Virus record (IMG/VR): IMGVR_UViG_3300032265_001314
Span: 27,272-91,271 of that record
DNA length: 64,000 nt
Direction: 5' to 3' (one strand)
Source of the DNA: a virus
Part shown: piece after piece, positions 1 to 64,000 of the stretch
Position numbering within the stretch: the first letter of the stretch is position 1
How the letters are laid out: every line of letters begins with the position of its first letter
Notes under the pieces: model-generated
The model's database searches: none
What the model was told of the DNA's origin: nothing
What the model saw: only the letters and a program-made list of their open reading frames with translations
Made by a program: the position numbers and the translations under genes

Positions 1-360
1 CAACATAGTTTTTGGCGTAGGTATATTGTTTTGTGCTAATATCTGGTGTGCTAAGAGCTTATCACCTACATTAGTGATAGCTTCGCTATTATTGATAGTA
101 GGTACTGAAAACTTTTCTAGCTGTCGCATAACAGCAGATCGAAAATAATTAGTACCAGACCCTACTCTAGTTAGCACCAACTTAGGCATGCTGATACTAT
201 CGCCTTTGTATCTAATGCTTTTAGTCCTGCTGCGGTTGACTATGATATCAAACTCATCAGGATGCATCAATCTTGCATCGATAGAATTGTTAGAGAATGT
301 CTCTAACAACCTACGATTCTCATAGCTATCGTTATGCTGGCTTAGTATCCAAACACTCAT
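1..360 (-). CDS. rimK: RimK-family ATP-grasp ligase (N-terminal part; runs off window start)
   Basis: Manual translation from ATG at 360: MSVWILSQ...VLTRVGSGTNYFRSAVMRQLEKFSVPTINNSEAITNVGDKLLAHQILAQNNIPTPKTML. This matches the RimK/LysX pre-ATP-grasp pattern (R..G..T; N...AI....DK....Q.L....IP.PKT). Confidence 0.8.
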   Translation of the reverse strand, partial: MSVWILSQHNDSYENRRLLETFSNNSIDARLMHPDEFDIIVNRSRTKSIRYKGDSISMPKLVLTRVGSGTNYFRSAVMRQLEKFSVPTINNSEAITNVGDKLLAHQILAQNNIPTPKTML

Positions 361-361
361 A

Positions 362-562
362 TCACCAACTCTGGTAATCTGTTAGGTCTACCCAGACACC
401 GCGGCCTTCTTGGGTTTCAATAGAAGCTTCGACAGCTAAACCGATGCCTGAGCTGTGAGAAGTAGTGATCTCAACTTCAAAGTCCTTGTCCTCTAAAGTT
501 GAGATCCACTCCATCAGTCTCTTTAGGTCAGTAACCCTAAGTTTGACGGAGTTATTGCTCAT
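362..562 (-). CDS. small hypothetical protein (paralog of 562..825)
   Basis: ORF coupled to neighbours; shares the S/E-x-GIG-x-A-V/I motif and a C-terminal D/L-LT with 562..825. Confidence 0.65.
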   Translation of the reverse strand: MSNNSVKLRVTDLKRLMEWISTLEDKDFEVEITTSHSSGIGLAVEASIETQEGRGVWVDLTDYQSW

Positions 563-825
563 TAGTCTGCCTTTGAAACTGCTGAAGTTAGTGCAGTCTC
601 GAGAGCCTTGAGATTCACAGTAGCGGTAGGTGGAGCAGTGAGAAGCTTAAAATAACCTTCGTCATCGTGCAACTCTACATAAGCTGTGATCGCCTGGCCA
701 ATGCCTGGCTCTGAGCTCGTACGGAACTCGATGCAGTCTGCATCATAGTTTAAACGTGTGAGCCAATCATTTAGATTAGCTAATTCTGTCTTGGTAATAA
801 CAAATCGACTGTCTACGCTCGCCAT
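562..825 (-). CDS. small hypothetical protein
   Basis: ORF in tight operon with a GIG motif. Confidence 0.65.
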   Translation of the reverse strand: MASVDSRFVITKTELANLNDWLTRLNYDADCIEFRTSSEPGIGQAITAYVELHDDEGYFKLLTAPPTATVNLKALETALTSAVSKAD

Positions 826-826
826 C

Positions 827-1060
827 TTATTTCTCCTTTTCTGCTAAGATTTTGACTACTTGGTACTGCTCCCAGGCATTCTTAACTGCTTGGGAATTTT
901 CTCTCAAATGCTTTTCTTGTTCTTGCTCCTGCTTGAACTTTACTAACCAATCGAGTGATTCTCTATACATAGGAGACATACTTACGGTGAGATCTATCCC
1001 GCCATACGTTTCCATCTTTGATGCTATTATGGCACTGTCACCATAAAAGTTTTTAATCAT
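827..1060 (-). CDS. hypothetical protein
   Basis: GAGG RBS and an upstream TTGACA promoter; C-terminal AVKNAWEQY resembles AVKKAWENY of 16463..16822. Confidence 0.65.
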   Translation of the reverse strand: MIKNFYGDSAIIASKMETYGGIDLTVSMSPMYRESLDWLVKFKQEQEQEKHLRENSQAVKNAWEQYQVVKILAEKEK

Positions 1061-1110
1061 AACTACCTCTTATTTTTTAACTATACTATCTTTATTGACG
1101 TCTGTCAACA

Positions 1111-1677
1111 TTAATCCATCTTTGTAACGTTCAATGCTTTAAGTGCTTCCTGTAGCTTTACAGTCTGTAACCAGCAGTCATCGAGTGCATTATGATTGTT
1201 AGGCTTAGGGTCTCTTCCGGGAACCATGCGGAACACTGTACGGCAATCTCGTGCTTGCCAGAAATTCCAAGGCCATTTCTTACCTAGTCTACGAGCAGCA
1301 GTTTCAAGGATGATAATATCGAAGGCAGGGCCGTTTGCCCAAACCCTGTCGCATGGTCTGCAAAAATCAAAGAGGCTATCAAGAGCATCGCGAATATCCA
1401 GACGGGCAACTCCCTCACCAAATGCTTCGTGCTGTGCTTCAGGGCTTTGTTTAGCCCACCAGGCCATTGTGTCATCGTTTATCTCCGCTTCGGGATAGTC
1501 AAAGCTACCCGGGTCAATACGACAGTAAAAGTGTTCCATGTCGCGGGCGTCACGTCCACGATCGTTAGCATATGGATCAAAGCGCAGTGCGCCAATGGTG
1601 ATGATTACACTATCTGGGCTAGTAGCCAGCGTTTCCAGATCGATCATTATATCACGTTCTTTTAATATCATACACAC
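1111..1677 (-). CDS. DEDDh 3'-5' exo(ribo)nuclease (Rv2179c/DUF5051-like)
   Basis: DIMIDLETL, WANGPAFD and HNALDD motifs. Confidence 0.85.
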   Translation of the reverse strand: MCMILKERDIMIDLETLATSPDSVIITIGALRFDPYANDRGRDARDMEHFYCRIDPGSFDYPEAEINDDTMAWWAKQSPEAQHEAFGEGVARLDIRDALDSLFDFCRPCDRVWANGPAFDIIILETAARRLGKKWPWNFWQARDCRTVFRMVPGRDPKPNNHNALDDCWLQTVKLQEALKALNVTKMD

Positions 1678-1809
1678 ATAATAACATCGTGTAGATATTT
1701 GTCAACTAGATACTGTGATTAAGTAGTCCATAAAGCATACAAGCCGATAGTGTTACATATACGGTTATAAAGAAATATATGCTGTATGTTATAAACTTGT
1801 CCCAACTCA

Positions 1810-2382
1810 TTAAAACCATAAGAATAACCCCTGTCCCATTAGAGCCAAAGCTCCTACCATAGCTCCTAATCCTGCCCAAAACATCAGCATTCCACTACTT
1901 AAAATACTAGCAGTGATTAATACTATGGCTATCTGCATTATAGATCCTGCTAGACCAATCCAAGGACTCTGACGTTTAAGATGATCTATTTCTGCATCAA
2001 TAGCACTAGCTTGTGCTAGTAATTCACGTTTTCCCTCGTTGGTTTTTGGATCACTTTCGTAACGAGCGATTGCAGCTTCTAGCTCTTCTGCCTTCTTTGT
2101 ATCCTTGTCTCTGATGGCGGTATCTCTAGCATATTCGGCTATATTCTGTTTAATACTCTTAGCTTGATAAAAATTGTAAACATCGTTAACATGTATAGTT
2201 TGATTCAATATTGTACTAGATATCCTTGATCCAATGAAAGCATCTATGCTGTAGATAGCTGCGAATATACTAATTACTAGTGCAGCTCTGCTCTTTAGTT
2301 TGCTGGTAAAAGTTTGAGCTTCGGATGTGATTTTGTCTGCATCTTTTGAAACCTGTTTAAGTAATGAGTCACCCAAAGCCAT
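1810..2382 (-). CDS. DUF4337-like membrane protein
   Basis: N-terminal TM, YNFYQAKSIKQ motif, coiled coil, QIAIVL and two C-terminal TMs. Confidence 0.7.
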   Translation of the reverse strand: MALGDSLLKQVSKDADKITSEAQTFTSKLKSRAALVISIFAAIYSIDAFIGSRISSTILNQTIHVNDVYNFYQAKSIKQNIAEYARDTAIRDKDTKKAEELEAAIARYESDPKTNEGKRELLAQASAIDAEIDHLKRQSPWIGLAGSIMQIAIVLITASILSSGMLMFWAGLGAMVGALALMGQGLFLWF

Positions 2383-2450
2383 GCTTTTCTCCTTTGTTTA
2401 GTGTATTTAAGTGCGTATATTTTAATATAAAACTAGCAGTTAAATACCTA

Positions 2451-2732
2451 GTGGAAAGCTTTTTTAAACTAGTAGCAGATGTTGGATTTCCTATCGCCGC
2501 AGCCTGTGCGATGGGTTACTTCATCTTCTTAACAATCAAATTCATCTTAGCAGGAGTTATGGGGTCGGTTAAAGGATTAAGCGGTATCATAACCGCCCTA
2601 GATAATAGGGTCAAGACTATGAATCACGATGTTATACGTATTGATACTCTAATGAGTAATGCTTTAGGTGTTAAGCCAGATGTAGATCGTATAGCTAGAG
2701 CAGATGGTAAAAACGATGCAAGGAGAGACTAA
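2451..2732 (+). CDS. YvrJ-like membrane/coiled-coil protein
   Basis: GTG start after TAAATA; VADVGFPIAAA plus TM, then a LDNRVKTMNHD coiled coil. Confidence 0.6.
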   Translation: MESFFKLVADVGFPIAAACAMGYFIFLTIKFILAGVMGSVKGLSGIITALDNRVKTMNHDVIRIDTLMSNALGVKPDVDRIARADGKNDARRD

Positions 2733-3035
2733 TGGATATGGATTTTGAAACAATCGGAAGAATTTTTGGTGCTTGTATGGTTTTGTTCGTAATCTATCTT
2801 TTAATAGAAGAACAGGTTAGAGTTCGTCGGACTAAAAATTAACCCTGTCTTGAATTATTTCTTGGCAAACAAAATCTAAGGCAATAAAGTAAAAAATGTG
2901 GAAAAGTATAGAATCACAGAACGTTTTTTAAACAAAGGTGATCGATATTATACCATCTATCTCGGCTTAAAATTAGTCATTATAACACGCAATAAAAAAA
3001 TTGTAGATGAATATAAAGAAATAAACGAGAAATTA

Positions 3036-3410
3036 TCAGTAAAGACAGATCCTAGTTCCGTTTGAGAAATCCCAACTATTAGTAGATATTTTTCTGTCTC
3101 TGCATGGACTAGCTGATTGTTTAGCGGTACCTTGCCATAGTATTCGGTCTTCATTAGTATCTCGGAACCAATTGTTTCCATTCCAAACAAACCCGGGTTC
3201 TATCTGTCTTACTACGACCCCTATTACTTGCCAGATCTCATTTCCTTTACCGGACCAGATCTCTGTCAATGGTCCTGATTTATTAGTTGTACAATAACTA
3301 CTATGGGCATAGCTTCTACCAGTCCAATCAGGAGCAGCCCAATCACAACTTTGTCCGGCCGATAAAGGCAAGCTAACTATCAAAAATAATAAAGTTAAAA
3401 CATATCTCAC
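3036..3410 (-). CDS. secreted hypothetical protein
   Basis: Signal-peptide-like N-terminus, four Cys, Trp-rich; TAAATA just upstream. Confidence 0.55.
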   Translation of the reverse strand: MRYVLTLLFLIVSLPLSAGQSCDWAAPDWTGRSYAHSSYCTTNKSGPLTEIWSGKGNEIWQVIGVVVRQIEPGFVWNGNNWFRDTNEDRILWQGTAKQSASPCRDRKISTNSWDFSNGTRICLY

Positions 3411-3504
3411 CGTCTATTTAGGCGCAATTTGGTAATTATAATCTACTGCTTTAACTGTTCTTTTCTTATATCTAAATAATACTAGCATAAAAAGGAGAGA
3501 CATC

Positions 3505-4008
3505 GTGATCCCAATGGACCCAAAAAAAGCGCAGAAGCTAGGAGAGGCATGGGGCGGAGTCATCACCGACAGTGTTTTTGGTATAGTTGATGTTGTTAAG
3601 AATGCGCCGGCACAACGGGCTGCAAATAATCAAAAAATACAAAATAAAAATAAAATTACAGAGATTAATAATCAAATAACACGACAGAATAATCTGTTGC
3701 GCGAACAAGCAATGCGTGAAATAGCTAAAGAAGCCGAAATGGATGCGATAGCTAGAATGAGCCCTAAGCAAAGAGAAGAATATAAACAAGCAAAGTTGGC
3801 TTCTGAAAAAGCTAGAGCCAGAGCAGAAAGAGAAGCACAAGAACGTAAAGAAGAAATGGGGCAATATTTTTTAGCCTTTATATTGATATTTGTAGTAATA
3901 CCGTTTATGATTTGGATAGGTTTGATTATCTATGCTTTAGTAGATCCTATGGCATATTACTCTATGAAGAGCTGGGTGCCTTTACTTAAAACGATAGTGG
4001 GAAGATAA
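3505..4008 (+). CDS. coiled-coil membrane protein
   Basis: AGGAG RBS; charged helix followed by a C-terminal TM. Confidence 0.6.
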   Translation: MIPMDPKKAQKLGEAWGGVITDSVFGIVDVVKNAPAQRAANNQKIQNKNKITEINNQITRQNNLLREQAMREIAKEAEMDAIARMSPKQREEYKQAKLASEKARARAEREAQERKEEMGQYFLAFILIFVVIPFMIWIGLIIYALVDPMAYYSMKSWVPLLKTIVGR

Positions 4009-4421
4009 TGGAATCTAATGTAGCCGACTTAATCTCAAAATATGGTTTTCCAATCGTCGCAGCAGGCGGTATGGGATATATGATATATTATATATGGATA
4101 TGGGCAACTACTGAAGTTAAACCAGTACTAAGCGAAGCTAATACTGTTCTTATCGCATTGATTGATCGTATACGTATGTTAGATAACGATCTTATTCGCC
4201 TAAATCAGAAACTAAACATCGTGCTGCAACTACGTGGTAAAGAGATTGAAAGTGAACGCCACTTAGAAGATGTTAAGACTGCTGCTGCTGCTCAGAAACG
4301 CGAAATGGAAGCTGCCGAACAACAGCGCAAGGCTGCCGAACAATTGGCGCACCAAGCTCCGGATCCAGGCAACGCTAAGATATACATACAACCAACAGCA
4401 CCTGTAAAGAATGATCAGTAA
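4008..4421 (+). CDS. YvrJ-like membrane/coiled-coil protein (paralog of 2451..2732)
   Basis: LISKYGFPIVAA plus TM, then LIDRIRMLDNDLIRL. Confidence 0.6.
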   Translation: MESNVADLISKYGFPIVAAGGMGYMIYYIWIWATTEVKPVLSEANTVLIALIDRIRMLDNDLIRLNQKLNIVLQLRGKEIESERHLEDVKTAAAAQKREMEAAEQQRKAAEQLAHQAPDPGNAKIYIQPTAPVKNDQ

Positions 4422-4539
4422 TTTTGAAAATATATACGATATATGGATGTTTGGATATAGGTTACCTATAGACGCTGCTATTTTTCTCGGAACTATGTTT
4501 GCTTTGCTCTGCGTAGCAGCTGTCTGCCAATCATTTAAG

Positions 4540-5103
4540 TTATAATTTTAAGAAGTTTTTTACTGCTGCTACTGTGGCATCGCTTTGCAGTATCTCATAA
4601 TGGTTAGCAGCTATCTCCGCAACATTACCGCAAGTCCATCCTGTCTGTACTTTAATAGGCAATACTCCGTCGTTGCTTTCATATATAAAAGGATTAAATC
4701 CTTTATTAGCTATTAAATGTAGAACAGGTAAGTGATCATAACGCATTTCGTGTATCTCTTGGACTTGCCTGCTGCTATTCGCTATCTTGCCTATGAGACT
4801 TGCTCTGCTCATATAGAGCTGTATAAGATTTAGATCCAGACCAGCTAATGGGCTAGCGAGAGTTATAATACCTTTACATAATGTGTCTTGGCTCATATGT
4901 AAAGCGATCATACCACCCAGGCTATGTCCAATAGCAACATATGGTTCACGCATCACACCTATGCTCATAGCTAGGATATCTTCGTAAGCATTAACACGAT
5001 GATCGTAATCAACGCAATGCCAATCTTTGATTTTGGTCTTGTGCTTTAGATAGTTAAAACTGATGCTACTGCTCCAAGCACCGTGGATACCGAGTATCTT
5101 CAT
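4540..5103 (-). CDS. alpha/beta hydrolase
   Basis: HG oxyanion motif, GHSLGG nucleophile elbow, DGV and NH triad residues. Confidence 0.85.
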   Translation of the reverse strand: MKILGIHGAWSSSISFNYLKHKTKIKDWHCVDYDHRVNAYEDILAMSIGVMREPYVAIGHSLGGMIALHMSQDTLCKGIITLASPLAGLDLNLIQLYMSRASLIGKIANSSRQVQEIHEMRYDHLPVLHLIANKGFNPFIYESNDGVLPIKVQTGWTCGNVAEIAANHYEILQSDATVAAVKNFLKL

Positions 5104-5106
5104 AAC

Positions 5107-6105
5107 CTATTTAATCTCCGTTAAGTTGTCTAGGAATGTCTTAGTACATATAGCCCAATCATATTTTTTACTGCTTGCTTCAACAATGGCACGATCACAT
5201 TCCAGAGCATATGCTATAGCTACTTCTAAATCATCATCCATATAACCATTGATTCCGTTCTCTACTACATCGACAGGTCCAGTGACTGGATAAGCTGCTA
5301 TAGGAGTACCACAAGCTATAGATTCTAACATAACCACACCAAATGTATCGCTCTTGCTTGGAAAAACAAACACATCAGAATTAGCATAATATTCTGCTAG
5401 TTCTTTACCTTTCTTATATCCTGCATAGTTTACATAAGGGTACTTTTGCTTCAATTCATCTAGGTAAGGACCATCCCCGACCAGTATCTTAGTTCCCTCT
5501 ATCTTTACGCTACAGAACTCGTCTAATCCTTTTTCTTTGCTAGCACGACTAACACAAAGTATTATAGGTCTTTTTACTTCTAACTTTTCTCTTAACTTAC
5601 TAGTAAATAGATCTCCGTCAACTCCTCTATTCCAAACTTCTAACCTTTGGAAGTCTCGATTGCTAAGTTCTGTTTTCATAGTGTTTGTAGTTACTAATAC
5701 TTTTGTTGAAAACTTATGGAACCATCGGACTAACCAGTAGCCCCAATCAACTGGCAACTTAAAATAGGTGTTTAGATATTCCGGAAACTTAGTATGATAG
5801 CTGGTGTTGTGTGGTATGCTACGTTTGTCTACTTTACAATACCAACGTGCAGCTAATCCTAATGTACCTTCGGTGGCTATATGTATAGCATCAGGTTTAA
5901 AGTTTTCTATCATAGGACCAACACGCCATATGTCTAAACTAAGCCTAACTTCAGGATAGCCTGGAGCACCTATGGTTTTAAATTGACTAGGTTCGATCAC
6001 CTGTACAATGTGTCCCCAAGACTCTAACTGTTTAACTGTGGCTCTTAGTGTAGTGACCACACCATTTATATTAGCCCAAGTATCAGTTACTAGCGTTATC
6101 CTCAT
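5107..6105 (-). CDS. GT4 (GT-B) glycosyltransferase
   Basis: NGV, HIATEG, SYHT and DVFVFPSKSDTFGVVMLESIACGTP motifs. Confidence 0.9.
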   Translation of the reverse strand: MRITLVTDTWANINGVVTTLRATVKQLESWGHIVQVIEPSQFKTIGAPGYPEVRLSLDIWRVGPMIENFKPDAIHIATEGTLGLAARWYCKVDKRSIPHNTSYHTKFPEYLNTYFKLPVDWGYWLVRWFHKFSTKVLVTTNTMKTELSNRDFQRLEVWNRGVDGDLFTSKLREKLEVKRPIILCVSRASKEKGLDEFCSVKIEGTKILVGDGPYLDELKQKYPYVNYAGYKKGKELAEYYANSDVFVFPSKSDTFGVVMLESIACGTPIAAYPVTGPVDVVENGINGYMDDDLEVAIAYALECDRAIVEASSKKYDWAICTKTFLDNLTEIK

Positions 6106-6823
6106 TTCGGATTATCTCCCAAGTACCATCATAGTTTTCTACTAGTGCCGTACAACTCTCGCACCAGTCACCACAGTTCATATATTCAATATCATTTATC
6201 TTACGTATGTTAGCGTGATGTATGTGCCCACATACTATACCTACGCACTCTTCTGCCTTAGCATATCCACTCAGTTTATCTTCGTAGCTTCCCATAAAAT
6301 TGACAGCAGATTTAACTTTGTATTTGGCCCATTGGCTCAATGACCAGTAAGGCAGTTTGAATAAACGTCTGATCTTATTAACAATAACATTAAGCCTCAT
6401 ACTAAAATCATAGGCTATAGTTCCAAAATGGGCAAGCCAAGCTGCATTTTTCATTACCACATCAAATTGATCTCCGTGTATGATTAATATAGGTCTATTC
6501 TTTGTATCAATATAAATGGTCTTTTCACGTATCTCTACATTACCAAAGAACTGATCGTCAAAGTTGCGTAATACTTCGTCGTGATTACCGCTTATATAAA
6601 CAACATCAGTTCCTTTACGTGCCTTACGTAATATCTTTTGTACCACATCGTTGTGTGCTTGAGGCCAATATATACTTTTACTCATAGCCCAGCAGTCTAT
6701 AATATCACCTACTAGGAATAGCTTTTCACTTTCTGTGTCTCTCAAAAAATTTAATAGCTTGTCTGCTTGGCACATCTTTGTCCCGAGATGCACATCTGAT
6801 ATGAAAATGCTTTTATATTTCAC
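6083..6823 (-). CDS. LpxH-like (UDP-2,3-diacylglucosamine diphosphatase family) metallophosphoesterase
   Basis: SDVHLG, GDIID, GNHD, HGD, GHIH and NCGDW motifs. Confidence 0.85.
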   Translation of the reverse strand: MKYKSIFISDVHLGTKMCQADKLLNFLRDTESEKLFLVGDIIDCWAMSKSIYWPQAHNDVVQKILRKARKGTDVVYISGNHDEVLRNFDDQFFGNVEIREKTIYIDTKNRPILIIHGDQFDVVMKNAAWLAHFGTIAYDFSMRLNVIVNKIRRLFKLPYWSLSQWAKYKVKSAVNFMGSYEDKLSGYAKAEECVGIVCGHIHHANIRKINDIEYMNCGDWCESCTALVENYDGTWEIIRNEDNASN

Positions 6824-6829
6824 TTTACC

Positions 6830-8881
6830 TCACTTCGTATTTGTACGGTATACTCCATCCCACCCTTCGCCTGGTGGATTCTTAGCATATTCATCACAGC
6901 GGTCTGCCCACATATCGTAATAGCCGTCCATCTTACCATCAAACTTTCCTTTGAGACTTAGTGCTATGCTTTTAGCAATAATAAATCTCTGAGCATTATA
7001 TGCGTTCATCATAGTATTGTGTTCATTCTTAGCATTTTTATATCCAATAGGAACTTTTGAAAGCTCACCTAATACTGTGAATATATTCACACCTTCTTTT
7101 TTACCCTTGACTGCTAGACAATCTAGAGGTAGAGTAAAGTATGCATCTTTCACGTATTCGTTTGTCTTAGGACCTATTACCATTGCGACGTGATATGGCT
7201 TGCTCTGTCCTTCAAGTCTGCTCGCCAAGTTGACGCCGTCCCCGAGACAAGTATAATCGAAACGTTGGCTACTACCCATGTTACCCACAACAACAGTATC
7301 AGTGTTAATGCCCAATCCCATACCAAATGGTGGAACACCTTCAAGCGCAACTTCTCTGTTAAATTCATCTAGGCTTCCTAACATTTCCAATGCTGTCTTT
7401 ACAGCATCCTTTGCGTGTTTTTCATTGCTAAGTGGAGCGTTCCAAAAAGCCATCTGTGCATCGCCGATGTACTTGTCCAGTGTTCCGTGATTCTCCAGTA
7501 TCTTCTTAGTCATCGCTGTCATGTAGCGATTCATTATCTTGGTTAATCCCTGAACATCGCTTCCGTAATGCTCACTAATAGTAGTAAACCCACGAACATC
7601 AGTAAACATGATTGATAGCTCAACTGAGTCTCCTCCCAATGCGAGCAGTTCGGGATTCTTCTGTAACCTAGCTACTAAGTCTGGGCTTAGGTAAGTTCCA
7701 AACTGTTTCTTTATCTGTTGCTTCTGAAGGAACTCGGATACGAATTTAACTCCGTAGGCATGCAGAGCGACCAAGATGATTCCAGATACAAAAATGGTTG
7801 CGTCGCATAACCATAGAGAGCTAGTAAAGAGATACTGACTAAGTAGCACACTCCCGCCGACCAATACAATAACTGAGGCAAGTCCAACATACATCCACCT
7901 TGTTAAAACTAGAAGTAAGATACCAGCAACAACCAATGCGATAGTTTCTGCGCCTTCTGCCCATCCGGGTCTCTGGATATTTACCCCATTTATCATAGTT
8001 CCTAGCACCGCTGCCTGTAGATCTTGTGGCCATATAGCACCCTTTGCTGTTGGTACAGGATTAGCTATACCAGCTGCGGTAGTGCCTACTATAACAACAG
8101 CACCTCCTAGATCATCTGGTAAGTTTATAGCACTGTAGCTCTTGTTAGTCTGGCTCCAGTCTATCCATATGCGTCCTAGATTGTCTGTAGTTATTGCACC
8201 AAACTTAGGTATGCGCATCTTATCAACACCGTCTTCGTTCAGTTTAATCTGCACGGTGCTATCACCTGCCATAACACGGAGAGTTTCTAGAGATAGGTTA
8301 GGATATAGCTTACCACCGCTAGTGATCAATAAGGGTATCCTGCGATTAACACCATCTATCTCAGGTAGTGTATTGATAGTTCCTACACCGACTGCTGCTG
8401 ATTCTAGCTCAGGGATGTTAGCTATGATACCCGGATAGGGTATGATAGTATCCATATATTTTGCGTTAATGACCGCGGCACCCGGATTCTTGGGAGTGTT
8501 TTTTCCCTTGATGCTAGGCACGTTGCTGAGCAAGATGGGGTAGTTTTTCATAGTATTAGCCAATATACTATCACCGCCCATACGATCGGCTTCAGGCATC
8601 ATTATGTTCCAAACGACCAAACCTGCTTTATGTTTATAGAGATCTTCTATTATACCAGCATATACATCGCGTTTAAACGGCCACTGTCCGTACTTGTCTA
8701 GTGTAGCTTCATCTATGTTAACAGTTATTATGTTGTTAGCTGTAGGAGCTTTATTAGTGATGAGAGTATCAAAATAGCGTAGCTTTACGCTTTCTACAAA
8801 GGTAGGGTTAGATAGTTTTATAGCCACTACTAATAATAAAGTTATTAGAGCGGTCCAGGGGCTCAATAATATTCTTTTCAT
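6830..8881 (-). CDS. CHASE2-domain class III adenylate cyclase
   Basis: N-terminal TM; CHASE2 (IDEATLDKYGQWPF, DGVNRRIP); three TMs; cyclase domain with MFTDVRGFT, DKYIGDA and YTCLGDGVNLASRLE (both metal Asp, adenine-specifying Lys/Thr, Asn/Arg all present). Confidence 0.93.
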   Translation of the reverse strand: MKRILLSPWTALITLLLVVAIKLSNPTFVESVKLRYFDTLITNKAPTANNIITVNIDEATLDKYGQWPFKRDVYAGIIEDLYKHKAGLVVWNIMMPEADRMGGDSILANTMKNYPILLSNVPSIKGKNTPKNPGAAVINAKYMDTIIPYPGIIANIPELESAAVGVGTINTLPEIDGVNRRIPLLITSGGKLYPNLSLETLRVMAGDSTVQIKLNEDGVDKMRIPKFGAITTDNLGRIWIDWSQTNKSYSAINLPDDLGGAVVIVGTTAAGIANPVPTAKGAIWPQDLQAAVLGTMINGVNIQRPGWAEGAETIALVVAGILLLVLTRWMYVGLASVIVLVGGSVLLSQYLFTSSLWLCDATIFVSGIILVALHAYGVKFVSEFLQKQQIKKQFGTYLSPDLVARLQKNPELLALGGDSVELSIMFTDVRGFTTISEHYGSDVQGLTKIMNRYMTAMTKKILENHGTLDKYIGDAQMAFWNAPLSNEKHAKDAVKTALEMLGSLDEFNREVALEGVPPFGMGLGINTDTVVVGNMGSSQRFDYTCLGDGVNLASRLEGQSKPYHVAMVIGPKTNEYVKDAYFTLPLDCLAVKGKKEGVNIFTVLGELSKVPIGYKNAKNEHNTMMNAYNAQRFIIAKSIALSLKGKFDGKMDGYYDMWADRCDEYAKNPPGEGWDGVYRTNTK

Positions 8882-8889
8882 ACCACTAT

Positions 8890-9426
8890 TTAGTGTTTGG
8901 TATAACTGTAACCACTACAAGGTGGTGTTAGGCATTGGATGCTTAATGATGCTGCATCAGGCACGGTAGCACTATCCTGTATTACATTTGCAGTTATGTT
9001 ATTGCCACTTAGGCTGAGATGGAAAGATTTGTTAGCAGCTCCAGTCTGTGTGATATTAGCAGTGTTATTACTAGTAGGTATATTGGGATCTAAGTTTATT
9101 GCTGCATTATAACTGCCAGTACCTGTTTGTGTTATGTTTAGTGTATTATTGCTGTTGCTATTTGTAACAGGATATGTAAGCGGAGCATTTGGTCCGGTAG
9201 GTAAATTGGGTGGGACACCAATAAATGCTGTATTATTTCCGGTACCCTCTTGTGTTATAGTGACAGCATTATTATCGCCTTTGTTAAGCACGATAGCAGA
9301 ACTATTAGTAGTATTGATTTGATCTATAGCGATGCTATTATTGTTACCGATCTGATCGATATAGACAGTATTTTGTGCATACGCATTTGATATCATTGTC
9401 AGTAGTATCACTATTGTATATCTCAT
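8890..9426 (-). CDS. secreted curlin-repeat-like protein
   Basis: Signal peptide; repeated [IV]xQxGxxNxAxI, N/Q/T/G-rich. Confidence 0.7.
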   Translation of the reverse strand: MRYTIVILLTMISNAYAQNTVYIDQIGNNNSIAIDQINTTNSSAIVLNKGDNNAVTITQEGTGNNTAFIGVPPNLPTGPNAPLTYPVTNSNSNNTLNITQTGTGSYNAAINLDPNIPTSNNTANITQTGAANKSFHLSLSGNNITANVIQDSATVPDAASLSIQCLTPPCSGYSYTKH

Positions 9427-9429
9427 TTT

Positions 9430-10548
9430 TTACTTACTTTGATTTATGGTTATCTTGGTTCCATTTTGGTTATTAACATTCTGCACTATCGTCACTCCAT
9501 CTTGTACGAGAGTGAGGGTGCTGGGAGAATCCTTATCTAGATTCACAGAAGCAACGTGTCCAGGAGCGATCCTATATAGAGTCAGATTAGTATCTACGAG
9601 CATATACTTTAATCCTGCTGCTTTATTAGGCGGGTACTTAGGCAACATCGTATTGAATGAACTAAGTTGATCGTCTAATAACTGGCTGTTTAATAAATCT
9701 AGCATATTTATTAAGAAGCTAGAGTTGTCCAAATAAGCCATATCTAGCATACTCTGTTGTGTAACGAATGCATCGTCTAGCATACCTGCTGTGTCTAAGA
9801 ATTTTTGATCTAGGAAATTGATATCCAGTGCATTTTTATTATTATCTGCTCCTTTTGCTACTTGCTTTACCTGTTTAGGAGGAGTAACAATTAATAGGTT
9901 ATTGATCTGATCGGGATTGAGATCTAATATAACAGGTTTACTGGGTTTGCTTTCTCTGCTAGCCACTGTAGTAGATTGAAAAGCTTTGTTGAGTATTATC
10001 GTGCCCATACCCGTGTTTACACTAATCTCTCCGACCTTACAGTCTTTTTCTATATCTTTAAACCCAGTAGGGCAGCTTGGAAGAAGTATGGCTAAGGTCC
10101 TGCCTAGCTCATCTACCGTGAGAGTAAAGTCTGTCCCACGAACACCGATAGTCGCGCTAGGTGTATCTATCTTTATGCTTTCAGGAGTATGTTTGGCTAT
10201 CTGACCGCTAGCAAAACGGGCAGTTCCCATCGCTACTTTCATACCAAGCTTACCAGCATCGCTTGTGGTATCATCGTAGACAAAACTATCTATTAAGAGT
10301 CTGCTCTGTTCGGTTATCTCTACTAGGCTATCATCTTTAAAAGTTATCCTAGTTTTGCTTTTAGCTGTAACGATAGTATCGTCCATTTCAACTTCTGTAT
10401 TGATATTAGTCGGGGTGCTCTTCTTGTCTCTCTGTAGTTCAGTGAGACCTGTTTGCTCTGTGATTTTACCTACAGATGTTGCTAAAGACTCAGTTTCCGC
10501 TATGAACAGAAATAGTATTGTTAGAGCCGTTGCTCTTAATTTGTACAT
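9430..10548 (-). CDS. FecR-domain periplasmic protein
   Basis: Signal peptide; FKDDSLVEITEQS and TPSATIGVRGTDF FecR motifs. Confidence 0.85.
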   Translation of the reverse strand: MYKLRATALTILFLFIAETESLATSVGKITEQTGLTELQRDKKSTPTNINTEVEMDDTIVTAKSKTRITFKDDSLVEITEQSRLLIDSFVYDDTTSDAGKLGMKVAMGTARFASGQIAKHTPESIKIDTPSATIGVRGTDFTLTVDELGRTLAILLPSCPTGFKDIEKDCKVGEISVNTGMGTIILNKAFQSTTVASRESKPSKPVILDLNPDQINNLLIVTPPKQVKQVAKGADNNKNALDINFLDQKFLDTAGMLDDAFVTQQSMLDMAYLDNSSFLINMLDLLNSQLLDDQLSSFNTMLPKYPPNKAAGLKYMLVDTNLTLYRIAPGHVASVNLDKDSPSTLTLVQDGVTIVQNVNNQNGTKITINQSK

Positions 10549-11176
10549 TGCTGTCTACCGATCCCGATTGGACTACACCTATCGTGTTAGTACTACCTGT
10601 AACACTTACACTTGCTACAAATCCGTTGGCACCAGCTGGACCATCTTGGCTTATATTAACGGCGTTGTACCCACCCACTATGCTGATATTGCTAACCGCA
10701 CCTAAGAGATTATTGCTAGTATTATTGATAAGGGTGCTGTTGTGATCACCCTGTATAGTTGTGCTGCTTTTGCTTTTTGCACCAGTAGTAGTATTAATAG
10801 AGTTGTTTCCACCTTCTGCATTGGCGACTATGATAGCATCAGTACAGGAAGATCCAGCACCGCCGCCTGCACCTGTTCCGCAGTTTACAGTTACAGTATT
10901 AACACTACCGTTTACGTTTGAAGTTAGGCTAGCGCCATCGCCTTGTATAGTAAAGTCACCTACGTTTCCACTGCCTATCTGTGAGATATTAATGATTTGG
11001 TTGTTACCGTGGAACACATTGTTTTTGAGTTCTGTACCAGCAGCATTGTTTGAGCCCGATTGCGTAATCGTGATCGTGCTGTTGCTTCCATTTTGATCCA
11101 TATAGACGCTGTTCACGGTTTGAGCGAAAGCGTTTGTAGATAAGAAAATTAATGCTGCTGCTACTAGGTATTTCAT
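10490..11176 (-). CDS. secreted curlin-repeat-like protein
   Basis: Signal peptide; many xQxGxxNx repeats; overlaps the FecR start by 59 nt. Confidence 0.7.
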   Translation of the reverse strand: MKYLVAAALIFLSTNAFAQTVNSVYMDQNGSNSTITITQSGSNNAAGTELKNNVFHGNNQIINISQIGSGNVGDFTIQGDGASLTSNVNGSVNTVTVNCGTGAGGGAGSSCTDAIIVANAEGGNNSINTTTGAKSKSSTTIQGDHNSTLINNTSNNLLGAVSNISIVGGYNAVNISQDGPAGANGFVASVSVTGSTNTIGVVQSGSVDSNVQIKSNGSNNTISVHSGN

Positions 11177-12033
11177 TTTTTAGCTCCGTCGGGCTTAGTA
11201 CTCTTAGGGACGGCAAATGCCCATAATTTTTTCGCCGCGCCCTGTTTTATCAGATCTGCTACAGCTTCTTCAGTAGCAAGACGAACAGCATAGGTACTCT
11301 GTTCGTTCATGTTGTAACCAGACTCAAGCTGTATGCTCATTGTGTTCTGATCAATAAACTTCATCACGTTTCCGCTCACGCCTGCACTAAGTATGGTTTT
11401 AGTAGCACCTGAAGTAACTAATACTTCACCAGTGGATACGCTTATTAATCGCATAACAACAGTAACCACGTCTGTCCTATACTGTGCAGAAGCACCGATA
11501 CCAAGCATAGCAGCTCCAGCGCCACCGGAAGCTATATTACTATCGTATCCAATTATGCCACCTTCGATCATAACACCCGCGACTAGTAGGGGGCTAAGTG
11601 GTTTAGCTTCTTTACCTTCGTAAGTTTCACGTTGGCTACGTATAAGCTGTCTTTCTTTAACTAGGTTGTCTAATCCTACCCTTTCAATAACTTGGAACCA
11701 TTTTCCCTTGCCAGCGTCCTGTAGTGCTTTGATAAGGAATACTTCAGCACCTTGTGTTACTGCGCTGCTCAATACGGCTACAGTGTCGTTTGGTTTCCTC
11801 TGCCCTGTCTTGTCACTAAAATTATAAACTGCGATAGTTATAGGATCTCCTGCTAATGCAGGAATATCTGCTAGCGGACTTCGTCGAAGCTTTGTTATAG
11901 GTTGGGCAGTTGGTGAAGGGACTCCACTATCGTTATCATTTATAGTATCAGCGATCCTGTCTAAGGTCTTGTTGCTGACACACCCTGCTAATAGCATCGC
12001 TACCAACGGTATCAAGAGGAAAGATTTTTTCAT
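11173..12033 (-). CDS. csgG: CsgG/HfaB-family outer-membrane secretion lipoprotein
   Basis: Lipobox LLAGC; AVYNFSDKTGQRKP, SSAVTQGA, WFQVIERVGLDNLVKERQLIR and GGIIGYDSN motifs. Confidence 0.92.
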   Translation of the reverse strand: MKKSFLLIPLVAMLLAGCVSNKTLDRIADTINDNDSGVPSPTAQPITKLRRSPLADIPALAGDPITIAVYNFSDKTGQRKPNDTVAVLSSAVTQGAEVFLIKALQDAGKGKWFQVIERVGLDNLVKERQLIRSQRETYEGKEAKPLSPLLVAGVMIEGGIIGYDSNIASGGAGAAMLGIGASAQYRTDVVTVVMRLISVSTGEVLVTSGATKTILSAGVSGNVMKFIDQNTMSIQLESGYNMNEQSTYAVRLATEEAVADLIKQGAAKKLWAFAVPKSTKPDGAKK

Positions 12034-12488
12034 TAGAATTTAAATCCTCCCATCGGAACTGATAGATTTGTTTGATTACCGCTTTGATCTGTTATGGTAA
12101 GATTAATAGTATTAGTAGACAGATCCTGCACCCAACTAATAGTGCTACCTTGGAAATCCATAGATCCTGATGTACTAGTTCCGCTAAACATAGCATTGCT
12201 TAACTGCAAACTCAGCTGTGCATATATGCGAGATTCTAAGTTGTTGAGAAACTTCTGTAGGTTGGTATTTTGCAATGCGGCTTTAACAGCGTCTGCATCG
12301 GCTTTGCGCTGCGCATCACGGGCCTGCTGTCGAGTATACTCTTCGTTCTCAATCGTGAGCACTTGTGATCCCCAACCTATGCCAGAAAATGTTGGATTCT
12401 TAAACTGGAATACCATTTCACTAGAAAACGCAGGTGCAGGAGAAATAAACACAAGGCAGGCTATTATATATGAATAGTATTTGACCAT
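12033..12488 (-). CDS. csgF: CsgF-like curli assembly protein
   Basis: Signal peptide followed by SEMVFQFKNPTFSG, the CsgF N-terminal CsgG-binding motif; directly upstream of csgG. Confidence 0.8.
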   Translation of the reverse strand: MVKYYSYIIACLVFISPAPAFSSEMVFQFKNPTFSGIGWGSQVLTIENEEYTRQQARDAQRKADADAVKAALQNTNLQKFLNNLESRIYAQLSLQLSNAMFSGTSTSGSMDFQGSTISWVQDLSTNTINLTITDQSGNQTNLSVPMGGFKF

Positions 12489-12544
12489 AACAACTCCTCT
12501 GTTATTTAAACATTATACACGTATTTAATCAGATAATATAATGA

Positions 12545-13846
12545 TTAGGATGCTTTACAGACGAATTCCTCAAACTTTCCGTTGGGAGGGAGTGGCCATT
12601 CCTTTTCATAACGTGTAACCGTATAGGTAAATGCATCACCTAGTGCCTTACGAGCGATAGCTATTAGAGCTTCTCTCTGTGTCTCCGTTATAGGATCGTC
12701 TGTTACTATCTTATATTCGATCATTTCTCTGCTGTGCTGTATGACCTGATACTTGCGTATGATAAAGTCTAGCTCGTCAAAGTTATACATACCAACCATG
12801 GGCCAATAGCGCCTACCATCCGGCTGTATGATTAGATTGCGTTCTCTACCTACTACACGCTTTAGTGTTAGCAATCCTCTACCACAACTGCATTCCGGTC
12901 CACGTTCAGCATAGTCGCCTATAGAATAGCGTATCATTGGACTAGCATAATTGTGTAGATCAGTAACTACTACCCTGCCAATAGACCCCGCTGTGACTGG
13001 AGCACCTCGATCGTCTACAACTTCTACTACGAGATTTTGATCCATAGTATGATAGAGATCGCTGTCTGGGCATTTAGCTGCGATAGAACCCATCTCTTGG
13101 CTGCTATATGAATCTTCGATATCTAATCCAAATAGCTGCTTAGTCCTAACTCTGAGGCTATCGCTAACAGTCTCGCCTATAGTTTTGATATGTTTAAGTT
13201 TGAACTGGGGAATATCCTTCTCCCATATATCTAGCAGGGCCTTTAGATTGTTGGGATATACGATGAGGATGTTAGGATTAAAGCCGCGCAATAGCCTATC
13301 TTGTTCTTTGATATCAGTCCATATATTGATAGACAGCATAGGTCCAGTTTCGTGCATTAGCGCATAAGGAGCACCCCAGTTAGATATTTCTTTATTTTCA
13401 TGGTGTCCTGCTCGTATAGAAGCTAACCTTGACTTAAAGTCTCTCTTGTGCCAAAGTATCTCTTGATAGTTGAATGCGTAGAAGAACTGTGCTACTGTAT
13501 CTGTAGCTTTGATTACTACAGGTTCGCCTGTTGACCCTGAGGTCTTGACTACGCCCGGCTTGCCGTGATCCTTTGGTACTTCTCTAGCAAAGAAACTTTC
13601 ACCTGCCGATTGTATATCTCTACGAGAAAGCAAAGGTAGGGCAGTGATATTATCTACCGATATACCTTTAGGCTGTAATCCGGACACTCTTATGCGTTCT
13701 AGGAACCATTCACTGTTCTTCACGTGATGATTTACTAATGACTTGAGCTTTACGGTCTGTATATCCCTAAGAGCCTTGGGAGTATACCACTGAAGCTGTG
13801 ATAGAGTAGCCGTTAATGTCTTGAGTGCTTCTATCTTACTTGCCAT
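12545..13846 (-). CDS. phenylacetate-CoA ligase/CapK-like adenylate-forming enzyme
   Basis: TSGSTGEP, YSSQEMG and PMIRYSIGD...GR motifs. Confidence 0.85.
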   Translation of the reverse strand: MASKIEALKTLTATLSQLQWYTPKALRDIQTVKLKSLVNHHVKNSEWFLERIRVSGLQPKGISVDNITALPLLSRRDIQSAGESFFAREVPKDHGKPGVVKTSGSTGEPVVIKATDTVAQFFYAFNYQEILWHKRDFKSRLASIRAGHHENKEISNWGAPYALMHETGPMLSINIWTDIKEQDRLLRGFNPNILIVYPNNLKALLDIWEKDIPQFKLKHIKTIGETVSDSLRVRTKQLFGLDIEDSYSSQEMGSIAAKCPDSDLYHTMDQNLVVEVVDDRGAPVTAGSIGRVVVTDLHNYASPMIRYSIGDYAERGPECSCGRGLLTLKRVVGRERNLIIQPDGRRYWPMVGMYNFDELDFIIRKYQVIQHSREMIEYKIVTDDPITETQREALIAIARKALGDAFTYTVTRYEKEWPLPPNGKFEEFVCKAS

Positions 13847-14606
13847 CTTTTTTCCAAACTATGATAGGGCAAGTGTCTGCTAGATCATATCCTGTAGTTT
13901 CTACAAAATCTGCAATATCAAATACACACACCCACTGCTGCCTGTCTGGCACAAAAGTCACTGTGTCTATGTTTTCATATAGATCTATCGTATTGATATC
14001 ATCTATATTCCATCCCGTGCTCATGGCAACATATTTTCGATCCAGTGCTATCTCATTAAATAGATCTCTAACTTTTGCTAGCTCAACTGGTCCGTTATTT
14101 TTTGCTGCTATATAATAGACCATCTTCCATTTGAATCCGTTCCATCCTAACCCAGTGCGGGCTTGTAGGTCGTATTTTAATTCTTCTATCGTAACTGGTA
14201 TCCTTGGGCGTTCAAACACACGCTGTATCAATCGACCATTTGGTTTTAACCAAAGCTTACACTTGTTTGCAAAGTTAACCATATTGTCTAATTTACCTAA
14301 CAGTCCCAAAGCACCGTCACTTATGATATTTCCAAACTGTCCTGGAGACCAAGTCATTGTTTTCCAATCAGCTAGAATGGCTTTTTTGGATTCGGTATCT
14401 CCGGGCCAAACAGTATCTATCATGTGTTGATTAACATCTACTGCTAGCAGGTTATCAAATAGCGGATGGAATTCCGGTGTTACACCTAGCAATAGAGTCT
14501 CACCCGTAACACAGAGATCTCGCATCTGCTGTGCTACTTGAGTAGTAGGACGCAATGGTGGTGCTAGTCTATTCCAGCTAGCACTATGCTTGGGTAATGG
14601 ATTCAT
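13836..14606 (-). CDS. SAM-dependent methyltransferase-like protein
   Basis: LLLGVTPE, AVD, ADW and LKPNG (Rossmann MTase fold). Confidence 0.6.
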   Translation of the reverse strand: MNPLPKHSASWNRLAPPLRPTTQVAQQMRDLCVTGETLLLGVTPEFHPLFDNLLAVDVNQHMIDTVWPGDTESKKAILADWKTMTWSPGQFGNIISDGALGLLGKLDNMVNFANKCKLWLKPNGRLIQRVFERPRIPVTIEELKYDLQARTGLGWNGFKWKMVYYIAAKNNGPVELAKVRDLFNEIALDRKYVAMSTGWNIDDINTIDLYENIDTVTFVPDRQQWVCVFDIADFVETTGYDLADTCPIIVWKKDGK

Positions 14607-15195
14607 TTTGTTTCCCTAATAGATAGTTAAGAACCATTCCATATAGTGGAACGATGATCGCCGATGCAAATATCAGCTTGCCAAGCACACCGTTAGTGGC
14701 TACTTCAAACCAATGCTCTGCCATAAATGCGTTTGCACTTCCAATAAATGCTGCTGCGAAGAACAAGTATGTTGATAGCGCCATCATAACATTGCCACTA
14801 ATTAATGGAGCGATCCACCACTGTGTATACTTTTCGCGTAGAAACTGGAATACATATACATCTAGTAACTGTGCTACAATGTAGCTAAATCCACTAGCAA
14901 GGGCTACTCGTACAGCGACCGATTCCGGAGCACCACTAGCCATTATAACTAGTATGCTAGCGAGGATACCTGGGATAAAACTTACTGCCACTACTAGCCT
15001 AGCCGTGTTCTTGCCTATCAATCTTACCGTTAGATCAGTTAGCAAGAATACCAATGGGTAGACTAACGTACTGTAGGCAATCGGACTATCAAACACCGTA
15101 AATTTGAAGTTAACTAAAAAGTTGCTAAATGCAATCACTGCTGTATGTAATAGCATTAATCGTAATAAAATATTCTTATCTATGTTGTTAAACAT
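14584..15195 (-). CDS. yhhQ: YhhQ/VUT-family 7-deazaguanine (preQ0/preQ1) transporter
   Basis: Six TMs; SNFLV, PLVFLLTDLTVR, RVALAS and QLLDVYVF motifs. Confidence 0.85.
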   Translation of the reverse strand: MFNNIDKNILLRLMLLHTAVIAFSNFLVNFKFTVFDSPIAYSTLVYPLVFLLTDLTVRLIGKNTARLVVAVSFIPGILASILVIMASGAPESVAVRVALASGFSYIVAQLLDVYVFQFLREKYTQWWIAPLISGNVMMALSTYLFFAAAFIGSANAFMAEHWFEVATNGVLGKLIFASAIIVPLYGMVLNYLLGKQNESITQA

Positions 15196-16067
15196 TAAAT
15201 GGTTCCTTTCGCATTATCGTCTCGCCATTCCATTATTTCTTTGTGCTCGCTATCTATTAGCTCGCTATAGCTCATTGGTTTAGCTTTGCTATCACGCACG
15301 AATGCTAATAGAAATCTCTTGCCGAAACCGTAATGTTCTGGATATTCTTTCTTAAGCGTATTGTATCCTCGTATATCTTCCTTGTAACCCAAACGATTCA
15401 TTATAATCTTGAGTGCGCCCATGCTGGGTAAGATCCCTAGTATGTTGCTGACTGCTTCGTGATTGTCATGATGCATCATCTTACCATTATCATTGTAGCT
15501 AACAAATGGGTAACCGTATTCAACACCGAGCATTAGCTTATGTAAGCTCTCATATGATTCTTCTCCCTTTAGTTTTCCTATCTCATTAATCAAAGGTAAT
15601 AAAAAAGGGATAGGTGGATGTATGCTTTCGATCACTATAGTATTAGCACAAGTTGCCATAGCAGTTAGGACAGGAAGGAAATTGGTGATAGCGTGTAGCA
15701 CTCCACCAATGATTATATAATCGTATTCTTCCAAATTGTTCTCAAGGAAGGTTTCACAGCTATCTGTTACGATATCCCAGTTATCTAAGTACCCATAATA
15801 TTTGGTGAGATTTTGATCAGCGATAGCTGCCAATGGTTTGCTTATTTCCACACCTACATATTTCTTAGCTCCGTTGCTTAAAGCATATGCTCCAAATGCT
15901 CCTAGACAGCAACCTAAATCCAGCACTGATTTATCTTTTAAAAACTGTGGGGGTATCCAAGCTTCATATCTTGCTAGCTGCGTTTCTGCAGTGAATTCCC
16001 GTTCGATAGCTTGATCAGTGCGTGGATCTCTAGTGATAAAGTCTGTCTGTGTTTCAAATATGTTCAA
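15195..16067 (-). CDS. class I SAM-dependent methyltransferase
   Basis: VLDLGCCLG, GVEIS and GVLH motifs. Confidence 0.75.
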   Translation of the reverse strand: MNIFETQTDFITRDPRTDQAIEREFTAETQLARYEAWIPPQFLKDKSVLDLGCCLGAFGAYALSNGAKKYVGVEISKPLAAIADQNLTKYYGYLDNWDIVTDSCETFLENNLEEYDYIIIGGVLHAITNFLPVLTAMATCANTIVIESIHPPIPFLLPLINEIGKLKGEESYESLHKLMLGVEYGYPFVSYNDNGKMMHHDNHEAVSNILGILPSMGALKIIMNRLGYKEDIRGYNTLKKEYPEHYGFGKRFLLAFVRDSKAKPMSYSELIDSEHKEIMEWRDDNAKGTI

Positions 16068-16470
16068 TGTTTATCTCTTCTTTCAAATAGCGTATGAGTT
16101 CCTTATCTGTGGGCTGTACTGAATAGTTTTGTTTAAAGAAGATCTCATAGCTATCGCTGCCATACTTACCGATACCGTAGAGGTCAGCAGCATTATTTCT
16201 ATCCCAAGTTAAGAAATCTTGTGTCATCCTACGCAAACGTTTTTCGCGCACATTAACCATACCCAATGGTCTGATTACATCCTTAACAACATCTGGATCT
16301 GCGAGAAAATAGAAATGCATCTCCGTGGGCCAACGGGAAAGGAATTCCGGTAGCACAGTTTTTACAGGCTTCCGGCCCGTTTGGTTGAGCATAATTACAC
16401 CAACCATATGCTGCCAAGCCCCATTGATCTGTTGCTGTACCATAAGATCATCGCGTAAAGGTTTAATCAA
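16054..16470 (-). CDS. MBD4-like HhH-GPD DNA glycosylase
   Basis: IMLNQT, PLGM...R, LYGIGKYGSDSYEIF and PTDKEL motifs. Confidence 0.85.
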   Translation of the reverse strand: MIKPLRDDLMVQQQINGAWQHMVGVIMLNQTGRKPVKTVLPEFLSRWPTEMHFYFLADPDVVKDVIRPLGMVNVREKRLRRMTQDFLTWDRNNAADLYGIGKYGSDSYEIFFKQNYSVQPTDKELIRYLKEEINIEHI

Positions 16471-16822
16471 GTGTGCGGCCCTCTGCTGCTAGACGTAGTA
16501 ACATCTTATAGTTTTCCCAAGCTTTCTTTACTGCTGGAACATTCTTACGAGTCCAATCTTCGTGCTCTCGCATCTCACGATAATCTCCTGGATCTCGACA
16601 ATACTCTCGGAAGTGTTTCATATCTGTATTCAACCTATCGAGATTGCTTTCAGTTATTTCGATAGTATACAGCCTTTCACTGTGATACTTTTCCATTTGC
16701 ATTGCTTCCACAGCAGTCATGTCTATCCGATATGATAACGGCAAACGCATCACAGGAGCTCGGCGGTGGCTATCTACGATCCTCAGTTGATAGTGATTAT
16801 ATAAGTCGTCCATATCATTCAT
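16463..16822 (-). CDS. hypothetical protein
   Basis: Coupled ORF with a PAVKKAWENY motif. Confidence 0.6.
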   Translation of the reverse strand: MNDMDDLYNHYQLRIVDSHRRAPVMRLPLSYRIDMTAVEAMQMEKYHSERLYTIEITESNLDRLNTDMKHFREYCRDPGDYREMREHEDWTRKNVPAVKKAWENYKMLLRLAAEGRTLD

Positions 16823-17040
16823 TTAGGCACTCTATATCCAGTTTGAACGTTTTCGTCGTCGTATACTCTGGGACAGACATCTCCCCAGCGCAATAAAAAT
16901 TCAGTAAGCAACGGACCTTTAGGCATCCAAAACCTAGTCCTGTTGATGTGTGATTCTCGATTGATATTGTTTTCTCTCAACCAAGTAAGTACTTCTACGA
17001 AATGTTCATCTCTAGAATATACAGCAAACTGTCTGAACAT
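16819..17040 (-). CDS. FxL[RK]W-family small protein
   Basis: EFLLRWG near the C-terminus. Confidence 0.6.
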   Translation of the reverse strand: MFRQFAVYSRDEHFVEVLTWLRENNINRESHINRTRFWMPKGPLLTEFLLRWGDVCPRVYDDENVQTGYRVPK

Positions 17041-17270
17041 TTCATTCTTTATCCTTCCGCCATTCTGGATCTATCTTGCGTATCACATCGTGTATCTTCT
17101 TAGGACTAACACTAGCATATCTGTTGCCGTTAGTGCAAGCAATGACATCATATTTTTCTGTCAAAGATTTTACTTCTTTAACAAACTCGCGCAGCTGTTC
17201 GATCTCTGTGTTAGCATTATCTAACTTAGCCTGTGTGCTACACGCTTCGTTAAGCCAGTAATTGTCCATT

Positions 17271-18092
17271 TTATATCTCCACAATAAGGTTAGGATTAAA
17301 TCCATTCGTCTCTCCTGGATATCCTCTAGGGTTACAAACGATACGGGTGTCGCCGATCATATAGTCCCAACAGTCGTGTACGTGTCCGTGGACCCATAAT
17401 TTGATCTGAGGATGATCAACAATATACTCATCAAGTCTATTAACAAATGCGTGATTCATTACATCTTGATTCTTGTACTTTGGATGTATGCTGCTATGTG
17501 ATGGAGCGTGATGCCCAAGCACTACCACTTTGCCGTCCCAGCCGCGCACACCTTCCTTAATAAATTCTACTGCATATCTATTAGCTTTAACTGTATCGAT
17601 AGGCCGCAGCTTATGATAGACCCCGCTGTTCTCGATAGTGATAGCACGGTAGTCAGTCATCATAAATCTAACACCCTCCATCGTCAATGGATCGGCATTG
17701 TTAATATCAGTCCATAGGCTAGTGCCAATGATACGGGTATCACCTATATTGAGCCAAGTGTTATCCATCATAGTGATGTTTGGCCAAGGCTCAAGCGCAT
17801 CCCTTAATCTTTCGGCTGTGTTATTCCATCTACCGTGATAGTATTCGTGATTACCCATGATATAATAGACAGTATCAAACTCTAAGCTGATATGATTGAA
17901 AAACTCGCGATAACGTTCGGCATCTTTAGCATAGAATCCATTGTTAGGTAACCCATATGTTGCTGGATTTTTATAAAGATGATCTACCACGCAGATATCG
18001 CCAGCGAGCACAAGTGCATCTGCTCCAGCATTAACGATTGTAGGCGGATCGCGGAATTCTAGATGTAAATCACTAATTATCTGCAGTTTCAT
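17271..18092 (-). CDS. calcineurin-like metallophosphoesterase
   Basis: SDLHLE, LAGDI, GNHE, HHAP, HGHVH and CNPRGY motifs. Confidence 0.9.
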   Translation of the reverse strand: MKLQIISDLHLEFRDPPTIVNAGADALVLAGDICVVDHLYKNPATYGLPNNGFYAKDAERYREFFNHISLEFDTVYYIMGNHEYYHGRWNNTAERLRDALEPWPNITMMDNTWLNIGDTRIIGTSLWTDINNADPLTMEGVRFMMTDYRAITIENSGVYHKLRPIDTVKANRYAVEFIKEGVRGWDGKVVVLGHHAPSHSSIHPKYKNQDVMNHAFVNRLDEYIVDHPQIKLWVHGHVHDCWDYMIGDTRIVCNPRGYPGETNGFNPNLIVEI

Positions 18093-18376
18093 TTCTTTTT
18101 CCTCGGATTCCGATAGTATCCATAGTAGATTTTTTTTAGTTTTTCAAGCTCAGGATGATCATGTATCCACTGCCCTGTATGAGGCGCAAACTTTTCTCGG
18201 AAGAAATCATCTAACAGCTCGTTATCGGTACTTATCTGTACGTTGATAGCTTCAGCTAGAGAATCGAAATCACCATCACTTATAATGCTATCGTTTTCAA
18301 ATTCATACGCATACGCCGCAACAGAAAGACGGATCCTGTTGCGGCGCTCTACTTCAATAGGAGATCCCCACATCAA
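18089..18376 (-). CDS. stand-alone NAD-ligase domain Ia-like protein
   Basis: AYAYEFENDSIISDGDFD resembles the LigA YY..D.P.ISD.EYD motif. Confidence 0.6.
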   Translation of the reverse strand: MMWGSPIEVERRNRIRLSVAAYAYEFENDSIISDGDFDSLAEAINVQISTDNELLDDFFREKFAPHTGQWIHDHPELEKLKKIYYGYYRNPRKKK

Positions 18377-18822
18377 AAATCTCCAGGTGCAACCTGCAGA
18401 ACACGAACACCTGCCTCACGAACGGCATCCACAACCTGCTTGCGATCATCTACCCACAGCCAAGGCCAACCCCAATCACATTGGATATCGTGCAGCAGCT
18501 CAACCTTAACGATTGAGTCTTTGCGGTTGTCCTTCTCCGCTCTCATGTACAGATCATCGTAGTAGACATTGTTATCCTTCAGCCACTTCTCAGTGACTGC
18601 ACGGGTCTCGCTACCACGTCCACTGCACAGAATGATACGGGTCGTGCCCTCAGCTTCAAACTGATTCAGCATCCATAAGATATCCTCATAGACAGTATCC
18701 AGATGCATTGCAGCATTCCAAGCAGCCCAGTTTTTAGGTTTGCTTGCGACCCAGTGGCGACGATGGTCTACGTTAGCTAACGTGCCATCGATATCAAATA
18801 CGATTACCTTACCTACAAACAT
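18373..18822 (-). CDS. HAD-family polynucleotide 3'-phosphatase (PseT C-terminal type)
   Basis: FDIDGTL, SGR, LYMR, RKD..VK and VDDR motifs. Confidence 0.85.
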   Translation of the reverse strand: MFVGKVIVFDIDGTLANVDHRRHWVASKPKNWAAWNAAMHLDTVYEDILWMLNQFEAEGTTRIILCSGRGSETRAVTEKWLKDNNVYYDDLYMRAEKDNRKDSIVKVELLHDIQCDWGWPWLWVDDRKQVVDAVREAGVRVLQVAPGDF

Positions 18823-19060
18823 TGGTGGTTTCATTGAGGAGTTGCTGCGCTGCATCATAGGTGAGATAGTATTCCATTAGTGTTTCTATAGCAGCAACCC
18901 AGCGGCGATCAGCAGTTAAATCTTCAGATTCAAAAGGTTTAATATCATCCCCTTTGGCTTCTAAAGCTGCTATCTCGCTTTTCAACCCTCGCCAATCCTG
19001 GATAAGGATATCACGGAATAGTGCTTCGGCTGTTTCGTTTTCAATCGTTATATTAAACAT
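18809..19060 (-). CDS. hypothetical protein
   Basis: GAGG RBS; coupled ORF. Confidence 0.55.
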   Translation of the reverse strand: MFNITIENETAEALFRDILIQDWRGLKSEIAALEAKGDDIKPFESEDLTADRRWVAAIETLMEYYLTYDAAQQLLNETTNVCR

Positions 19061-19071
19061 TCCATCCTCTA

Positions 19072-19404
19072 TTAGTTTATAACCCCGTACAGATCTACTG
19101 CTATGTTAGTAGTCCAAAATTCTATCTTTAAAGCCTGACCCTCGTGATGATAGCCACTTAGGCTCAACATCATAGTGATCTCTTTCCAAACCTTATCACG
19201 CTGTTCACGATCATCAAATTCCATATGGAAATGTATCTTGCGTAATGTACCACCATACTCATAAGACTTAAAGTTTGGTGGTGTGTTCCAAGAACCCCAA
19301 CGCGGCAGCTGCCTTGTTTTAGCTTTGGCTTTGTCTAAACCGTGTTTGATGAGGATAGAATTAACTATCTTCCTCAGCTTTTTGGTGCTCAGAGGTTGGG
19401 ACAC
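19072..19404 (-). CDS. hypothetical protein
   Basis: ORF in operon. Confidence 0.5.
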   Translation of the reverse strand: MSQPLSTKKLRKIVNSILIKHGLDKAKAKTRQLPRWGSWNTPPNFKSYEYGGTLRKIHFHMEFDDREQRDKVWKEITMMLSLSGYHHEGQALKIEFWTTNIAVDLYGVIN

Positions 19405-19668
19405 TTGATGCCTATGTTTTCTAGCATGGTTTTAGCTAACGCACAACCACTGTTTTTTACATCTTTTTCTTTAAGATCCTGATGATCCATCACAGTTTTA
19501 GTGGTCAAATCTGTTAGCAATCGAACGAGAGCATCATCATTCCAATCTTCTACCCAATTGCGCTTTGTCCAACTGTAAGTGTACTTGTAGCTGTAGTTCC
19601 AAGGTTGTTCGTTATCCATGATTGCTCTCCTTACTTTATAATATATTATAACATAAAACAGAGGATTG

Positions 19669-19893
19669 TCAAGCGATAATGCCACTCCATCTAAGCAAGA
19701 ACAATAATTTTATATTTTCATTAGGGAATTGGAAGAAGTATTCTTGTCCTCTGCGCAACACATTCCAATCTTTATAATATTTCAATCCTTGATCTTCCAT
19801 CCAGGAATGTATATAGGGAATAGGATGCAGCTGTTCAAATCCGGTTTCATAGTAGAGCCACTTTTGATCTGCTTTTAGTTCTACCCAATCCAT
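19669..19893 (-). CDS. FxL[RK]W-family small protein
   Basis: LFLLRWS. Confidence 0.6.
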   Translation of the reverse strand: MDWVELKADQKWLYYETGFEQLHPIPYIHSWMEDQGLKYYKDWNVLRRGQEYFFQFPNENIKLLFLLRWSGIIA

Positions 19894-20180
19894 TGCAACA
19901 ATACCTTTATAAATCCCACGCTATCCATGCTGGCTATCATTAAAAACGTAGCCAACATACCAAAACTATCTCTGCTATAAGCACACCAAGCATAGGCCAA
20001 TGTACCACCGATCCAAAGCGGATAAAGAAGCAAGAAAGGTAAGTTAGGTACTGTGCTGTTAACTATAATTGCACAAACTAAACTATCTACCCAACAGAGC
20101 GTTTCCACTACGAATCTAACAGGATGGCTGCGCCAGTCCTGTTTAATCCATTCCCATATTTCTCTGATAGGTTCTATCAT
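19881..20180 (-). CDS. small membrane protein
   Basis: Start trimmed to MIEPIRE (GAGG RBS); three hydrophobic segments. Confidence 0.55.
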   Translation of the reverse strand: MIEPIREIWEWIKQDWRSHPVRFVVETLCWVDSLVCAIIVNSTVPNLPFLLLYPLWIGGTLAYAWCAYSRDSFGMLATFLMIASMDSVGFIKVLLQWIG

Positions 20181-21082
20181 TTGTACCTCAATAAAAACAT
20201 GGTCTTGTATTTTTCTTCCCAAAAATCGAGATAGTAACCACTGCCCCATGTTGGGCTTTTAGATCGAACAACGAATCCAAGTTTAGTTCGTTGCACCCTA
20301 GGAATCATGATAGTGATTCCGTATTGTTCGATTAGTTTATGCCTTAAATCGTTCCATTGATCGTCATTTAATTCGATAGGTGGTAGACTCATAACCATTT
20401 CAGCGCAAATATAACAGCTGCCTTCTTATCATAAATCCGTATCCAAACATCGTCATCTAGAGAATATAGATCCCATAGCTGTGGTTCGTCCGTTGGAGGG
20501 TTAGGTAGTTCCTTCTCTAGCCAATCGGCTGCTTCTCGGGCTTTGATTATTCCTTCCATCCCCTCACCCATCTTATAATCAACATAAGTTTCAGTCACGA
20601 CCACCTCAGGAGGAATAGGCTCGCAGTCTTTTCATCAGGAAGCTCAACCCAAGTCTCGTGAACATTACAGTCGTGCTGCCAGCACCATTCAACAAAATCG
20701 TCGTCGTCTTCTAGCTTGCGATTGACTAGGTGATCAGATGTAGTACGCTCCCAGAAGAACGTGCGGATGGCTGGACTGTATTCCCATTTGCGTTTCATCA
20801 AATGTTTCCTCTTGACCCATTTCTCGTATATTAATTTCACGACCACCTCAGCAGAAATAGAGACATCTCTTTTTCATTCTTAAAACGGAACTCACTAAAA
20901 CTCATGCGCTTACCACAGCTATTAGCTTTACACCATTCCTGTACAGTTTTCATCTGTAGTTCAGTCGGAGTATGGAATATGTTTTCATTATATTCAGTAT
21001 CTTTGGCTTTTAGCCAATAGCGGTCGCCTACACGTTCCCACAATACCTTCTTGGTAGGCATGGGCTGTACATAGTTAATCAT
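20177..21082 (-). CDS. four tandem FxL[RK]W-family small proteins (20177-20398, 20389-20604, 20595-20846, 20837-21082)
   Basis: C-termini MFLLRYK, IFALKWL, LFLLRWS and LFLLRWS; 10-nt overlaps. Confidence 0.6.
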
Positions 21083-21849
21083 TATGCATCATCCTTGTGT
21101 CTACGGAAGGTCCATTTGTCAAACCCGTGTTTGGCTATCTTAACAACATCGTTGGTGATCTCTACCATTGGATTAGGATTGCAGGGAATCACACCTCCAA
21201 CAAACATACTGATCTCTTGGAACAGAGTGTAGGGATCGATCGCTTTAGGGAAGCCGTAATCCTTGAGAGACTTGCCGTTTTCTGCAGAGTTGCATTGCCA
21301 CATTATAGGATTTCTCCTATAGTAGCCTCGATCTCTGCGCTCGCACCAAACTGCTGTAACTACCCTGTTATCAATCAACCATTCTAGCTGTTGTGCTGTA
21401 GCTGCTATAGGGATAAAGAAGGTTTTAAGATCGGGAAATATATCTTTCTCCGTCTCTAACTTCTCCCACTTGTATCTTTTAGAAGAAGGCTTAGCTACTT
21501 CTCTATCAAACCCTGCTAGCCAGGCAACAAAGTCATCATAGCGCCAGAATACGTTAAGTATCTCACTACCAAACTCTTTTACTACACGTATTCCGCCATA
21601 GTGTTTTCCTGCTACATAGATGCTGATAGGCAACAGCACCAAAACAGTCATACCTAATGCAGGATCTTTATACTTAAGAGTGTTGTTGTCACTCCAAGAT
21701 TTGCCTTTAATGATGCTATGGGGATAGCCCGCATAAAGCGGACAATCTCTGTCAGAGATCTCTTTGTGCTCACGCACAAAGACAACTTCGCTATCTTGCC
21801 CATATGCTAGGGCAGAATCATAATAATCGTGCCCACCTATGATACGCAT
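21082..21849 (-). CDS. hypothetical phage protein
   Basis: 255-aa ORF (DYYD; HGFD) coupled to the RNA ligase. Confidence 0.65.
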   Translation of the reverse strand: MRIIGGHDYYDSALAYGQDSEVVFVREHKEISDRDCPLYAGYPHSIIKGKSWSDNNTLKYKDPALGMTVLVLLPISIYVAGKHYGGIRVVKEFGSEILNVFWRYDDFVAWLAGFDREVAKPSSKRYKWEKLETEKDIFPDLKTFFIPIAATAQQLEWLIDNRVVTAVWCERRDRGYYRRNPIMWQCNSAENGKSLKDYGFPKAIDPYTLFQEISMFVGGVIPCNPNPMVEITNDVVKIAKHGFDKWTFRRHKDDA

Positions 21850-23090
21850 TAGCTATCTCCATCAAACTGATAATTCCAATGTGCTCCTTCCCAAAGGCCG
21901 CGCACACTATCTATCCTAGTCTGTGTTCCGCAGTTCTTCTTGATAGCATCGATGATCATATTGCGGGTATTCTTACCATCAAACTTACCAAAGATAAACT
22001 GCGGAGCGAAAGGATCCTGGTCCTTGATAGTAGGCATCCACTGTAGGGCATAGGTCTTGCGATCCAATCCGGCATTCTGTACCATCAACCAATACTTATC
22101 GTACTTGTCAACACTGCTAGCGATACCTCCCCAGAACTCAGATTCAAAAGCTTCTAGACGCTTGCGATCGTCATCTAGCATAAAGCTCTTGATATCATCG
22201 ATACCTGCAGAAGTTATCATTTCAACCACATTCTTCTCTTGGCTCAGATGATCCTTAGTCTTATGGATGCGAAGGTACCATTCGCCTTTGACCTTGAGCA
22301 TATGCCCATCGTCAAAGCGCACGATCCATCCTTCGATTCCTTGTGAGGAACGAGTTTCATCCATTAGTAAAGCCAAGTCCTCCGAATCACCATCGTATGC
22401 CTTGACTACGTCGATGCCAAACTGATCTCCCAAAGCACACATTTCACCGTAGCTCTTATATTCTCCAGTGACAGTGTGACGCAGAGCGATGAGAACCAGA
22501 CGATCCTCAGGATAATCAATCACGATACGCTGCTTGCGGCTGCACCATTCAAATACAGGAGTTATACCTAGTGTCATGACAAACATAGCAAATCGAGCAT
22601 AATCGGGATTGCGAGCCACAAATTCCTCTGCACCCATACCTACATCAGTAAGACCCATCTTGGTGCCCCAACGCACATATCCACCCGATATGATACCATC
22701 AGGTCCTGTGGTAGTACCTACAATCACAGGAGTGATCATAGATCCATCAAGCTTCTCAAGCACGACGTGAGGTTGTGAAAAATCGATCTTGCTGAACTGC
22801 GTCTCATCACGCTCGTTCACATTGAAAAACTTGTGCAGGCGGCGGCTCATTATAGTGCCATCCTTGTTAAACAATAGACCACGACACTCACGACGGATGG
22901 CGTTACGCTCTGCGATCAGATCGTGCTCAAGTTCGGGAGATTCATCTACAGGCGGAAAGGTATCAGCCATTGCGACCATGTAGTTAACCACATAGCCCCA
23001 TTCACGCTCTGCGATGATGAACTCATCACACCCCTCGATAGCAGGACGCACATCATCTAGATGCTGTATAGACGGAAACTGATAACGCAT
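21849..23090 (-). CDS. rnlA: T4 Rnl1-type RNA ligase
   Basis: RECRG, HKFFN, EKLDGS (motif I), FEW, EGW and LKVK motifs. Confidence 0.9.
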   Translation of the reverse strand: MRYQFPSIQHLDDVRPAIEGCDEFIIAEREWGYVVNYMVAMADTFPPVDESPELEHDLIAERNAIRRECRGLLFNKDGTIMSRRLHKFFNVNERDETQFSKIDFSQPHVVLEKLDGSMITPVIVGTTTGPDGIISGGYVRWGTKMGLTDVGMGAEEFVARNPDYARFAMFVMTLGITPVFEWCSRKQRIVIDYPEDRLVLIALRHTVTGEYKSYGEMCALGDQFGIDVVKAYDGDSEDLALLMDETRSSQGIEGWIVRFDDGHMLKVKGEWYLRIHKTKDHLSQEKNVVEMITSAGIDDIKSFMLDDDRKRLEAFESEFWGGIASSVDKYDKYWLMVQNAGLDRKTYALQWMPTIKDQDPFAPQFIFGKFDGKNTRNMIIDAIKKNCGTQTRIDSVRGLWEGAHWNYQFDGDS

Positions 23091-23143
23091 TTTGCTCTCC
23101 TATTTTTATTATTATAGCAGATTTTGTGCGCAAGTCAAGCTGA

Positions 23144-24193
23144 TCAAAACGCATTAAAATAATTAAACTCTGGAACCCTTTCGCGGGTTAGCTTGATAAA
23201 TCCGTTTTCAAAACTAAACATAAACACTCCGCTATTGCTGTCAATGTTCTTGAGATCATTCGGACTAACACGGATAGTCTGCCAGTTTTCGTCGCCGGCT
23301 TCGTCAGTTCCATCTACGTAGTCAAACATTAAATTGCCTGTCAGCGGATTTCCGTGCCAATTCTCTTCAACCTTAACAGGAAGATTATCCTTGATCATTT
23401 CCACCTTGTAGTTGATCTTGTTACTGTGCTCTGGCTTAGCATTAAGCATACGCATAGATTCTTGAGGAGTTTCGTTGTAGCGGTTCATTTCTTCAACTAG
23501 AGCCTTGAGCATATCAAAATTGAAAGCATCGTATAGTGTAGAGATCTTGCAGATACTATCAATATGTGTCTTGTTATTGAGATTATCTTCACAATACTCA
23601 CGGATAAACTCAACAGCTAGTCCTTTAAAGTCTAGCATATAGAAGATGCGTCCTGGACGATTGCGCATATGGCTGTCAATGCGCCACTTGTCGTTACAAG
23701 TAAGCACGAACAGCTTCTTGCTAGGAAACACACCATCCAACAGCGTTAGGATGCTTTCCTGTTCGCTGGAATCGTATACCTTCTCAAACTCATCAAACAG
23801 CACGATGCAGGGCTGCTCGATGCTCTGGATCAGCTTGTTAAAGGCATCGCCCTTCCATGCTGAGTTAATGAGGATCGTTGGATAGCCCTTTTCGGCTCCG
23901 CGCATACTAAGTGTCTTGGCCAGTAGCGTCTTGCCGCTGCCTTTCTCTCCGTTTAGCAACACACCTGTGCTAGCAGTGCGAGAATCAAAGGTATTCAAGA
24001 TTCGATCTGCATTGCGTCCGGTATCTCCGTAGAGCTTGCCTTTGTATTCAAAATCACCAGTCTGTTCCAAGAATAGGTTGCCAAACATATCCTGCTTGAT
24101 AATGTAATTGCCCGGAGGCAGCAGCTTGTGTAGGTCAAGGGCTGCTTCATCGGACACGCGGAATGTATTACCATTACGTAGGAAGTAAGTCAC
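23144..24193 (-). CDS. AAA+ ATPase
   Basis: GEKGSGKT, VLFDEFEK, LLDG and RPGR motifs. Confidence 0.9.
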   Translation of the reverse strand: MTYFLRNGNTFRVSDEAALDLHKLLPPGNYIIKQDMFGNLFLEQTGDFEYKGKLYGDTGRNADRILNTFDSRTASTGVLLNGEKGSGKTLLAKTLSMRGAEKGYPTILINSAWKGDAFNKLIQSIEQPCIVLFDEFEKVYDSSEQESILTLLDGVFPSKKLFVLTCNDKWRIDSHMRNRPGRIFYMLDFKGLAVEFIREYCEDNLNNKTHIDSICKISTLYDAFNFDMLKALVEEMNRYNETPQESMRMLNAKPEHSNKINYKVEMIKDNLPVKVEENWHGNPLTGNLMFDYVDGTDEAGDENWQTIRVSPNDLKNIDSNSGVFMFSFENGFIKLTRERVPEFNYFNAF

Positions 24194-24251
24194 TGTATGA
24201 TCCTTCTGTTTTTTCAGTGTTATGATAATATAGCAGAGTTGTTTTATTGTG

Positions 24252-24710
24252 TCAAGCGGTAATTATCTCGTCAAAGCCCTCATCGTATGAAGGCTCTTCC
24301 AAACTGCGGATCATGCCGTTGAGCACGTTCCACGGGATGCTCTTGCCTGGACGGCTATCTAAACGCCGCTGATGCTCATCCCACTCTGGAGTAGGAAAGA
24401 ACACTGCAATCTTCTCGTAGTCCTTTGGAACTGACTGTAGCTTGCCAGCACGACTCTTCTTAGAGATATTAGTCTGATCTAGTATCACATCCTGTCCTGC
24501 CGCAAAAGCGATTTTCATTTCTTGCTGCACGGCTGCGGTAGCAATCTTAATCATATCAGCAAACTCAGCGTTATATGAGGTTCCGTTCTCTTCTGCTCGC
24601 TTTTCAATATGATAATCGCTGCTTACGATTAGTTCACCATTTTGGTAATGCTTGAGCCAAGTGCTCTTACCTGCGCCCGGCACACCTATTAACATATAAA
24701 ACTTAGGCAT
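24252..24710 (-). CDS. P-loop kinase (AAA_33 / polynucleotide kinase-like)
   Basis: GVPGAGKST, SSD, DQTN and a lid R..R. Confidence 0.8.
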   Translation of the reverse strand: MPKFYMLIGVPGAGKSTWLKHYQNGELIVSSDYHIEKRAEENGTSYNAEFADMIKIATAAVQQEMKIAFAAGQDVILDQTNISKKSRAGKLQSVPKDYEKIAVFFPTPEWDEHQRRLDSRPGKSIPWNVLNGMIRSLEEPSYDEGFDEIITA

Positions 24711-24762
24711 TTTTAATCTCCTGTTATTCTATTATACATAATACAAGAGATTTGTCAAGTAA

Positions 24763-25280
24763 TTAAACCAATGCTTCAGGAAATTTCAATTTATAAAAAG
24801 TCAGATCTTTACCTTCTAATGTAGCTGTAATCCGTATGCGTGTCTGCATTGTATGTGGTTCTCGGATGCAAAAGAACTCAGGTTGATCTAGTGCGTGTTC
24901 CATTATAAATTTACCTGCTTCGGTCTGCTGCCATTTATATATTGGTTCGGCAGCCGTAACATAAGGATCATCGCTATATTCATCCATACAAAAAGAAGAT
25001 ACAACGATAGTATATGTTTCGCATACTTTATCATCTTTCATAAAATATCGTTTGCCTAATTTAGGGTAGTCCATCTTAGCAAGATGAGCGATTGCCATTT
25101 CTTATCTCCGCCGCGAATCTCCCAGTAGGGATCGCCATTGTTAAACCTAAGGATATACATACAGTCAGGACAGTGCTTATCCATCCATTCTCTAAATGCT
25201 TTGTCTTCTTCTTGAGTTTTAGTACGACCTATCATATACCATCGGCCTTCGCCGGGATGCAATTGGTTCCTAAACTTCAT
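24763..25280 (-). CDS. two FxL[RK]W-like small proteins (24763-25098, 25056-25280)
   Basis: FYKLKF and LILLRWT ends. Confidence 0.55.
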
Positions 25281-25311
25281 ACTCTTATTATAGAGATTAG
25301 CCTGTCAGATG

Positions 25312-26919
25312 TCAATCAGTAAATCCACCGTGATAAGGATTGTAAACATAATTGTTAGCCTGTGTCATTAATGCACGACTATTCAACCAATCGTTATCAG
25401 TTGTAGTAGTGTTGACTACACCCTTCTTGCTATTAGCAGTCACCCAAGTTAACATCTGTGCAGGAGTAGTTTCCGGATGGCGTGCTAGATGCAAAGCGCA
25501 TATTCCAGTAACCTGTGGAGTAGCCATACTGGTTCCGCTTATCTTGCAGGCTTTGAATGTGTTCTGTGCTTGTGTACCGAAATCATATGCGAATGGACTG
25601 AAAGTACTTAGAGCGCTAGTTGAGCTAGTTATATAGGTTCCTGGACTTATGATATCAACACCCGGTCCACGCTCGCTATAGGTAGCTAGCTGCTCTTTGA
25701 GCACGTTCTGTACAGTGATGGTAGCATAGTCGCCGGCTGCTACATCTATAGTTCCCCTTGGACTAGAACCCCGATGATAATATGTAGCGACTCCCGGAGG
25801 ATTGACTCCATAGACGTTGCTCTTATAGAAATTACCGTAATCTGGGCCTGTAGATAAATCTACCTTATGGCTATAGTTTCCTGCTGCCGCGATATATATG
25901 ATGCCTGCTGCCATGCCCTGTTGTATCTGTGTATCTATACTTGGTACACGGAATCCATGCTCTGGACCGACTTGTCCGTAAGCTGATTGATAGCTAACCT
26001 TAGTAGAATAGTTATGTGCTGAACCTCTATAGGTAATGTTAGTGATTACCTTAGCATTTAGGTTTGCTGGATTGCCGCTATAATACCAAGCAAATCCCCA
26101 GCTCATATTAACGATAGTTGGACGCTTGCGTCCAGTAGCGGGATCGTTTGGTTTAGCCAGATGCCAGTAGCGTATGAGATCAAATGCTGTGCCTATACCG
26201 TTAGTAAAGCTCTTAGTACCATTGGCAGTATTATCGAATATCCTCATACTGTAGATCTTAGCACCCTTGGCGTAACCATAAGTCTTACCTGCTGCTATGC
26301 CTGTTACGTGGGTACCGTGTTCACCTTCGCCTTGTATGCTGAGATCATAAAACCCCACAGGCATTGGAGTAGTTGGAGTAGGGCTAGTAGTATACCAATT
26401 GATCTGTTGCACCCTGCTATTGCCCTGGCTATCTAGGAATTCGGGATGGTTGGGTTGTATACCATCATCCATTATCACTATGTCAACACCGCTGCCGTCT
26501 TCGTCATAAGCATACGTAGCACCTGGACTAGCTTCAGGTGCTGCTAATCCCGTGCGCCTCAGGCCCCAATTGACATTATAAACATCTGGATTAGTTGATG
26601 TGCGAGTAAAGGTTCCGTGCGTGTTATTGTAAGCTGTAGGAGTTTCTGTAGCATTGAGCATTTTTCCGTAAGTAGTAAAATGCTTAGCCATCTCTCTGAG
26701 AGGATTGAGATGTACGTGCTGGACTCTTGGATCGTTTGCTAATGCTGCTGCTTCGTGATCTTCGAGATAGTAATGTGTCATTACTTCGTTTAGTTCTCGA
26801 GGATCAGCAACTTCGACTATCCTATTAGGAACATTAGGCTTGTTTGTTGCTGTTGTTAAATCAGCGTGTAGGCTATCAATACTAGCTTCATCTGGTGCTA
26901 CTACTACGAACTCTCTCAT
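25312..26919 (-). CDS. S8 subtilisin-like serine protease with N-terminal propeptide
   Basis: DDG, HGTHVTG, AAGN and GTSMATP; TAAATA upstream. Confidence 0.92.
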   Translation of the reverse strand: MREFVVVAPDEASIDSLHADLTTATNKPNVPNRIVEVADPRELNEVMTHYYLEDHEAAALANDPRVQHVHLNPLREMAKHFTTYGKMLNATETPTAYNNTHGTFTRTSTNPDVYNVNWGLRRTGLAAPEASPGATYAYDEDGSGVDIVIMDDGIQPNHPEFLDSQGNSRVQQINWYTTSPTPTTPMPVGFYDLSIQGEGEHGTHVTGIAAGKTYGYAKGAKIYSMRIFDNTANGTKSFTNGIGTAFDLIRYWHLAKPNDPATGRKRPTIVNMSWGFAWYYSGNPANLNAKVITNITYRGSAHNYSTKVSYQSAYGQVGPEHGFRVPSIDTQIQQGMAAGIIYIAAAGNYSHKVDLSTGPDYGNFYKSNVYGVNPPGVATYYHRGSSPRGTIDVAAGDYATITVQNVLKEQLATYSERGPGVDIISPGTYITSSTSALSTFSPFAYDFGTQAQNTFKACKISGTSMATPQVTGICALHLARHPETTPAQMLTWVTANSKKGVVNTTTTDNDWLNSRALMTQANNYVYNPYHGGFTD

Positions 26920-26943
26920 GGTTTAAATCTCCTGCTGGAGTAT

Positions 26944-27261
26944 TTATGCCCACTTCAGCTGAAACCACGCTAGCTCTACATCGCTTTTTAGATAGATACG
27001 CATCTGATGATTGTCTGTATCCCAAGCCCACTTATCATTTATACAGGAATTAGTATCAAAATACATTCCTAACTCAACTGTAGGTCCATATGTCTCCCAA
27101 CACCATTGCCTAACCTTGCTAAAAGCTTCTGCTTTTTCTTGCCAAGTAGGTTTAGGGATAGATATTCCATATTTAAGGACATATTTCTCAGGTTCCACGA
27201 TGTAATTAAACCAAGTATATCCATTATATCGCCTATCCAATTTCTTTGCTTTGAACTTCAT
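26944..27261 (-). CDS. FxL[RK]W-family small protein
   Basis: WCWETYG and WFQLKWA. Confidence 0.6.
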   Translation of the reverse strand: MKFKAKKLDRRYNGYTWFNYIVEPEKYVLKYGISIPKPTWQEKAEAFSKVRQWCWETYGPTVELGMYFDTNSCINDKWAWDTDNHQMRIYLKSDVELAWFQLKWA

Positions 27262-27758
27262 CTAGGTACTAGTTCCTCTATAGCCTTTGGTGTATAGTCT
27301 TGCACTTCAACAGAGCAGTTGATATAACGCTCTCCTGGACTAGGGTTCTGATGGATATGCCCGTGTAGGTTGTACTGTACCTTGAACATCCCACTCTCGT
27401 GGATAGGAACGTGTGTTAGAACACAATTAAACTCCGGAAACATACGCCACATCAAGACCTTCTGGAAGTTGACCTGTATGTAAGATGCTTTACCATTGTC
27501 GTGATTGCCTAAGATCAAACGCTTGCGCCCCTTGAGTCTGGGCAAGACCTTATGCCCGTGCTCAAAGTAAACGTCACCGAGGTGATAGACGATATCGCTA
27601 TCACCTACTACACTGTTCCAACGTTCTACCATATGCTCATCCATCTCTTCAACAGATGCGAACTGTGGCCGGATAAGCTCGCCACTAGTACTGTCAGTGA
27701 ACTTTAGTATGTTACTATGACCAAAGTGTGTATCGCTCACTATGAATATATTACTCAT
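27258..27758 (-). CDS. metallophosphoesterase
   Basis: SDTHFGH, HLGD, GNHD and HGHIH motifs. Confidence 0.88.
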   Translation of the reverse strand: MSNIFIVSDTHFGHSNILKFTDSTSGELIRPQFASVEEMDEHMVERWNSVVGDSDIVYHLGDVYFEHGHKVLPRLKGRKRLILGNHDNGKASYIQVNFQKVLMWRMFPEFNCVLTHVPIHESGMFKVQYNLHGHIHQNPSPGERYINCSVEVQDYTPKAIEELVPR

Positions 27759-28600
27759 CTTCGTCCTCTATAGTTAGAGTGGCATTCCTTAAACGATAAC
27801 CACGATCTATCCAGCGATTAACTTTTAAGCTATCCCATTCTGTAGTTTGCATATGTCGTAACCATGCCTCGGTGGGAGTTTGACTAAAGGATCTGTATGA
27901 CATAGCCGGGATAACTAGTTCCTTTTTGTCCCAAGGAGAGGCCGGAGGTACCACGACATACCCGTTGATAGAATATGTTGTCACCACTCTGGTCCAGTTG
28001 TTTTATCTGTGCGTTGATAGATGTAACTGAAGTCTACGCCATAAGCAGGCACTACCATCAAACGCTCTGGCATACCGTTAGCATCAGTCTCACCTAGTCC
28101 ACTGTGGATGAAATATGTGCCTGGAAACTTCTCAGCATCCAACCGACGCAGCATCATCGTCTGTAGATCACACTTCTTCTGGAGTCGTTCGATCTCTTCG
28201 ATAGCTTTGCCGATGGCCGGATCCATTAAGAATGAATAAGCATCTTTTAGGTAGGTTAGTGTGTCTGTCATCGATTCATAGTTCCTAGTTTGCAAGACAA
28301 ATTACCTTCCGAGTGTCGGCCATTATCAAAGTCAGTGACATAATAACCACGACCATTATTGAGATTAACAACCATTGTTAGGTTACCGTGTGATCCAATG
28401 TGTGTAATGATTCCTAAGTCATTTTCTTTCTTAGAAAACATAGCTTCGGGTGTGCTGTTATCATAAGAAATAAAACCATTGCCGTCGTGCAAGATATATT
28501 CGATACGATCACCGTATTGGCTAGTGCATTTGCCAGTAGCCCACACTTCTGCGGCTGCTGGTGTTGATATCAATGATACCAATATCAATAGTTTCTTCAT
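27751..28600 (-). CDS. three small hypothetical proteins (27751-27987, 27981-28295, 28268-28600 secreted)
   Basis: Coupled ORFs; the last has a signal peptide. Confidence 0.5.
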
Positions 28601-29208
28601 AGTTCTTCTCCTTGGGTCAGCATAGACTTCTTAACTACCTTGTGTAGACCAGGATTGACCTTCAACATATTAGGTACTAAGAACAAACGGATGAAAGTGC
28701 GAGTAAACTTGGTGTTGGGATCGCTGTTGCTTGGATCTTCTAACCAAGGTACATCGTGCTGTGTAGCCCATTTAACTAGCTCTTCCTTTCGATTCAATCT
28801 AAAAGGACGGATTACATTGCTATGTCTATAGGGTATTGGTCTAGGATGTTCTCCATTGCAAGCTGTAAATGCCCATTGCTCAACACAATCATCTAGATGA
28901 TGTGACATCACGATCTGCTGTTCTTGCGACTTAAAAAACGCATAGCGTTCGTCACGCCAATACTCTTCCCAGCTCTTGTTTTTGGGCTTTTGGGATTGTA
29001 GGAAATGTATATCATAAGGGAGCTGGTGTTTATGACAATAGTCAACAACTAGAGACATGGCTTCGTTGCCGTATGCTGTGCCGTGGTTGACATGATATAC
29101 ACGAACCTTGTGCCTACGCCGTAGAAAATCGAGAGCTGCCATGCTATCAACCCCTCCACTTACTGCTACGCCTACTTCTTGCGGGATAGTGCCTTGTACT
29201 TTGATCAT
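28597..29208 (-). CDS. tilS: tRNA(Ile2)-lysidine synthetase (short; catalytic domain only)
   Basis: AVSGGVDS PP-loop, HVNHG, RDERY, HHLDD, IRP, EDPSN and R..IR motifs. Confidence 0.85.
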   Translation of the reverse strand: MIKVQGTIPQEVGVAVSGGVDSMAALDFLRRRHKVRVYHVNHGTAYGNEAMSLVVDYCHKHQLPYDIHFLQSQKPKNKSWEEYWRDERYAFFKSQEQQIVMSHHLDDCVEQWAFTACNGEHPRPIPYRHSNVIRPFRLNRKEELVKWATQHDVPWLEDPSNSDPNTKFTRTFIRLFLVPNMLKVNPGLHKVVKKSMLTQGEEL

Positions 29209-29276
29209 TATCTCACCTTATTATATTATATATTAACATAAAAAATTTAATGCGTCAAGTGGTATATAAATATCAA

Positions 29277-30338
29277 ATGCAAAACAAGTTCTGTAGAGTG
29301 TTATCTAACGCATTAAGTTTCAGGGTACCGGGAGATACAGGAAAATTATCCTTTAATCCCTGTTGTCTATATGATGATTACATCGAATTCAATTATGAAA
29401 ATTTTAAGGATGAAAGACTCAAATATACAACTGCTACTGATTTCCTCCCAGGTTGTAGTAAATGTAAATTGAAAGAAATTACGCACGGAAGCAGTATGAG
29501 AACAGATGCTTTTGAACGTATACCCGGAGATATCGGTAATGACATCTATAAATTAGAAGTAGTATTAGATACTACCTGCAATGCTGCTTGTATACAATGT
29601 GGACCTATACAAAGTTCTCTATGGAGGAAAGAATTAAAACTACTTGATTTTCCGGAATCTAATGTCAAAAAAGAATTAGATAGATTGAAAGTATTAATCG
29701 ATATAGATAAAGTAAAAGATTTTCATTTTTGGGGAGGAGAACCATTAGCAACCAATACACACTTAGATATGATAAGAGAAATAAAAGATCCTAGCACAGT
29801 GACACTGAGATATGCTACTAATGGCAGTATCTTTCCAGATGAAGAGCTATGGAATCTTTACTCTAAGTTCCATAAGGTAACTTTTAATATCAGCATAGAC
29901 GGTATAGGTGATCAGTTCCACTATATGAGATGGCCATTAGAATGGAAAAAAGTATCTAAGAATCTTCTTAGGTTTAAGAATGAATGCTCTGACAACACCC
30001 GATTGTTTATAAATTACTGTGTGGTTCCGCTGAACAGCTTTTACGTTTTAGAAATGGAAGAATGGTTAGATGCGAATGCTAAGATATCGCATAATAATAA
30101 ACCTATAGAATTAAGCTACATACGAGGAGAAGGTACTCTAAATATTTCAAACACACCGATGGCTCTTAGAGAAAAGGTTTGGTCAACCCTAGGAGAAAAT
30201 CATACAGTAAGTAATATATTAAGAGAAGTTCCAGTCAATGATCATAGACATATGGTTAACTATCTAGATCATTGGGATAAGGTCAGGAAGTTAGAATGGC
30301 GATCGATATTTCCAGAAGTTGGAAAATTTTATGATTGA
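29277..30338 (+). CDS. radical SAM enzyme with auxiliary Cys cluster
   Basis: CNAACIQC, GGEP, TNG and SIDG; N-terminal PCC...CxxC; TATAAATA directly upstream. Confidence 0.88.
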   Translation: MQNKFCRVLSNALSFRVPGDTGKLSFNPCCLYDDYIEFNYENFKDERLKYTTATDFLPGCSKCKLKEITHGSSMRTDAFERIPGDIGNDIYKLEVVLDTTCNAACIQCGPIQSSLWRKELKLLDFPESNVKKELDRLKVLIDIDKVKDFHFWGGEPLATNTHLDMIREIKDPSTVTLRYATNGSIFPDEELWNLYSKFHKVTFNISIDGIGDQFHYMRWPLEWKKVSKNLLRFKNECSDNTRLFINYCVVPLNSFYVLEMEEWLDANAKISHNNKPIELSYIRGEGTLNISNTPMALREKVWSTLGENHTVSNILREVPVNDHRHMVNYLDHWDKVRKLEWRSIFPEVGKFYD

Positions 30339-30340
30339 AC

Positions 30341-31465
30341 TTACAGTTTATAAAATCTCGTTGTGCTTATGCTTTTGAAACCTTTGGCTATGTTGCCACC
30401 TATTAAAGATCTCTCATTAATGTTTTTTCCTAGATAGTCTATCATTTCTATATATTTTCCTTTGTTCCTCTCATCTATATTTTCCCAAAACCAAGATTCT
30501 TTTTCTCTTATCAGCTTAACACCTCCCTTTTTAGTTTGGAATATAGGGTGTGTATGTGAGGGGTATATGATAGGATGAAGCACATCTCTAAAATTCTCTA
30601 TATGAGAACTTCTTATCTTTGATAACATAGTCCTAGTATAAACATCTAATTGTGCTACTCGCTTTACTTCTTGGGCTTGTTTGACAACGATCTCTGGCAG
30701 ATCGGGAGTCCAATAAAAGAATTCAGTATCATACGATCCCTGCATATTCTTCCTAGTAAACTCAGGCATGGGTTGATGATAGGCATTACTATCAGTAAAG
30801 AAACTGTAATAATCAGTTCCGTCAAAATGAACTAACGGCTTGTCTACTCCTAGTATATGAGCTACCTTTTTACCTTTATCTACTAGTTCCTGAGTGTCGC
30901 GATCATTGTAATATGCCGACTTGCATACCATCCTGACATTTGGCTCTAGACCTAGAGATATATCTTCTGGAGTTTGTGCCTTATTGACGATATCAAATGT
31001 AGGTGTTGAGATATCAACAAACCTTATCTTGGTATTTGGATGTAATAGATTTTTATATTTCTGTAGATGCGGCACTGCTTCGAAATCAATTTCTCCATAT
31101 TGATTCCTGGGATCTCTGTCAGTACCGTTTAGATTCTTTCTGTCTAATCCAGGCACACTCATAGATATCTCGTCTAGGAATATATCATTATCAATAAAAC
31201 TATGCAATACGTTTGTGCTATCAGCACCGCCGCTAAATTGTAAGAGGAGATAATCATATTTCTCTCTCAGCTGTTTAGCCCGCAACCTGTATAATTCCTT
31301 TAAGGGAACCTCGATAGGTACGGTCCAATCTATAGCACCATATAATTTATCATTAAATATCCATTCTAGACTGTATCCAGTACGTTTCTCTTCTAGCATA
31401 GCTTCGATAGTATTATGGAATCTACGGAAACCAGTTTGATAATATCCTATTTTTTCGTTAATCAT
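30341..31465 (-). CDS. PP-loop (adenine nucleotide alpha hydrolase-like) protein
   Basis: FSGGADS, GVDKP and EFFYW motifs. Confidence 0.65.
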   Translation of the reverse strand: MINEKIGYYQTGFRRFHNTIEAMLEEKRTGYSLEWIFNDKLYGAIDWTVPIEVPLKELYRLRAKQLREKYDYLLLQFSGGADSTNVLHSFIDNDIFLDEISMSVPGLDRKNLNGTDRDPRNQYGEIDFEAVPHLQKYKNLLHPNTKIRFVDISTPTFDIVNKAQTPEDISLGLEPNVRMVCKSAYYNDRDTQELVDKGKKVAHILGVDKPLVHFDGTDYYSFFTDSNAYHQPMPEFTRKNMQGSYDTEFFYWTPDLPEIVVKQAQEVKRVAQLDVYTRTMLSKIRSSHIENFRDVLHPIIYPSHTHPIFQTKKGGVKLIREKESWFWENIDERNKGKYIEMIDYLGKNINERSLIGGNIAKGFKSISTTRFYKL

Positions 31466-32688
31466 TTGTCCTCAATCTTTTGAAGTGTTTCTGCAAATCT
31501 AGTTTCTGCTCTAGATATATAAAAATCATACAGATTTTTCTTAGCAAAAGCTAAATTATAATCAAACCTGTGCCTGCTATTAATCCATAATTGTTTTGTT
31601 CTTTCAACGTCTGTTAACAATAAAAGATTATCAGTTATCGCTTTATACATACGATCTATGGGGTTTTTTATTAAATCATAGCTGTGATCTATTATATCAT
31701 CAAATACGTCTATACCTATGTCTCTTAGGAATTTAACAGATCCATTGCTAGAAATCATTATTGGAAAGTTGTATGCGTAGATGCTGTTCAGCGTTTTTTC
31801 AGTTATGTTAAAAGCAGGTTCGGTATACGAAGTCTCGCCTATCAATTCAACAAATGATTGCTTATAATATGCAGACAAGCTGTTCTTAAAATTACTCACA
31901 TTATCATTGTGTGATAATCCGTATATATCTTTACTATCATTTATAAAAAGTTTACTGCGTTTGAATCTCTTAAATCCATTCTCAAATAAATCTCTTATTT
32001 CTGTTTGATCCTCAGTAAATTGCCAATTTGTTGTTTTAAGTAGATTTTTAATCTCTTTTTGGAACATACAAGATATCATTCCATTTTTCTCTAATCTTAA
32101 TCCATATAGTAGAGAAACCAACATAGCCCTCGGATGTCTTAATCCTCTGTTCAAACAGACAAAGCTGTATGGGCTATTCATATCTTTTTCTGTTATGGGA
32201 TCTAATGCTTTATATTCTAGCATCTGATTTGTTATATCGCCACCCCACGGAATTATATGTAGATTGGGATAGTCATCGTAGTATTGTTCGATATTTTCTA
32301 GACTCGTAAAGAAAATAAATTGTTTATCATCAAACATTTTAAAAAGATATCCTAAATTTTTTGCCATATCAGGAATCTTATCAACCCAAGGATTAAACTG
32401 TGACGAAGTTAAATGATCTTTGATTCCAACCATCACTAAATCATTTTTAATTTCATTTAAAATTTGATTTCGAAATTCCATTTCAGGATGCTCAATAATA
32501 TGTTGATTGTATCTTTCTTGACCATATTCGTCTATATCATACCAATTATTGGGTTCGTAATGAATAAAATTAGGATTAAGTATTGCACTCCAAATATATA
32601 ATTTATCGTGTGGAATCTTTATTTGACTAGCAAATTTAAGAAATAACCTCATGGTAAAATTGTCATTTGGTGGTCGATGTACAAACAT
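31462..32688 (-). CDS. putative glycosyltransferase-like protein
   Basis: CLNR..R..R, ET...ITEKT...PI and FD..DHSYD (GT-B-like C-terminal pattern). Confidence 0.5.
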   Translation of the reverse strand: MFVHRPPNDNFTMRLFLKFASQIKIPHDKLYIWSAILNPNFIHYEPNNWYDIDEYGQERYNQHIIEHPEMEFRNQILNEIKNDLVMVGIKDHLTSSQFNPWVDKIPDMAKNLGYLFKMFDDKQFIFFTSLENIEQYYDDYPNLHIIPWGGDITNQMLEYKALDPITEKDMNSPYSFVCLNRGLRHPRAMLVSLLYGLRLEKNGMISCMFQKEIKNLLKTTNWQFTEDQTEIRDLFENGFKRFKRSKLFINDSKDIYGLSHNDNVSNFKNSLSAYYKQSFVELIGETSYTEPAFNITEKTLNSIYAYNFPIMISSNGSVKFLRDIGIDVFDDIIDHSYDLIKNPIDRMYKAITDNLLLLTDVERTKQLWINSRHRFDYNLAFAKKNLYDFYISRAETRFAETLQKIEDK

Positions 32689-32912
32689 TAATAGTGCTTC
32701 ACCCAGGATTTTGATTTATATAATCATTTACCTCTTCGTCTAATCGATCAAAACAAGAAGTGGCAAAATGTCCAATAATAATTGCCGATGGAATGAGTAT
32801 TGATTTATCTTCTAATCCTAAAGACCATAGTATATAATATACAGAAAAGATGAATGGAATTTTGTGAAAGATAAAAATACCTATAAGCCATAATAAGAAA
32901 TTTGGTTTAGTA

Positions 32913-33266
32913 TCAGCATCCGCTCTCTTCTGTATCTTTTTTTCTTTTTCCATATTTGATAAGCTCCGTTAATTTCTTATTGCGATAGTCTTGCTCTGCT
33001 CTAGCGATTTTTTTATCATCCACTAAACGAAGCATTGAAAAGTACTCTTTGGCTTTGGACCAACCCAAAAGGAAACTTCTTAGCTCTTCTGCTGTACCGC
33101 GGGCTAATTCTATATTGCGTGTGTATACAGGTAAGGAATCATCTTTTGCTATCAATGCTAATGAGGGTGTACCAAATACTTCACTAGACTGTAGCTCAAA
33201 ACCTTGATGGAGACAGAATGTTTCGAGCTCTTTTAAAACCCGGTAGTGGACGGCTGTAGTAGTCAT
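32913..33266 (-). CDS. hypothetical protein
   Basis: GAGGAG RBS and a sigma70 promoter. Confidence 0.6.
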   Translation of the reverse strand: MTTTAVHYRVLKELETFCLHQGFELQSSEVFGTPSLALIAKDDSLPVYTRNIELARGTAEELRSFLLGWSKAKEYFSMLRLVDDKKIARAEQDYRNKKLTELIKYGKRKKDTEESGC

Positions 33267-33468
33267 ACTAGTGCTCCTCTGTATTATTTAATATAACACA
33301 TTACTAAATAGTGTCAATACAAATAAGGGATAAGGCATAGCATAATACCCACTGTAACTGCCATCCAGTTGATGGCCAATAGCACGAATAGAGTCTTTAT
33401 AAAATTTATCATATTTTAGTTATAACACTAATCAGATCAGCAGTCAAGCAAAAGACCCCGCTGTAGTA

Positions 33469-33789
33469 TTATCTAGATCCCGACACTTTAGAATTGGCAG
33501 CAACGGCACCTTGATAAATCCTTTGCGCTTTTGACATCAGCTTGTCGGTTAGTGTTGGTGGTTTATATTCTGGATCAGTTAGCTGTTGGACGAACGCATT
33601 TCCGAATGTAGCAAGAGGATTTGGAGTCTTGGGGTCGTCTACATCATCAGGACTATTTGGATTCTTCAGAGGTTTTTTATTTTGGTAGCGAGAGTTATAT
33701 TTGTCCACGGCACGTTGCAGATAAGCGGCTTTATGCAGCTTATCTGGATCAATATCGTAATACTCTTCTGTAAACTCTTTAGCTCTCAT
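33469..33789 (-). CDS. hypothetical late protein (MRAKEF N-terminus)
   Basis: TAAATA 5 nt upstream of ATG. Confidence 0.55.
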   Translation of the reverse strand: MRAKEFTEEYYDIDPDKLHKAAYLQRAVDKYNSRYQNKKPLKNPNSPDDVDDPKTPNPLATFGNAFVQQLTDPEYKPPTLTDKLMSKAQRIYQGAVAANSKVSGSR

Positions 33790-33807
33790 AGCTGTATTTA
33801 TCCTGCT

Positions 33808-34896
33808 TTAAATTTTAAAGTGTTCTACTATCTCTGGGAATATCTTCTTCCAGTCCAGCTTACGGGCTGCATCGTGATATTCTATATACTGCATAAATTT
33901 AGCATATTCCGTTGGATCAAATTTATCCATTAATCTCGATTCATAAGATTCAATTCCATATTTTTCTATTATCGCTTGCTGTAGTGTAGGAGGAATGCAT
34001 CTTAGATTCATTATTCCAGTCGCCGCATGACCTTTCTTAAACCAAAATTTAGGTTTTACAGAAGGTATATCTTTTAGGAAATCGCAAACCCATTCGTTAT
34101 ATTCTTTTATATAGAATATATTAAATGGATTCACTGTGAAACTGATACTGAAATTTTTGTTATCAGTTTTTAAATTTGTAAATTTCCATAAATTTTCCTT
34201 TACTTGATTCCATTGGAGAGGCCATCTTATATAATTAAAATGATCACCTGTACCATCTATACTAAAATTTATTTTGATGCCTTTGAAAGAAAGCAAAAGA
34301 TCCAGGGTAGGTTGATCAGGAAATATACTACCATTAGTGATATAATTTATTATTATATCTTGTGGGTTCTTGATGTTCTTAAGTATCTCTGTATGTGTAT
34401 TAGTCTTGAAAGGTTCTCCACCAAAGAAATTTATAATTTTAACTTTATCAAAATCAATGAGATCATTGATAGCAGCAATAGCATTGGTCAAATTAACACG
34501 AGGCGGGGCCGCTGTTAAACCACCCAAGGTCTTTTGATTATACTCTCGCCAAGTAGTACTTGTCCAAGGGCCACACATTATACAAGCTGCATTACAAGTA
34601 TCATCTATCTGTATTTCTATTTTAGTAGGATCTCCAGATTGGATATCAGGATCATTAAATTCAACAAGATCAAATCCTTTTTGCCTTGGAGATATAATAC
34701 CTTTCTTTTCGACATTATAACAGTAAGAACACTCAGGTATCCAATCAGTTACTTCAGCTAGCCGAGCCTTTTGCTCTTGTACAGCCTGTTTATCAAACAC
34801 GCTAATATCTGTGTTTTTAATCCAACAGCATGATTTGACCTTATCAAAGTTGAAGTTGTATTGATTGGATAAAAAGACGCAAAAAGTATTTTTCAT
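33808..34896 (-). CDS. radical SAM enzyme (paralog of 29277..30338)
   Basis: CNAACIMC, GGEP, TNGSIFP, SIDG, RWPL and IFPE shared with the paralog. Confidence 0.88.
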   Translation of the reverse strand: MKNTFCVFLSNQYNFNFDKVKSCCWIKNTDISVFDKQAVQEQKARLAEVTDWIPECSYCYNVEKKGIISPRQKGFDLVEFNDPDIQSGDPTKIEIQIDDTCNAACIMCGPWTSTTWREYNQKTLGGLTAAPPRVNLTNAIAAINDLIDFDKVKIINFFGGEPFKTNTHTEILKNIKNPQDIIINYITNGSIFPDQPTLDLLLSFKGIKINFSIDGTGDHFNYIRWPLQWNQVKENLWKFTNLKTDNKNFSISFTVNPFNIFYIKEYNEWVCDFLKDIPSVKPKFWFKKGHAATGIMNLRCIPPTLQQAIIEKYGIESYESRLMDKFDPTEYAKFMQYIEYHDAARKLDWKKIFPEIVEHFKI

Positions 34897-34917
34897 ACGG
34901 ATATTTATTGATAAAAA

Positions 34918-34994
34918 TGGCGACCTCGGAGCGATTCGAACGCCCGACCCAGGGAGTAGAAATCCCTTGCTCTATCCTGCTGAGCTACGAGGCC
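34918..34994 (-). tRNA. tRNA-Arg(UCU)
   Basis: GGCCTCG...AGGGA TT-TCT-AC TCCCT...GTTCGAATC...CGAGGTC GCCA; has its own TTGACA/TATTAT promoter. Confidence 0.93.
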
Positions 34995-35026
34995 ATAATA
35001 TAATAATAACTAATAAATTAAAAATG

Positions 35027-35602
35027 TCAATGGAAATTGAAAAGATAATTTACTCTACTTTTTGCCATATTTTTAAGTTTTTTCATTCCACCAGCAGAGA
35101 TTCTAAATTGCCAAGAATCATCTCTATCAATTATTCGTTCTAGATTTCCAAAAATAGATCCCTTGATATAAGTTGATCTATTTCCTGCTTTGTACTGCTG
35201 CCTTATTTTTTCGTAAGCATCTTCGAATTTTTGTTGGATAAAAGGGTCAGAAAAATCATATATCTCAGTATTTGTAACTACAGCAAAATCATCATTATAA
35301 TCAATATGATATTGTGTTTGTAATTTTTGATACAAATGCGTATCTCTGTAAGCTAAACTAATTAATTCCTCTCCATGGATAACACCTACCGTATGGGGAC
35401 TTGTTGATCCGTTCTTTCTAGATTTGATTTCGACTTTGAGTGCCGGTATATCAACCCCTTTTCCGTTTGATATTCCAAAACCTTTATTCCTCATTTCTTT
35501 TTCAAAATAGCGACCATTATTACCATTAGATTGAGAATAGGGGACTTGGTCGCCTACATTTATTGCATTCCTAAGTTTTTTTAGTTTGATTTTTGTGCTC
35601 AT
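35027..35602 (-). CDS. PD-(D/E)XK endonuclease-like protein
   Basis: GRYFE...GVDIP..KVEIKSRK. Confidence 0.55.
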   Translation of the reverse strand: MSTKIKLKKLRNAINVGDQVPYSQSNGNNGRYFEKEMRNKGFGISNGKGVDIPALKVEIKSRKNGSTSPHTVGVIHGEELISLAYRDTHLYQKLQTQYHIDYNDDFAVVTNTEIYDFSDPFIQQKFEDAYEKIRQQYKAGNRSTYIKGSIFGNLERIIDRDDSWQFRISAGGMKKLKNMAKSRVNYLFNFH

Positions 35603-35725
35603 TTATAATACTCCGTAGGTATTTTTTAATAATAGCATATTATTTATATTGCTCAAATCTTTTTATTATCGCGGAGTAGACCCCGCTGTGGCTTATTCTA
35701 TAAGATAGCATCTATCGTGCTAATG

Positions 35726-36574
35726 TCAAGCTTTTTTCATTTTAACAGCAGGACTCTTAGCAACAGGTGCTGTTACTGGAGCCGGAGGTGCTAGGACTAT
35801 CTTATATCCGCGTGGGAAGTCAATACCCCAGCTTCTCATTTCTCTTATCTCAGCCTTCACACCTTCTATATCCTTCGCCGAGATCTCCCACTCAACATTA
35901 CCTCTATCCATTATATAGAAAATCTGTTCACCTGGTTTAGGTTTCTCTGTAGGTAACGGTAAACTTGGTTTGGTATATTTCTCTTTTGTTGCTACGCCTG
36001 CAGGTGGAGTTAGTGCTACAGGTTTCGCGCGACCTACTATCCTCACATTCTCAGGACGGAAACTAATATAACTTAGCTGGCCTTTGTTTTCAACTGCATT
36101 CTTATAAACAAATCCATCTATCCCCATCTTTTCTAATAGATTGATAAATTCACCTATGAATTCTTCTGGACGCATCCATTCTCGCCAATAACCCCTGATG
36201 GCATTATTAGCAAACCAATCTAGTGTCCTCTCATTTTTTTGATATCGATAAGCTGTTGCCCTAGGATCTTTCTTTATGTCCTTTATCCAACTAGCTATCT
36301 TTATCATATTTCCTGTGCTGGGATCCTGTTGATCCACATAGTCTTTAACTGTCACTGGATTGTTTATACCTAGATCTAGTTTATATAGGTAGCCTGTAGT
36401 GATACCTTTAAAGCGTGGATCTTCTGCTGTTAGATAATCTAATCGCTCTTTTGCTGCTTGCTCAGATCCAAAATGGCTGAAAGGTTTAAACTTGCCAATA
36501 CGTGGGCGGAAACTGCCGTGGAAAGCTGCTACTTCATCTAATACTGATTCGGATATGATCTCATGGAATTTCAT
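35726..36574 (-). CDS. ADP-ribosyltransferase-like (ART-PolyVal type) domain protein
   Basis: FHGS..F..HFG, INNP and GIDGFVYKN..E..SYISF.PENV; TATAAATA late promoter. Confidence 0.55.
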   Translation of the reverse strand: MKFHEIISESVLDEVAAFHGSFRPRIGKFKPFSHFGSEQAAKERLDYLTAEDPRFKGITTGYLYKLDLGINNPVTVKDYVDQQDPSTGNMIKIASWIKDIKKDPRATAYRYQKNERTLDWFANNAIRGYWREWMRPEEFIGEFINLLEKMGIDGFVYKNAVENKGQLSYISFRPENVRIVGRAKPVALTPPAGVATKEKYTKPSLPLPTEKPKPGEQIFYIMDRGNVEWEISAKDIEGVKAEIREMRSWGIDFPRGYKIVLAPPAPVTAPVAKSPAVKMKKA

Positions 36575-36599
36575 ACAGTATTTATAGTTGGTGTTTTAA

Positions 36600-37211
36600 T
36601 TAGCGATATAGTTTATTATAGACCTCGACTATAGATCTCCGTATATCTTCGATATTGTTAGGCATAGTAGTTTTTACATAATCTCTAGGTGGTATGAGTC
36701 CCAGAGATTCATAGGAAACTACTAAATCATAATCATAATCTAGCTTATCTAAAAGGAAATTATTGCGTGTGATAGCTTCTATCGAACCTAATATCGTTTT
36801 TTCTTTGATCTCCAAGCTGTAGTCCTCTATCACTTCTCCAGGATAAGTCCACCACTTTTTCCTCTCTTGTGCCACATAGTGACTCACGATAGAATCTATT
36901 TCATTATCTCGATAAAGTTTGATTTTAAATCCCTGGCCTTCTAGCAGTTGTCTATATGGAGTAACTCTGCTTATCTGATCGGGCATAAACTTTATGATAA
37001 AATCGCTCCTACCACTTTTGTAAAAGTGATAAAAATTTTCCTTAAGGCCATAGACATGATCACCATATCTGTCGTGTCTATTTTTAGCTTCTGCCCAAGG
37101 TTCTAGGAAATACGGTACATTATTTTCTTTCCCTAGATGTGTGGCTAATACTGTAGAACCACTTCGGTAATTTCCTAATACTATTACCGGCCATTTTGTT
37201 ATAGATATCAT
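36600..37211 (-). CDS. sulfotransferase-like P-loop protein
   Basis: VIVLGNYRSGST, EP, LYR...S and SYE motifs. Confidence 0.55.
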   Translation of the reverse strand: MISITKWPVIVLGNYRSGSTVLATHLGKENNVPYFLEPWAEAKNRHDRYGDHVYGLKENFYHFYKSGRSDFIIKFMPDQISRVTPYRQLLEGQGFKIKLYRDNEIDSIVSHYVAQERKKWWTYPGEVIEDYSLEIKEKTILGSIEAITRNNFLLDKLDYDYDLVVSYESLGLIPPRDYVKTTMPNNIEDIRRSIVEVYNKLYR

Positions 37212-37255
37212 CGTATATTCCTTATCAAAATTAAAAGACCCCGCTGTGACTTATT

Positions 37256-37465
37256 TTATAAGCCAACCTTGATCTTTTGAGATCTAACAAATCCACAAGA
37301 ATCGCAGCTTTGGAACTGTATATAGTCACCGTAGAGATTCTTTTGTAGTTTATGATCCCACTTGCGCCAAACGTGTATGTTCCATCGGCACTTCCACGAA
37401 GATACTAACAACGGTCTGTCTGCTAGAGTTCTTACGAGATTTTCTTTATCGACCGAGCTTGCCAT
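37256..37465 (-). CDS. small Zn-ribbon protein (paralog of 57291..57530)
   Basis: ENLVRTL, C..HxW.KW and CDSCG. Confidence 0.6.
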   Translation of the reverse strand: MASSVDKENLVRTLADRPLLVSSWKCRWNIHVWRKWDHKLQKNLYGDYIQFQSCDSCGFVRSQKIKVGL

Positions 37466-37500
37466 ATAAAACAAAGACCCCGCTGTTGGTAGATAAAGTA

Positions 37501-37660
37501 TTGGGAGGTACGAGTGTCGACCCTCTTTTCAGTGCCCGGGTTTCCAAGGTTACGATCGTTGTGCGCCCTTAAAGCCACCATCCATCTCCCGACCTCGACA
37601 TAGCAGGCTTACTAAGTAAGCAAAATCCACTATATCCGTGCAATCTGCACTGCCTCCCAA
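37501..37660 (-). ncRNA. candidate structured ncRNA (about 160 nt)
   Basis: Terminal stem TTGGGAGG/CCTCCCAA with internal helices; G-U pairs favour the minus strand; no ORF. Confidence 0.5.
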
Positions 37661-37666
37661 ATAGTA

Positions 37667-37936
37667 TTAAGCATACCTCTTGATCAGATGGTAACCAAAC
37701 TGTGTCTGCACAGGCTGGCTCAATCCATCCACAGGTAATGCTGCTGTAGCATCTTCAAATGGCTTAACCATCTGCCCTGTACCGAACATACCCAAATCAC
37801 CGCCATTGGCCTTGCTTGGGCAGAGGCTATTCTGCATCGCAGCACTTTCAAAAGGTGTGCCGTCTAGGATAAGCTGACGTAGACTGACAGCTTCATTTAA
37901 TGTCTTAACCAATATATGTTTGGCTCCAAATGCCAT
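37667..37936 (-). CDS. ppiC: parvulin peptidyl-prolyl isomerase
   Basis: AKHILV, SLCPS..GGDLG.F..GQMVKPFE and TQFGYHLI motifs. Confidence 0.93.
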   Translation of the reverse strand: MAFGAKHILVKTLNEAVSLRQLILDGTPFESAAMQNSLCPSKANGGDLGMFGTGQMVKPFEDATAALPVDGLSQPVQTQFGYHLIKRYA

Positions 37937-37957
37937 TATCGTCTCCTGTTAAAAAAA

Positions 37958-38040
37958 TGGTGCCTGGGGAGGGACTCGAACCCCCGTTGTTTGTATTCCG
38001 CCTTACAAAAGCGGTGCTGTCGCCGCTGAGCCACCCAGGC
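37958..38040 (-). tRNA. tRNA-Thr(UGU), atypical 12-nt variable region
   Basis: GCCTGGG/CCCAGGC ACCA; CCGCT TT-TGT-AA GGCGG; GTTCGAGTC. Confidence 0.85.
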
Positions 38041-38267
38041 TATTCCATTAATGCTTATTCATATCCTTCTGCTTGCGGCGCCGTTCTGCGACCCCATGCA
38101 GCATATATATAGCATCTCGTATGGTATCACACTTGCTAAAAGCGAGTTGTATATCACCACCCGATACCTTATCTACAGGAAAACCTACAGCCTTTAGTTC
38201 GTTAACAAAAAGCTGGAACAAACGTCCTTCAGTCATGTTACTCTCCAAGGTTAAGAAGAAGATAAGG

Positions 38268-38294
38268 TGCGGTAGAGGACGATCCTCTACCGCA
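38268..38294 (-). terminator. intrinsic terminator
   Basis: 12-bp stem TGCGGTAGAGGA/TCCTCTACCGCA with a T-rich tail on the minus strand, after 38330..38596. Confidence 0.6.
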
Positions 38295-38329
38295 GTATTT
38301 ACTTAGCTTTGATAGCGTTTCCGCTAGTA

Positions 38330-38596
38330 TTAAGCGAAAACCTTAGCGCGGCTGCCGGTAACATCACGAGCAACCATACGATAGGCCGTATTGCCCTTTG
38401 AGTTCTTCAAAGTGCGGATATCCAAACCAGCAGCACGCATCTCAGCGATACGAGCGCGAAGATTCTGGATGCCATAGGTAGCAACAGCCTGAGCTTCGGA
38501 GATAGTGCGCTCAGTACCACGGAGGTGCTGTTCCAAGAAAGTCTTCTGCGGAACGGTGAGCGTAGTGAAAGAAGTTGTGAAAGAATAGTTAGTCAT
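38330..38596 (-). CDS. winged HTH-like small DNA-binding protein
   Basis: IS..QA...YGIQNLRARIAEMR..G..I pattern. Confidence 0.65.
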   Translation of the reverse strand: MTNYSFTTSFTTLTVPQKTFLEQHLRGTERTISEAQAVATYGIQNLRARIAEMRAAGLDIRTLKNSKGNTAYRMVARDVTGSRAKVFA

Positions 38597-38694
38597 TTGC
38601 CTTTTTCCCTTTAGTGTTTCACTGCACTATTGCAGTATTTTTGTATAATAGCAGCATTCTTACGGATTGTCAATGAGTAATGTGTCCAAACCGT

Positions 38695-39051
38695 TTATGC
38701 TGCTATAGCAAGGTGTTTGCAGCTCTTGCGGAACTGGAAACCTGAGCAGTCACAGGTGATGCTGTTAGGACCCGCCGTGACAGTATATGTATTGCCTTTG
38801 CTGCCTGCGACAGTGTAGATCTTAATGTTGCTAGGTCGCTCTTCTGCCACAACATCATCTATGCTAACAATCATGCTAGGATGGATCATACGCACAGGAA
38901 ACTGCGGATCACCAGTAGTGAGACAGATTGTGCCGGGTTCTGCCCATTTGGGTGTAGGAACTACTTCACCTTCACGCACATAGGTTTCAGGAAACCAATA
39001 GCCGTATGCATCTCTGCGGGCCCATCGTGGATCTCTAACTACGATTCTCAT
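38695..39051 (-). CDS. SWIM zinc-finger protein
   Basis: GSKGNTYTV...CDC..F..R..CKH. Confidence 0.75.
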   Translation of the reverse strand: MRIVVRDPRWARRDAYGYWFPETYVREGEVVPTPKWAEPGTICLTTGDPQFPVRMIHPSMIVSIDDVVAEERPSNIKIYTVAGSKGNTYTVTAGPNSITCDCSGFQFRKSCKHLAIAA

Positions 39052-39518
39052 AATAGTTTTCCCATTTGGTTCATCTGTTTCTTAAAGGACTTCCACTGCA
39101 TATAGAGACCAATCTCTCTACCCAGTGCTTCAATCTCCCAAGGATAGTCATAATAGTTGAGACTGTCACTATCTATGTTTTCGCCCATCCATCGGGTACC
39201 TTTACCTGCATCTCGCAACTCGCCTTTGGCATACTGCTTGATGTGAGTAAACTCGTGAGCCAGCGTCATTAGTGTGCGCCTGTGGCTCAGTTTATCAGTG
39301 ATCCTCATATCAAAGGATCTTGGATATCTCGCTGGGCCTTTTACGCCCACATCTGCGAAGATATCTTCCTTTTTAATCAAACTGGGTACAAACCGTATGT
39401 TTACGGTTATGTTGGCACTGAGCCTAGCTTTGAGCAGCTTCTCAGCCCAAAAGTTCATAGCATTGCGTATCTCTTTACGCAAAGCTGGGTCTTTACAGTT
39501 TGAAATGTTGATTTTCAT
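39048..39518 (-). CDS. zincin metallopeptidase-like protein
   Basis: LAHEFTHIKQ and PWEIEA motifs. Confidence 0.75.
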   Translation of the reverse strand: MKINISNCKDPALRKEIRNAMNFWAEKLLKARLSANITVNIRFVPSLIKKEDIFADVGVKGPARYPRSFDMRITDKLSHRRTLMTLAHEFTHIKQYAKGELRDAGKGTRWMGENIDSDSLNYYDYPWEIEALGREIGLYMQWKSFKKQMNQMGKLL

Positions 39519-39548
39519 ACTGTTATTGTAGCAGATTGCGTAGGAATG

Positions 39549-39905
39549 TCAACTGAACTTTTTGGTTAATATAGCCCAACCAAATGGACTGTATCCGCTA
39601 GGGCCATCCATTGGAGCTATATGCAGGATGTCATCTATCATCTGTAGGTCCCAATTTTTATACCTTGGATCATACACTGCCTTGTCCTGCATCCAGGCTT
39701 GTAACTTGCTAATCATAACGAAGTTACCTTGGGGGTATTTTCCCTTGAGCATGAGTATCAACATATCGTTGCTAGTAATCGGTCGCCATTCACAAGTATC
39801 ATATAGCTTGCGATTACCGTGTTGGCTCTTTATTAAAGCGCGGTGACGTAGGGTCTTGAACTCACGCTCACGTATCAATACCTTGCGAACTAGATCTTGT
39901 TTCAT
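39549..39905 (-). CDS. hypothetical protein
   Basis: ORF directly after a TTGACA/TATACT promoter. Confidence 0.5.
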   Translation of the reverse strand: MKQDLVRKVLIREREFKTLRHRALIKSQHGNRKLYDTCEWRPITSNDMLILMLKGKYPQGNFVMISKLQAWMQDKAVYDPRYKNWDLQMIDDILHIAPMDGPSGYSPFGWAILTKKFS

Positions 39906-40020
39906 ACAAGCAGTATAATGAAGGTAGCAGTTAATGTCAAGGCTAATAGCAGCAGTTTGATATCCAATTCACCCTGAGGTAAATCATAATCATATTTACT
40001 GCTGCTGGGCTGTTTCACGT

Positions 40021-40653
40021 TTAGAATATAAATCCAAATGCATCAATATCAGTTTGGAATAATCCATCTATTGTGTTTTTCATGCTGTCAGTATATGCTT
40101 CTCTGTAGGTAACGAGCCAAGGAAACGACACTTCTGTATCAGTTCCAAAATAATCCATTATTGGATTAAAATCAGCTCCGCGCTGTTCTTGTTTGAAAAC
40201 ATAGTCAGCAGTTACTGGAGTTGCTATTCCATTGATAGTAGCTGTTCCTGAAACCCAAGCTGTCTGTGGTGCCCTAGGACCCCATGAAAACTGCCAAGTA
40301 TTATCTGTGACTAGATTTGGCAATTGATTAACAAATGCTTCAAAACTAGTTAGATTAATTTGATCAATCATAGGAAAAGAATGACCTGCAGCTTTCATTA
40401 GCTTTAGCTCATTATAGCTATCGTGGATCCTTCTCCAAGGTTTAGTAACAACAGCAATGAACTTATGCGAAGGATTAGCTGTCTTTCTCTCGCCTATTCC
40501 TAAGAAATGTGCATCAGCAGTTGGATTTTTGAATAACCTACCTTGGGGAGCGTGTGCATCAAACCAATTATCAATTTCTCTTACTCCAGAAACTACTCCA
40601 GGAACAGGAATTAACTCAAAAACAGAGCTATCATTTTGATATGTTACAGTCAT
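40021..40653 (-). CDS. sulfotransferase-2-like protein
   Basis: FIAVVTKPWRRIHDSY, FEAFV, PQ and DIDAFG motifs; start trimmed to the GGAG RBS. Confidence 0.5.
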   Translation of the reverse strand: MTVTYQNDSSVFELIPVPGVVSGVREIDNWFDAHAPQGRLFKNPTADAHFLGIGERKTANPSHKFIAVVTKPWRRIHDSYNELKLMKAAGHSFPMIDQINLTSFEAFVNQLPNLVTDNTWQFSWGPRAPQTAWVSGTATINGIATPVTADYVFKQEQRGADFNPIMDYFGTDTEVSFPWLVTYREAYTDSMKNTIDGLFQTDIDAFGFIF

Positions 40654-40951
40654 TTTAATCTCCAATTGATTCTTTATGTATTTAGTTCTTCTTAGGCATA
40701 ATAGACCAATTTCCATTAATATGGTGATTGTTTGGAAGAACTTTCCAAGAACCAACATTAGGATGTGTTCTGCGGTAAACTAGTTGTTTGAGTTTATCAG
40801 GATTATGTGATCGCCCGTGTATTTCTGGTTTACCCATCGAACCTTGCTTTACTAATATATACTCCATCTAGTGTCTCCGCATTTATTTATAGTATTCCAT
40901 TGACAAAAATCTAACATTGTTATATTATAAAGCATACGTTAGGAGAATAAG

Positions 40952-41221
40952 ATGCGCTATTCTTTGCAAAAAGTAGATGGCTATAATGGCGATAGCGGCC
41001 CTATGAGTATGGCTATCTGGACCGACGGAAACGAAGTAATCCACGAGGATAATGCTCGCCCAAGGGTTGGAGTTGTTATGCGGGTTGGCTCTATGTTCTC
41101 TAGAAGTTATGCCCCACAGGATTGGTGGCAGACCAGCTATATCGAAGAGATACTTGAAGAGCGGCCCGACTATGTAAAGTTTCGCACTAAGAACAGCATC
41201 TACGAATGGCGTACATTCTGA
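40952..41221 (+). CDS. hypothetical phage protein
   Basis: Promoter at 40900 and AGGAG RBS; WWQT..I..I and FRTKNSIY. Confidence 0.6.
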   Translation: MRYSLQKVDGYNGDSGPMSMAIWTDGNEVIHEDNARPRVGVVMRVGSMFSRSYAPQDWWQTSYIEEILEERPDYVKFRTKNSIYEWRTF

Positions 41222-41230
41222 GGAGATGAC

Positions 41231-42433
41231 GTGCATAAAAATCTAAAAGACCTCATCATTAAACAGAATCCAACGCTAGTTGAGGATAGGATTATAATCA
41301 AACGTAGCAGCAAGAAAGCCAAATACATACGCTTTATGAATGGCTGCGGTGTTGAGGACTTTGATCAGTTCCTCGCTATCCTAGATGCTACACAGCTTGA
41401 GCGCACACCTACAGATGAATACACTAGAGCTCCTAGATTCTTTGGTAAAGGCTTTAACCTAAAGTTTAAGGATCACGACATTGGCGTGCTGTTCTCTAAA
41501 CGCGGTGCTGGACACATTGAACAGAAGAAGCTGAGTCCAATGACACTGGGACTTAGTGGTTATAGGACTAGAGATGCCGCTGAGTTCAAACAGAAGATCA
41601 TTGATGGACTTAATGCTGTAGAGCACGACGCAGACATTCGAAACTGTTTGATCTCTACATTATATAATATAGAGGACGGTACACCAATAAGCGACCCAAC
41701 AGGCTTCCTTGCTACAGGTTCAAATGTCAGTATGGTTACTAGCGATTTTGGTGAAGTGCTGGCTGCATATAAAAGTTGTTTGGACGGCAAAGAGATTTAT
41801 TTTCCAACTGCCAGCAACAATCAGATCGCAGACTATTACGAGAATGGTAGACCTATTAGCGCAAAAGGACGCAAAGGCGGTGCGGGTGTTAATCTAGTCA
41901 AATACCGCGACCTAATCGTCTTAGATAATGATGTGAGCAAGTTCCTCTATTCGTTAGCTACACACGATAGAGATATGTTTTTTGAGTATGGTACTAAGAT
42001 CTGCCCGCAAGCAAGGCTTTTAGCCGATTGGGTTGGAGGTACTACCCAAGACGCCATTAGAGAATACGTTAAGACTATTTCATATGATGATTTCTACGCT
42101 AAGGTAGCAGAAGAGATTGGCACACTAGGTATTCCAAGTGGTGATCAACCTAGAGTTATTTGGCTAGATGGTGACATCAATCCCTTTAACTTCACACTCA
42201 ATACAGTCATCGATAGATATTGGGGTAGACATAATAGTGCAGACATTACCGCAGTCGTTGGATCATTGTTAAACAGTGCTACCTTCCTAAAGGTTGACAT
42301 ACAGGGCTCAACTGTTATATTCAATGAGCTAAAGTTTGAAGACGTTAAGCAATGGCAGACCAAGTATTGGGGCAATGCAGTCAATGCTTGGAATAATTAT
42401 ATGAGCGTATCAGCAGCAGAGGACACAGAATGA
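41231..42433 (+). CDS. putative (restriction-like) endonuclease
   Basis: DFGEV...FP..SN..IADY...ISAK (PD-(D/E/S)xK-like); coupled to the MTase. Confidence 0.45.
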   Translation: MHKNLKDLIIKQNPTLVEDRIIIKRSSKKAKYIRFMNGCGVEDFDQFLAILDATQLERTPTDEYTRAPRFFGKGFNLKFKDHDIGVLFSKRGAGHIEQKKLSPMTLGLSGYRTRDAAEFKQKIIDGLNAVEHDADIRNCLISTLYNIEDGTPISDPTGFLATGSNVSMVTSDFGEVLAAYKSCLDGKEIYFPTASNNQIADYYENGRPISAKGRKGGAGVNLVKYRDLIVLDNDVSKFLYSLATHDRDMFFEYGTKICPQARLLADWVGGTTQDAIREYVKTISYDDFYAKVAEEIGTLGIPSGDQPRVIWLDGDINPFNFTLNTVIDRYWGRHNSADITAVVGSLLNSATFLKVDIQGSTVIFNELKFEDVKQWQTKYWGNAVNAWNNYMSVSAAEDTE

Positions 42434-43347
42434 TCACTACCATACAAGGCGATATGTTAGCACAAGACCCCGCTGTTAAAGACGGATCTATTGATCTGCT
42501 ATTGACAGATCCTCCCTATAATATCAGCGGCGATGGCGCAAAGCCTGTATGGATCGATAAGACCACAGGAGAAAACAAAAGCACTATCCACAACCAAAAG
42601 TTCAGCGAAGAGTTTGAACAAGATTGGGACGATGTAAGTCATGATGAGTTTATCCAACAGATGACAAACTGGAGCCGTTTCTGGTTCAAGAAGCTGCGTA
42701 AGGGTGGTGCGTTCGCTGTGTTCATTAGCGATCAATATATCAGTTATCTATGGAAGATAATGGAAGCGGAAGGTTTTGAACCTAAGCGTGTATGGACTTG
42801 GAAGAAGCCCGCTGCGGTTCCATTTAATCGCAAGGTCAATCCGGTCAGTGCTTGCGAGTATATCCTATTTGGTATCAAACCAAAGGGCAAGCGCACATTC
42901 AACAGCGATGCTGTAGAAGGCGGCATCGTCGAGCGTTATGCTTCTGCAGACAAAGTAAGCAGCATCGTTTATAAGATGATGAAAGATAACCCGAGAGCAA
43001 ACCTAGACACTGTGTTCGCTATGGCAAAAGTAGAAGCCACACGTATGTTGGCTGATAGGAAACGCAACGGTAATGTCATAGAGTGCGTGATTCCAAACAC
43101 TATCACCTATAGTGGCGGACTTGGCAAGGACAAGATCCATCCTACACAGAAGCCCACAGAGATATTGGAATATTTCATCGAGCTGCTCAGCAATCCGGGA
43201 GATACGGTATTGGATACGTTTGCTGGTAGTGGTTCTACAGGAAAAGCCTGTGAAAAGCTGGGCAGGAACTGCGTATTGATTGAGCGCGATCCGGCTATGT
43301 ATGAAAAAATGGCAGCGAGGTTTTCCGCTGCCAATCTGTTTAGTTAG
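42430..43347 (+). CDS. N6A/N4C DNA methyltransferase, beta class
   Basis: TDPPY, HPTQKP and VLDTFAGSGST motifs. Confidence 0.92.
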   Translation: MITTIQGDMLAQDPAVKDGSIDLLLTDPPYNISGDGAKPVWIDKTTGENKSTIHNQKFSEEFEQDWDDVSHDEFIQQMTNWSRFWFKKLRKGGAFAVFISDQYISYLWKIMEAEGFEPKRVWTWKKPAAVPFNRKVNPVSACEYILFGIKPKGKRTFNSDAVEGGIVERYASADKVSSIVYKMMKDNPRANLDTVFAMAKVEATRMLADRKRNGNVIECVIPNTITYSGGLGKDKIHPTQKPTEILEYFIELLSNPGDTVLDTFAGSGSTGKACEKLGRNCVLIERDPAMYEKMAARFSAANLFS

Positions 43348-43996
43348 ACACTAGCCTATCCACAAACTCTCTTAGCAGCTTGTGGTGGCGACCTTGATGC
43401 CAGTGATCCTTTATGTATGTATAAGGCTTCTCATACCAGCTCTCTTCACTCTCAGGATGGCATCCTATTAGTCCAACCCTTCCCTGTATGATAGCCATAG
43501 GATCACCATTAGCATAACGACCAACGGTATCAAATTTAGTTTCATCTCCTAGTATGCTGCAACCATCATAGAAGAACATATTCTCCTCGTGCCCGTTCCA
43601 AAGCACAGGAGCAACTGTTCCATATGAGCGACGGATATCTGCGTTGGGTCGCTTTATATATTGTTCAGTGTCTGCCGAATCCAATATATCAAACCAATTG
43701 GTTCCAGCCCAATAAGCGCCCATACAGATACCCAAATAGTGTCCGCCGCCTGCTACATAATCAGCGACGGCATTTTGGGCTTTCCTGCGGAAGAATTTGT
43801 CATAGCTGCTATAATCCCCAATACCGCCCGGAAAGGCGATAACATCGTATTTGTCAAATGCTCCAGCACGGACATCATCTTTTCCAAAAATGTCGATGGA
43901 GTATTTGGGACTAAGTGAACGGATCATACCATCGCAGCACTGTCTTGAGCACTCCGGATGGTTTTGGAATATGGCTATCTTGTGTTTGGGCACCAT
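43340..43996 (-). CDS. BPL-N / class I glutamine amidotransferase-like protein
   Basis: FPGG, YLGICMGAY and HPE motifs. Confidence 0.8.
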   Translation of the reverse strand: MVPKHKIAIFQNHPECSRQCCDGMIRSLSPKYSIDIFGKDDVRAGAFDKYDVIAFPGGIGDYSSYDKFFRRKAQNAVADYVAGGGHYLGICMGAYWAGTNWFDILDSADTEQYIKRPNADIRRSYGTVAPVLWNGHEENMFFYDGCSILGDETKFDTVGRYANGDPMAIIQGRVGLIGCHPESEESWYEKPYTYIKDHWHQGRHHKLLREFVDRLVSN

Positions 43997-44158
43997 GTAT
44001 TTAACCTCTCAGCTTGAACGATAAGTGATTATATGCTAGTATTTGGATTAAATCAAGCACCAATACAGCAATAATCCAAAATAAAATCCTTGACAATCCG
44101 TTGACAAACCTTGCAGACGTGCTATTATAAAGCATAGATTAACACAAAGGAGCTGGTA

Positions 44159-44383
44159 ATGAAGTCCAAGCACGAAACCAATGAACAGTTTGTAAAGCGG
44201 CTCATGAACCACTGCCCAACAGGTGCTTTGGGTCAGGCGTTTATTATCACAGCCATCGAATGGTATGCTAGGGAAGTAATTGATGCGGATCTCAAAGATG
44301 AAGGTGCCAGCTTTATCAATCCAGAAGCTTGGACCGCTACTGCTGAATACGTCTTGGGCGAGCTCAATCGGCAGTATGCTTGA
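44159..44383 (+). CDS. early hypothetical protein
   Basis: Promoter plus GGAG RBS. Confidence 0.65.
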   Translation: MKSKHETNEQFVKRLMNHCPTGALGQAFIITAIEWYAREVIDADLKDEGASFINPEAWTATAEYVLGELNRQYA

Positions 44384-44438
44384 CAGCCCACTGTGATATG
44401 CTATTATATAAACATAAGCTGAAACAAAGGAGAACACA

Positions 44439-44843
44439 ATGGCTACTCGTTCGCGCATTGGTATTGCTAATGAAGATGGTACTGTTACTAGCGTCTATTG
44501 TCACTTTGATGGGTATCCAGAAAACAACGGCAAGATCCTTGTTAAGCACTGGACTGATATCGCAAAGCTGAAGCAGCTAATGGCACTTGGTGATGTGAGC
44601 GTCCTGGGTAAGGAGATTGGAGAAAAGCAAGACTTTGATAACCGCACTAGCAAGGATTGGTGCCTAGCTTATGGGCGCGATCGTGGCGAGGATGGTGTAG
44701 ATGCTATGGAGCATCACTCAGTACCTTACTTCCTCTACAATGGTGAGGAATACAATTATCTCTTCCAAGACGGCAAGTGGATTTGCTTTGCCGGCAAGCG
44801 CATTAAAGATCAAATTAATCTCAACGAATATGTAGGAGCCTAA
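44439..44843 (+). CDS. conserved phage early protein (YCH.DGYP type)
   Basis: MATRSRIG, SVYCHFDGYP and AYGRDRGE; promoter plus RBS. Confidence 0.7.
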   Translation: MATRSRIGIANEDGTVTSVYCHFDGYPENNGKILVKHWTDIAKLKQLMALGDVSVLGKEIGEKQDFDNRTSKDWCLAYGRDRGEDGVDAMEHHSVPYFLYNGEEYNYLFQDGKWICFAGKRIKDQINLNEYVGA

Positions 44844-45315
44844 CATGGATACCAAAGCCACACGTACCATTGAAGTAATAGTGCGACTCACTGTCCTAGA
44901 AGATGCTGACATCCAGGAAGTGATCAGCGAGATGGATTATGATTTCAACCACGAAGCTATCCAGTTGACAGAAATCGTTGATGTGAACACGGAGCTCTAA
45001 AATGTTTGACTTCTTTAATACTAAATTAAAGAGCTACAATATATTGCCGCTGTGGACTACCGAAGTTACATCTGAACCTAGCTCTATTGGGTCGTATGTT
45101 GTGTCTATGACATCCGATGGTGACACTACTCTAACACTCATAAACGGTGGAACGAGGATGACACTGCATATGACTACCGCAGGTACTAAAGAACTAATCC
45201 GCACACTCTCTGCTACTCTGCTAGAAGAGACAAAGACCCCGCTGTCCGCTGTAAGCCACTTGACAGCCCGTGTAGATATGCTATTATAAAGCATAAACAC
45301 AAACAGGAGCACACG

Positions 45316-45591
45316 ATGAAGTTCACACTCGAGATTTACAAGATGGATCGTCGCACTAAAGAGGGTATGCGGATCGTTGGCAAGTATGATTACGACCGCC
45401 CAGATCGTGCTGCGATGGAACGTGAGATCGCAGAACTGTTCCCTACTTACCGCAAGCGCGATGGCTACATCTTCAACGTGGTTGAGACCTACGTGAAGCG
45501 TGTCAATGCGATGAGCGGACAAGAGTTTGAAGAGCGTTACGACACGCCCTACTACGCATCAGCTAGTTCAGAAACCTATTGGAGCGCATAA
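45316..45591 (+). CDS. early hypothetical protein
   Basis: Promoter plus RBS; C-terminal TPYY.S.SSETYWS. Confidence 0.7.
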   Translation: MKFTLEIYKMDRRTKEGMRIVGKYDYDRPDRAAMEREIAELFPTYRKRDGYIFNVVETYVKRVNAMSGQEFEERYDTPYYASASSETYWSA

Positions 45592-46436
45592 AATGAAGAT
45601 TGATTTCCTTAATGGTCCTAAAGTTACTATCTCTGCAACCCCAGACGAATGGGAACTGTATGGTGCTGATACACCTGAACAGGAACAGGATCGAGACTTT
45701 GTTGCCGATGCATTGAACCGAGGTGTTGAGACACTCATCGCCCACGCACCTACCCGCAGAGATATCAATTATAAAGATATCAATCTGCTGTTAAGTGGGT
45801 ATAGTGCTTGGGGAGCAGCCGATACTGAAGGTCACTATATGGTCGAGCGTATCTTAGAAAAGGTATATGGCGATGAATGATATTGCGATAATGGCAGCGA
45901 TGCGTATCGAACGAGCGATCTCCAACGATAATACTGGAATCTGGGAAACACCGGCCGATGTTATCACAGACATCATGTATTGGGCAGAGCAAAACGGCAA
46001 GACGTTTGCAGATCTGCTGAATACCGCCCAAAGCTATTACGACTCAGATAAGGTGGAAGAACTAGAAGAAAACCTTTGACAATCCAAAGGTATGTGCTAT
46101 ACTTAAATTATAAACAAAACAGGAGACTTACGGATGGCAGCGAAAACAACGGCTAATTGGTCTCAAGGCAATAGCAATAATGAGACAGTCCGCAGGGTCG
46201 TCCATACCTGTGCAAATACTCCTCTTCCCCAGTGGAAAGAAATGGTAAAAACAGAGCTCGAAGGTAGCGAAGTTATTTTTGAATCTCTCACGGTACTATC
46301 ATTGCTACACGCTTGGGAAAACGGTGATACACCATATAGCTATGCCTACACTCTAAAGGATAGGTTAAAGCGCCAACGCAATAAGGCCAGTTTCGTTTCT
46401 ACACCTTACCCCTCTAGCAATAACAAGTGAGGTCCT

Positions 46437-46643
46437 ATGGGCTACAAAGTTCTTAGTGAAATGGACAAGAAGTGGCAACCTCGCAAGGATCTCGAGGGGC
46501 CATTCTATTACGCCAATGGGCGTGTGCTCTATTATGATCCCAAAGCTGGTGACTATTGGGATCCTACTACGGACTTCTATGTTCCCCGCGATGAGATCTG
46601 GGAACTGCAAAAAGATACCATCAAGGTCCTAAGAGGAGACTAG
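46437..46643 (+). CDS. hypothetical protein
   Basis: LEGPF...YYDPKAG.YWDP motif; GAGG RBS. Confidence 0.65.
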   Translation: MGYKVLSEMDKKWQPRKDLEGPFYYANGRVLYYDPKAGDYWDPTTDFYVPRDEIWELQKDTIKVLRGD

Positions 46644-46645
46644 CT

Positions 46646-47146
46646 ATGTGCCTTACCACAACAAAATACGGTGTCAATCCTAAAATACCGCATAAGGACG
46701 ATCGTCCAAGGTGCTCAGTAAGAGAATGTAAGTCTCCAAAAGCAATTAAGGGCGTTCTTAAAGATGGTAGTCCAAGCTATCGAAAAATATGTGAGACGCA
46801 TCACCAAAAAGTTACTGCCGGTAAATATGGTTTCAAAAATATAGCAGAAATTACTGCCCAAAGGCAAGGATTTGAAAGTGTTACTGAGTATACAAATTCT
46901 CGTCATCCATATCGTAAACATAGAAAAGATTTTTGTGAAAACATTGACGGACGACTTGGATTTGTTTGCACTGCAACCATTGTTCATATGGTTCAATTAG
47001 ATGTAGATCATAAGAATGGAAATCATTTAGATAACAGGAAACGTAATCTCCAAACTCTTTGTAAATGCTGCCATTCCTACAAGGGATTAATCAATAAAGA
47101 TTATAAGACTCCCGGCCGGAAGACACGCCCAAAGAAAACCGCTTGA
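46646..47146 (+). CDS. HNH endonuclease
   Basis: LDVDHKNGNHLDNRKRNLQTLCKCCH; locally AT-rich. Confidence 0.85.
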   Translation: MCLTTTKYGVNPKIPHKDDRPRCSVRECKSPKAIKGVLKDGSPSYRKICETHHQKVTAGKYGFKNIAEITAQRQGFESVTEYTNSRHPYRKHRKDFCENIDGRLGFVCTATIVHMVQLDVDHKNGNHLDNRKRNLQTLCKCCHSYKGLINKDYKTPGRKTRPKKTA

Positions 47147-48067
47147 CAATCCGCACAGGTGTGCTATTATATAAACATAAGCTAACACAACGGAGAACAC
47201 AATGTCGTTCAAACCACGTGAATACACTAACAAGGTGCTCGAAGCAGTAGCAGAGGGCTTGCTGGATAAGGATATGGTTATCTTGGCTTGCCTCAACTGG
47301 ATGAGCGAGCAGTCTGTAGAACAGATGTGTGATGCTAACTTGTTCTTTGAGCACGAGGAGGATGAGGATGAGGAAGAAGAGTGGACACCATATAACGCAG
47401 ACTTCAACGACAAGGGTTCAATCCATCACTACTGAGGTGCGCTATGAGCAACGTCCGTTTAGGTAAGAGAACTAAAATCACTGCCGTTATGAAGAACAAA
47501 TACTTTGCAATGGGTGTGAAGGATTTCCTCCAAGGCAAAGGGTTTGCTCGTGGATATGATTTTGACCCCGACTTCCAACAGTGGCATTATGAGCGTGGTA
47601 GGCAATTTGCCGCCGCTACCAACGGTATGGTCTATAGGTTAGGTACCAAAGTTAACGACAAAGCCGCCGATGAGTTTATGTCTCTCTACAGCCAAAAGGT
47701 GATCCTATGAAGTATGACACTTGGAAGTTCGCTGACTTTATCGAAGAGATTGTCTATATCTGTGAGATTATTGAAGTCCCAGGCATGAAGGCAAAGCGTG
47801 AGATCATGCTCAGCGAAACTTGGAAACGATTCCCAAAGGAGTCTGAGGAATTGGGATTGACCCGTCCGCAGGCAGAGTGTGTCTGATGGATTTTTGGGAA
47901 GAAAGCCTGAGATATTTCGCTATCTTTGCTTTCTGTCTTGCCCTCGGAATCACTTGTCCACAGCTGACGGTCCGGACTGCCTGCTTAGAAAATATTGAGC
48001 AGTCCAGTTGACTATCCGCTAGTCTGTGCTATTATATAAACATAAGCTAACACAACGGAGAACGCAA

Positions 48068-48412
48068 ATGACCGACATTGAAGCTATCCGCATTGAAATG
48101 CTCAACGAAGCTGCCACTGCCGCTAAGGAACTGTTCAACACCAAGGGCACGGACCATTGGGGTGCTTGTGGCTTTGCTTGGACTACTATCTATCCTGAGC
48201 ACAAGGGCAATACTAAGGCTGGCAAAGCTGAACGCAAGATTATTGAGCAGCTGGGCTTCAGCAAGGACTGGACTGGTAAGGCTTACCAGCTGTGGGACCC
48301 TGCGAACTACGGTGGGCAGAACGTTGACATTAAGGAAGCTGGTGCTATTGCCGCTGCCGATGTGCTCAAGCGTTATGGTTTCAAGGCATATGCCAGTTCA
48401 AGGCTTGACTAA
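48068..48412 (+). CDS. conserved phage early protein
   Basis: ACGFAW and C-terminal SRLD; promoter plus RBS. Confidence 0.65.
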   Translation: MTDIEAIRIEMLNEAATAAKELFNTKGTDHWGACGFAWTTIYPEHKGNTKAGKAERKIIEQLGFSKDWTGKAYQLWDPANYGGQNVDIKEAGAIAAADVLKRYGFKAYASSRLD

Positions 48413-48842
48413 TGGATAAGGTTTATTTGCTCGAAGGTCGAGGCTTTGGCGAAGACGGCAATGATGATGCCTATGGTACCATTGGGATTTATGCCAGTCT
48501 CAATGCTGCCATTGATGGACAGAAAAGTTGGGAGAAACGTATGGGTCTCGTAACTTGGGAACCCGAGGACGATGAAGAAGCCGAAGCTATCAATACTTGG
48601 TTCCGTATACGGGAAATGGATCTACTTTATTAGGAGGTACTGCAATGAAAGAACTGTTCATCCAACATCACGAGAATCTCATAGCTCGTTATTTGGATCT
48701 CTATCCTGATAAGGACTATTCAGATGCCTATGAAGCTACTAGCCAAGAAGCATATGATACCCTTGCTGATTATGTAGCTGATATGAATGACTATTACGAA
48801 GACGCTTACAAAGAAGCCCAATATTCCTAATAGGAGACTCAA

Positions 48843-49172
48843 ATGAAACTGTCAATCGCAATGTATGCTGATCCGGGACACGCTTGGCTCCGGGTTACGC
48901 CCGAAGATGTCTACAGCGTCGGTCTCACCCGTGCTGACTTTACCCCCTACTCTTACCGCGATGGTGCTGACAAATATTGGTACCTCGAAGAGGACTGCGA
49001 TGCGGGTATCTTCGTCCGTGCTTGGGAGAAGGTCAAGGGCACGAAGCTAACTTATCGTAACTTCCATACCAACGGACAAAGCTCAATCCGTAAGCGTCCG
49101 CCATTACTGGACTATCGCACTTGGGACCGTGCTGCTTGGGAGAAGCGCACAAAAGCCTACGAACCTGCTTGA
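48843..49172 (+). CDS. hypothetical protein
   Basis: DPGHAWL...YLEEDCD; AGGAG RBS. Confidence 0.65.
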   Translation: MKLSIAMYADPGHAWLRVTPEDVYSVGLTRADFTPYSYRDGADKYWYLEEDCDAGIFVRAWEKVKGTKLTYRNFHTNGQSSIRKRPPLLDYRTWDRAAWEKRTKAYEPA

Positions 49173-50999
49173 CAAGCCACGTAGATGTGCTATTATGTAT
49201 TATAGACACTAGCACACAGGAGAACAACATGGTTGCCAAGCATTGGACTGAGGAAGGTCTCCGCTTTGCCCTCGATTGCCAAGAGCGTCGTTATGCCGCT
49301 GCTATGGACTGTAAGGACTACGAACTGGCTGAGCGACTGTTAATTGAGCGTAACAAGACTTGGGCTGAACTGTTGGATCTAATCGAAGAGCAGCGTGAGG
49401 AGCGTGAGTTTGAATGGCACAACACGCCCAATTGGACTAGCGCCTGGTATGATACATCCGCTGAGTTGTCTTAACAAGCCATGTGGGAGGCTGCTATGGG
49501 TGTCAGCGCCAAGAGGGGTATGAGCAGGCATTACTTCGACGTTGATCCCAAAGCATACGATTATGTGGGCATGGTCATTGAGATCGTCTACGATGGCTAC
49601 ACCAGTTGGGTCACACAGGTCCTGATCGTTCTTTAGGAGGATGTAATGGAATACGCTAAAACCGATATGTGCCGCACTATCGAAACCTATGCTAAACGCA
49701 AAGGGTTTCCTGAGATCCGCTGCTATGTCGTCACCCAAGAGAACGGTACTAAAGAATACGCTATCTGTGATGATGATACGTGGCTGTATGGTAGCCAGAG
49801 TTCAGAGGCTATCGCAGTCCATATCGACATGATGAAACTGGCTAAGAAGCAGACTTGACAATCCACTGTGATGTGCTATTATGTATTATAGACACTAGCA
49901 AATGAGGTACACGATGTCAAAGGTTGCTCAGTTTTTAGGTAAGCATCCAGGAGTTGATGGCTACACGCTCATCTTCGTATTGGAAGAGATCAGCCGCAGG
50001 GTCAAGGTTAGCCCAGACACGCTACTGAGTGTGGCGCTTGTTGACTCCAAGGCGGCGAACTTCCTCATCCGCACCGTTGCTAAACTCGAACCCAAGGCTA
50101 ACTGATATGTTCACTGTTACCTATTCCTATTATGGCACTTACCAGCACGAGAAGACGTTTGCCAGTGAGACTGCCGCCAAAAAGTTCTTCTGGTTCATAC
50201 AGAAGAAGACGGGTGTGACTAAGGTAGAATGGAGGGCTGCATAATGAATAATGATGATGATTTTCTGAAAGCACTGGGCGCTATCGCATTGTCGCTAGGT
50301 AGCCTAGTCGCTGGCATCACACTCATTGGTATAGGTACCAATATCTATATCGCATTGGGTGTATTCTTCCTTATCATCTATCACAATAGCAAAGAAGGAT
50401 GAAATAGCTAAACCCGCTTGACACGCCACGCAGGTGTGCTATTATATAAACATAAGCTAACACACAGGAGAGCAATATGGGTGAAGTTATTGCTATTGAT
50501 TTCCGTCACCGTTGCAAGATTCCCCCAAAGTATCCTATTGAAGATACTTTTATGTCACGATTCTGTGATATCCTACGCAATCGTGGGCTAGTCGAAGATG
50601 ACATCCTAGATGTGCTCGAAGCTATCGAAGATGTCCGCAAATACCAAGAGCTTGATTCTGATCTCAAATACGTCGTAGATGTGTTCAACAACTGCACCGC
50701 AGGAGTATTCTAATGTCCAAATTTGATCGTTTTGAAGACGCTCTCCGTGTTCGTGCAAGTCTGCACTCACCGGAGTATGCAACTGACTTTATGGTTGGTT
50801 ATCTACTGTCTATGGTCCAAACAGGAAAATCTTATCAGTTTGCCACTGAGGAACTTGAACGCACTATCATCAATTTCGTTCCTTATCATCAGGATGAGCA
50901 GCCGCTGGTAGATCTAATGTGGCAAAATGTCAAGACACCAATTGACAATCCACGCAGACGTGCTATTATATAACATAAGCTGAAACAGAGGAGAGTGCT

Positions 51000-51389
51000 A
51001 TGGGATTGGATATGTATGCTTGGCAAGTGAAACCAGAATATGCCCTCGGTGACTTTGAAGTCAGCCGCGGCGAGGATGACGAGAACTTCCTTGATGAGCT
51101 GCATTATTGGCGCAAGCATCACGACCTCCACGGTTGGATGGAGCGCCTCTATCGTGCCAAAGGCGGTACTAACCCAGACTTCAACTGCGTAAAGGTGCGC
51201 CTCACCTCAGAAGATCTGGATCGATTGGAAAAGGACGTGCGAGACAACCAACTTCCGCAGACCAAAGGATTCTTCTTTGGTGATAATCCTCCCAACGAGG
51301 ACAGCATCCAAAGGGATATGCTGTTCATTAACAAGGCTCGTGCAGCTATCGCTGGTGGTATGGCGGTCTATTACGACAGCTGGTGGTGA
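51000..51389 (+). CDS. conserved phage early protein (MGLDMY type)
   Basis: MGLDMY, YWRKH..LHGWM, GFFFG and YYDSWW. Confidence 0.7.
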   Translation: MGLDMYAWQVKPEYALGDFEVSRGEDDENFLDELHYWRKHHDLHGWMERLYRAKGGTNPDFNCVKVRLTSEDLDRLEKDVRDNQLPQTKGFFFGDNPPNEDSIQRDMLFINKARAAIAGGMAVYYDSWW

Positions 51390-51633
51390 TCGTGGAAATC
51401 GTGATGTGGACATTCGTGGGGCTATGCGGAGTTGGACTCTGCGTAGCCTTTGTGGTACTTTGGGAAAATCTCATAGACCTCAACCAACAGGTGCAGAGAC
51501 TAGAAGCAGATGCTAGGCGAGAACTAGCCGAACGCAAGAGGCAAGAGCGTAGCGAATCGGTATTAAAAGCGCAAGAAGCGGTAGCAAAGCCGAAGATCAT
51601 TAAGCCAATCTCTATGAAAATGATGGTGAGATA

Positions 51634-51945
51634 ATGGCGGAAGCCAGACAAGCTATCACAGCCGTAATCTATGACAGGCGCGGTCGAAAGATCAGTGAAG
51701 GTCGCAATCACTATACCAAGAGCCATCCTTATCAAGCTCGTATGGCTAGAGAAGCGGGCCTGCATCACAAGATCTTCCTCCACGCTGAGATCGAAGCATT
51801 GGTGCGTCTGCGCGATTGGAGCCGGGCTCATAGGATCGTAGTGGAACGCTATGCTAAGAGTGGCGAACCTGCCCTAGCAAAACCCTGTCCTGTCTGCCAA
51901 CGGGCCCTTAGGTTAGCGGGCATTAAACACGTTGAACATACTTGA
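51634..51945 (+). CDS. Zn-dependent nucleoside/nucleotide deaminase family protein
   Basis: LHAE...KPCPVC. Confidence 0.8.
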   Translation: MAEARQAITAVIYDRRGRKISEGRNHYTKSHPYQARMAREAGLHHKIFLHAEIEALVRLRDWSRAHRIVVERYAKSGEPALAKPCPVCQRALRLAGIKHVEHT

Positions 51946-52449
51946 CGATCCACTAAGATGTGTTATTGTAAAGCATAAACAAAAACGCAAGAGGTACAGT
52001 ATGTCAAAAGAACAAATGGTACTCGAAGGGATCAAAAGCTATCTGCGGGCCGCAGGAACTCCCGTCTTTGACGATGAGTTTGAAAGCGAGCCTACTATGC
52101 AGGGCTATATGAAAGCCTGCCATAACGCACTGGAATATATCCAAACACTCGAAACAATCTTTGGAGGTAAAAATGCAGCCGTGGCCAGCCGGGACTGAAT
52201 GTCCTTTTGAGTTTTATCCGGAGTTCAAAGCTCTCCTCAACCAAGCCAGCTATCACTACGCAGATGATAGTGGTAATGAATGGCAGAAAGGTAGCCTCTG
52301 CCTAGAGGATGCTGCCAACATGGCAGCTGATCTCGAACTACCGTTCTGGGTTATCGATCGCTTGGTCCGAGAAACCAAGAGCTTGGTCACACTAGAAACG
52401 TTCATGAGCAAGATGCTCGATTATCTCTACAGGCAAAAAGGAGTTTAAT

Positions 52450-52791
52450 ATGGGATTTTTCAGCTGGGAATGTGCTAAGACCGGATTGCCTATCCTCAAC
52501 GAATACACGGCAATCGGCGACTATGCGTTCGCTAACAGGGTAGTGGTCCTGTTCAAGGACGGCGGCGTTGCCAAGGGTAGCTATGATGGTTATGGCCGTG
52601 TGCGGAGCGAATTAGGCGTCATTGAGCTCGTTGAAATGAACGAGAAGGATTGGCGCATGGTGATCGAGCGCTTCTACGAGGGCGAGCCTTGGTCGGCGTT
52701 CCCCGTCAATCATAACGATCCCGGGCAGGGCCACTTCTATGACGAGGATGACCTGCATGAAATCTTTGAACTAGCTATGATAGACGCTTGA
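52450..52791 (+). CDS. hypothetical protein
   Basis: MGFFSW and YDGYG; GGAG RBS. Confidence 0.6.
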   Translation: MGFFSWECAKTGLPILNEYTAIGDYAFANRVVVLFKDGGVAKGSYDGYGRVRSELGVIELVEMNEKDWRMVIERFYEGEPWSAFPVNHNDPGQGHFYDEDDLHEIFELAMIDA

Positions 52792-53511
52792 CAAACCACT
52801 AAGCTGTGCTATTATACATTATAAACACTAACACACAACGGAGAACACGATGATGAACACTTGGGATTTCCTCGATAGCATCGATGATCGCATTACCTCT
52901 TATGTAGCCAAGATGGAAGAGGTACTAGCTGAGGATCTAGGATTGGATCGTCGTAGTGCTTACCGCTTGTATGTGGATGCCGATCGTACCTGTATCGCAG
53001 TGAGTGAGAGCTATGATCGCACACTCCAATATTACGGCGGGTTCGAGTATGTAGATAGAGAGTATCGCCGTGAGGTAGGTAACTGGGTGTTTTACTTTGC
53101 CGAAAGCGATCGTGTGCAGGGTCATCTGGAAAACCTCAACGATCTGCCCGAGCCTGAGACTGCGGATGATAATGCTCTCGCCGAGGAGTTTTGATATGAC
53201 GGGTTTCGCGAGCAAGCGCCTCATGGTACAGGATAAGATGGAGGGTGATGTGAGCACAGATTCACGCAAGCTGCTGTTGGAGCAGTTGGAAGAGATCGTG
53301 AGCCAAGCGCTCGAGCTGCTGGAGACTAGCGAGGATCTGCCCGACACCGCAGATGCTATTTGGAGCTCAATCAATGATGCTTGGCAAGCTATCAATGACG
53401 AACTCTTTGACATAGAAACCCAAAAAACCGCGACGATTGAACGTGCAACCCATTGACAAAGCCTGCGACTGTGCTATTATAAACTGTAAGCACAAAACAG
53501 AGGAGAGCGCA

Positions 53512-53640
53512 ATGCAAAAACAACGTAGTCCATATGCTAAAGCATTAGCGGATCCTCTGTTCCGCAAGCGCATCGTCGCGGCCCGCAAGGGCAAGGGTTC
53601 ATATAACCGTAAAAAGAAAGGCACTAAATGTCAGAACTGA
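53512..53640 (+). CDS. arfA: alternative ribosome rescue factor A-like peptide (42 aa)
   Basis: ALADPLFRKRIVAARKGKGSYNRK matches the ArfA core (DPLFRQR...KKGKGSYxRK); own promoter and GAGGAG RBS. Confidence 0.8.
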   Translation: MQKQRSPYAKALADPLFRKRIVAARKGKGSYNRKKKGTKCQN

Positions 53641-54644
53641 TTTTCTTTAAAGAAGGCACCTACACCCTGCAGGGTCGTCCGGCTAGCGTAGCCAACATGG
53701 TTTTTCCTCTCGTAGAGGGTCTGCGTGAGGACAGTGAAGGCGCTTATGTTACCGTCGATGCACGGGGCATCAAGCGTTTTCCGGATCGCAATATCCGTGT
53801 GCGTGTCGTTGGTAAGGACAGCTTTATTCCGCATAGCGGAACTGTGGTCCAGCATCTCGCAGAAGCTGTGAAGAATGAAACGGATCTAGAGATCAAAGAG
53901 CGGTTGCGTAAGCGTTTCGGTATCCTTAGCGATATGACCCGTGCTGCTAAAAGCGGTGATGTCCGTGCTGTTATCGTCAGCGGTCCTCCAGGTGTCGGCA
54001 AGAGCTACGGTGTTGAGCAAGAGCTTTCTAAGAATGATCTGTTTACCACTATCGCTAACAAGAAGCCCAAGTATGAAGTCGTCAAGGGTGCTATGAGCGC
54101 ACTGGGTCTTTATATCAAACTGCACGAATATAAGGACAAGGGCAATGTCATCGTATTTGATGATTGTGATAGCGTTCTGTTTGATGATCTTAGCCTTAAT
54201 ATTCTAAAGGCTGCGTTGGACACTAGCAAGCGGCGCACTATCAGTTGGAACACTGACAGCCGCATCTTGCGTGAAGAGAACATCCCCAACCGCTTTGACT
54301 TTGAAGCTAGTGCTATGTTCATCAGTAACATCAAGTTCGACAATGTCAAGAGCAAGAAGCTCAAGGATCATCTAGAAGCGCTCGAGAGCCGCTGCCATTA
54401 CGTGGATCTCACGATTAACAGTGAGCGCGACAAGATGCTGCGTATCCGACAGATCGTTGAAGACGGTATGCTGCGTGAGTATGGCCTCGAGTATGAGGAA
54501 GTAGAGCAGATCCTCAACTTCATCGACGCCAACAAGAAGCGGCTGCGTGAGCTCAGCTTGCGGACCGTGCTAAAGCTGGCAGATCTCAAGAAGAGCTTTG
54601 GTGATCGTTTCGAAGATTACGCCACGGTGACGCTGCTGCGCTAA
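53628..54644 (+). CDS. AAA-family ATPase
   Basis: GPPGVGKS, VFDDCD, ISN and ALESR motifs. Confidence 0.85.
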   Translation: MSELIFFKEGTYTLQGRPASVANMVFPLVEGLREDSEGAYVTVDARGIKRFPDRNIRVRVVGKDSFIPHSGTVVQHLAEAVKNETDLEIKERLRKRFGILSDMTRAAKSGDVRAVIVSGPPGVGKSYGVEQELSKNDLFTTIANKKPKYEVVKGAMSALGLYIKLHEYKDKGNVIVFDDCDSVLFDDLSLNILKAALDTSKRRTISWNTDSRILREENIPNRFDFEASAMFISNIKFDNVKSKKLKDHLEALESRCHYVDLTINSERDKMLRIRQIVEDGMLREYGLEYEEVEQILNFIDANKKRLRELSLRTVLKLADLKKSFGDRFEDYATVTLLR

Positions 54645-54657
54645 CTATACACGTGGT

Positions 54658-54699
54658 GGTCCTCGTGCTATGTGCTGTGTATGCTGTAGCACGAGGACC
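54658..54699 (+). terminator. 13-bp inverted repeat after the ATPase gene
   Basis: GGTCCTCGTGCTA/TAGCACGAGGACC; no U-tract. Confidence 0.4.
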
Positions 54700-55015
54700 C
54701 AGCTGTAGCCGCGTTTATAGCGGTTCTAGACGGTGTTTATAATGAGCAAAATGTGCTGCTGCACGAGGAGAGAACGATGACTAGAGACAGAGCAGGTGAG
54801 CGAGTGACTATAGATTCGATGGTATCTGATTGGTTGTCTAAAGGCAACACGATCACCAAGATAGAAGAGGGTCGCAAGACTGATCCAGCAGAGCTTAAGA
54901 ACCAGTGGGGGCGTCCACGTGCCAAGAAGCCAGTGTTGGACGAGCAGCCCGTTGACAAACCTAAAAAAGCTGCTAAAATTAAAAAGTAAGCTAAACACTA
55001 ACAGAGAGAACAGCT

Positions 55016-55621
55016 ATGCCAAATTGGTGCGATAATTCGGTTACTTTCACACACGAAGATCCCCTGCAGATCCAGCGTTTGATCGCTGCTTATAACGAAG
55101 GCACACTACTCAATGAGTTCATGCCTCTCCCAGAAGAGCTGCGTGAGACTACTAGCCCTATGAGTGCTGATGACAGTGATGAGGGCAGTCGACTGATTGA
55201 AAAGTATGGTTTTGCTAACTGGTATGATTGGTGCGTGAACACTTGGGGTACCAAGTGGGATATCGACAACAACGGTAACGGAGAAACCCTAGCAGAAGGT
55301 GCGACAGAAGTCACTATCAGCTTCCAGACCGCTTGGAGCTTCCCAGGTGGGTTTTATCAGCACATGGTAGACGAGCTGGGCTTTGGCGTCCGTGCTTTCT
55401 ACTACGAGCCCGGTATGTCGTTCTGTGGTCTGTGGGAAGATGGTGACGATGACTACTACGAGATCGAAGGCGACAGCAAGTGGGTCGAAGATCACATCCC
55501 CCGCACTATCGATGACTGTTTCGCTATCAGCGAGAACATGAGCCAATGGGAAGAAGAAGCTACGGCAGAAGAGATCCTCGCACCTTTCATCGCTGCTAAC
55601 ACTGACATGGAGACTGAATAA
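55016..55621 (+). CDS. DUF1281/YubB-like ferredoxin-fold protein
   Basis: MPNWC.N, WYDWC..WGTKWD, FQTAWS and YYEPG..FCG motifs. Confidence 0.75.
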   Translation: MPNWCDNSVTFTHEDPLQIQRLIAAYNEGTLLNEFMPLPEELRETTSPMSADDSDEGSRLIEKYGFANWYDWCVNTWGTKWDIDNNGNGETLAEGATEVTISFQTAWSFPGGFYQHMVDELGFGVRAFYYEPGMSFCGLWEDGDDDYYEIEGDSKWVEDHIPRTIDDCFAISENMSQWEEEATAEEILAPFIAANTDMETE

Positions 55622-55759
55622 TGTATCAGGTGACCTGCTATGACGATCGAGCCAATTTCTCTACACTTTCAGAAGCTAAGGCCTATGCCGAAAAGGCCAG
55701 CTGGATCGCTAACCAAACAGCGGAGATCCGCTGTCCAGATGGCAAGCGCATCACTGTTG

Positions 55760-56506
55760 ATGTCAATAAGCGATCATAAACCTTGGTTGATCGCACTGCT
55801 GCTGGTCTCAGCATCTGCGGGCGATACCCAGTGGCAAAAGACGATACCAGTAGCGGGCCCACAGCCCGCTACCCATGCTTCGCCATACGGTGAGCTTGAC
55901 TATAGGATCGCTTCGGCTCCTCTGTTAGCCCCGCCCACAGCAGGAGCACCGCCGCTGGAACAGCCCCTAGCCCATCTGATCGAGCATGAGGTAGCCGTCG
56001 AAGAACCCATGCATATACCGTTCCTAGTACCTCCCATACCTCCCGCTAGGCCCAAGCGGTTCGCTCCTAACCAAGACGAGATATTCGATGAGGTCAATCG
56101 CATCGCGCAGGCCGAAGGTGTGCCCACGTTCCTAGCGCAGGACATCATCAAGCAGGAAAGCCGCTACGATCCCACGGTAACTAATGGACGGGCCATGGGG
56201 TTGGGGCAGATCAAATGTGCTACCGCACGTGGTGTGGGTTTCCGAGGTGACTGCCACGAGCTGCTGGATGTCAAGACCAACCTCGTCTACAGTATGCGCT
56301 ATCTCCGGCAGGCTCTGGATCTAGCACACGGCGACTTCTGCCATGCTGCTACCCTCTACAATAGGGGGTTTGCTACTACCGCTACCACCAGCAGCTATTG
56401 TGATAGCCTAGTGAGGACCATGAGGGCGGAAAGCAGGGATAGCAGAAAACCATTGACAACGACCAAAAAGAAGCGTAAAGTCAGACATAAAGGCGAGGCA
56501 AAATGA
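55760..56506 (+). CDS. lytic transglycosylase (SLT domain)
   Basis: QESRYDP, GLGQI, TNL.Y.MRYL and YN.G; Pro-rich linker; start uncertain. Confidence 0.85.
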   Translation: MSISDHKPWLIALLLVSASAGDTQWQKTIPVAGPQPATHASPYGELDYRIASAPLLAPPTAGAPPLEQPLAHLIEHEVAVEEPMHIPFLVPPIPPARPKRFAPNQDEIFDEVNRIAQAEGVPTFLAQDIIKQESRYDPTVTNGRAMGLGQIKCATARGVGFRGDCHELLDVKTNLVYSMRYLRQALDLAHGDFCHAATLYNRGFATTATTSSYCDSLVRTMRAESRDSRKPLTTTKKKRKVRHKGEAK

Positions 56507-56596
56507 GGACACACATGGTACGGATCATCAGACTGTTTTGGTCACTGAGAGAGTGGCAGCGCATGACCCTGTTGGGCTTGATCGGTGGTTTGATCT

Positions 56597-58447
56597 ATGC
56601 AGCCGCACACTGACAAGTGGCGCCAGATACGCTATGACCCCCAACTGGACGGAGAGGATCGCTTGAGGCAGTGGCTCGATAGGAACGTGGGCGAGAGACT
56701 TTGGTTGCATAGCTTTGGCAAAGACGGAACGCAGGATCGCAAGAGCAAGCGTGGCTACTGGATAGCGTTCCATCCCAGTGTGCCCGAGAAGCTGTTGGTA
56801 TTGTTCACGTTGAGGTGGTTAGGCGATGCTGGTATTTAACGATTGGAGCCCTTGGCGCGAGAGGTTCGCTTGGTTCCCCAAGCAGCTGGAGATACGACGC
56901 TATCTGAGCGAACGTGATCTGGGCTATTGGACCACAGACACGCGATGGGTCTGGCTGAAGACCTACTACGAACGCGAGCATCGGAACGGCCTAGTGGGCC
57001 GCGGTGTGCATCCCATCATATACGATCACGAGACGGATCTTTTTGGAGTCTTACGCAAGTCATGAATCATACAGGTGATGTGATACACACGTTTTCAAAC
57101 CTCGAGGGCATCGGCCGCTGCATCAATCCCCTTACCACACGGGGTGCGACTTCACAGCAGAAGCTGTGGGCAGAAACACACTGCCAAGGCGAATGGGTCT
57201 GCAGCCAGATCTATGCTATCGATAGCGATACCCTATGGCTGTTTGAGCACGAAGCGGATAGGCTGCTATTCGCATTGAGATGGAGCGATCGTGGCAAGTA
57301 AGCTAGAACGAGAGAACCTAGTCCGTGTGCTAAGGGATCAAAAGCCCCTGCAGAACTGGGCCTGCAGGCTGGGACTGCAACGCTGGACACGTTGGGTATA
57401 CGAAGAGCGTTCTATAAATGCGGTCACGTTTGCACCAGAAGGCCGAGGCATCCAATACTGTGAGTGCGAACACTGTGGTTTCACACGCATGGAAAGACCC
57501 TATTCTAAGACATTATACAAGGAGAAATAGATGAAGCTGTGGCAGTATATAAAGCATTCAGATCTCTCGATCAAGCTATTCCTCAATCCCTGTAGTTGGT
57601 TCACCAATCCCCTAGATTGGGACTGCCACTGGGGCTCTACATACATGGATCCCGGCCTAGTGCTATATGCTACCATCAGGTTCCTCTTCGTACGGGTCCA
57701 CATACATATAGATGACGGAAGCTGGTAATGAGGACACCCGAACTGCTAATGCTATTGGCTCTGCTGTTAAGCGCGATCAATGCGGCTTTCTTATGGTTTG
57801 ATCTGGGTGTGAGGCTATGGTAGAAGAACGCCCCACGCTAGATCAACTGCTAGAGAGCCGTGTGGCCTATAAGTGGCCCTACACTGTGCCTATTGGTTTC
57901 CACGATGTCAAGACAGTAAGCCATTGGTGTGAAGACAACTGCCAATACCAATGGCGCAGAGATCCTTGGCAGAACACGTGGCTGTTCCAAGACGATCGTG
58001 ATGCGGTCCTATTCACACTCAAATGGGGCAACCGTGACCATAGATGATCTCATAACAGAGACCCTAGCGTGGCTCGACTATCACAGACGACAGAACAACA
58101 GGATAGAAGCTGCTGCCGCAGCCATACGCCTCAGAGCACTACGAGACTGCAAGGAGCTGACCAATGGAAGACACTAGATACAGTGCCATCACCCTACTGA
58201 TCATCTGTTTGGCGTTCAGTAGCTGTAGCATTAGCGATGGCATAAACAGGCACGGACTATGCGTAAGCCAATGCACCACGACCTACAACCGATAGGCCGA
58301 TGGCAATACACGGGCATAGCACCTATGAGCGTGATAGTTAAATGGTGCGAAGCCAAACTGCCCAAACACATGTGGCGGTATGACTGGGATACCATACACT
58401 TCTATGATGGTAAAGCCCACACACTGTTCCTACTAAGGTGGAGCTAA
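56597..58447 (+). CDS. cluster of small ORFs including FxL[RK]W proteins (56597-56839, 57062-57301, 57817-58047, 58259-58447) and Zn-ribbon 57291-57530
   Basis: LFTLRWL, LFALRWS, LFTLKWG and LFLLRWS ends; CEHCG. Confidence 0.6.
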
Positions 58448-59439
58448 GAGCCCCTAACAGTCACGAAGTGACCCGCGGCGCCGCGATTTTTATAAGTATG
58501 ATCATGCAACCAGAACTAGACCCAGAAGATGCGAAACTGCTAGTGATAGCCGCAGCCACAGTGATCACAGTGATAGCGGGGAGCCTCATAGTGGCGGGGA
58601 TACTAGCATGGATAGCTTAACTTACCTACGACACTTATACGACATACTGAGCTTTGAAGAACTGAGAAAAGCCATAGAAGACTATGAAAGGTTATTAAAT
58701 GCCCAAGCTGATGTTAGCAATGATCTACCCAACAGTGATGATACAGAGCCTCGTGCTAATGAACCTAGCAGTGATCGTTAATGCACTAGACCCCGCTGTA
58801 TATACAAGAAAGTAGACCCCGCTGCGATGACCCGTATACCCACAACAAGACCCGTAGTGAACAATGACGCACCCGCCGTGCCAGAAGACACTTGTCCCTA
58901 CATAGATATGGTGCTAGAAGCTGTAGACAGGATAAGCAACTGTAAGGATGAGAGCTGGCGGCGCCAACAGGTTGAATTGGTAGGACATCTACTAGAGCAT
59001 ATACGTGCGGCCAATAGCCAACTGAGGACTACTAGCAAGTTCTGGAGAGATAGGGCCAAACGTGTTTAGTGAGAAGCGAAAGGGTGATATGTGGATAAGC
59101 CACACTGTGCTAACAGATAACCAAAAGGAACTGTTGCGTAACAGTGGAGTGACCGTAGCTGCTATGGATAGTGTGCGTATCACTATAATGGAAACATTTG
59201 ACAGTCGTGGTGAGACACTGATGCGCTTGGTCGCTGGGGATACAGTAGTGACCTTTATGGGCCGCAAGAGGATGAGATCAGAATGAATAGGCATAGCATC
59301 ATAGCTGAGCTGGTAGCCCAGCTTTCAATCATACTGGTAATGGGGATAGTGCTGTGGCCCGTGATACGGGTCCTGCTAGCGTGGGCTGTAGAGTGAGCAG
59401 ATCCATAGGCATCCTCATTGGTGGCCGAGTGGGGTCTGT

Positions 59440-59472
59440 TTGGGACAGGATTGGGACAGGATTGGGACAGGA
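59440..59472 (+). repeat. 3 x TTGGGACAGGA tandem repeat
   Basis: Three perfect 11-bp units. Confidence 0.9.
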
Positions 59473-60011
59473 TCCGAATAATGATATAAACATATCTTTA
59501 TATCATTTTTGCATAGCCTGTCGTCACCATCACCGCCAAAATATCGTTAGCCTGTTTCCACCCTATCGCCACCGTTCAAACGGTCCAATCGCCACATTCT
59601 AGCCCACAGTCACTATAGCCTGCCACTGTGGATCAGTTATAACTTACAGTATAGCATAGCACAATGGCTTGTCTAGCGGATCCTGTGAGCAATATAGCCA
59701 TTGACGAGTCCATATAGTGTGCTATTATACATTATAAACACTAAGCAAAACGGAGCAGACATTATGGATTTAATAGCAACAAAAAACAAAGCTGCACTAA
59801 TGGAAGCCCTGCATACAGTTGGCATCCTGCTTGCACAATGCACTATTGATGGTGAAAGCGTGGATGAGGGCTGTGATGGCAGCTTTGAGCTGTTGGATGC
59901 GCTACACGCATTGGAAGAGAAATGCGATTACTACGTGGACTAACTGCCCATTGACAGTCCGCTATAACGTGCTACTATACATTATAAACACTGCAAACGA
60001 CGGAGCTGCGC

Positions 60012-60437
60012 ATGTATAACATTACACGTATGGATGATGGCTTTGAGTTATCTATAGCTGTTCCAAAAGGTGAACAGTTTGCGGGTGTAGGCATAACTGC
60101 TATTGACCTGTTTGTTTTTGCTAACACGGACGATGGCTGTGGTGACCTAGCTGTTGCGTGGGATGTGGCGGGCCTGGCTAACACGGGTGGTGGCGATATG
60201 GGTTCACTGCTTATGCGCGGATGGGATGATGCTGTTGGTAGGGTTATGGGTGAGTTTTACTGGGATGGTGGCTACACGGATCGCTTGTGTGGACTGCTTA
60301 TAGCTGCTGGCGTTCCGGAGAGTGTGGCAGCTAATGTTGGCACTAGCGAGTGGGGTATGCAGGACGAGGGGCGTGCTAGCTATGACGCTTATGAGCTTGC
60401 GGACTGGGTGCGAGAGCAGGTGGCTGTGATGGCATAA
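60012..60437 (+). CDS. early hypothetical protein
   Basis: Promoter plus GGAG; SEWGMQ motif. Confidence 0.6.
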   Translation: MYNITRMDDGFELSIAVPKGEQFAGVGITAIDLFVFANTDDGCGDLAVAWDVAGLANTGGGDMGSLLMRGWDDAVGRVMGEFYWDGGYTDRLCGLLIAAGVPESVAANVGTSEWGMQDEGRASYDAYELADWVREQVAVMA

Positions 60438-60499
60438 GACCCCGCTGTGCTTATACACATATAGACCCCGCTGCGGGTACCAATCACGAGGAGCACAAA

Positions 60500-60703
60500 A
60501 TGGCTAATATGAGCTACTGCCGGTTTGAAAACACGTTCAAGGACCTCTATGACTGCTACCAAGCTGTGCTCAATATGGACGGCGAAAGCTATGAAGAGCT
60601 CAGCGACGGAGAGCGATCTTATCTCGAGAGCCTGCGTGAACTCTGTGGTCGCTTCCAAGAAGAAACAGAGTGGTTGGCTAAATTATCTAGAGAAACTGCT
60701 TGA
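60500..60703 (+). CDS. conserved phage protein (MSYCRFENT type)
   Basis: MANMSYCRFENT; GAGGAG RBS. Confidence 0.65.
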   Translation: MANMSYCRFENTFKDLYDCYQAVLNMDGESYEELSDGERSYLESLRELCGRFQEETEWLAKLSRETA

Positions 60704-61002
60704 CAGTCCAGCTGTTAGCTGCTATTATACTGTATAAGCTAAACAAACGAGGTACACTATGTCAAACGCTGTTAAAGTCGTCCGCGCTCTTGCTAATGCC
60801 ACTGGGCCAAAGACTGTGTTTAACGATCGGCTCGTGGATGGTACACGTAGCATCAAGGTGTGGGGTTGGCAGCGTGAGGACTATACAAAGGCAGTGGCTG
60901 TGCTGCGCTCAGTGGGATTATCGGGCAAGGTCGTCCGCGTTAACAACGGTTATAGCCGCAACCAGTACCGGTTGTGGGTGGCATAAGTATAATTACAGTT
61001 AG

Positions 61003-61079
61003 GGGCTTGTAGCTCAATTGGTTAGAGCGTCGGACTCATAATCCGCAGGTTCACAGTTCAAGTCTGTGCAGGCCCACCA
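61003..61079 (+). tRNA. tRNA-CAU, probably tRNA-Ile2 (lysidine)
   Basis: GGGCTTG/CAGGCCC ACCA; loop CT-CAT-AA; G1-C72 pair and no 3xGC anticodon stem, so not an initiator. Confidence 0.85.
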
Positions 61080-61087
61080 ACTACCCC

Positions 61088-61170
61088 GTCCGCGTGGTGA
61101 AACTGGTAGACACAAGAGACTTAAAATCTCTCGCTACGGCGTGCCGGTTCGATTCCGGCCGCGGACACCA
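61088..61170 (+). tRNA. tRNA-Leu(UAA)
   Basis: GTCCGCG/CGCGGAC ACCA; AGAGA CT-TAA-AA TCTCT; variable arm. Confidence 0.93.
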
Positions 61171-61684
61171 AAAGCTGTTGTATGGGGGTGTTGTTGCTGA
61201 TATGCAACACCTCCCATGTGCTCGACGAGCCACACCGTGCTCAAGATGCAACACCGTGTTCAAAATGCCACTGTTGCTCTGGCGCAACACCTTGTTTTCT
61301 GCTACGATCTCCAGTATAGCACGCCTGCGTGGTGCGTCAAGCGGTTTTCCAGGTTTTTTTGGCGCGGAAGGTGGATCAGGTTTCGCCAACACTCCCGGCT
61401 CCCCACTAGCTGGACCTCATGTATACAATAGCACACCTAGCGGCTGCGTCTACCTTTTGGGGCCAAAAAGAAAGCCAAAGAAAGTCCAAAAAAGATCGCT
61501 GAAACGCTAGACGTGCGCTCTAGAGGTGCTATTATGCATTATAACGAGAGCACAGAGCACTAGCACAAAAACAAAAAAGCGCACAAAAACAAAAACAAAA
61601 AAAAAGCGCAGAGACAGTTGACGTGTAGTGCAGAGGTGTTATTGTTATTATGTAGGCAACGAAACGCAAACAGGAGCTTTGCAC

Positions 61685-61930
61685 ATGGCTAAGAACTTCA
61701 CTGTAGTTGGTACTTCCGTCCTCAACGGCGCTCTCAAGATGCGCTTTGCAACGGATTTGGTAACCCGCATTAAGGTGCTGGGGCGTAACGGACACGATGC
61801 GATCAAGCTGGTTGAGTGCCCTGCGATGGGCAAGGTTGATGCGGCTAAGTGGGTTGCGACGCAGGCGGGCTTTGGGGACGACGCGACGCAGGCTGTGATT
61901 GCGGACTTTATCAAGCGCAACGAGGCGTGA
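61685..61930 (+). CDS. early hypothetical protein
   Basis: Promoter at 61618 plus AGGAG; KMRFA.D...R.KVL. Confidence 0.65.
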   Translation: MAKNFTVVGTSVLNGALKMRFATDLVTRIKVLGRNGHDAIKLVECPAMGKVDAAKWVATQAGFGDDATQAVIADFIKRNEA

Positions 61931-62365
61931 GGCATCGAGCAGGGCGGCGGTTGACGTGCTGTCGCCCTGTGCTATTATGAAGCATAAGATGAGGAGCGGG
62001 CAAATGAATACGGCGCACCAATTGGCGATACTCATAGCAGCCCACGAAATGGGCGACGACTACGGAAAAGATGAGGTTACGATACGGGCTATCGTAGAAG
62101 ATCTGGGCTTTGATGAGGCTTTGGTCCGTGAGGTCCTAGCAGGTGCGACTGGAGGTTGACAGCAGGCGCAGGCGTGCTATTATAAGACATAAGATGAGGA
62201 GATGAAGCAATGGTTTACATCGTAACAATCACTATGCAGGACGGTCGCAGCCTCATCCAAGGCGTGTATGGCAGCAAGGCTCGCGCCGATAAGGAAGCGG
62301 CCCGCATACAGGCGACCCTGCAGGATATGCTGGTCACGGTCACAGAGACGCAGATCATCGATTGA

Positions 62366-62580
62366 GAATTCAAAGATAGCGGTGGCGGCACCGCGGGCGA
62401 AGCACCCACGAAGCTGGGGTTGGCGGCTAGCATCAGCTGGCAAGCGAGACAAATGCCGCACCTTGTGGTTGTGGGTGACTCATTGTGGAACCCTCCGAGC
62501 AATCACAGGCTGCTCGTTAATCCGATGCTGTGTGTGTGGTTACTGGTGACACTCCTAAGCTGCAGGAACCTTAATTAATT
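62366..62580 (+). ncRNA. candidate structured ncRNA upstream of tRNA-Thr
   Basis: GC-rich, multiple helices, no credible ORF. Confidence 0.45.
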
Positions 62581-62581
62581 C

Positions 62582-62657
62582 GCCCTTATAGCTCAGTTGG
62601 TAGAGCACCTGTTTTGTAATCAGGATGTCCGGAGTTCGATTCTTCGTGGGGGCACCA
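62582..62657 (+). tRNA. tRNA-Thr(UGU)
   Basis: GCCCTTA/TGGGGGC ACCA; TT-TGT-AA loop; GTTCGATTC. Confidence 0.93.
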
Positions 62658-64000
62658 TATGCGGTTGACAGCGCCCTAGAAGGTGCTATTATAAGACATA
62701 AGATGCAAACAGAGGAGAGAACGATGCGGTTCCAGGGAACATTTTGCTTTGCGGTTGGTTTGATGCTCGCGGTCGTGGGTGTAGCAGCTGTGGATCAGAG
62801 CCTCACAGATGATGGTCTGATCACAGGGTTCTTGATCAGCTTGCTGGGCTGTGGTGTGCTAGGTTGCGGTGTGCTGATGCTGAAGCGAGAGGAAGCCTAC
62901 TACGGTTGACACTAGGTCTAGGTGTGCTATTATACATTATAGGCAATGAGGAGCAGCACATGGGCATCGTAACGAACGCTAAGAAGCTGAACGCTAACAT
63001 CGCAGAGATGATTGAAGCTTACATTGCCGCGAAGGGTGTTACTAGGGCAGAAGACGTTGCGACTGCTAAGGGCACGAAGCTGCCCAAGACGAAACATGCG
63101 GGCAAGGCGAACTACGGTATGAGGACGAGGCGCTATGCCTAGGTTGACGTATCCTTAGCAGGTGTTATTATAACACTATAAGCAATGAGGAGCAACACTA
63201 TGTCGCAAGTCACAATCGTCGCGCAAGTCGTCCAGCCCTGCACCTATAGCTATCGCCAGCGCTGTCCTAACACCAAGCGCATCCTAACCCACACCCGCAC
63301 CTACCAGCAGCGTGTCGCAATCTTGCAACAGGACAGCCAGCGTGTCGTCATCCAGGACTTCCAATCCTCTAAGTTCCGCAGCCAAAAAGCCCTGCAATCT
63401 CTGTTTCCAATAGCGTTGCACTACGCCAAAATGGGTGTCGCAGGGTATAGCGTCCAAATGTAACAGACCTAGCAAGGTTGACAGCCCTACAGCAGATGCT
63501 ATTATACATGTATAGGCAATGAGGAGCAGACGATGTATAACGCAATGACAGACACAGGCATCCGCAAAGCCCTTAAGGTGCTCCGCGCAAACCTTGATGC
63601 ATCATTTGCTACCCGTGAAGAACAAGCCGAAGCCTTGGAGTGCATACGCTCCATGATCGATGGTATGATCGACGAGCTGATCCGCAGGAACACGGACCCC
63701 TACACCACAGCCGCTGACCCGCGCTTTTGAACTGCAGGATGAGGACGAACTAGCCTACACAGGTGCTTGACGTGCTCTGCAGGTGTGCTATTATAAGACA
63801 TAAGATGAGGAGCAGGCTATGACATTTGAACCCGAAGCAGTAGCAGAGTTCCTTGCCCGTATCGCAAAGAAAGGTCAAGCAGATGAACTTCACGACAATG
63901 GTATCAGCGGCAGTGGGACTGCTAGTGATCGCAGCGGGCCTGAGCTTCTTGCTCAGCTGGCCTGTGATGCAGCTGTGGAACAGCTGCCTAGTGCCAGCGG

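Follow-up and report, generated by a model that had tools for sequence, protein, structure and literature searches.

The minus strand of the window, the whole 64,000-nucleotide stretch of viral DNA analysed here, carries a six-gene cassette, a divergent representative of the viral type VIII (curli-type) secretion module, which probably builds a surface structure on the infected cell and also uses cAMP to report on the envelope. The cassette is already known from marine phages, having been published in 2022 as a type VIII secretion module of pelagiphages to which FecR and an adenylate cyclase are added (Wittmers et al. 2022, PMC9599517). The identical gene order is also annotated in Pelagibacter phage HTVC008M (gp014-019) and Methylophilales phage Melnitz (gp99-104). 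The earlier note on this DNA mentioned csgF and csgG homologues in some large marine myophages, which understates the case, since the whole cassette with FecR and the cyclase is already in that publication. The cassette joins two units that are separate in the sampled bacteria: a CsgE-less curli unit resembling the alphaproteobacterial type, and a sensor pair of a FecR-like protein and a CHASE2 protein.

Organization of the Cassette

The six minus-strand ORFs of the earlier note were confirmed at positions 6830-12488 by an ORF check of the window, and the identities proposed for them are borne out by Pfam matches, every one of which exceeds the curated cut-off. The genes follow the order CsgF, CsgG, curlin-like protein 1, FecR-like protein, curlin-like protein 2, and CHASE2 class III adenylate cyclase. 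Their successive junctions are overlaps of 1, 4, and 59 nt followed by gaps of 3 and 8 nt, which agrees with their description as overlapping or abutting. All six genes are intact and their packing is operon-like. Translations and hydropathy indicate signal peptides in CsgF, both curlin-like proteins, and the FecR-like protein. The reported absence of csgE also holds on a wider scale: a search for CsgE (PF10627) gave no match in the 91-kb record, nor in any of four relatives with lengths of 219-265 kb.

The cassette is flanked upstream by a PaaK-like ligase and downstream by an LpxH-like metallophosphoesterase (6083-6823, minus strand; Pfam, LpxH NCBIfam 2e-14, PDB 5b49) and a GT4 glycosyltransferase (5107-6105, minus strand; Pfam), with no adjoining lysis genes. 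The latter two genes are accessory and do not belong to the core, and in L004, L006, L042, L078, L079, and L082 this pair sits within the cassette, between the FecR/curlin 2 genes and the cyclase.

The 56-nt intergenic leader of csgF (12489..12544, minus strand) contains a candidate promoter with TATAAT, two copies of TAAATA, and a GAGGAG ribosome-binding site. The TAAATA boxes at 12503, 12522, and 8887 had been taken as a sign of late expression. Their positions are correct, but the conclusion is not supported, since the boxes upstream of csgF read TTTAAATA and ATTAAATA, with a perfect TATAAT between them, and differ from the full T4 late box TATAAATA, which a motif search did not find near the cassette. 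The copy at 8887 is made up of spacer and the codon that terminates the second curlin gene.

The Secretion Half

The csgF homologue (12033..12488, minus strand) encodes 151 aa and matches Pfam PF10614 at 3e-16. Its signal peptide is followed by a conserved N-terminal peptide, MVFQFKNPTFSG, which aligns to MTFQFRNPNFGG of E. coli CsgF in 6l7a, and the peptide that binds and plugs CsgG is retained. The csgG homologue (11173..12033, minus strand; 286 aa; Pfam PF03783, 8.5e-47) encodes a lipoprotein with an LLAGC lipobox. Residues 40-273 match PDB 3x2r/4uv3 at 7e-44, and the product is likely an outer-membrane pore lipoprotein. In the alignment to 3x2r, the constriction ring Y51/N55/F56 of the E. 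coli type is not retained in the phage CsgG, where these loop residues are replaced by N/V/L. The alignment suggests that the pore itself has likely been kept although its lining differs, and this difference in the constriction residues leaves the passenger of the pore uncertain.

The two remaining genes of this half encode curlin-like proteins. Curlin-like protein 1 (10490..11176, minus strand; 228 aa) matches Curlin_rpt at 1e-5, above the cut-off, with a weak match to the CsgA NCBIfam. It contains a signal peptide, QxGxxN repeats, and the cysteine pair C99/C111. Its AF2 model (pLDDT 88, pTM 0.84) is all beta, with about nine strand-turn-strand rungs, and a Foldseek search with this model matched no solved structure at E <= 0.001. 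Curlin-like protein 2 (8890..9426, minus strand; 178 aa; Curlin_rpt 1.7e-10, weak CsgB NCBIfam match) has a signal peptide, three QxGxxN repeats, and a C-terminal cysteine pair, C165/C170. The E. coli CsgA, in contrast to the phage proteins, has no such cysteine pairs. A slot survey of the relatives showed that the occupant of the curlin 2 position varies in length from 155 to 800 aa and is a repeat protein in most of them. The earlier view that the cassette acts as a relay rather than building amyloid fibres is not supported: purifying selection acts on both curlin genes (dN/dS 0.04 and 0.07), their products carry QxGxxN repeats, curlin-like protein 1 is modelled as all beta, and the CsgF plug is retained.

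The Sensor Half

The FecR-like protein (9430..10548, minus strand; 372 aa; PF04773, 3e-11) is predicted to be periplasmic. It consists of a signal peptide, a FecR/PupR-type signalling domain (~27-220), a flexible linker, a long helix, and a small C-terminal beta-sandwich (313-370). In the AF2 model (pLDDT 84), the signalling domain superposes on the C-terminal cell-surface signalling domain of PupR, 6ovm, with Z 16.4 and an rmsd of 2.5 over 135 residues (Foldseek 4e-5). Past the signal peptide there is no transmembrane segment (no 19-residue window at KD >= 1.6), and there is no anti-sigma domain, the FecR fold beginning at about residue 27. As modelled, the protein is a genuine cell-surface-signalling fold minus the anti-sigma half.

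The CHASE2 receptor adenylate cyclase (6830..8881, minus strand; 683 aa) matches PF05226 at 7.7e-36 over residues 14-323 and Guanylate_cyc PF00211 at 5.6e-18. The first transmembrane segment is followed by a periplasmic CHASE2 domain (~30-313), three transmembrane segments (314-381), a class III domain (420-600), and an 80-aa tail; this 1+3 topology agrees with the hydrophobic segments 4-29 and 314-381 in the hydropathy profile. The earlier note credited the enzyme with all catalytic residues, and both the translation and an alignment of 82 viral homologues confirm it. The predicted residues D428, K470, D474, T544, N551, R555, and K592/K594 are present and cover the two metal-binding Asp, the adenine-specifying Lys and Thr/Asp, and the transition-state Asn and Arg. 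Among the 82 homologues, D428, K470, D474, R555, and K592/594 are invariant, position 544 is T, D, or S, and position 551 is N or S. In the cyclase tree, the viral enzymes, including those of the window, HTVC008M, and Melnitz, form a single clade (SH-aLRT 100), and their nearest bacterial relatives are alphaproteobacterial CHASE2 cyclases. The tree points to common descent with the pelagiphage module for the cyclase, the one gene treed.

Carrier Phage, Distribution, and Selection

The window is part of a 91-kb fragment with 40-52% G+C. The phage origin of the record is indicated by its matches to ribonucleotide reductase, tail, and virion proteins and by its place in IMG/VR. Its relatives are T4-like; one of 245 kb, rated 70% complete by CheckV, has a Gp23 match at 1e-82. 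The carrier appears to be an uncultured T4-like phage of roughly 340-350 kb, a size taken from the relatives, which are not pelagiphages. Close relatives fall into bins of Bacteroidota and Rhodobacteraceae MAGs, no more than a hint as to the host.

Relatives of the cyclase occur in at least 542 IMG/VR contigs, and the module was reported at all 65 GOV2.0 ocean stations (PMC9599517). A lack of co-occurrence across phages, named in the earlier note as a refuting outcome, was not what a survey from both sides showed. Starting from the cyclase, linkage is co-oriented in 49 of 59 loci and on the other strand in 3 more, and 2 further apparent exceptions have CsgG 10-14 kb upstream; starting from CsgG, the linkage is complete (43/43). 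Across hundreds of phage contigs, the secretion and sensor halves are almost never apart. Purifying selection is strong on all six genes, with dN/dS of 0.02-0.07 against L198 (csgF 0.030, csgG 0.023, curlin-like 1 0.039, FecR-like 0.041, curlin-like 2 0.073, cyclase 0.069). The curlin-like 2 gene is the most diverged of the six in this comparison, at 85% identity.

Relation to Known Systems

The pelagiphage module matches the window cassette in its six functions, their order, and their orientation, and both are without CsgE. The differences lie in divergence and in the carrier: identity between the cassette proteins and those of cultured pelagimyophages is only 37-47%, and the T4-like carrier of roughly 340 kb and 40-52% G+C differs from the HTVC008M/Melnitz type, represented by 140-150-kb phages of SAR11 or OM43. 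The second curlin is short in the window cassette compared with the pelagiphage module, and the histidine kinase found upstream in the podophage version is missing from it.

Bacterial curli systems, both the E. coli csgBAC/csgDEFG and the csgE-less alphaproteobacterial type, have in common with the window the CsgG lipoprotein pore, the CsgF N-terminus, and the secreted curlin-repeat subunits. Unlike the E. coli system, the six cassette genes include no CsgE, CsgC, or CsgD, of which CsgE alone was searched for by profile. The window also has FecR and the cyclase within the operon, which is not so in the bacterial curli loci sampled, as in 7 such loci from Alphaproteobacteria neither was found within 10 kb of CsgG.

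The sensor pair has its own bacterial counterparts. FecR genes had been said to neighbour CHASE2 cyclases often in bacteria, and the neighbourhood is borne out in about 20 bacterial loci, the partners being CHASE2 sensors. The Burkholderia 'BiofilmReg' operon and PA4035/PA4036 likewise place the gene of a FecR-domain protein beside that of a CHASE2 sensor (PMC5192318). As in the window, these pairs combine a secreted FecR-domain protein with a CHASE2 membrane sensor; however, the cited operon has a histidine kinase as its output and a FecR protein with LysM, whereas the window pair has a class III adenylate cyclase in that role and is joined to a secretion system. The FecR/PupR anti-sigma regulators share the periplasmic fold with the window protein (Z 16.4 to 6ovm), but the latter has no transmembrane helix or cytoplasmic anti-sigma domain, and neither an ECF sigma factor nor a TonB-dependent transducer is encoded in the cassette. 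In Sinorhizobium meliloti, the outer-membrane protein NsrA is required for external signals to reach the CHASE2 cyclases CyaD1/CyaD2 and raise cAMP (PMC7529298). This system, too, places an outer-membrane protein upstream of inner-membrane CHASE2 cyclases, and the nearest bacterial kin of the viral cyclases are also alphaproteobacterial. NsrA, however, is not CsgG, and the S. meliloti system is chromosomal, unclustered, and without an established FecR-like link.

Proposed Mechanism and Alternative Explanations

In the infected Gram-negative cell, the six products would enter the envelope via Sec. The CsgG lipoprotein would form the outer-membrane pore, with the CsgF N-terminus plugged into it, and the two curlin-like beta-solenoid proteins would be exported and assembled at the cell surface, curlin-like protein 2 being a surface product variable in length and fast-evolving. 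The soluble FecR-like protein may contact an outer-membrane or secretion-state partner through its cell-surface-signalling fold and modulate the cyclase at its periplasmic CHASE2 domain. The cyclase would in turn set cytoplasmic cAMP, to be read by a host receptor; no cNMP-binding domain was found in ~1 Mb of related phage DNA. A relay of this kind, from envelope to cAMP by way of FecR and CHASE2, is plausible, as the FecR fold and the precedent of NsrA-CyaD1/D2 fit it. A more specific version has a lower probability: the FecR-like protein might replace CsgE at the periplasmic face of CsgG and couple the CHASE2 cyclase to an incoming cue or to the condition of the pore or fibre, with the resulting cAMP pulse reprogramming the host or timing late events.

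The earlier note proposed a pure trans-envelope relay, in which CsgG/CsgF serve as port or receptor, the curlins as tethers or ligands, and cAMP is the sole output, for instance in sensing superinfection or neighbouring infected cells and timing lysis. The FecR fold is that of domains to which outer-membrane transducers pass signals, pairs of FecR and CHASE2 are common sensors in bacteria, CsgE is absent, and NsrA-CyaD1/D2 provides a precedent. The lack of clumping in Melnitz-infected cultures (PMC9004378) is also on the side of this explanation and counts against a surface structure. Nevertheless, the pure relay is unlikely, as two curlin-repeat genes are maintained by purifying selection, the CsgF nucleator/plug is conserved, and no link connects cAMP with lysis genes; the length-variable repeat proteins of the second slot also suit a surface product more than an invariable component of a relay.

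Another proposal, drawn from modelled structures and gene order in Melnitz, is that CsgG/CsgF form a late-opened channel like a gated secretin or pinholin, with the cyclase as timer (Buchholz et al. 2022, PMC9004378). The missing CsgE gate is compatible with it, but CsgG resides in the outer membrane and so cannot depolarise the inner one, the window cassette adjoins a PaaK-like ligase, an LpxH-like enzyme, and a GT4 instead of lysis genes, there is no late-promoter box, and the conserved curlins are left unexplained, which makes the proposal very improbable here. It is hardly credible that the ungated CsgG admits nutrients or cofactors sensed by FecR-CHASE2-cyclase (PMC7029224, PMC9599517). 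The absence of the CsgE gate and the association of the FecR name with iron-citrate signalling agree with uptake; however, there is no anti-sigma part in the FecR-like protein and no TonB-dependent transducer partner in the cassette, CsgF and two curlin genes would be superfluous, and the CsgF plug would narrow the pore further.

Significance

With the module, which is very widespread, infected cells gain a predicted outer-membrane secretion machine and a source of cAMP that hosts may lack. The present analysis adds that fixation of the cassette extends to large T4-like phages beyond the pelagiphages, that its secretion and sensor halves are almost always linked, and that its FecR-like fold comes without the anti-sigma half. 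The question is thereby narrowed to whether the FecR-like protein links the CHASE2 cyclase to CsgG or to the curlins. The literature search found no follow-up experiments on any viral member, and the same module is present in two cultured systems, HTVC008M and Melnitz, which could answer this question. If the FecR-like protein does take the place of CsgE, the secretion system would be hard-wired to a second-messenger sensor, a combination absent from the sampled bacterial curli loci, and the phage would read its own outer-membrane machine, with the output as cAMP.

Organization of the Cassette

Six minus-strand open reading frames occupy positions 6830-12488 of the window, where ORF calling found no competing long frame. 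In order, they encode CsgF (12488-12033; Pfam 3e-16), CsgG (12033-11173; 8.5e-47), a first curlin-like protein, Cur1 (11176-10490; Curlin_rpt, 1e-5), a FecR-like protein (10548-9430; 3e-11), a second curlin-like protein, Cur2 (9426-8890; Curlin_rpt, 1.7e-10), and a cyclase with CHASE2 and Guanylate_cyc domains (8881-6830; 7.7e-36 and 5.6e-18). The Pfam matches of all six exceed the curated cut-offs. The successive junctions are overlaps of 1, 4 and 59 nt followed by gaps of 3 and 8 nt, and because the genes overlap or nearly abut, their packing is operon-like. The 59 nt that the Cur1 and FecR-like genes share in different frames (10490-10548, minus strand) are also shared in the near twin L198 (11486-11544), a 116-kb record with an identical cassette arrangement. 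The overlap looks real, since the FecR-like signal peptide begins at the first methionine. Translations and a hydropathy scan revealed cleavable-looking signal peptides on CsgF, Cur1, Cur2 and the FecR-like protein, and the CsgG translation carries an LLAGC lipobox. Together with the catalytic residues of the cyclase, these data fully confirm the six-gene cassette described in the earlier note.

Published Relatives and the Carrier Phage

A DNA search of cultured phages matched Pelagibacter phage HTVC008M and Methylophilales phage Melnitz, whose annotated genes gp014-019 and gp99-104, respectively, match the six of the window cassette in identity and order. Zaragoza-Solas et al. (2020, PMC7029224) described pelagimyophages with a 'curli operon' and put forward 'sibling capture', and a T4-like virus with curli genes, assigned to marine Bacteroidetes, was noted by Tominaga et al. 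(2020, PMC7198788). A pore that times lysis was proposed by Buchholz et al. (2022, PMC9004378), whose infected cultures showed no clumping. Wittmers et al. (2022, PMC9599517) defined a module of CsgF, CsgG, CsgA/B, FecR, a second CsgA/B and adenylate cyclase, carried by podo- and myo-pelagiphages alike. They described bacterial curli operons as devoid of FecR and the cyclase, detected transcription of the module in ocean metatranscriptomes and inferred that it came from Alphaproteobacteria. The earlier note had taken as established that csgF and csgG homologs occur in some phages, which is correct and understated, as the whole cassette was already published. No experimental follow-up on the viral cassette was found in the literature. 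The window cassette is a diverged member of the kind published in 2022, in a different, much larger phage lineage.

The IMG/VR virus record containing the window is 91,271 bp long, 27% complete according to CheckV, and encodes a ribonucleotide reductase, virion proteins, tail-spike-like proteins and an RNA ligase resembling T4 gp63. The relatives sharing the cassette are records of 219-265 kb with 62-74% completeness, one of which encodes a major capsid protein of the T4 type (Gp23, 1e-82). Given the sizes and completeness of these relatives and the T4-type Gp23, the carrier is most likely a T4-like phage of ~340-350 kb. The G+C content is ~0.34-0.42 in the first 40 kb of the window and climbs to 0.48-0.53 over its final 15 kb, and the gene orientation flips near 41 kb.

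Linkage and Selection

Relatives of the cyclase were found on at least 542 IMG/VR contigs in a search with the cyclase alignment. Linkage was assessed in the best 80 loci; in 59 of these, the sequence upstream of the cyclase extends for at least 7 kb. CsgF, CsgG and FecR are co-oriented upstream in 49/59 loci; of the other ten, two are truncated by the end of the locus, three carry the partners nearby on the opposite strand, and five are seemingly without them, although two of these five lie on long records that have a co-oriented CsgG 10-14 kb upstream. Viewed from the CsgG side, every one of the 43 loci that extend at least 9 kb downstream has both FecR and the cyclase. The linkage of the secretion half with the sensor half is nearly absolute across the sampled phage loci, and the treatment of these genes as one module in the earlier note agrees with this co-occurrence. 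The FecR-to-cyclase spacing ranges from -19 to 5,608 bp.

Between the window and L198, dN/dS is 0.02-0.07 across all six genes at dS of 0.7-1.4, with Cur2 the most diverged (85% amino-acid identity). Such ratios indicate strong purifying selection on every gene of the cassette.

Origin of the Cassette

Among 185,579 species genomes, 67 loci carry a cyclase relative. CsgF/CsgG stand beside it only where the cyclase is 39-53% identical to the phage protein, and these contigs group inside the viral cyclase clade of the tree, so that they are probably phage DNA in metagenomic bins. The nearest true bacterial cyclases (~33% identity; Salaquimonas, Rhizobiaceae and marine Alphaproteobacteria) have no adjoining CsgG, and three such genomes yielded no CsgG match with the query used. 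Conversely, neither FecR nor a cyclase lies within 10 kb of the true curli CsgG in any of seven alphaproteobacterial loci, whose CsgG is 42-52% identical to the phage protein. The FecR-like gene adjoins a CHASE2 protein in ~20 bacterial loci, and this neighbourhood is also documented in Burkholderia and Pseudomonas operons (PMC5192318), which supports the pairing named in the earlier note. A bacterial origin of the fused cassette is rejected on the sampled genomes, as CsgF/CsgG co-occur with the cyclase solely on viral-clade contigs; within this sample, the fusion of a curli unit with a FecR-CHASE2 sensor pair is specific to phages. A quick maximum-likelihood tree gathers the viral cyclases into a single clade (SH-aLRT 100) next to those of Alphaproteobacteria, in agreement with the alphaproteobacterial affinity obtained for pelagiphages (PMC9599517).

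The contigs of loci L084-L090, L099 and L116, with either the whole cassette or just FecR and the cyclase, are binned in MAGs named Rhodobacteraceae, Bacteroidetes, Legionellales, Flavobacteriaceae and Pirellulales. Their cyclases belong to the viral clade, and the contigs are probably binned phage DNA, but the MAG names may hint at hosts.

Putative Secretion and Sensor Proteins

CsgG residues 40-273 align with the solved E. coli CsgG (7e-44); the constriction residues Y51, N55 and F56 of E. coli are N, V and L in the window protein. The N-terminal peptide of CsgF inserts into the CsgG barrel in CsgG-CsgF structures, and the mature N-terminus of the window CsgF, MVFQFKNPTFSG, matches this E. 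coli peptide in the alignment. The predicted structure of Cur1 (pLDDT 88, pTM 0.84) consists of about nine strand-turn-strand rungs, and Foldseek returned at most weak beta-helix matches among solved structures (best E 0.06). A Gly-rich loop of low pLDDT sits between its conserved Cys pair. Both curlin-like proteins have such pairs, C99..C111 in Cur1 (10844-10882), conserved across relatives, and C165..C170 in Cur2 (8917-8934); E. coli CsgA is not known to contain a cysteine. A periplasmic disulphide would affect transit through a narrow pore. The slot right after FecR is usually filled by a QxGxxN protein rich in N/Q/G/S/T (155-800 aa in relatives), of which the 178-aa Cur2 is a short version.

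The FecR-like model (pLDDT 84) matches at residues 27-220 the C-terminal cell-surface signalling domain of PupR, an anti-sigma regulator (6ovm; Z 16.4, rmsd 2.5, 135 residues), and also resembles a Parabacteroides anti-sigma factor (Z 14.6). After residue ~220 come a linker modelled at low confidence, then a long helix, and finally a small beta-sandwich; this C-terminal domain gave weak Ig-like matches at best (Z 3.3-3.7). Foldseek also hit 5ix9, which VIA-align aligned with the N-terminal part instead, and nothing was concluded from it. The protein has neither a transmembrane helix nor an anti-sigma domain, and therefore any output must go via another protein. Owing to the bacterial FecR-CHASE2 pairing, the CHASE2 cyclase is the obvious candidate partner.

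The hydropathy profile of the cyclase shows a membrane helix at the N-terminus followed by the CHASE2 domain in the periplasm; three further helices (314-381) lead to the catalytic domain in the cytoplasm. In the catalytic set, D428 and D474 are the metal-binding residues, K470 with T544 specifies adenine, and N551 and R555 are the transition-state residues. Across 82 viral cyclases, there is no variation in either metal-binding aspartate, in the lysine or the arginine, or in the lysines of KGK. Residues 544 and 551 (window 7229-7252) co-vary, with T544+N551 in 31-33 of the 82 homologues, including the window, and D544+S551 in 49, including Melnitz, which suggests two catalytic-site variants.

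Neighbouring Genes and Expression

An LpxH-like metallophosphoesterase and a GT4 glycosyltransferase accompany the cassette (window 5107-6823, minus strand; L004 5357-7097; L078 5036-6955). The pair follows the cyclase in the window, L198 and L052, and lies between FecR/Cur2 and the cyclase in L004, L006, L042, L078, L079 and L082; it hints at a link to lipid A or LPS remodelling. A cAMP phosphodiesterase in this place would have given a synthase/hydrolase pair, but the best matches of the metallophosphoesterase are to LpxH (UDP-2,3-diacylglucosamine hydrolase), not CpdA. The upstream histidine kinase of podophage modules is absent; a PaaK/DVU_1553-like adenylate-forming CoA ligase is found there instead (12545-13846, minus strand; NCBIfam 3.7e-31, below the cut-off). 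Its gene adjoins csgF in L198, not in other relatives, and its dN/dS against L198 (0.13) is above that of the cassette genes.

Late expression had been proposed from TAAATA boxes. The copy at 8887 is the Cur2 stop codon plus spacer, and the full T4 late box, TATAAATA, has four copies in the window and none near the cassette. A T4 late promoter was therefore rejected, and the proposed late expression is not supported. In the 56-nt leader of csgF are TTTAAATA and ATTAAATA with a perfect TATAAT between, and a GAGGAG ribosome-binding site; a sigma-70 scan found no more sites than in shuffled sequence. The sequence gives no readable signal for expression timing. TAAATA is rarer than expected in the window (30 copies vs 65 +/- 8.5). 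Of the 21 minus-strand copies, 15 precede an ORF start on the same strand by no more than 60 nt, and seven of these 15 lie 1-5 nt before the start codon at stop-start junctions of the form TAAATAnnnnATG. Copies of TAAATA lie, for example, at 8887-8892, 5108-5113, 33795-33800, 34902-34907 and 36579-36584.

Possible Function

The earlier note proposed an envelope-to-cAMP relay rather than amyloid fibres. The relay seems reasonable for half of the cassette, in which the FecR-like protein and the CHASE2 cyclase would act as a two-part envelope sensor setting cAMP. A precedent exists in S. meliloti, where the outer-membrane NsrA acts with the CHASE2 cyclases CyaD1/D2 (PMC7529298) and plasmid-borne CyaD1 without its CHASE2 domain makes cAMP constitutively (PMC5498481). 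The exclusion of fibres is harder to sustain, as the conserved curlin genes under purifying selection argue against it; the CsgG/CsgF pore would export both curlin-like proteins, which may then form a surface structure.

The cue might be either the state of the pore and its secretion or an external signal. A phage-encoded cAMP receptor was rejected, since the cNMP-binding domain PF00027 is absent from five phage records (~1 Mb total), and a host receptor is therefore assumed to read the cAMP. A coupling of secretion with sensing is the most interesting possibility for this cassette.

Follow-up and report, generated by a model that had tools for sequence, protein, structure and literature searches.

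Along a stretch of viral DNA of 64,000 nucleotides (the window), one 11-letter word recurs far more often than chance allows and always in the same direction, regardless of which way the surrounding genes are read. This raises the question of what reads the word, and what a reader gains from its direction.

Copies, direction and selection in the window

A search of both strands of the window yielded 12 perfect matches to AGACCCCGCTG, every one of them on the + strand, as against 0.02 copies expected from shuffles of the window, which bore out the strong one-strand excess claimed in the original prediction. The word was all-or-none, as copies with one mismatch were absent from the window and the nine matches with two mismatches corresponded to chance (8.3 expected). 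No further copy was present in the whole 91,271-b record, so that all copies of the record fall within 47.5 kb. The ORF layout likewise agreed with a predicted switch of gene strand, the genes lying on the - strand to the left of ~40.9 kb and on the + strand to the right of it. Six of the 12 copies are located in the - strand arm, yet all are on the + strand, opposing local transcription. No hairpin was found at the box in the window. The copies and the associated elements are as follows:

12983..12993, + strand: box within the - strand AMP-binding-like gene 12545..13846, against transcription
17618..17628, + strand: box within the - strand metallophosphoesterase gene 17271..18092, codons N-S-G-V
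33453..33463, + strand: intergenic box, 5 nt past the stop of the - strand gene 33469..33789
35678..35688, + strand: intergenic box, 21 nt upstream of the -35 of a - strand early-type promoter, 35656..35629
37236..37246, + strand: intergenic box between - strand genes
37475..37485, + strand: intergenic box adjoining the start of the small - strand gene 37256..37465; kept in G001
42465..42475, + strand: box in codons 12-15 (Q-D-P-A-V) of a + strand N6/N4 DNA methyltransferase gene
45234..45244, + strand: box 15 nt upstream of the -35 (45260) of a strong early promoter
58788..58824, + strand: tandem pair of boxes, 26-nt period; counterpart of the origin-side cluster of the family
59440..59528, + strand: origin-like core with three 11-nt direct repeats (59440-59472), an AT-rich patch and a conserved element
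59511-59528, + strand: family-conserved ...GCCTGTCGTCACC element, part of the origin-like core
60437..60473, + strand: second tandem pair of boxes, 26-nt period; overlaps the stop codon of 60012..60437

Four copies had been described as intragenic. This held for 12983, 17618 and 42465, which lie clearly within genes, but not for 45234, where the surrounding ORF of 95 aa is doubtful and is missing in the relative G001. The 17618 copy is missing from relatives with 60% protein identity and was therefore gained in the lineage of the window.

Comparison with G001 (~80% identical) revealed eight syntenic copies kept exactly, all of them on the + strand, in flanks that are 80-86% identical. Relatives were also checked for conservation of the intragenic copies at synonymous positions, as had been suggested, and it was found: within the boxes of three genes, 12 of 12 synonymous third positions were conserved as compared with fractions of 0.61-0.66 outside the boxes, the 12983 copy, exact at its syntenic site, contributing four of four. 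This shows that selection acts on the DNA word as such; the word is genuine, uniformly directed and maintained by that selection.

The other copies had varied histories. The 33453 copy belongs to a 3.9-kb segment that G001 does not have, the 58788..58824 pair has decayed in G001 to a single 10/11 copy, and two near-copies of the box in G001 oppose local transcription. Homology breakpoints occur within 3-10 nt of three window boxes: homology to G001 starts 3 nt ahead of the 37236 copy and 6 nt ahead of the 45234 copy, and a cassette swap relative to L138 begins 10 nt past the 60437..60473 pair. This coincidence was given little weight because such breakpoints mark almost all gene boundaries of the early island.

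The box in a clade of uncultured jumbo phages

The box, AGRCCCCGCTG, characterizes a large, uncultured clade of T4-like jumbo phages of ~360 kb, and is new here; a literature search for the word and its complement returned unrelated primers only. No cultured relative of window positions 30000-50000 was found by megablast of these 20 kb among 50,697 phage records. The cultured phage nearest to the box-bearing clade is PA5oct, which has the same layout and no copy of the box. A marker gene of the clade is carried by at least 379 IMG/VR contigs, two of which are complete genomes of ~360 kb. In 79 relatives picked by this marker gene and not by the motif (914 kb), 88 copies were located on the early-gene strand and none on the other, and a reversed control pattern gave no match in the same sample. 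A single inverted copy was seen, in L119. The motif-pair scans also picked up satellites, collagen-like coding repeats and GC-rich repeats of bacteria, which were discarded as false positives on the basis of inspection and protein similarity.

The two complete genomes, of 357 and 364 kb, hold two to three copies each, grouped within 0.2-0.5 kb: G006 has three at 10588-10777 and G007 has two, with none elsewhere in either genome. Across the family, arrays consist of two to four head-to-tail copies spaced by 20-500 nt without a common period, tandem copies 20-44 nt apart being the commonest form, and such free spacing fits boxes that are independent and read by monomers. The word is identical across phages whose proteins are just 35-60% identical. 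In the lineage of the window, boxes have expanded to 8-12 copies over 45-48 kb, some intragenic and some opposing local transcription. In the window, G001, L101/L134 and G015, the + direction is retained even where copies lie between - strand genes or within them, and the polarity is thus independent of local gene direction, as had been proposed. Arrays were also considered as marks of genome ends; their distance to the nearest contig end, divided by half the length, averaged ~0.47 in 35 full contigs as against 0.5 expected, and hence gave no sign of such a role.

The original prediction had envisaged a genome-wide signal of the Chi, KOPS or T5 type, a view that did not survive, because the few copies of the complete relatives cluster at one seat within 0.5 kb. 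A Chi- or KOPS-like signal for a host translocase (RecBCD/AddAB or FtsK) would account for the polarity and for a word constant across diverged phages, and freely spaced tandem copies would raise recognition by a moving enzyme. Known Chi and KOPS words have five to eight letters, however, and not 11, and two to three copies in a complete 360-kb genome are few for such a signal, which we regard as very improbable.

Nick sites of the kind known from T5, tf and the phiKMV-like phages deserve more consideration, although we consider them rather unlikely. A candidate phage nickase would cut the + strand in or beside each box, and the cuts close to the origin region would serve to prime replication or recombination. 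Such sites would explain a box kept on one strand across arms of opposite transcription, as in tf, the all-or-none word (12 exact against no one-mismatch copies) and the maintenance of intragenic copies at synonymous sites; since nicks promote recombination, the three boxes next to homology breakpoints would also fit, a weak coincidence given how frequent breakpoints are at every gene junction of the early island. However, copies confined to 0.5 kb of ~360 kb are not dispersed as in T5 or tf, the commonest form is a closely spaced tandem, and no nickase-like protein is found among the candidates put forward earlier. Of these, the supposed nuclease 35027..35602 carries no nuclease signature, with just a weak ATP-grasp-like match, and the region 41231..43347 resolves into 41231..42433, which matches no family, and 42430..43347, an ordinary N6/N4 methyltransferase. 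The broader idea of a sequence-specific DNA reader was nevertheless apt, because the polarity is real, independent of gene direction and conserved, and the word is under selection.

Early promoters and the seat of the array

In the family, 27 of 67 unique copies have a -35 sequence, TTGAC[AGT], at most 32 nt downstream, as compared with 5.6% of random windows; 40% of the copies thus stand 1-32 nt upstream of a sigma-70 -35 box, and copies frequently begin 0-6 nt past a stop codon. The promoter-side position of the 45234 copy is typical for the family, and the 35678 copy is directed away from its - strand early-type promoter. The 60437..60473 pair ends 26 nt ahead of the start of 60500..60703, the usual promoter place of other genes. 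No promoter was found upstream of the box at a fixed distance. The earlier statement that the word is not a promoter element was only half right, given how many family copies abut sigma-70 -35 boxes.

These positions recall an operator or 'stoperator' box, at which a monomeric regulator near early promoters and unit ends would stop early transcription or read-through in a direction-dependent manner. The enrichment near -35 boxes, the copies just past stop codons, the direction of the family copies with early transcription and the placement of the two window pairs where other genes have promoters all point this way, and L5 gp71 stoperators are likewise an asymmetric, dispersed word, of 11-13 nt. 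Closeness to promoters is partly trivial, however, because nearly every intergenic gap of the island has a promoter, and the distance to the -35 varies between 1 and 30 nt with no helical phasing. Moreover, stoperators flip with transcription, whereas half of the window copies, the two G001 near-copies and the lone L101/L134 copy oppose it. We therefore judge this role possible though unlikely.

A role as a promoter or its core, recognized by an RNA polymerase or sigma factor specific to the phage, with antisense transcripts in the - arm, is less probable by far. The highly conserved word is directed with the genes in the family, and tandem copies with a TA-rich stretch just downstream recall promoters of single-subunit polymerases. 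Nevertheless, the word is G+C-rich and poor for melting, it most often precedes an ordinary sigma-70 promoter instead of replacing one, copies occur inside and opposed to - strand genes, and no phage polymerase was found among the ten largest ORFs of the right-hand part of G001. PA5oct, the nearest cultured phage, also relies on host RNA polymerase (PMC7318152).

A signal at the RNA level, that is a processing, stability or protein-binding site in early transcripts or part of a non-coding RNA, would suit the 88 to 0 bias towards early transcription. In PA5oct, the region in the equivalent position is transcribed as a 619-nt lncRNA (lncRNA004), and the box forms the 5' half of a hairpin in L134, L081 and L091. 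Hairpins are not general, however, no Rfam match was obtained, and a consensus fold computed for the conserved stretch past the array gave no covariation (covariation term +4.36, with few pairs changing on both sides). As half of the window copies are antisense to their genes and still conserved, an RNA signal appears improbable.

In G006, G007, G003/G004 and L118/L078, the array is seated in the divergent non-coding region that heads the early-gene island. G006 has a sole DnaA-box cluster (five boxes, 11426-11530), 650 nt from its sole motif cluster, and the sole DnaA-box cluster likewise lies near the motif cluster in G008, G016, L249, L255, L265 and L101; in G006, G008, G016 and others, 0.6-0.9 kb separate the array from a unique DnaA-box cluster. 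The seat of the box is shared family-wide, and the DnaA-box neighbourhood is seen in several relatives. No DnaA-box cluster was detected in the window, G001, G003, G004 or the complete genome G007. The conserved element lies 190-320 nt downstream of the family arrays and recurs at 59511-59528 in the window, whose origin-like core at 59.4 kb, inside the early island, combines an AT-rich patch with three 11-nt repeats and has no DnaA-box cluster. The array-bearing region looks like a replication origin or an early-control region.

The small ORFs that separate the boxes lack family-wide conservation. For the gene ahead of the 42465 copy, a correspondence to a 400-aa gene that precedes a box in relatives was considered and rejected, as the two show no homology.

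Proposed role and comparison with known systems

Our best explanation, held tentatively and at somewhat less than an even chance, is that AGRCCCCGCTG is the box of one direction-sensitive protein, seated at an origin or early-control region, that gives direction or acts as a one-way block. The reader would be a sequence-specific protein, probably an early phage protein. The original seat would be the head-to-tail array of two to four boxes in the long non-coding region heading the early-gene island, amid short iterons, an AT-rich patch, the conserved ...CCTCTCGTCACC element and, in several relatives, clusters of host DnaA boxes, at a position equivalent to those of T4 oriE, with its iterons, and of the PA5oct lncRNA locus. 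One protein monomer may bind each box, every monomer oriented alike, and the region would thereby gain a direction. Orienting and blocking mechanisms can both be envisaged: the box may serve an initiator or accessory protein that fixes the way replication leaves, or it may block forks or RNA polymerase from one side, like Tus-Ter or a replication-fork barrier. When the boxes multiplied to 8-12 over 45 kb in the lineage of the window, including intragenic and - arm copies, they kept a single direction along the genome, as a strand-specific enzyme or a one-way block would require but a promoter or RNA signal would not.

Several observations count against this explanation, namely the lack of a match to any Pfam DNA-binding family among the conserved early proteins examined (134, 128 and 201 aa, and an NrdC.10-like ATPase), the irregular spacing, the lack of DnaA clusters in several members, the absence of an array at the 40.9-kb divergence point of the window, whose origin-like core is at 59.4 kb, and the inverted L119 copy; the 40% of family copies abutting an early-promoter -35 would also fit a purely transcriptional role. 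A more specific proposal treats each box, read by a phage protein, as a barrier that acts from one side or as a site cut on one strand, so that replication from a DnaA-assisted origin leaves one way; we regard it as speculative, with perhaps a minor chance of being correct. If true, a jumbo phage would possess a direction system of a Ter-like or nick-based kind, which the lineage of the window has spread across 45 kb and into coding sequence.

How and in which direction replication starts in jumbo T4-like phages is almost unknown, and the T4 oriE iterons have no assigned role. The box provides a precise, family-wide landmark of a candidate origin or early-control region, which in several members also recruits host DnaA boxes, and it can be used as bait for its reader protein. 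A one-directional word that spread into genes and was kept at silent sites is also a clean natural test case for signal evolution.

Among known systems, the stoperators of Cluster A mycobacteriophages (L5 gp71) are similar in that an asymmetric box of ~13 nt is read by a monomer, occurs in many copies, mostly in short intergenic gaps, and acts in a direction-dependent manner. They differ in tracking local transcription, whereas the direction of the box is fixed relative to the genome, and no lysogeny functions were seen in the scanned ORFs of these jumbo T4-like phages. By analogy, the box would also resemble Tus-Ter and fork barriers, as an asymmetric, one-sided site between and inside genes with several copies in the same direction. 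Ter sites, however, form two opposed groups and the boxes face one direction only, and we know of no Tus-like protein here.

The resemblance to the one-strand nick sites of tf, noted in the original prediction, is genuine: tf has 14 nick sites on the top strand only, across two convergent arms, with positions kept in relatives (PMC3517423). In tf, T5 and phiKMV-like phages, as here, a word (9-19 nt there) lies on one strand whatever the gene direction, with few near-variants, also on that strand, and with positions common to relatives (PMC3517423). Their sites are spread over the genome, whereas the complete relatives here have one small cluster.

T4 oriE has 12-nt iterons at the point of transcriptional divergence, syntenic in related phages (PMC3016281). 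Iterons are evenly spaced, at about one or two helical turns, unlike the boxes with their irregular 20-500 nt, their single copies by promoters and, in the lineage of the window, their intragenic copies. Nevertheless, as in T4 oriE and in iteron plasmids and phages, short direct repeats are clustered in the early region near transcriptional divergence, and as in an iteron-type origin, the arrays are direct-repeat clusters in non-coding DNA; DnaA boxes lie nearby in several relatives but not in G007 or the window, which has just the AT-rich patch and the 11-nt repeats.

Copies of the box and selection on its DNA word

The window contains 12 copies of the 11-nt box, AGACCCCGCTG, every one on the + strand and none on the − strand, as the original prediction had it, against 0.02 copies expected from dinucleotide-preserving shuffles. 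No one-mismatch version was found in the window and the nine two-mismatch matches are at chance level, so that the word behaves as all-or-none. The window forms the final 64 kb of a virus record of 91,271 b with an estimated completeness of 27%, and no further copies are present in the 27 kb that precede it. From left to right, gene orientation switches from − to + at ∼40.9 kb, so that six copies run against local transcription and six with it.

Three copies are located within real genes, namely an AMP-binding-like gene, a metallophosphoesterase and an N6/N4 DNA methyltransferase, whereas a fourth, at 45234, originally also counted as intragenic, is better described as lying upstream of an early promoter, 15 nt before its −35 element. 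The box is read in differing frames and on differing coding strands, and is thus not a protein motif, in agreement with the original prediction. Neither of the two proteins put forward as nucleases (35027..35602 and 41231..43347) shows a nuclease signature. The methyltransferase gene (42430-43347) has the box at its codons 12-15, and its start overlaps the 3' end of the 400-aa gene before it.

Selection on the word was assessed with G001, a relative of 115,969 b with ∼80% nucleotide identity to the window and identical gene order, which carries eight copies of the box, all on the + strand.

Window sites of the box matched in G001
12983, 17618, 37236, 37475, 42465, 45234, 60437, 60463; + strand; exact matches

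The flanks of these eight copies are 80-86% identical to the window. In the three genes, the window and G001 agree at all 12 synonymous third positions that fall within the box, as compared with 61-66% of those outside it (product of the outside-box rates, ∼0.004); the conservation of intragenic copies foreseen in the original prediction was thus found, and the DNA word is under selection. Relatives with a 60%-identical phosphoesterase have no box at the matching site, indicating that the intragenic copies are young. G001 has in addition three copies with a single mismatch, which are likewise confined to the + strand; one of these is the decayed counterpart of the window pair 58788/58814. To the right of the 37475 copy, window positions 37486-37600 are almost identical in G001, beyond the level of the flanking genes, and represent either a gene end or a conserved non-coding element.

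Polarity and usual seat of the box in the family

A first sample of relatives was obtained by scanning viral contigs for tandem box pairs, which yielded two distant relatives, G003 and G004, with one pair each in the non-coding DNA that separates the arm of − strand genes from the + strand early island. The same scan on metagenome contigs added many further arrays, each with 2-4 copies at spacings of 20-130 nt, and at least 23 of these loci have early-island proteins in common with the window. Because these loci had been found through the motif, a second sample was drawn via a marker gene, the NrdC.10-like ATPase (53628..54644), which had matches in 379 viral contigs; the 80 best-matching contigs were retrieved and oriented by this gene. 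With G001 left out, 79 loci (914 kb) entered the polarity count: the box was present in 42 of them, with 88 copies on the strand of the marker gene versus none on the other, and the reversed control word did not occur at all. The family form is AGRCCCCGCTG, most often with G at position 3; the window lineage has A, and some genomes carry both. A single inverted copy was seen in a relative (L119, 31-41); it is situated 320 nt upstream of an ordinary pair, within 1.3 kb of DNA rich in TATAGTGTATAG-type repeats and terminator-like hairpins. Polarity is therefore very strong, not absolute. The box is real, highly non-random, polar and conserved, and no description of it was found in the searchable literature.

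The nearest cultured phage is the Pseudomonas jumbo phage PA5oct (48% identity in the NrdC.10-like ATPase). Other proteins encoded by G001 include a large terminase of the T4 type, a UvsX/RecA-like protein, a DnaB-like helicase and a tail sheath, which place the family among the T4-like jumbo myoviruses.

Of two complete genomes from relatives, G006 (357,559 b) holds three copies at 10588-10777 and G007 (363,943 b) two copies 468 nt apart, with no others in either; other large fragments carry 2-4 copies on a single strand. The clusters of two or three copies in the complete genomes contradict a genome-wide signal of the Chi, KOPS or T5 type, the types named in the original prediction, and a host translocase signal is highly improbable. 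Nick sites spread over the genome as in T5 are contradicted by the same counts. One-strand nick sites can mimic the box pattern closely, as those of phage tf show (PMC3517423); we regard nick sites as unlikely.

The usual seat of the box is a non-coding region of 1-1.5 kb at the junction of the − arm and the early-island head, where the copies are oriented into the island, and many members have an extra single copy 4-5 kb past the ATPase gene, directly before another early promoter. TTGAC[AGT] follows within 32 nt downstream in 27 of 67 unique copies, versus 5.6% of random windows, at distances of 1 to 30 nt without phasing. A regulator box beside promoters, the reading that this proximity brings to mind, appears rather unlikely. 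The family-wide direction also agrees with early transcription, as would be expected of an RNA signal or of a promoter for a phage polymerase. Neither of these fits the six opposed copies of the window, the near-copies of G001 or the single copy in L101 and L134, two loci from relatives: all of them oppose the local genes while keeping the genome-wide direction, and some of the gene-opposing copies are held by selection. Neither a conserved RNA fold after the array nor an Rfam family matching the box region was found. We consider an RNA signal improbable and a phage-polymerase promoter very improbable.

Origin-like features of the box-bearing region

The box-bearing non-coding region looks like a replication origin in its sequence features, listed here for two relatives and the window.

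Origin-like elements
G006 11426-11530 (= L194 2680-2800): five perfect DnaA boxes, head-to-tail
G016 27117-27210: seven perfect DnaA boxes at 11-nt steps, head-to-tail
Window 59440-59472: three perfect 11-nt direct repeats, TTGGGACAGGA
Window 59511-59528: window variant of the family-conserved ...GCCTGTCGTCACC element

The five-box DnaA cluster is the sole one of its kind in the 357-kb G006 genome and lies 650 nt from its sole box cluster; the same pairing is present in G008, G016, L249, L255, L265 and L101. The clusters of the relatives contain 5-7 perfect host DnaA boxes, several at 11-nt steps. This arrangement points to a DnaA-dependent origin or to titration of DnaA by the jumbo phage; no such cluster was found in G007, G003, G004, G001 or the window. 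Many members have a conserved element, ...GAACTATGCCTCTCGTCACC, located 190-320 nt beyond the final copy of the box, and its variant in the window is the one at 59511-59528. In the window, an AT-rich patch and the 11-nt repeats adjoin the 59511-59528 element 700 nt after the pair 58788/58814, which identifies this pair as the counterpart of the family cluster and makes 59440-59528 a candidate replication origin core. In the window lineage, the origin-like core is now inside the early island, with one box pair on each side.

PA5oct has the same layout, with a − arm, 1.8 kb of non-coding DNA in which a lncRNA defined by RNA-seq and a highly AT-rich tract are found, and a + island with the ATPase gene, and carries no copy of the box. 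Its lncRNA004 (L270; MK797984 245980-247789), at the early-island head in a position equivalent to the box-bearing region of the family and followed by ∼1 kb of extremely AT-rich DNA, may represent a transcript of an origin.

Early-island mosaicism and the nature of the box

The early island is a patchwork with a breakpoint at almost every gene junction. Boxes 37236 and 45234 are separated by 3-6 nt from points at which homology with G001 breaks off, and a cassette swap against the related locus L138 is found 10 nt from the pair 60437/60463, which is weak evidence for a possible role in recombination. A 3.9-kb segment (33299-37234) encoding a radical-SAM protein, a tRNA, a weakly ATP-grasp-like protein and two proteins without a family match is missing in G001, and box copies lie at the cassette borders (33453, 35678 and 37236). 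On the + strand, the region 44100-63800 holds ∼22 strong sigma-70 early promoters of nearly identical sequence (TTGACA, 14 nt, TGCTATTAT); each precedes a small gene, and their leaders are also almost the same. Differences between close relatives involve entire promoter-gene cassettes, reminiscent of the way in which T4-type phages shuffle promoter-stem-loop cassettes. Some of the five tRNA genes are inside the early island.

Further early promoters and tRNA genes in the window
35629 and 38645, − strand: early promoters
34921-34994 and 37961-38040, − strand: tRNA genes (Rfam)
61003-61076, 61088-61167 and 62582-62654: tRNA genes (Rfam)

A direction fixed relative to the genome would be required if the box served as a one-way barrier, as the site of a strand-specific enzyme or as part of a directional origin, and freely spaced arrays would suit independent monomer boxes. 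Genome-fixed direction and free spacing together make a protein box that is sensitive to direction and belongs to the origin or early-control region the best explanation, which we put forward tentatively. As a cis-acting recognition box it would belong to a familiar kind, comparable to iterons, stoperators, Ter or nick sites. T4 oriE, with 12-nt direct repeats of undefined role near a transcriptional divergence point and syntenic in relatives, provides a precedent for a direct-repeat box array in such a position (PMC3016281).
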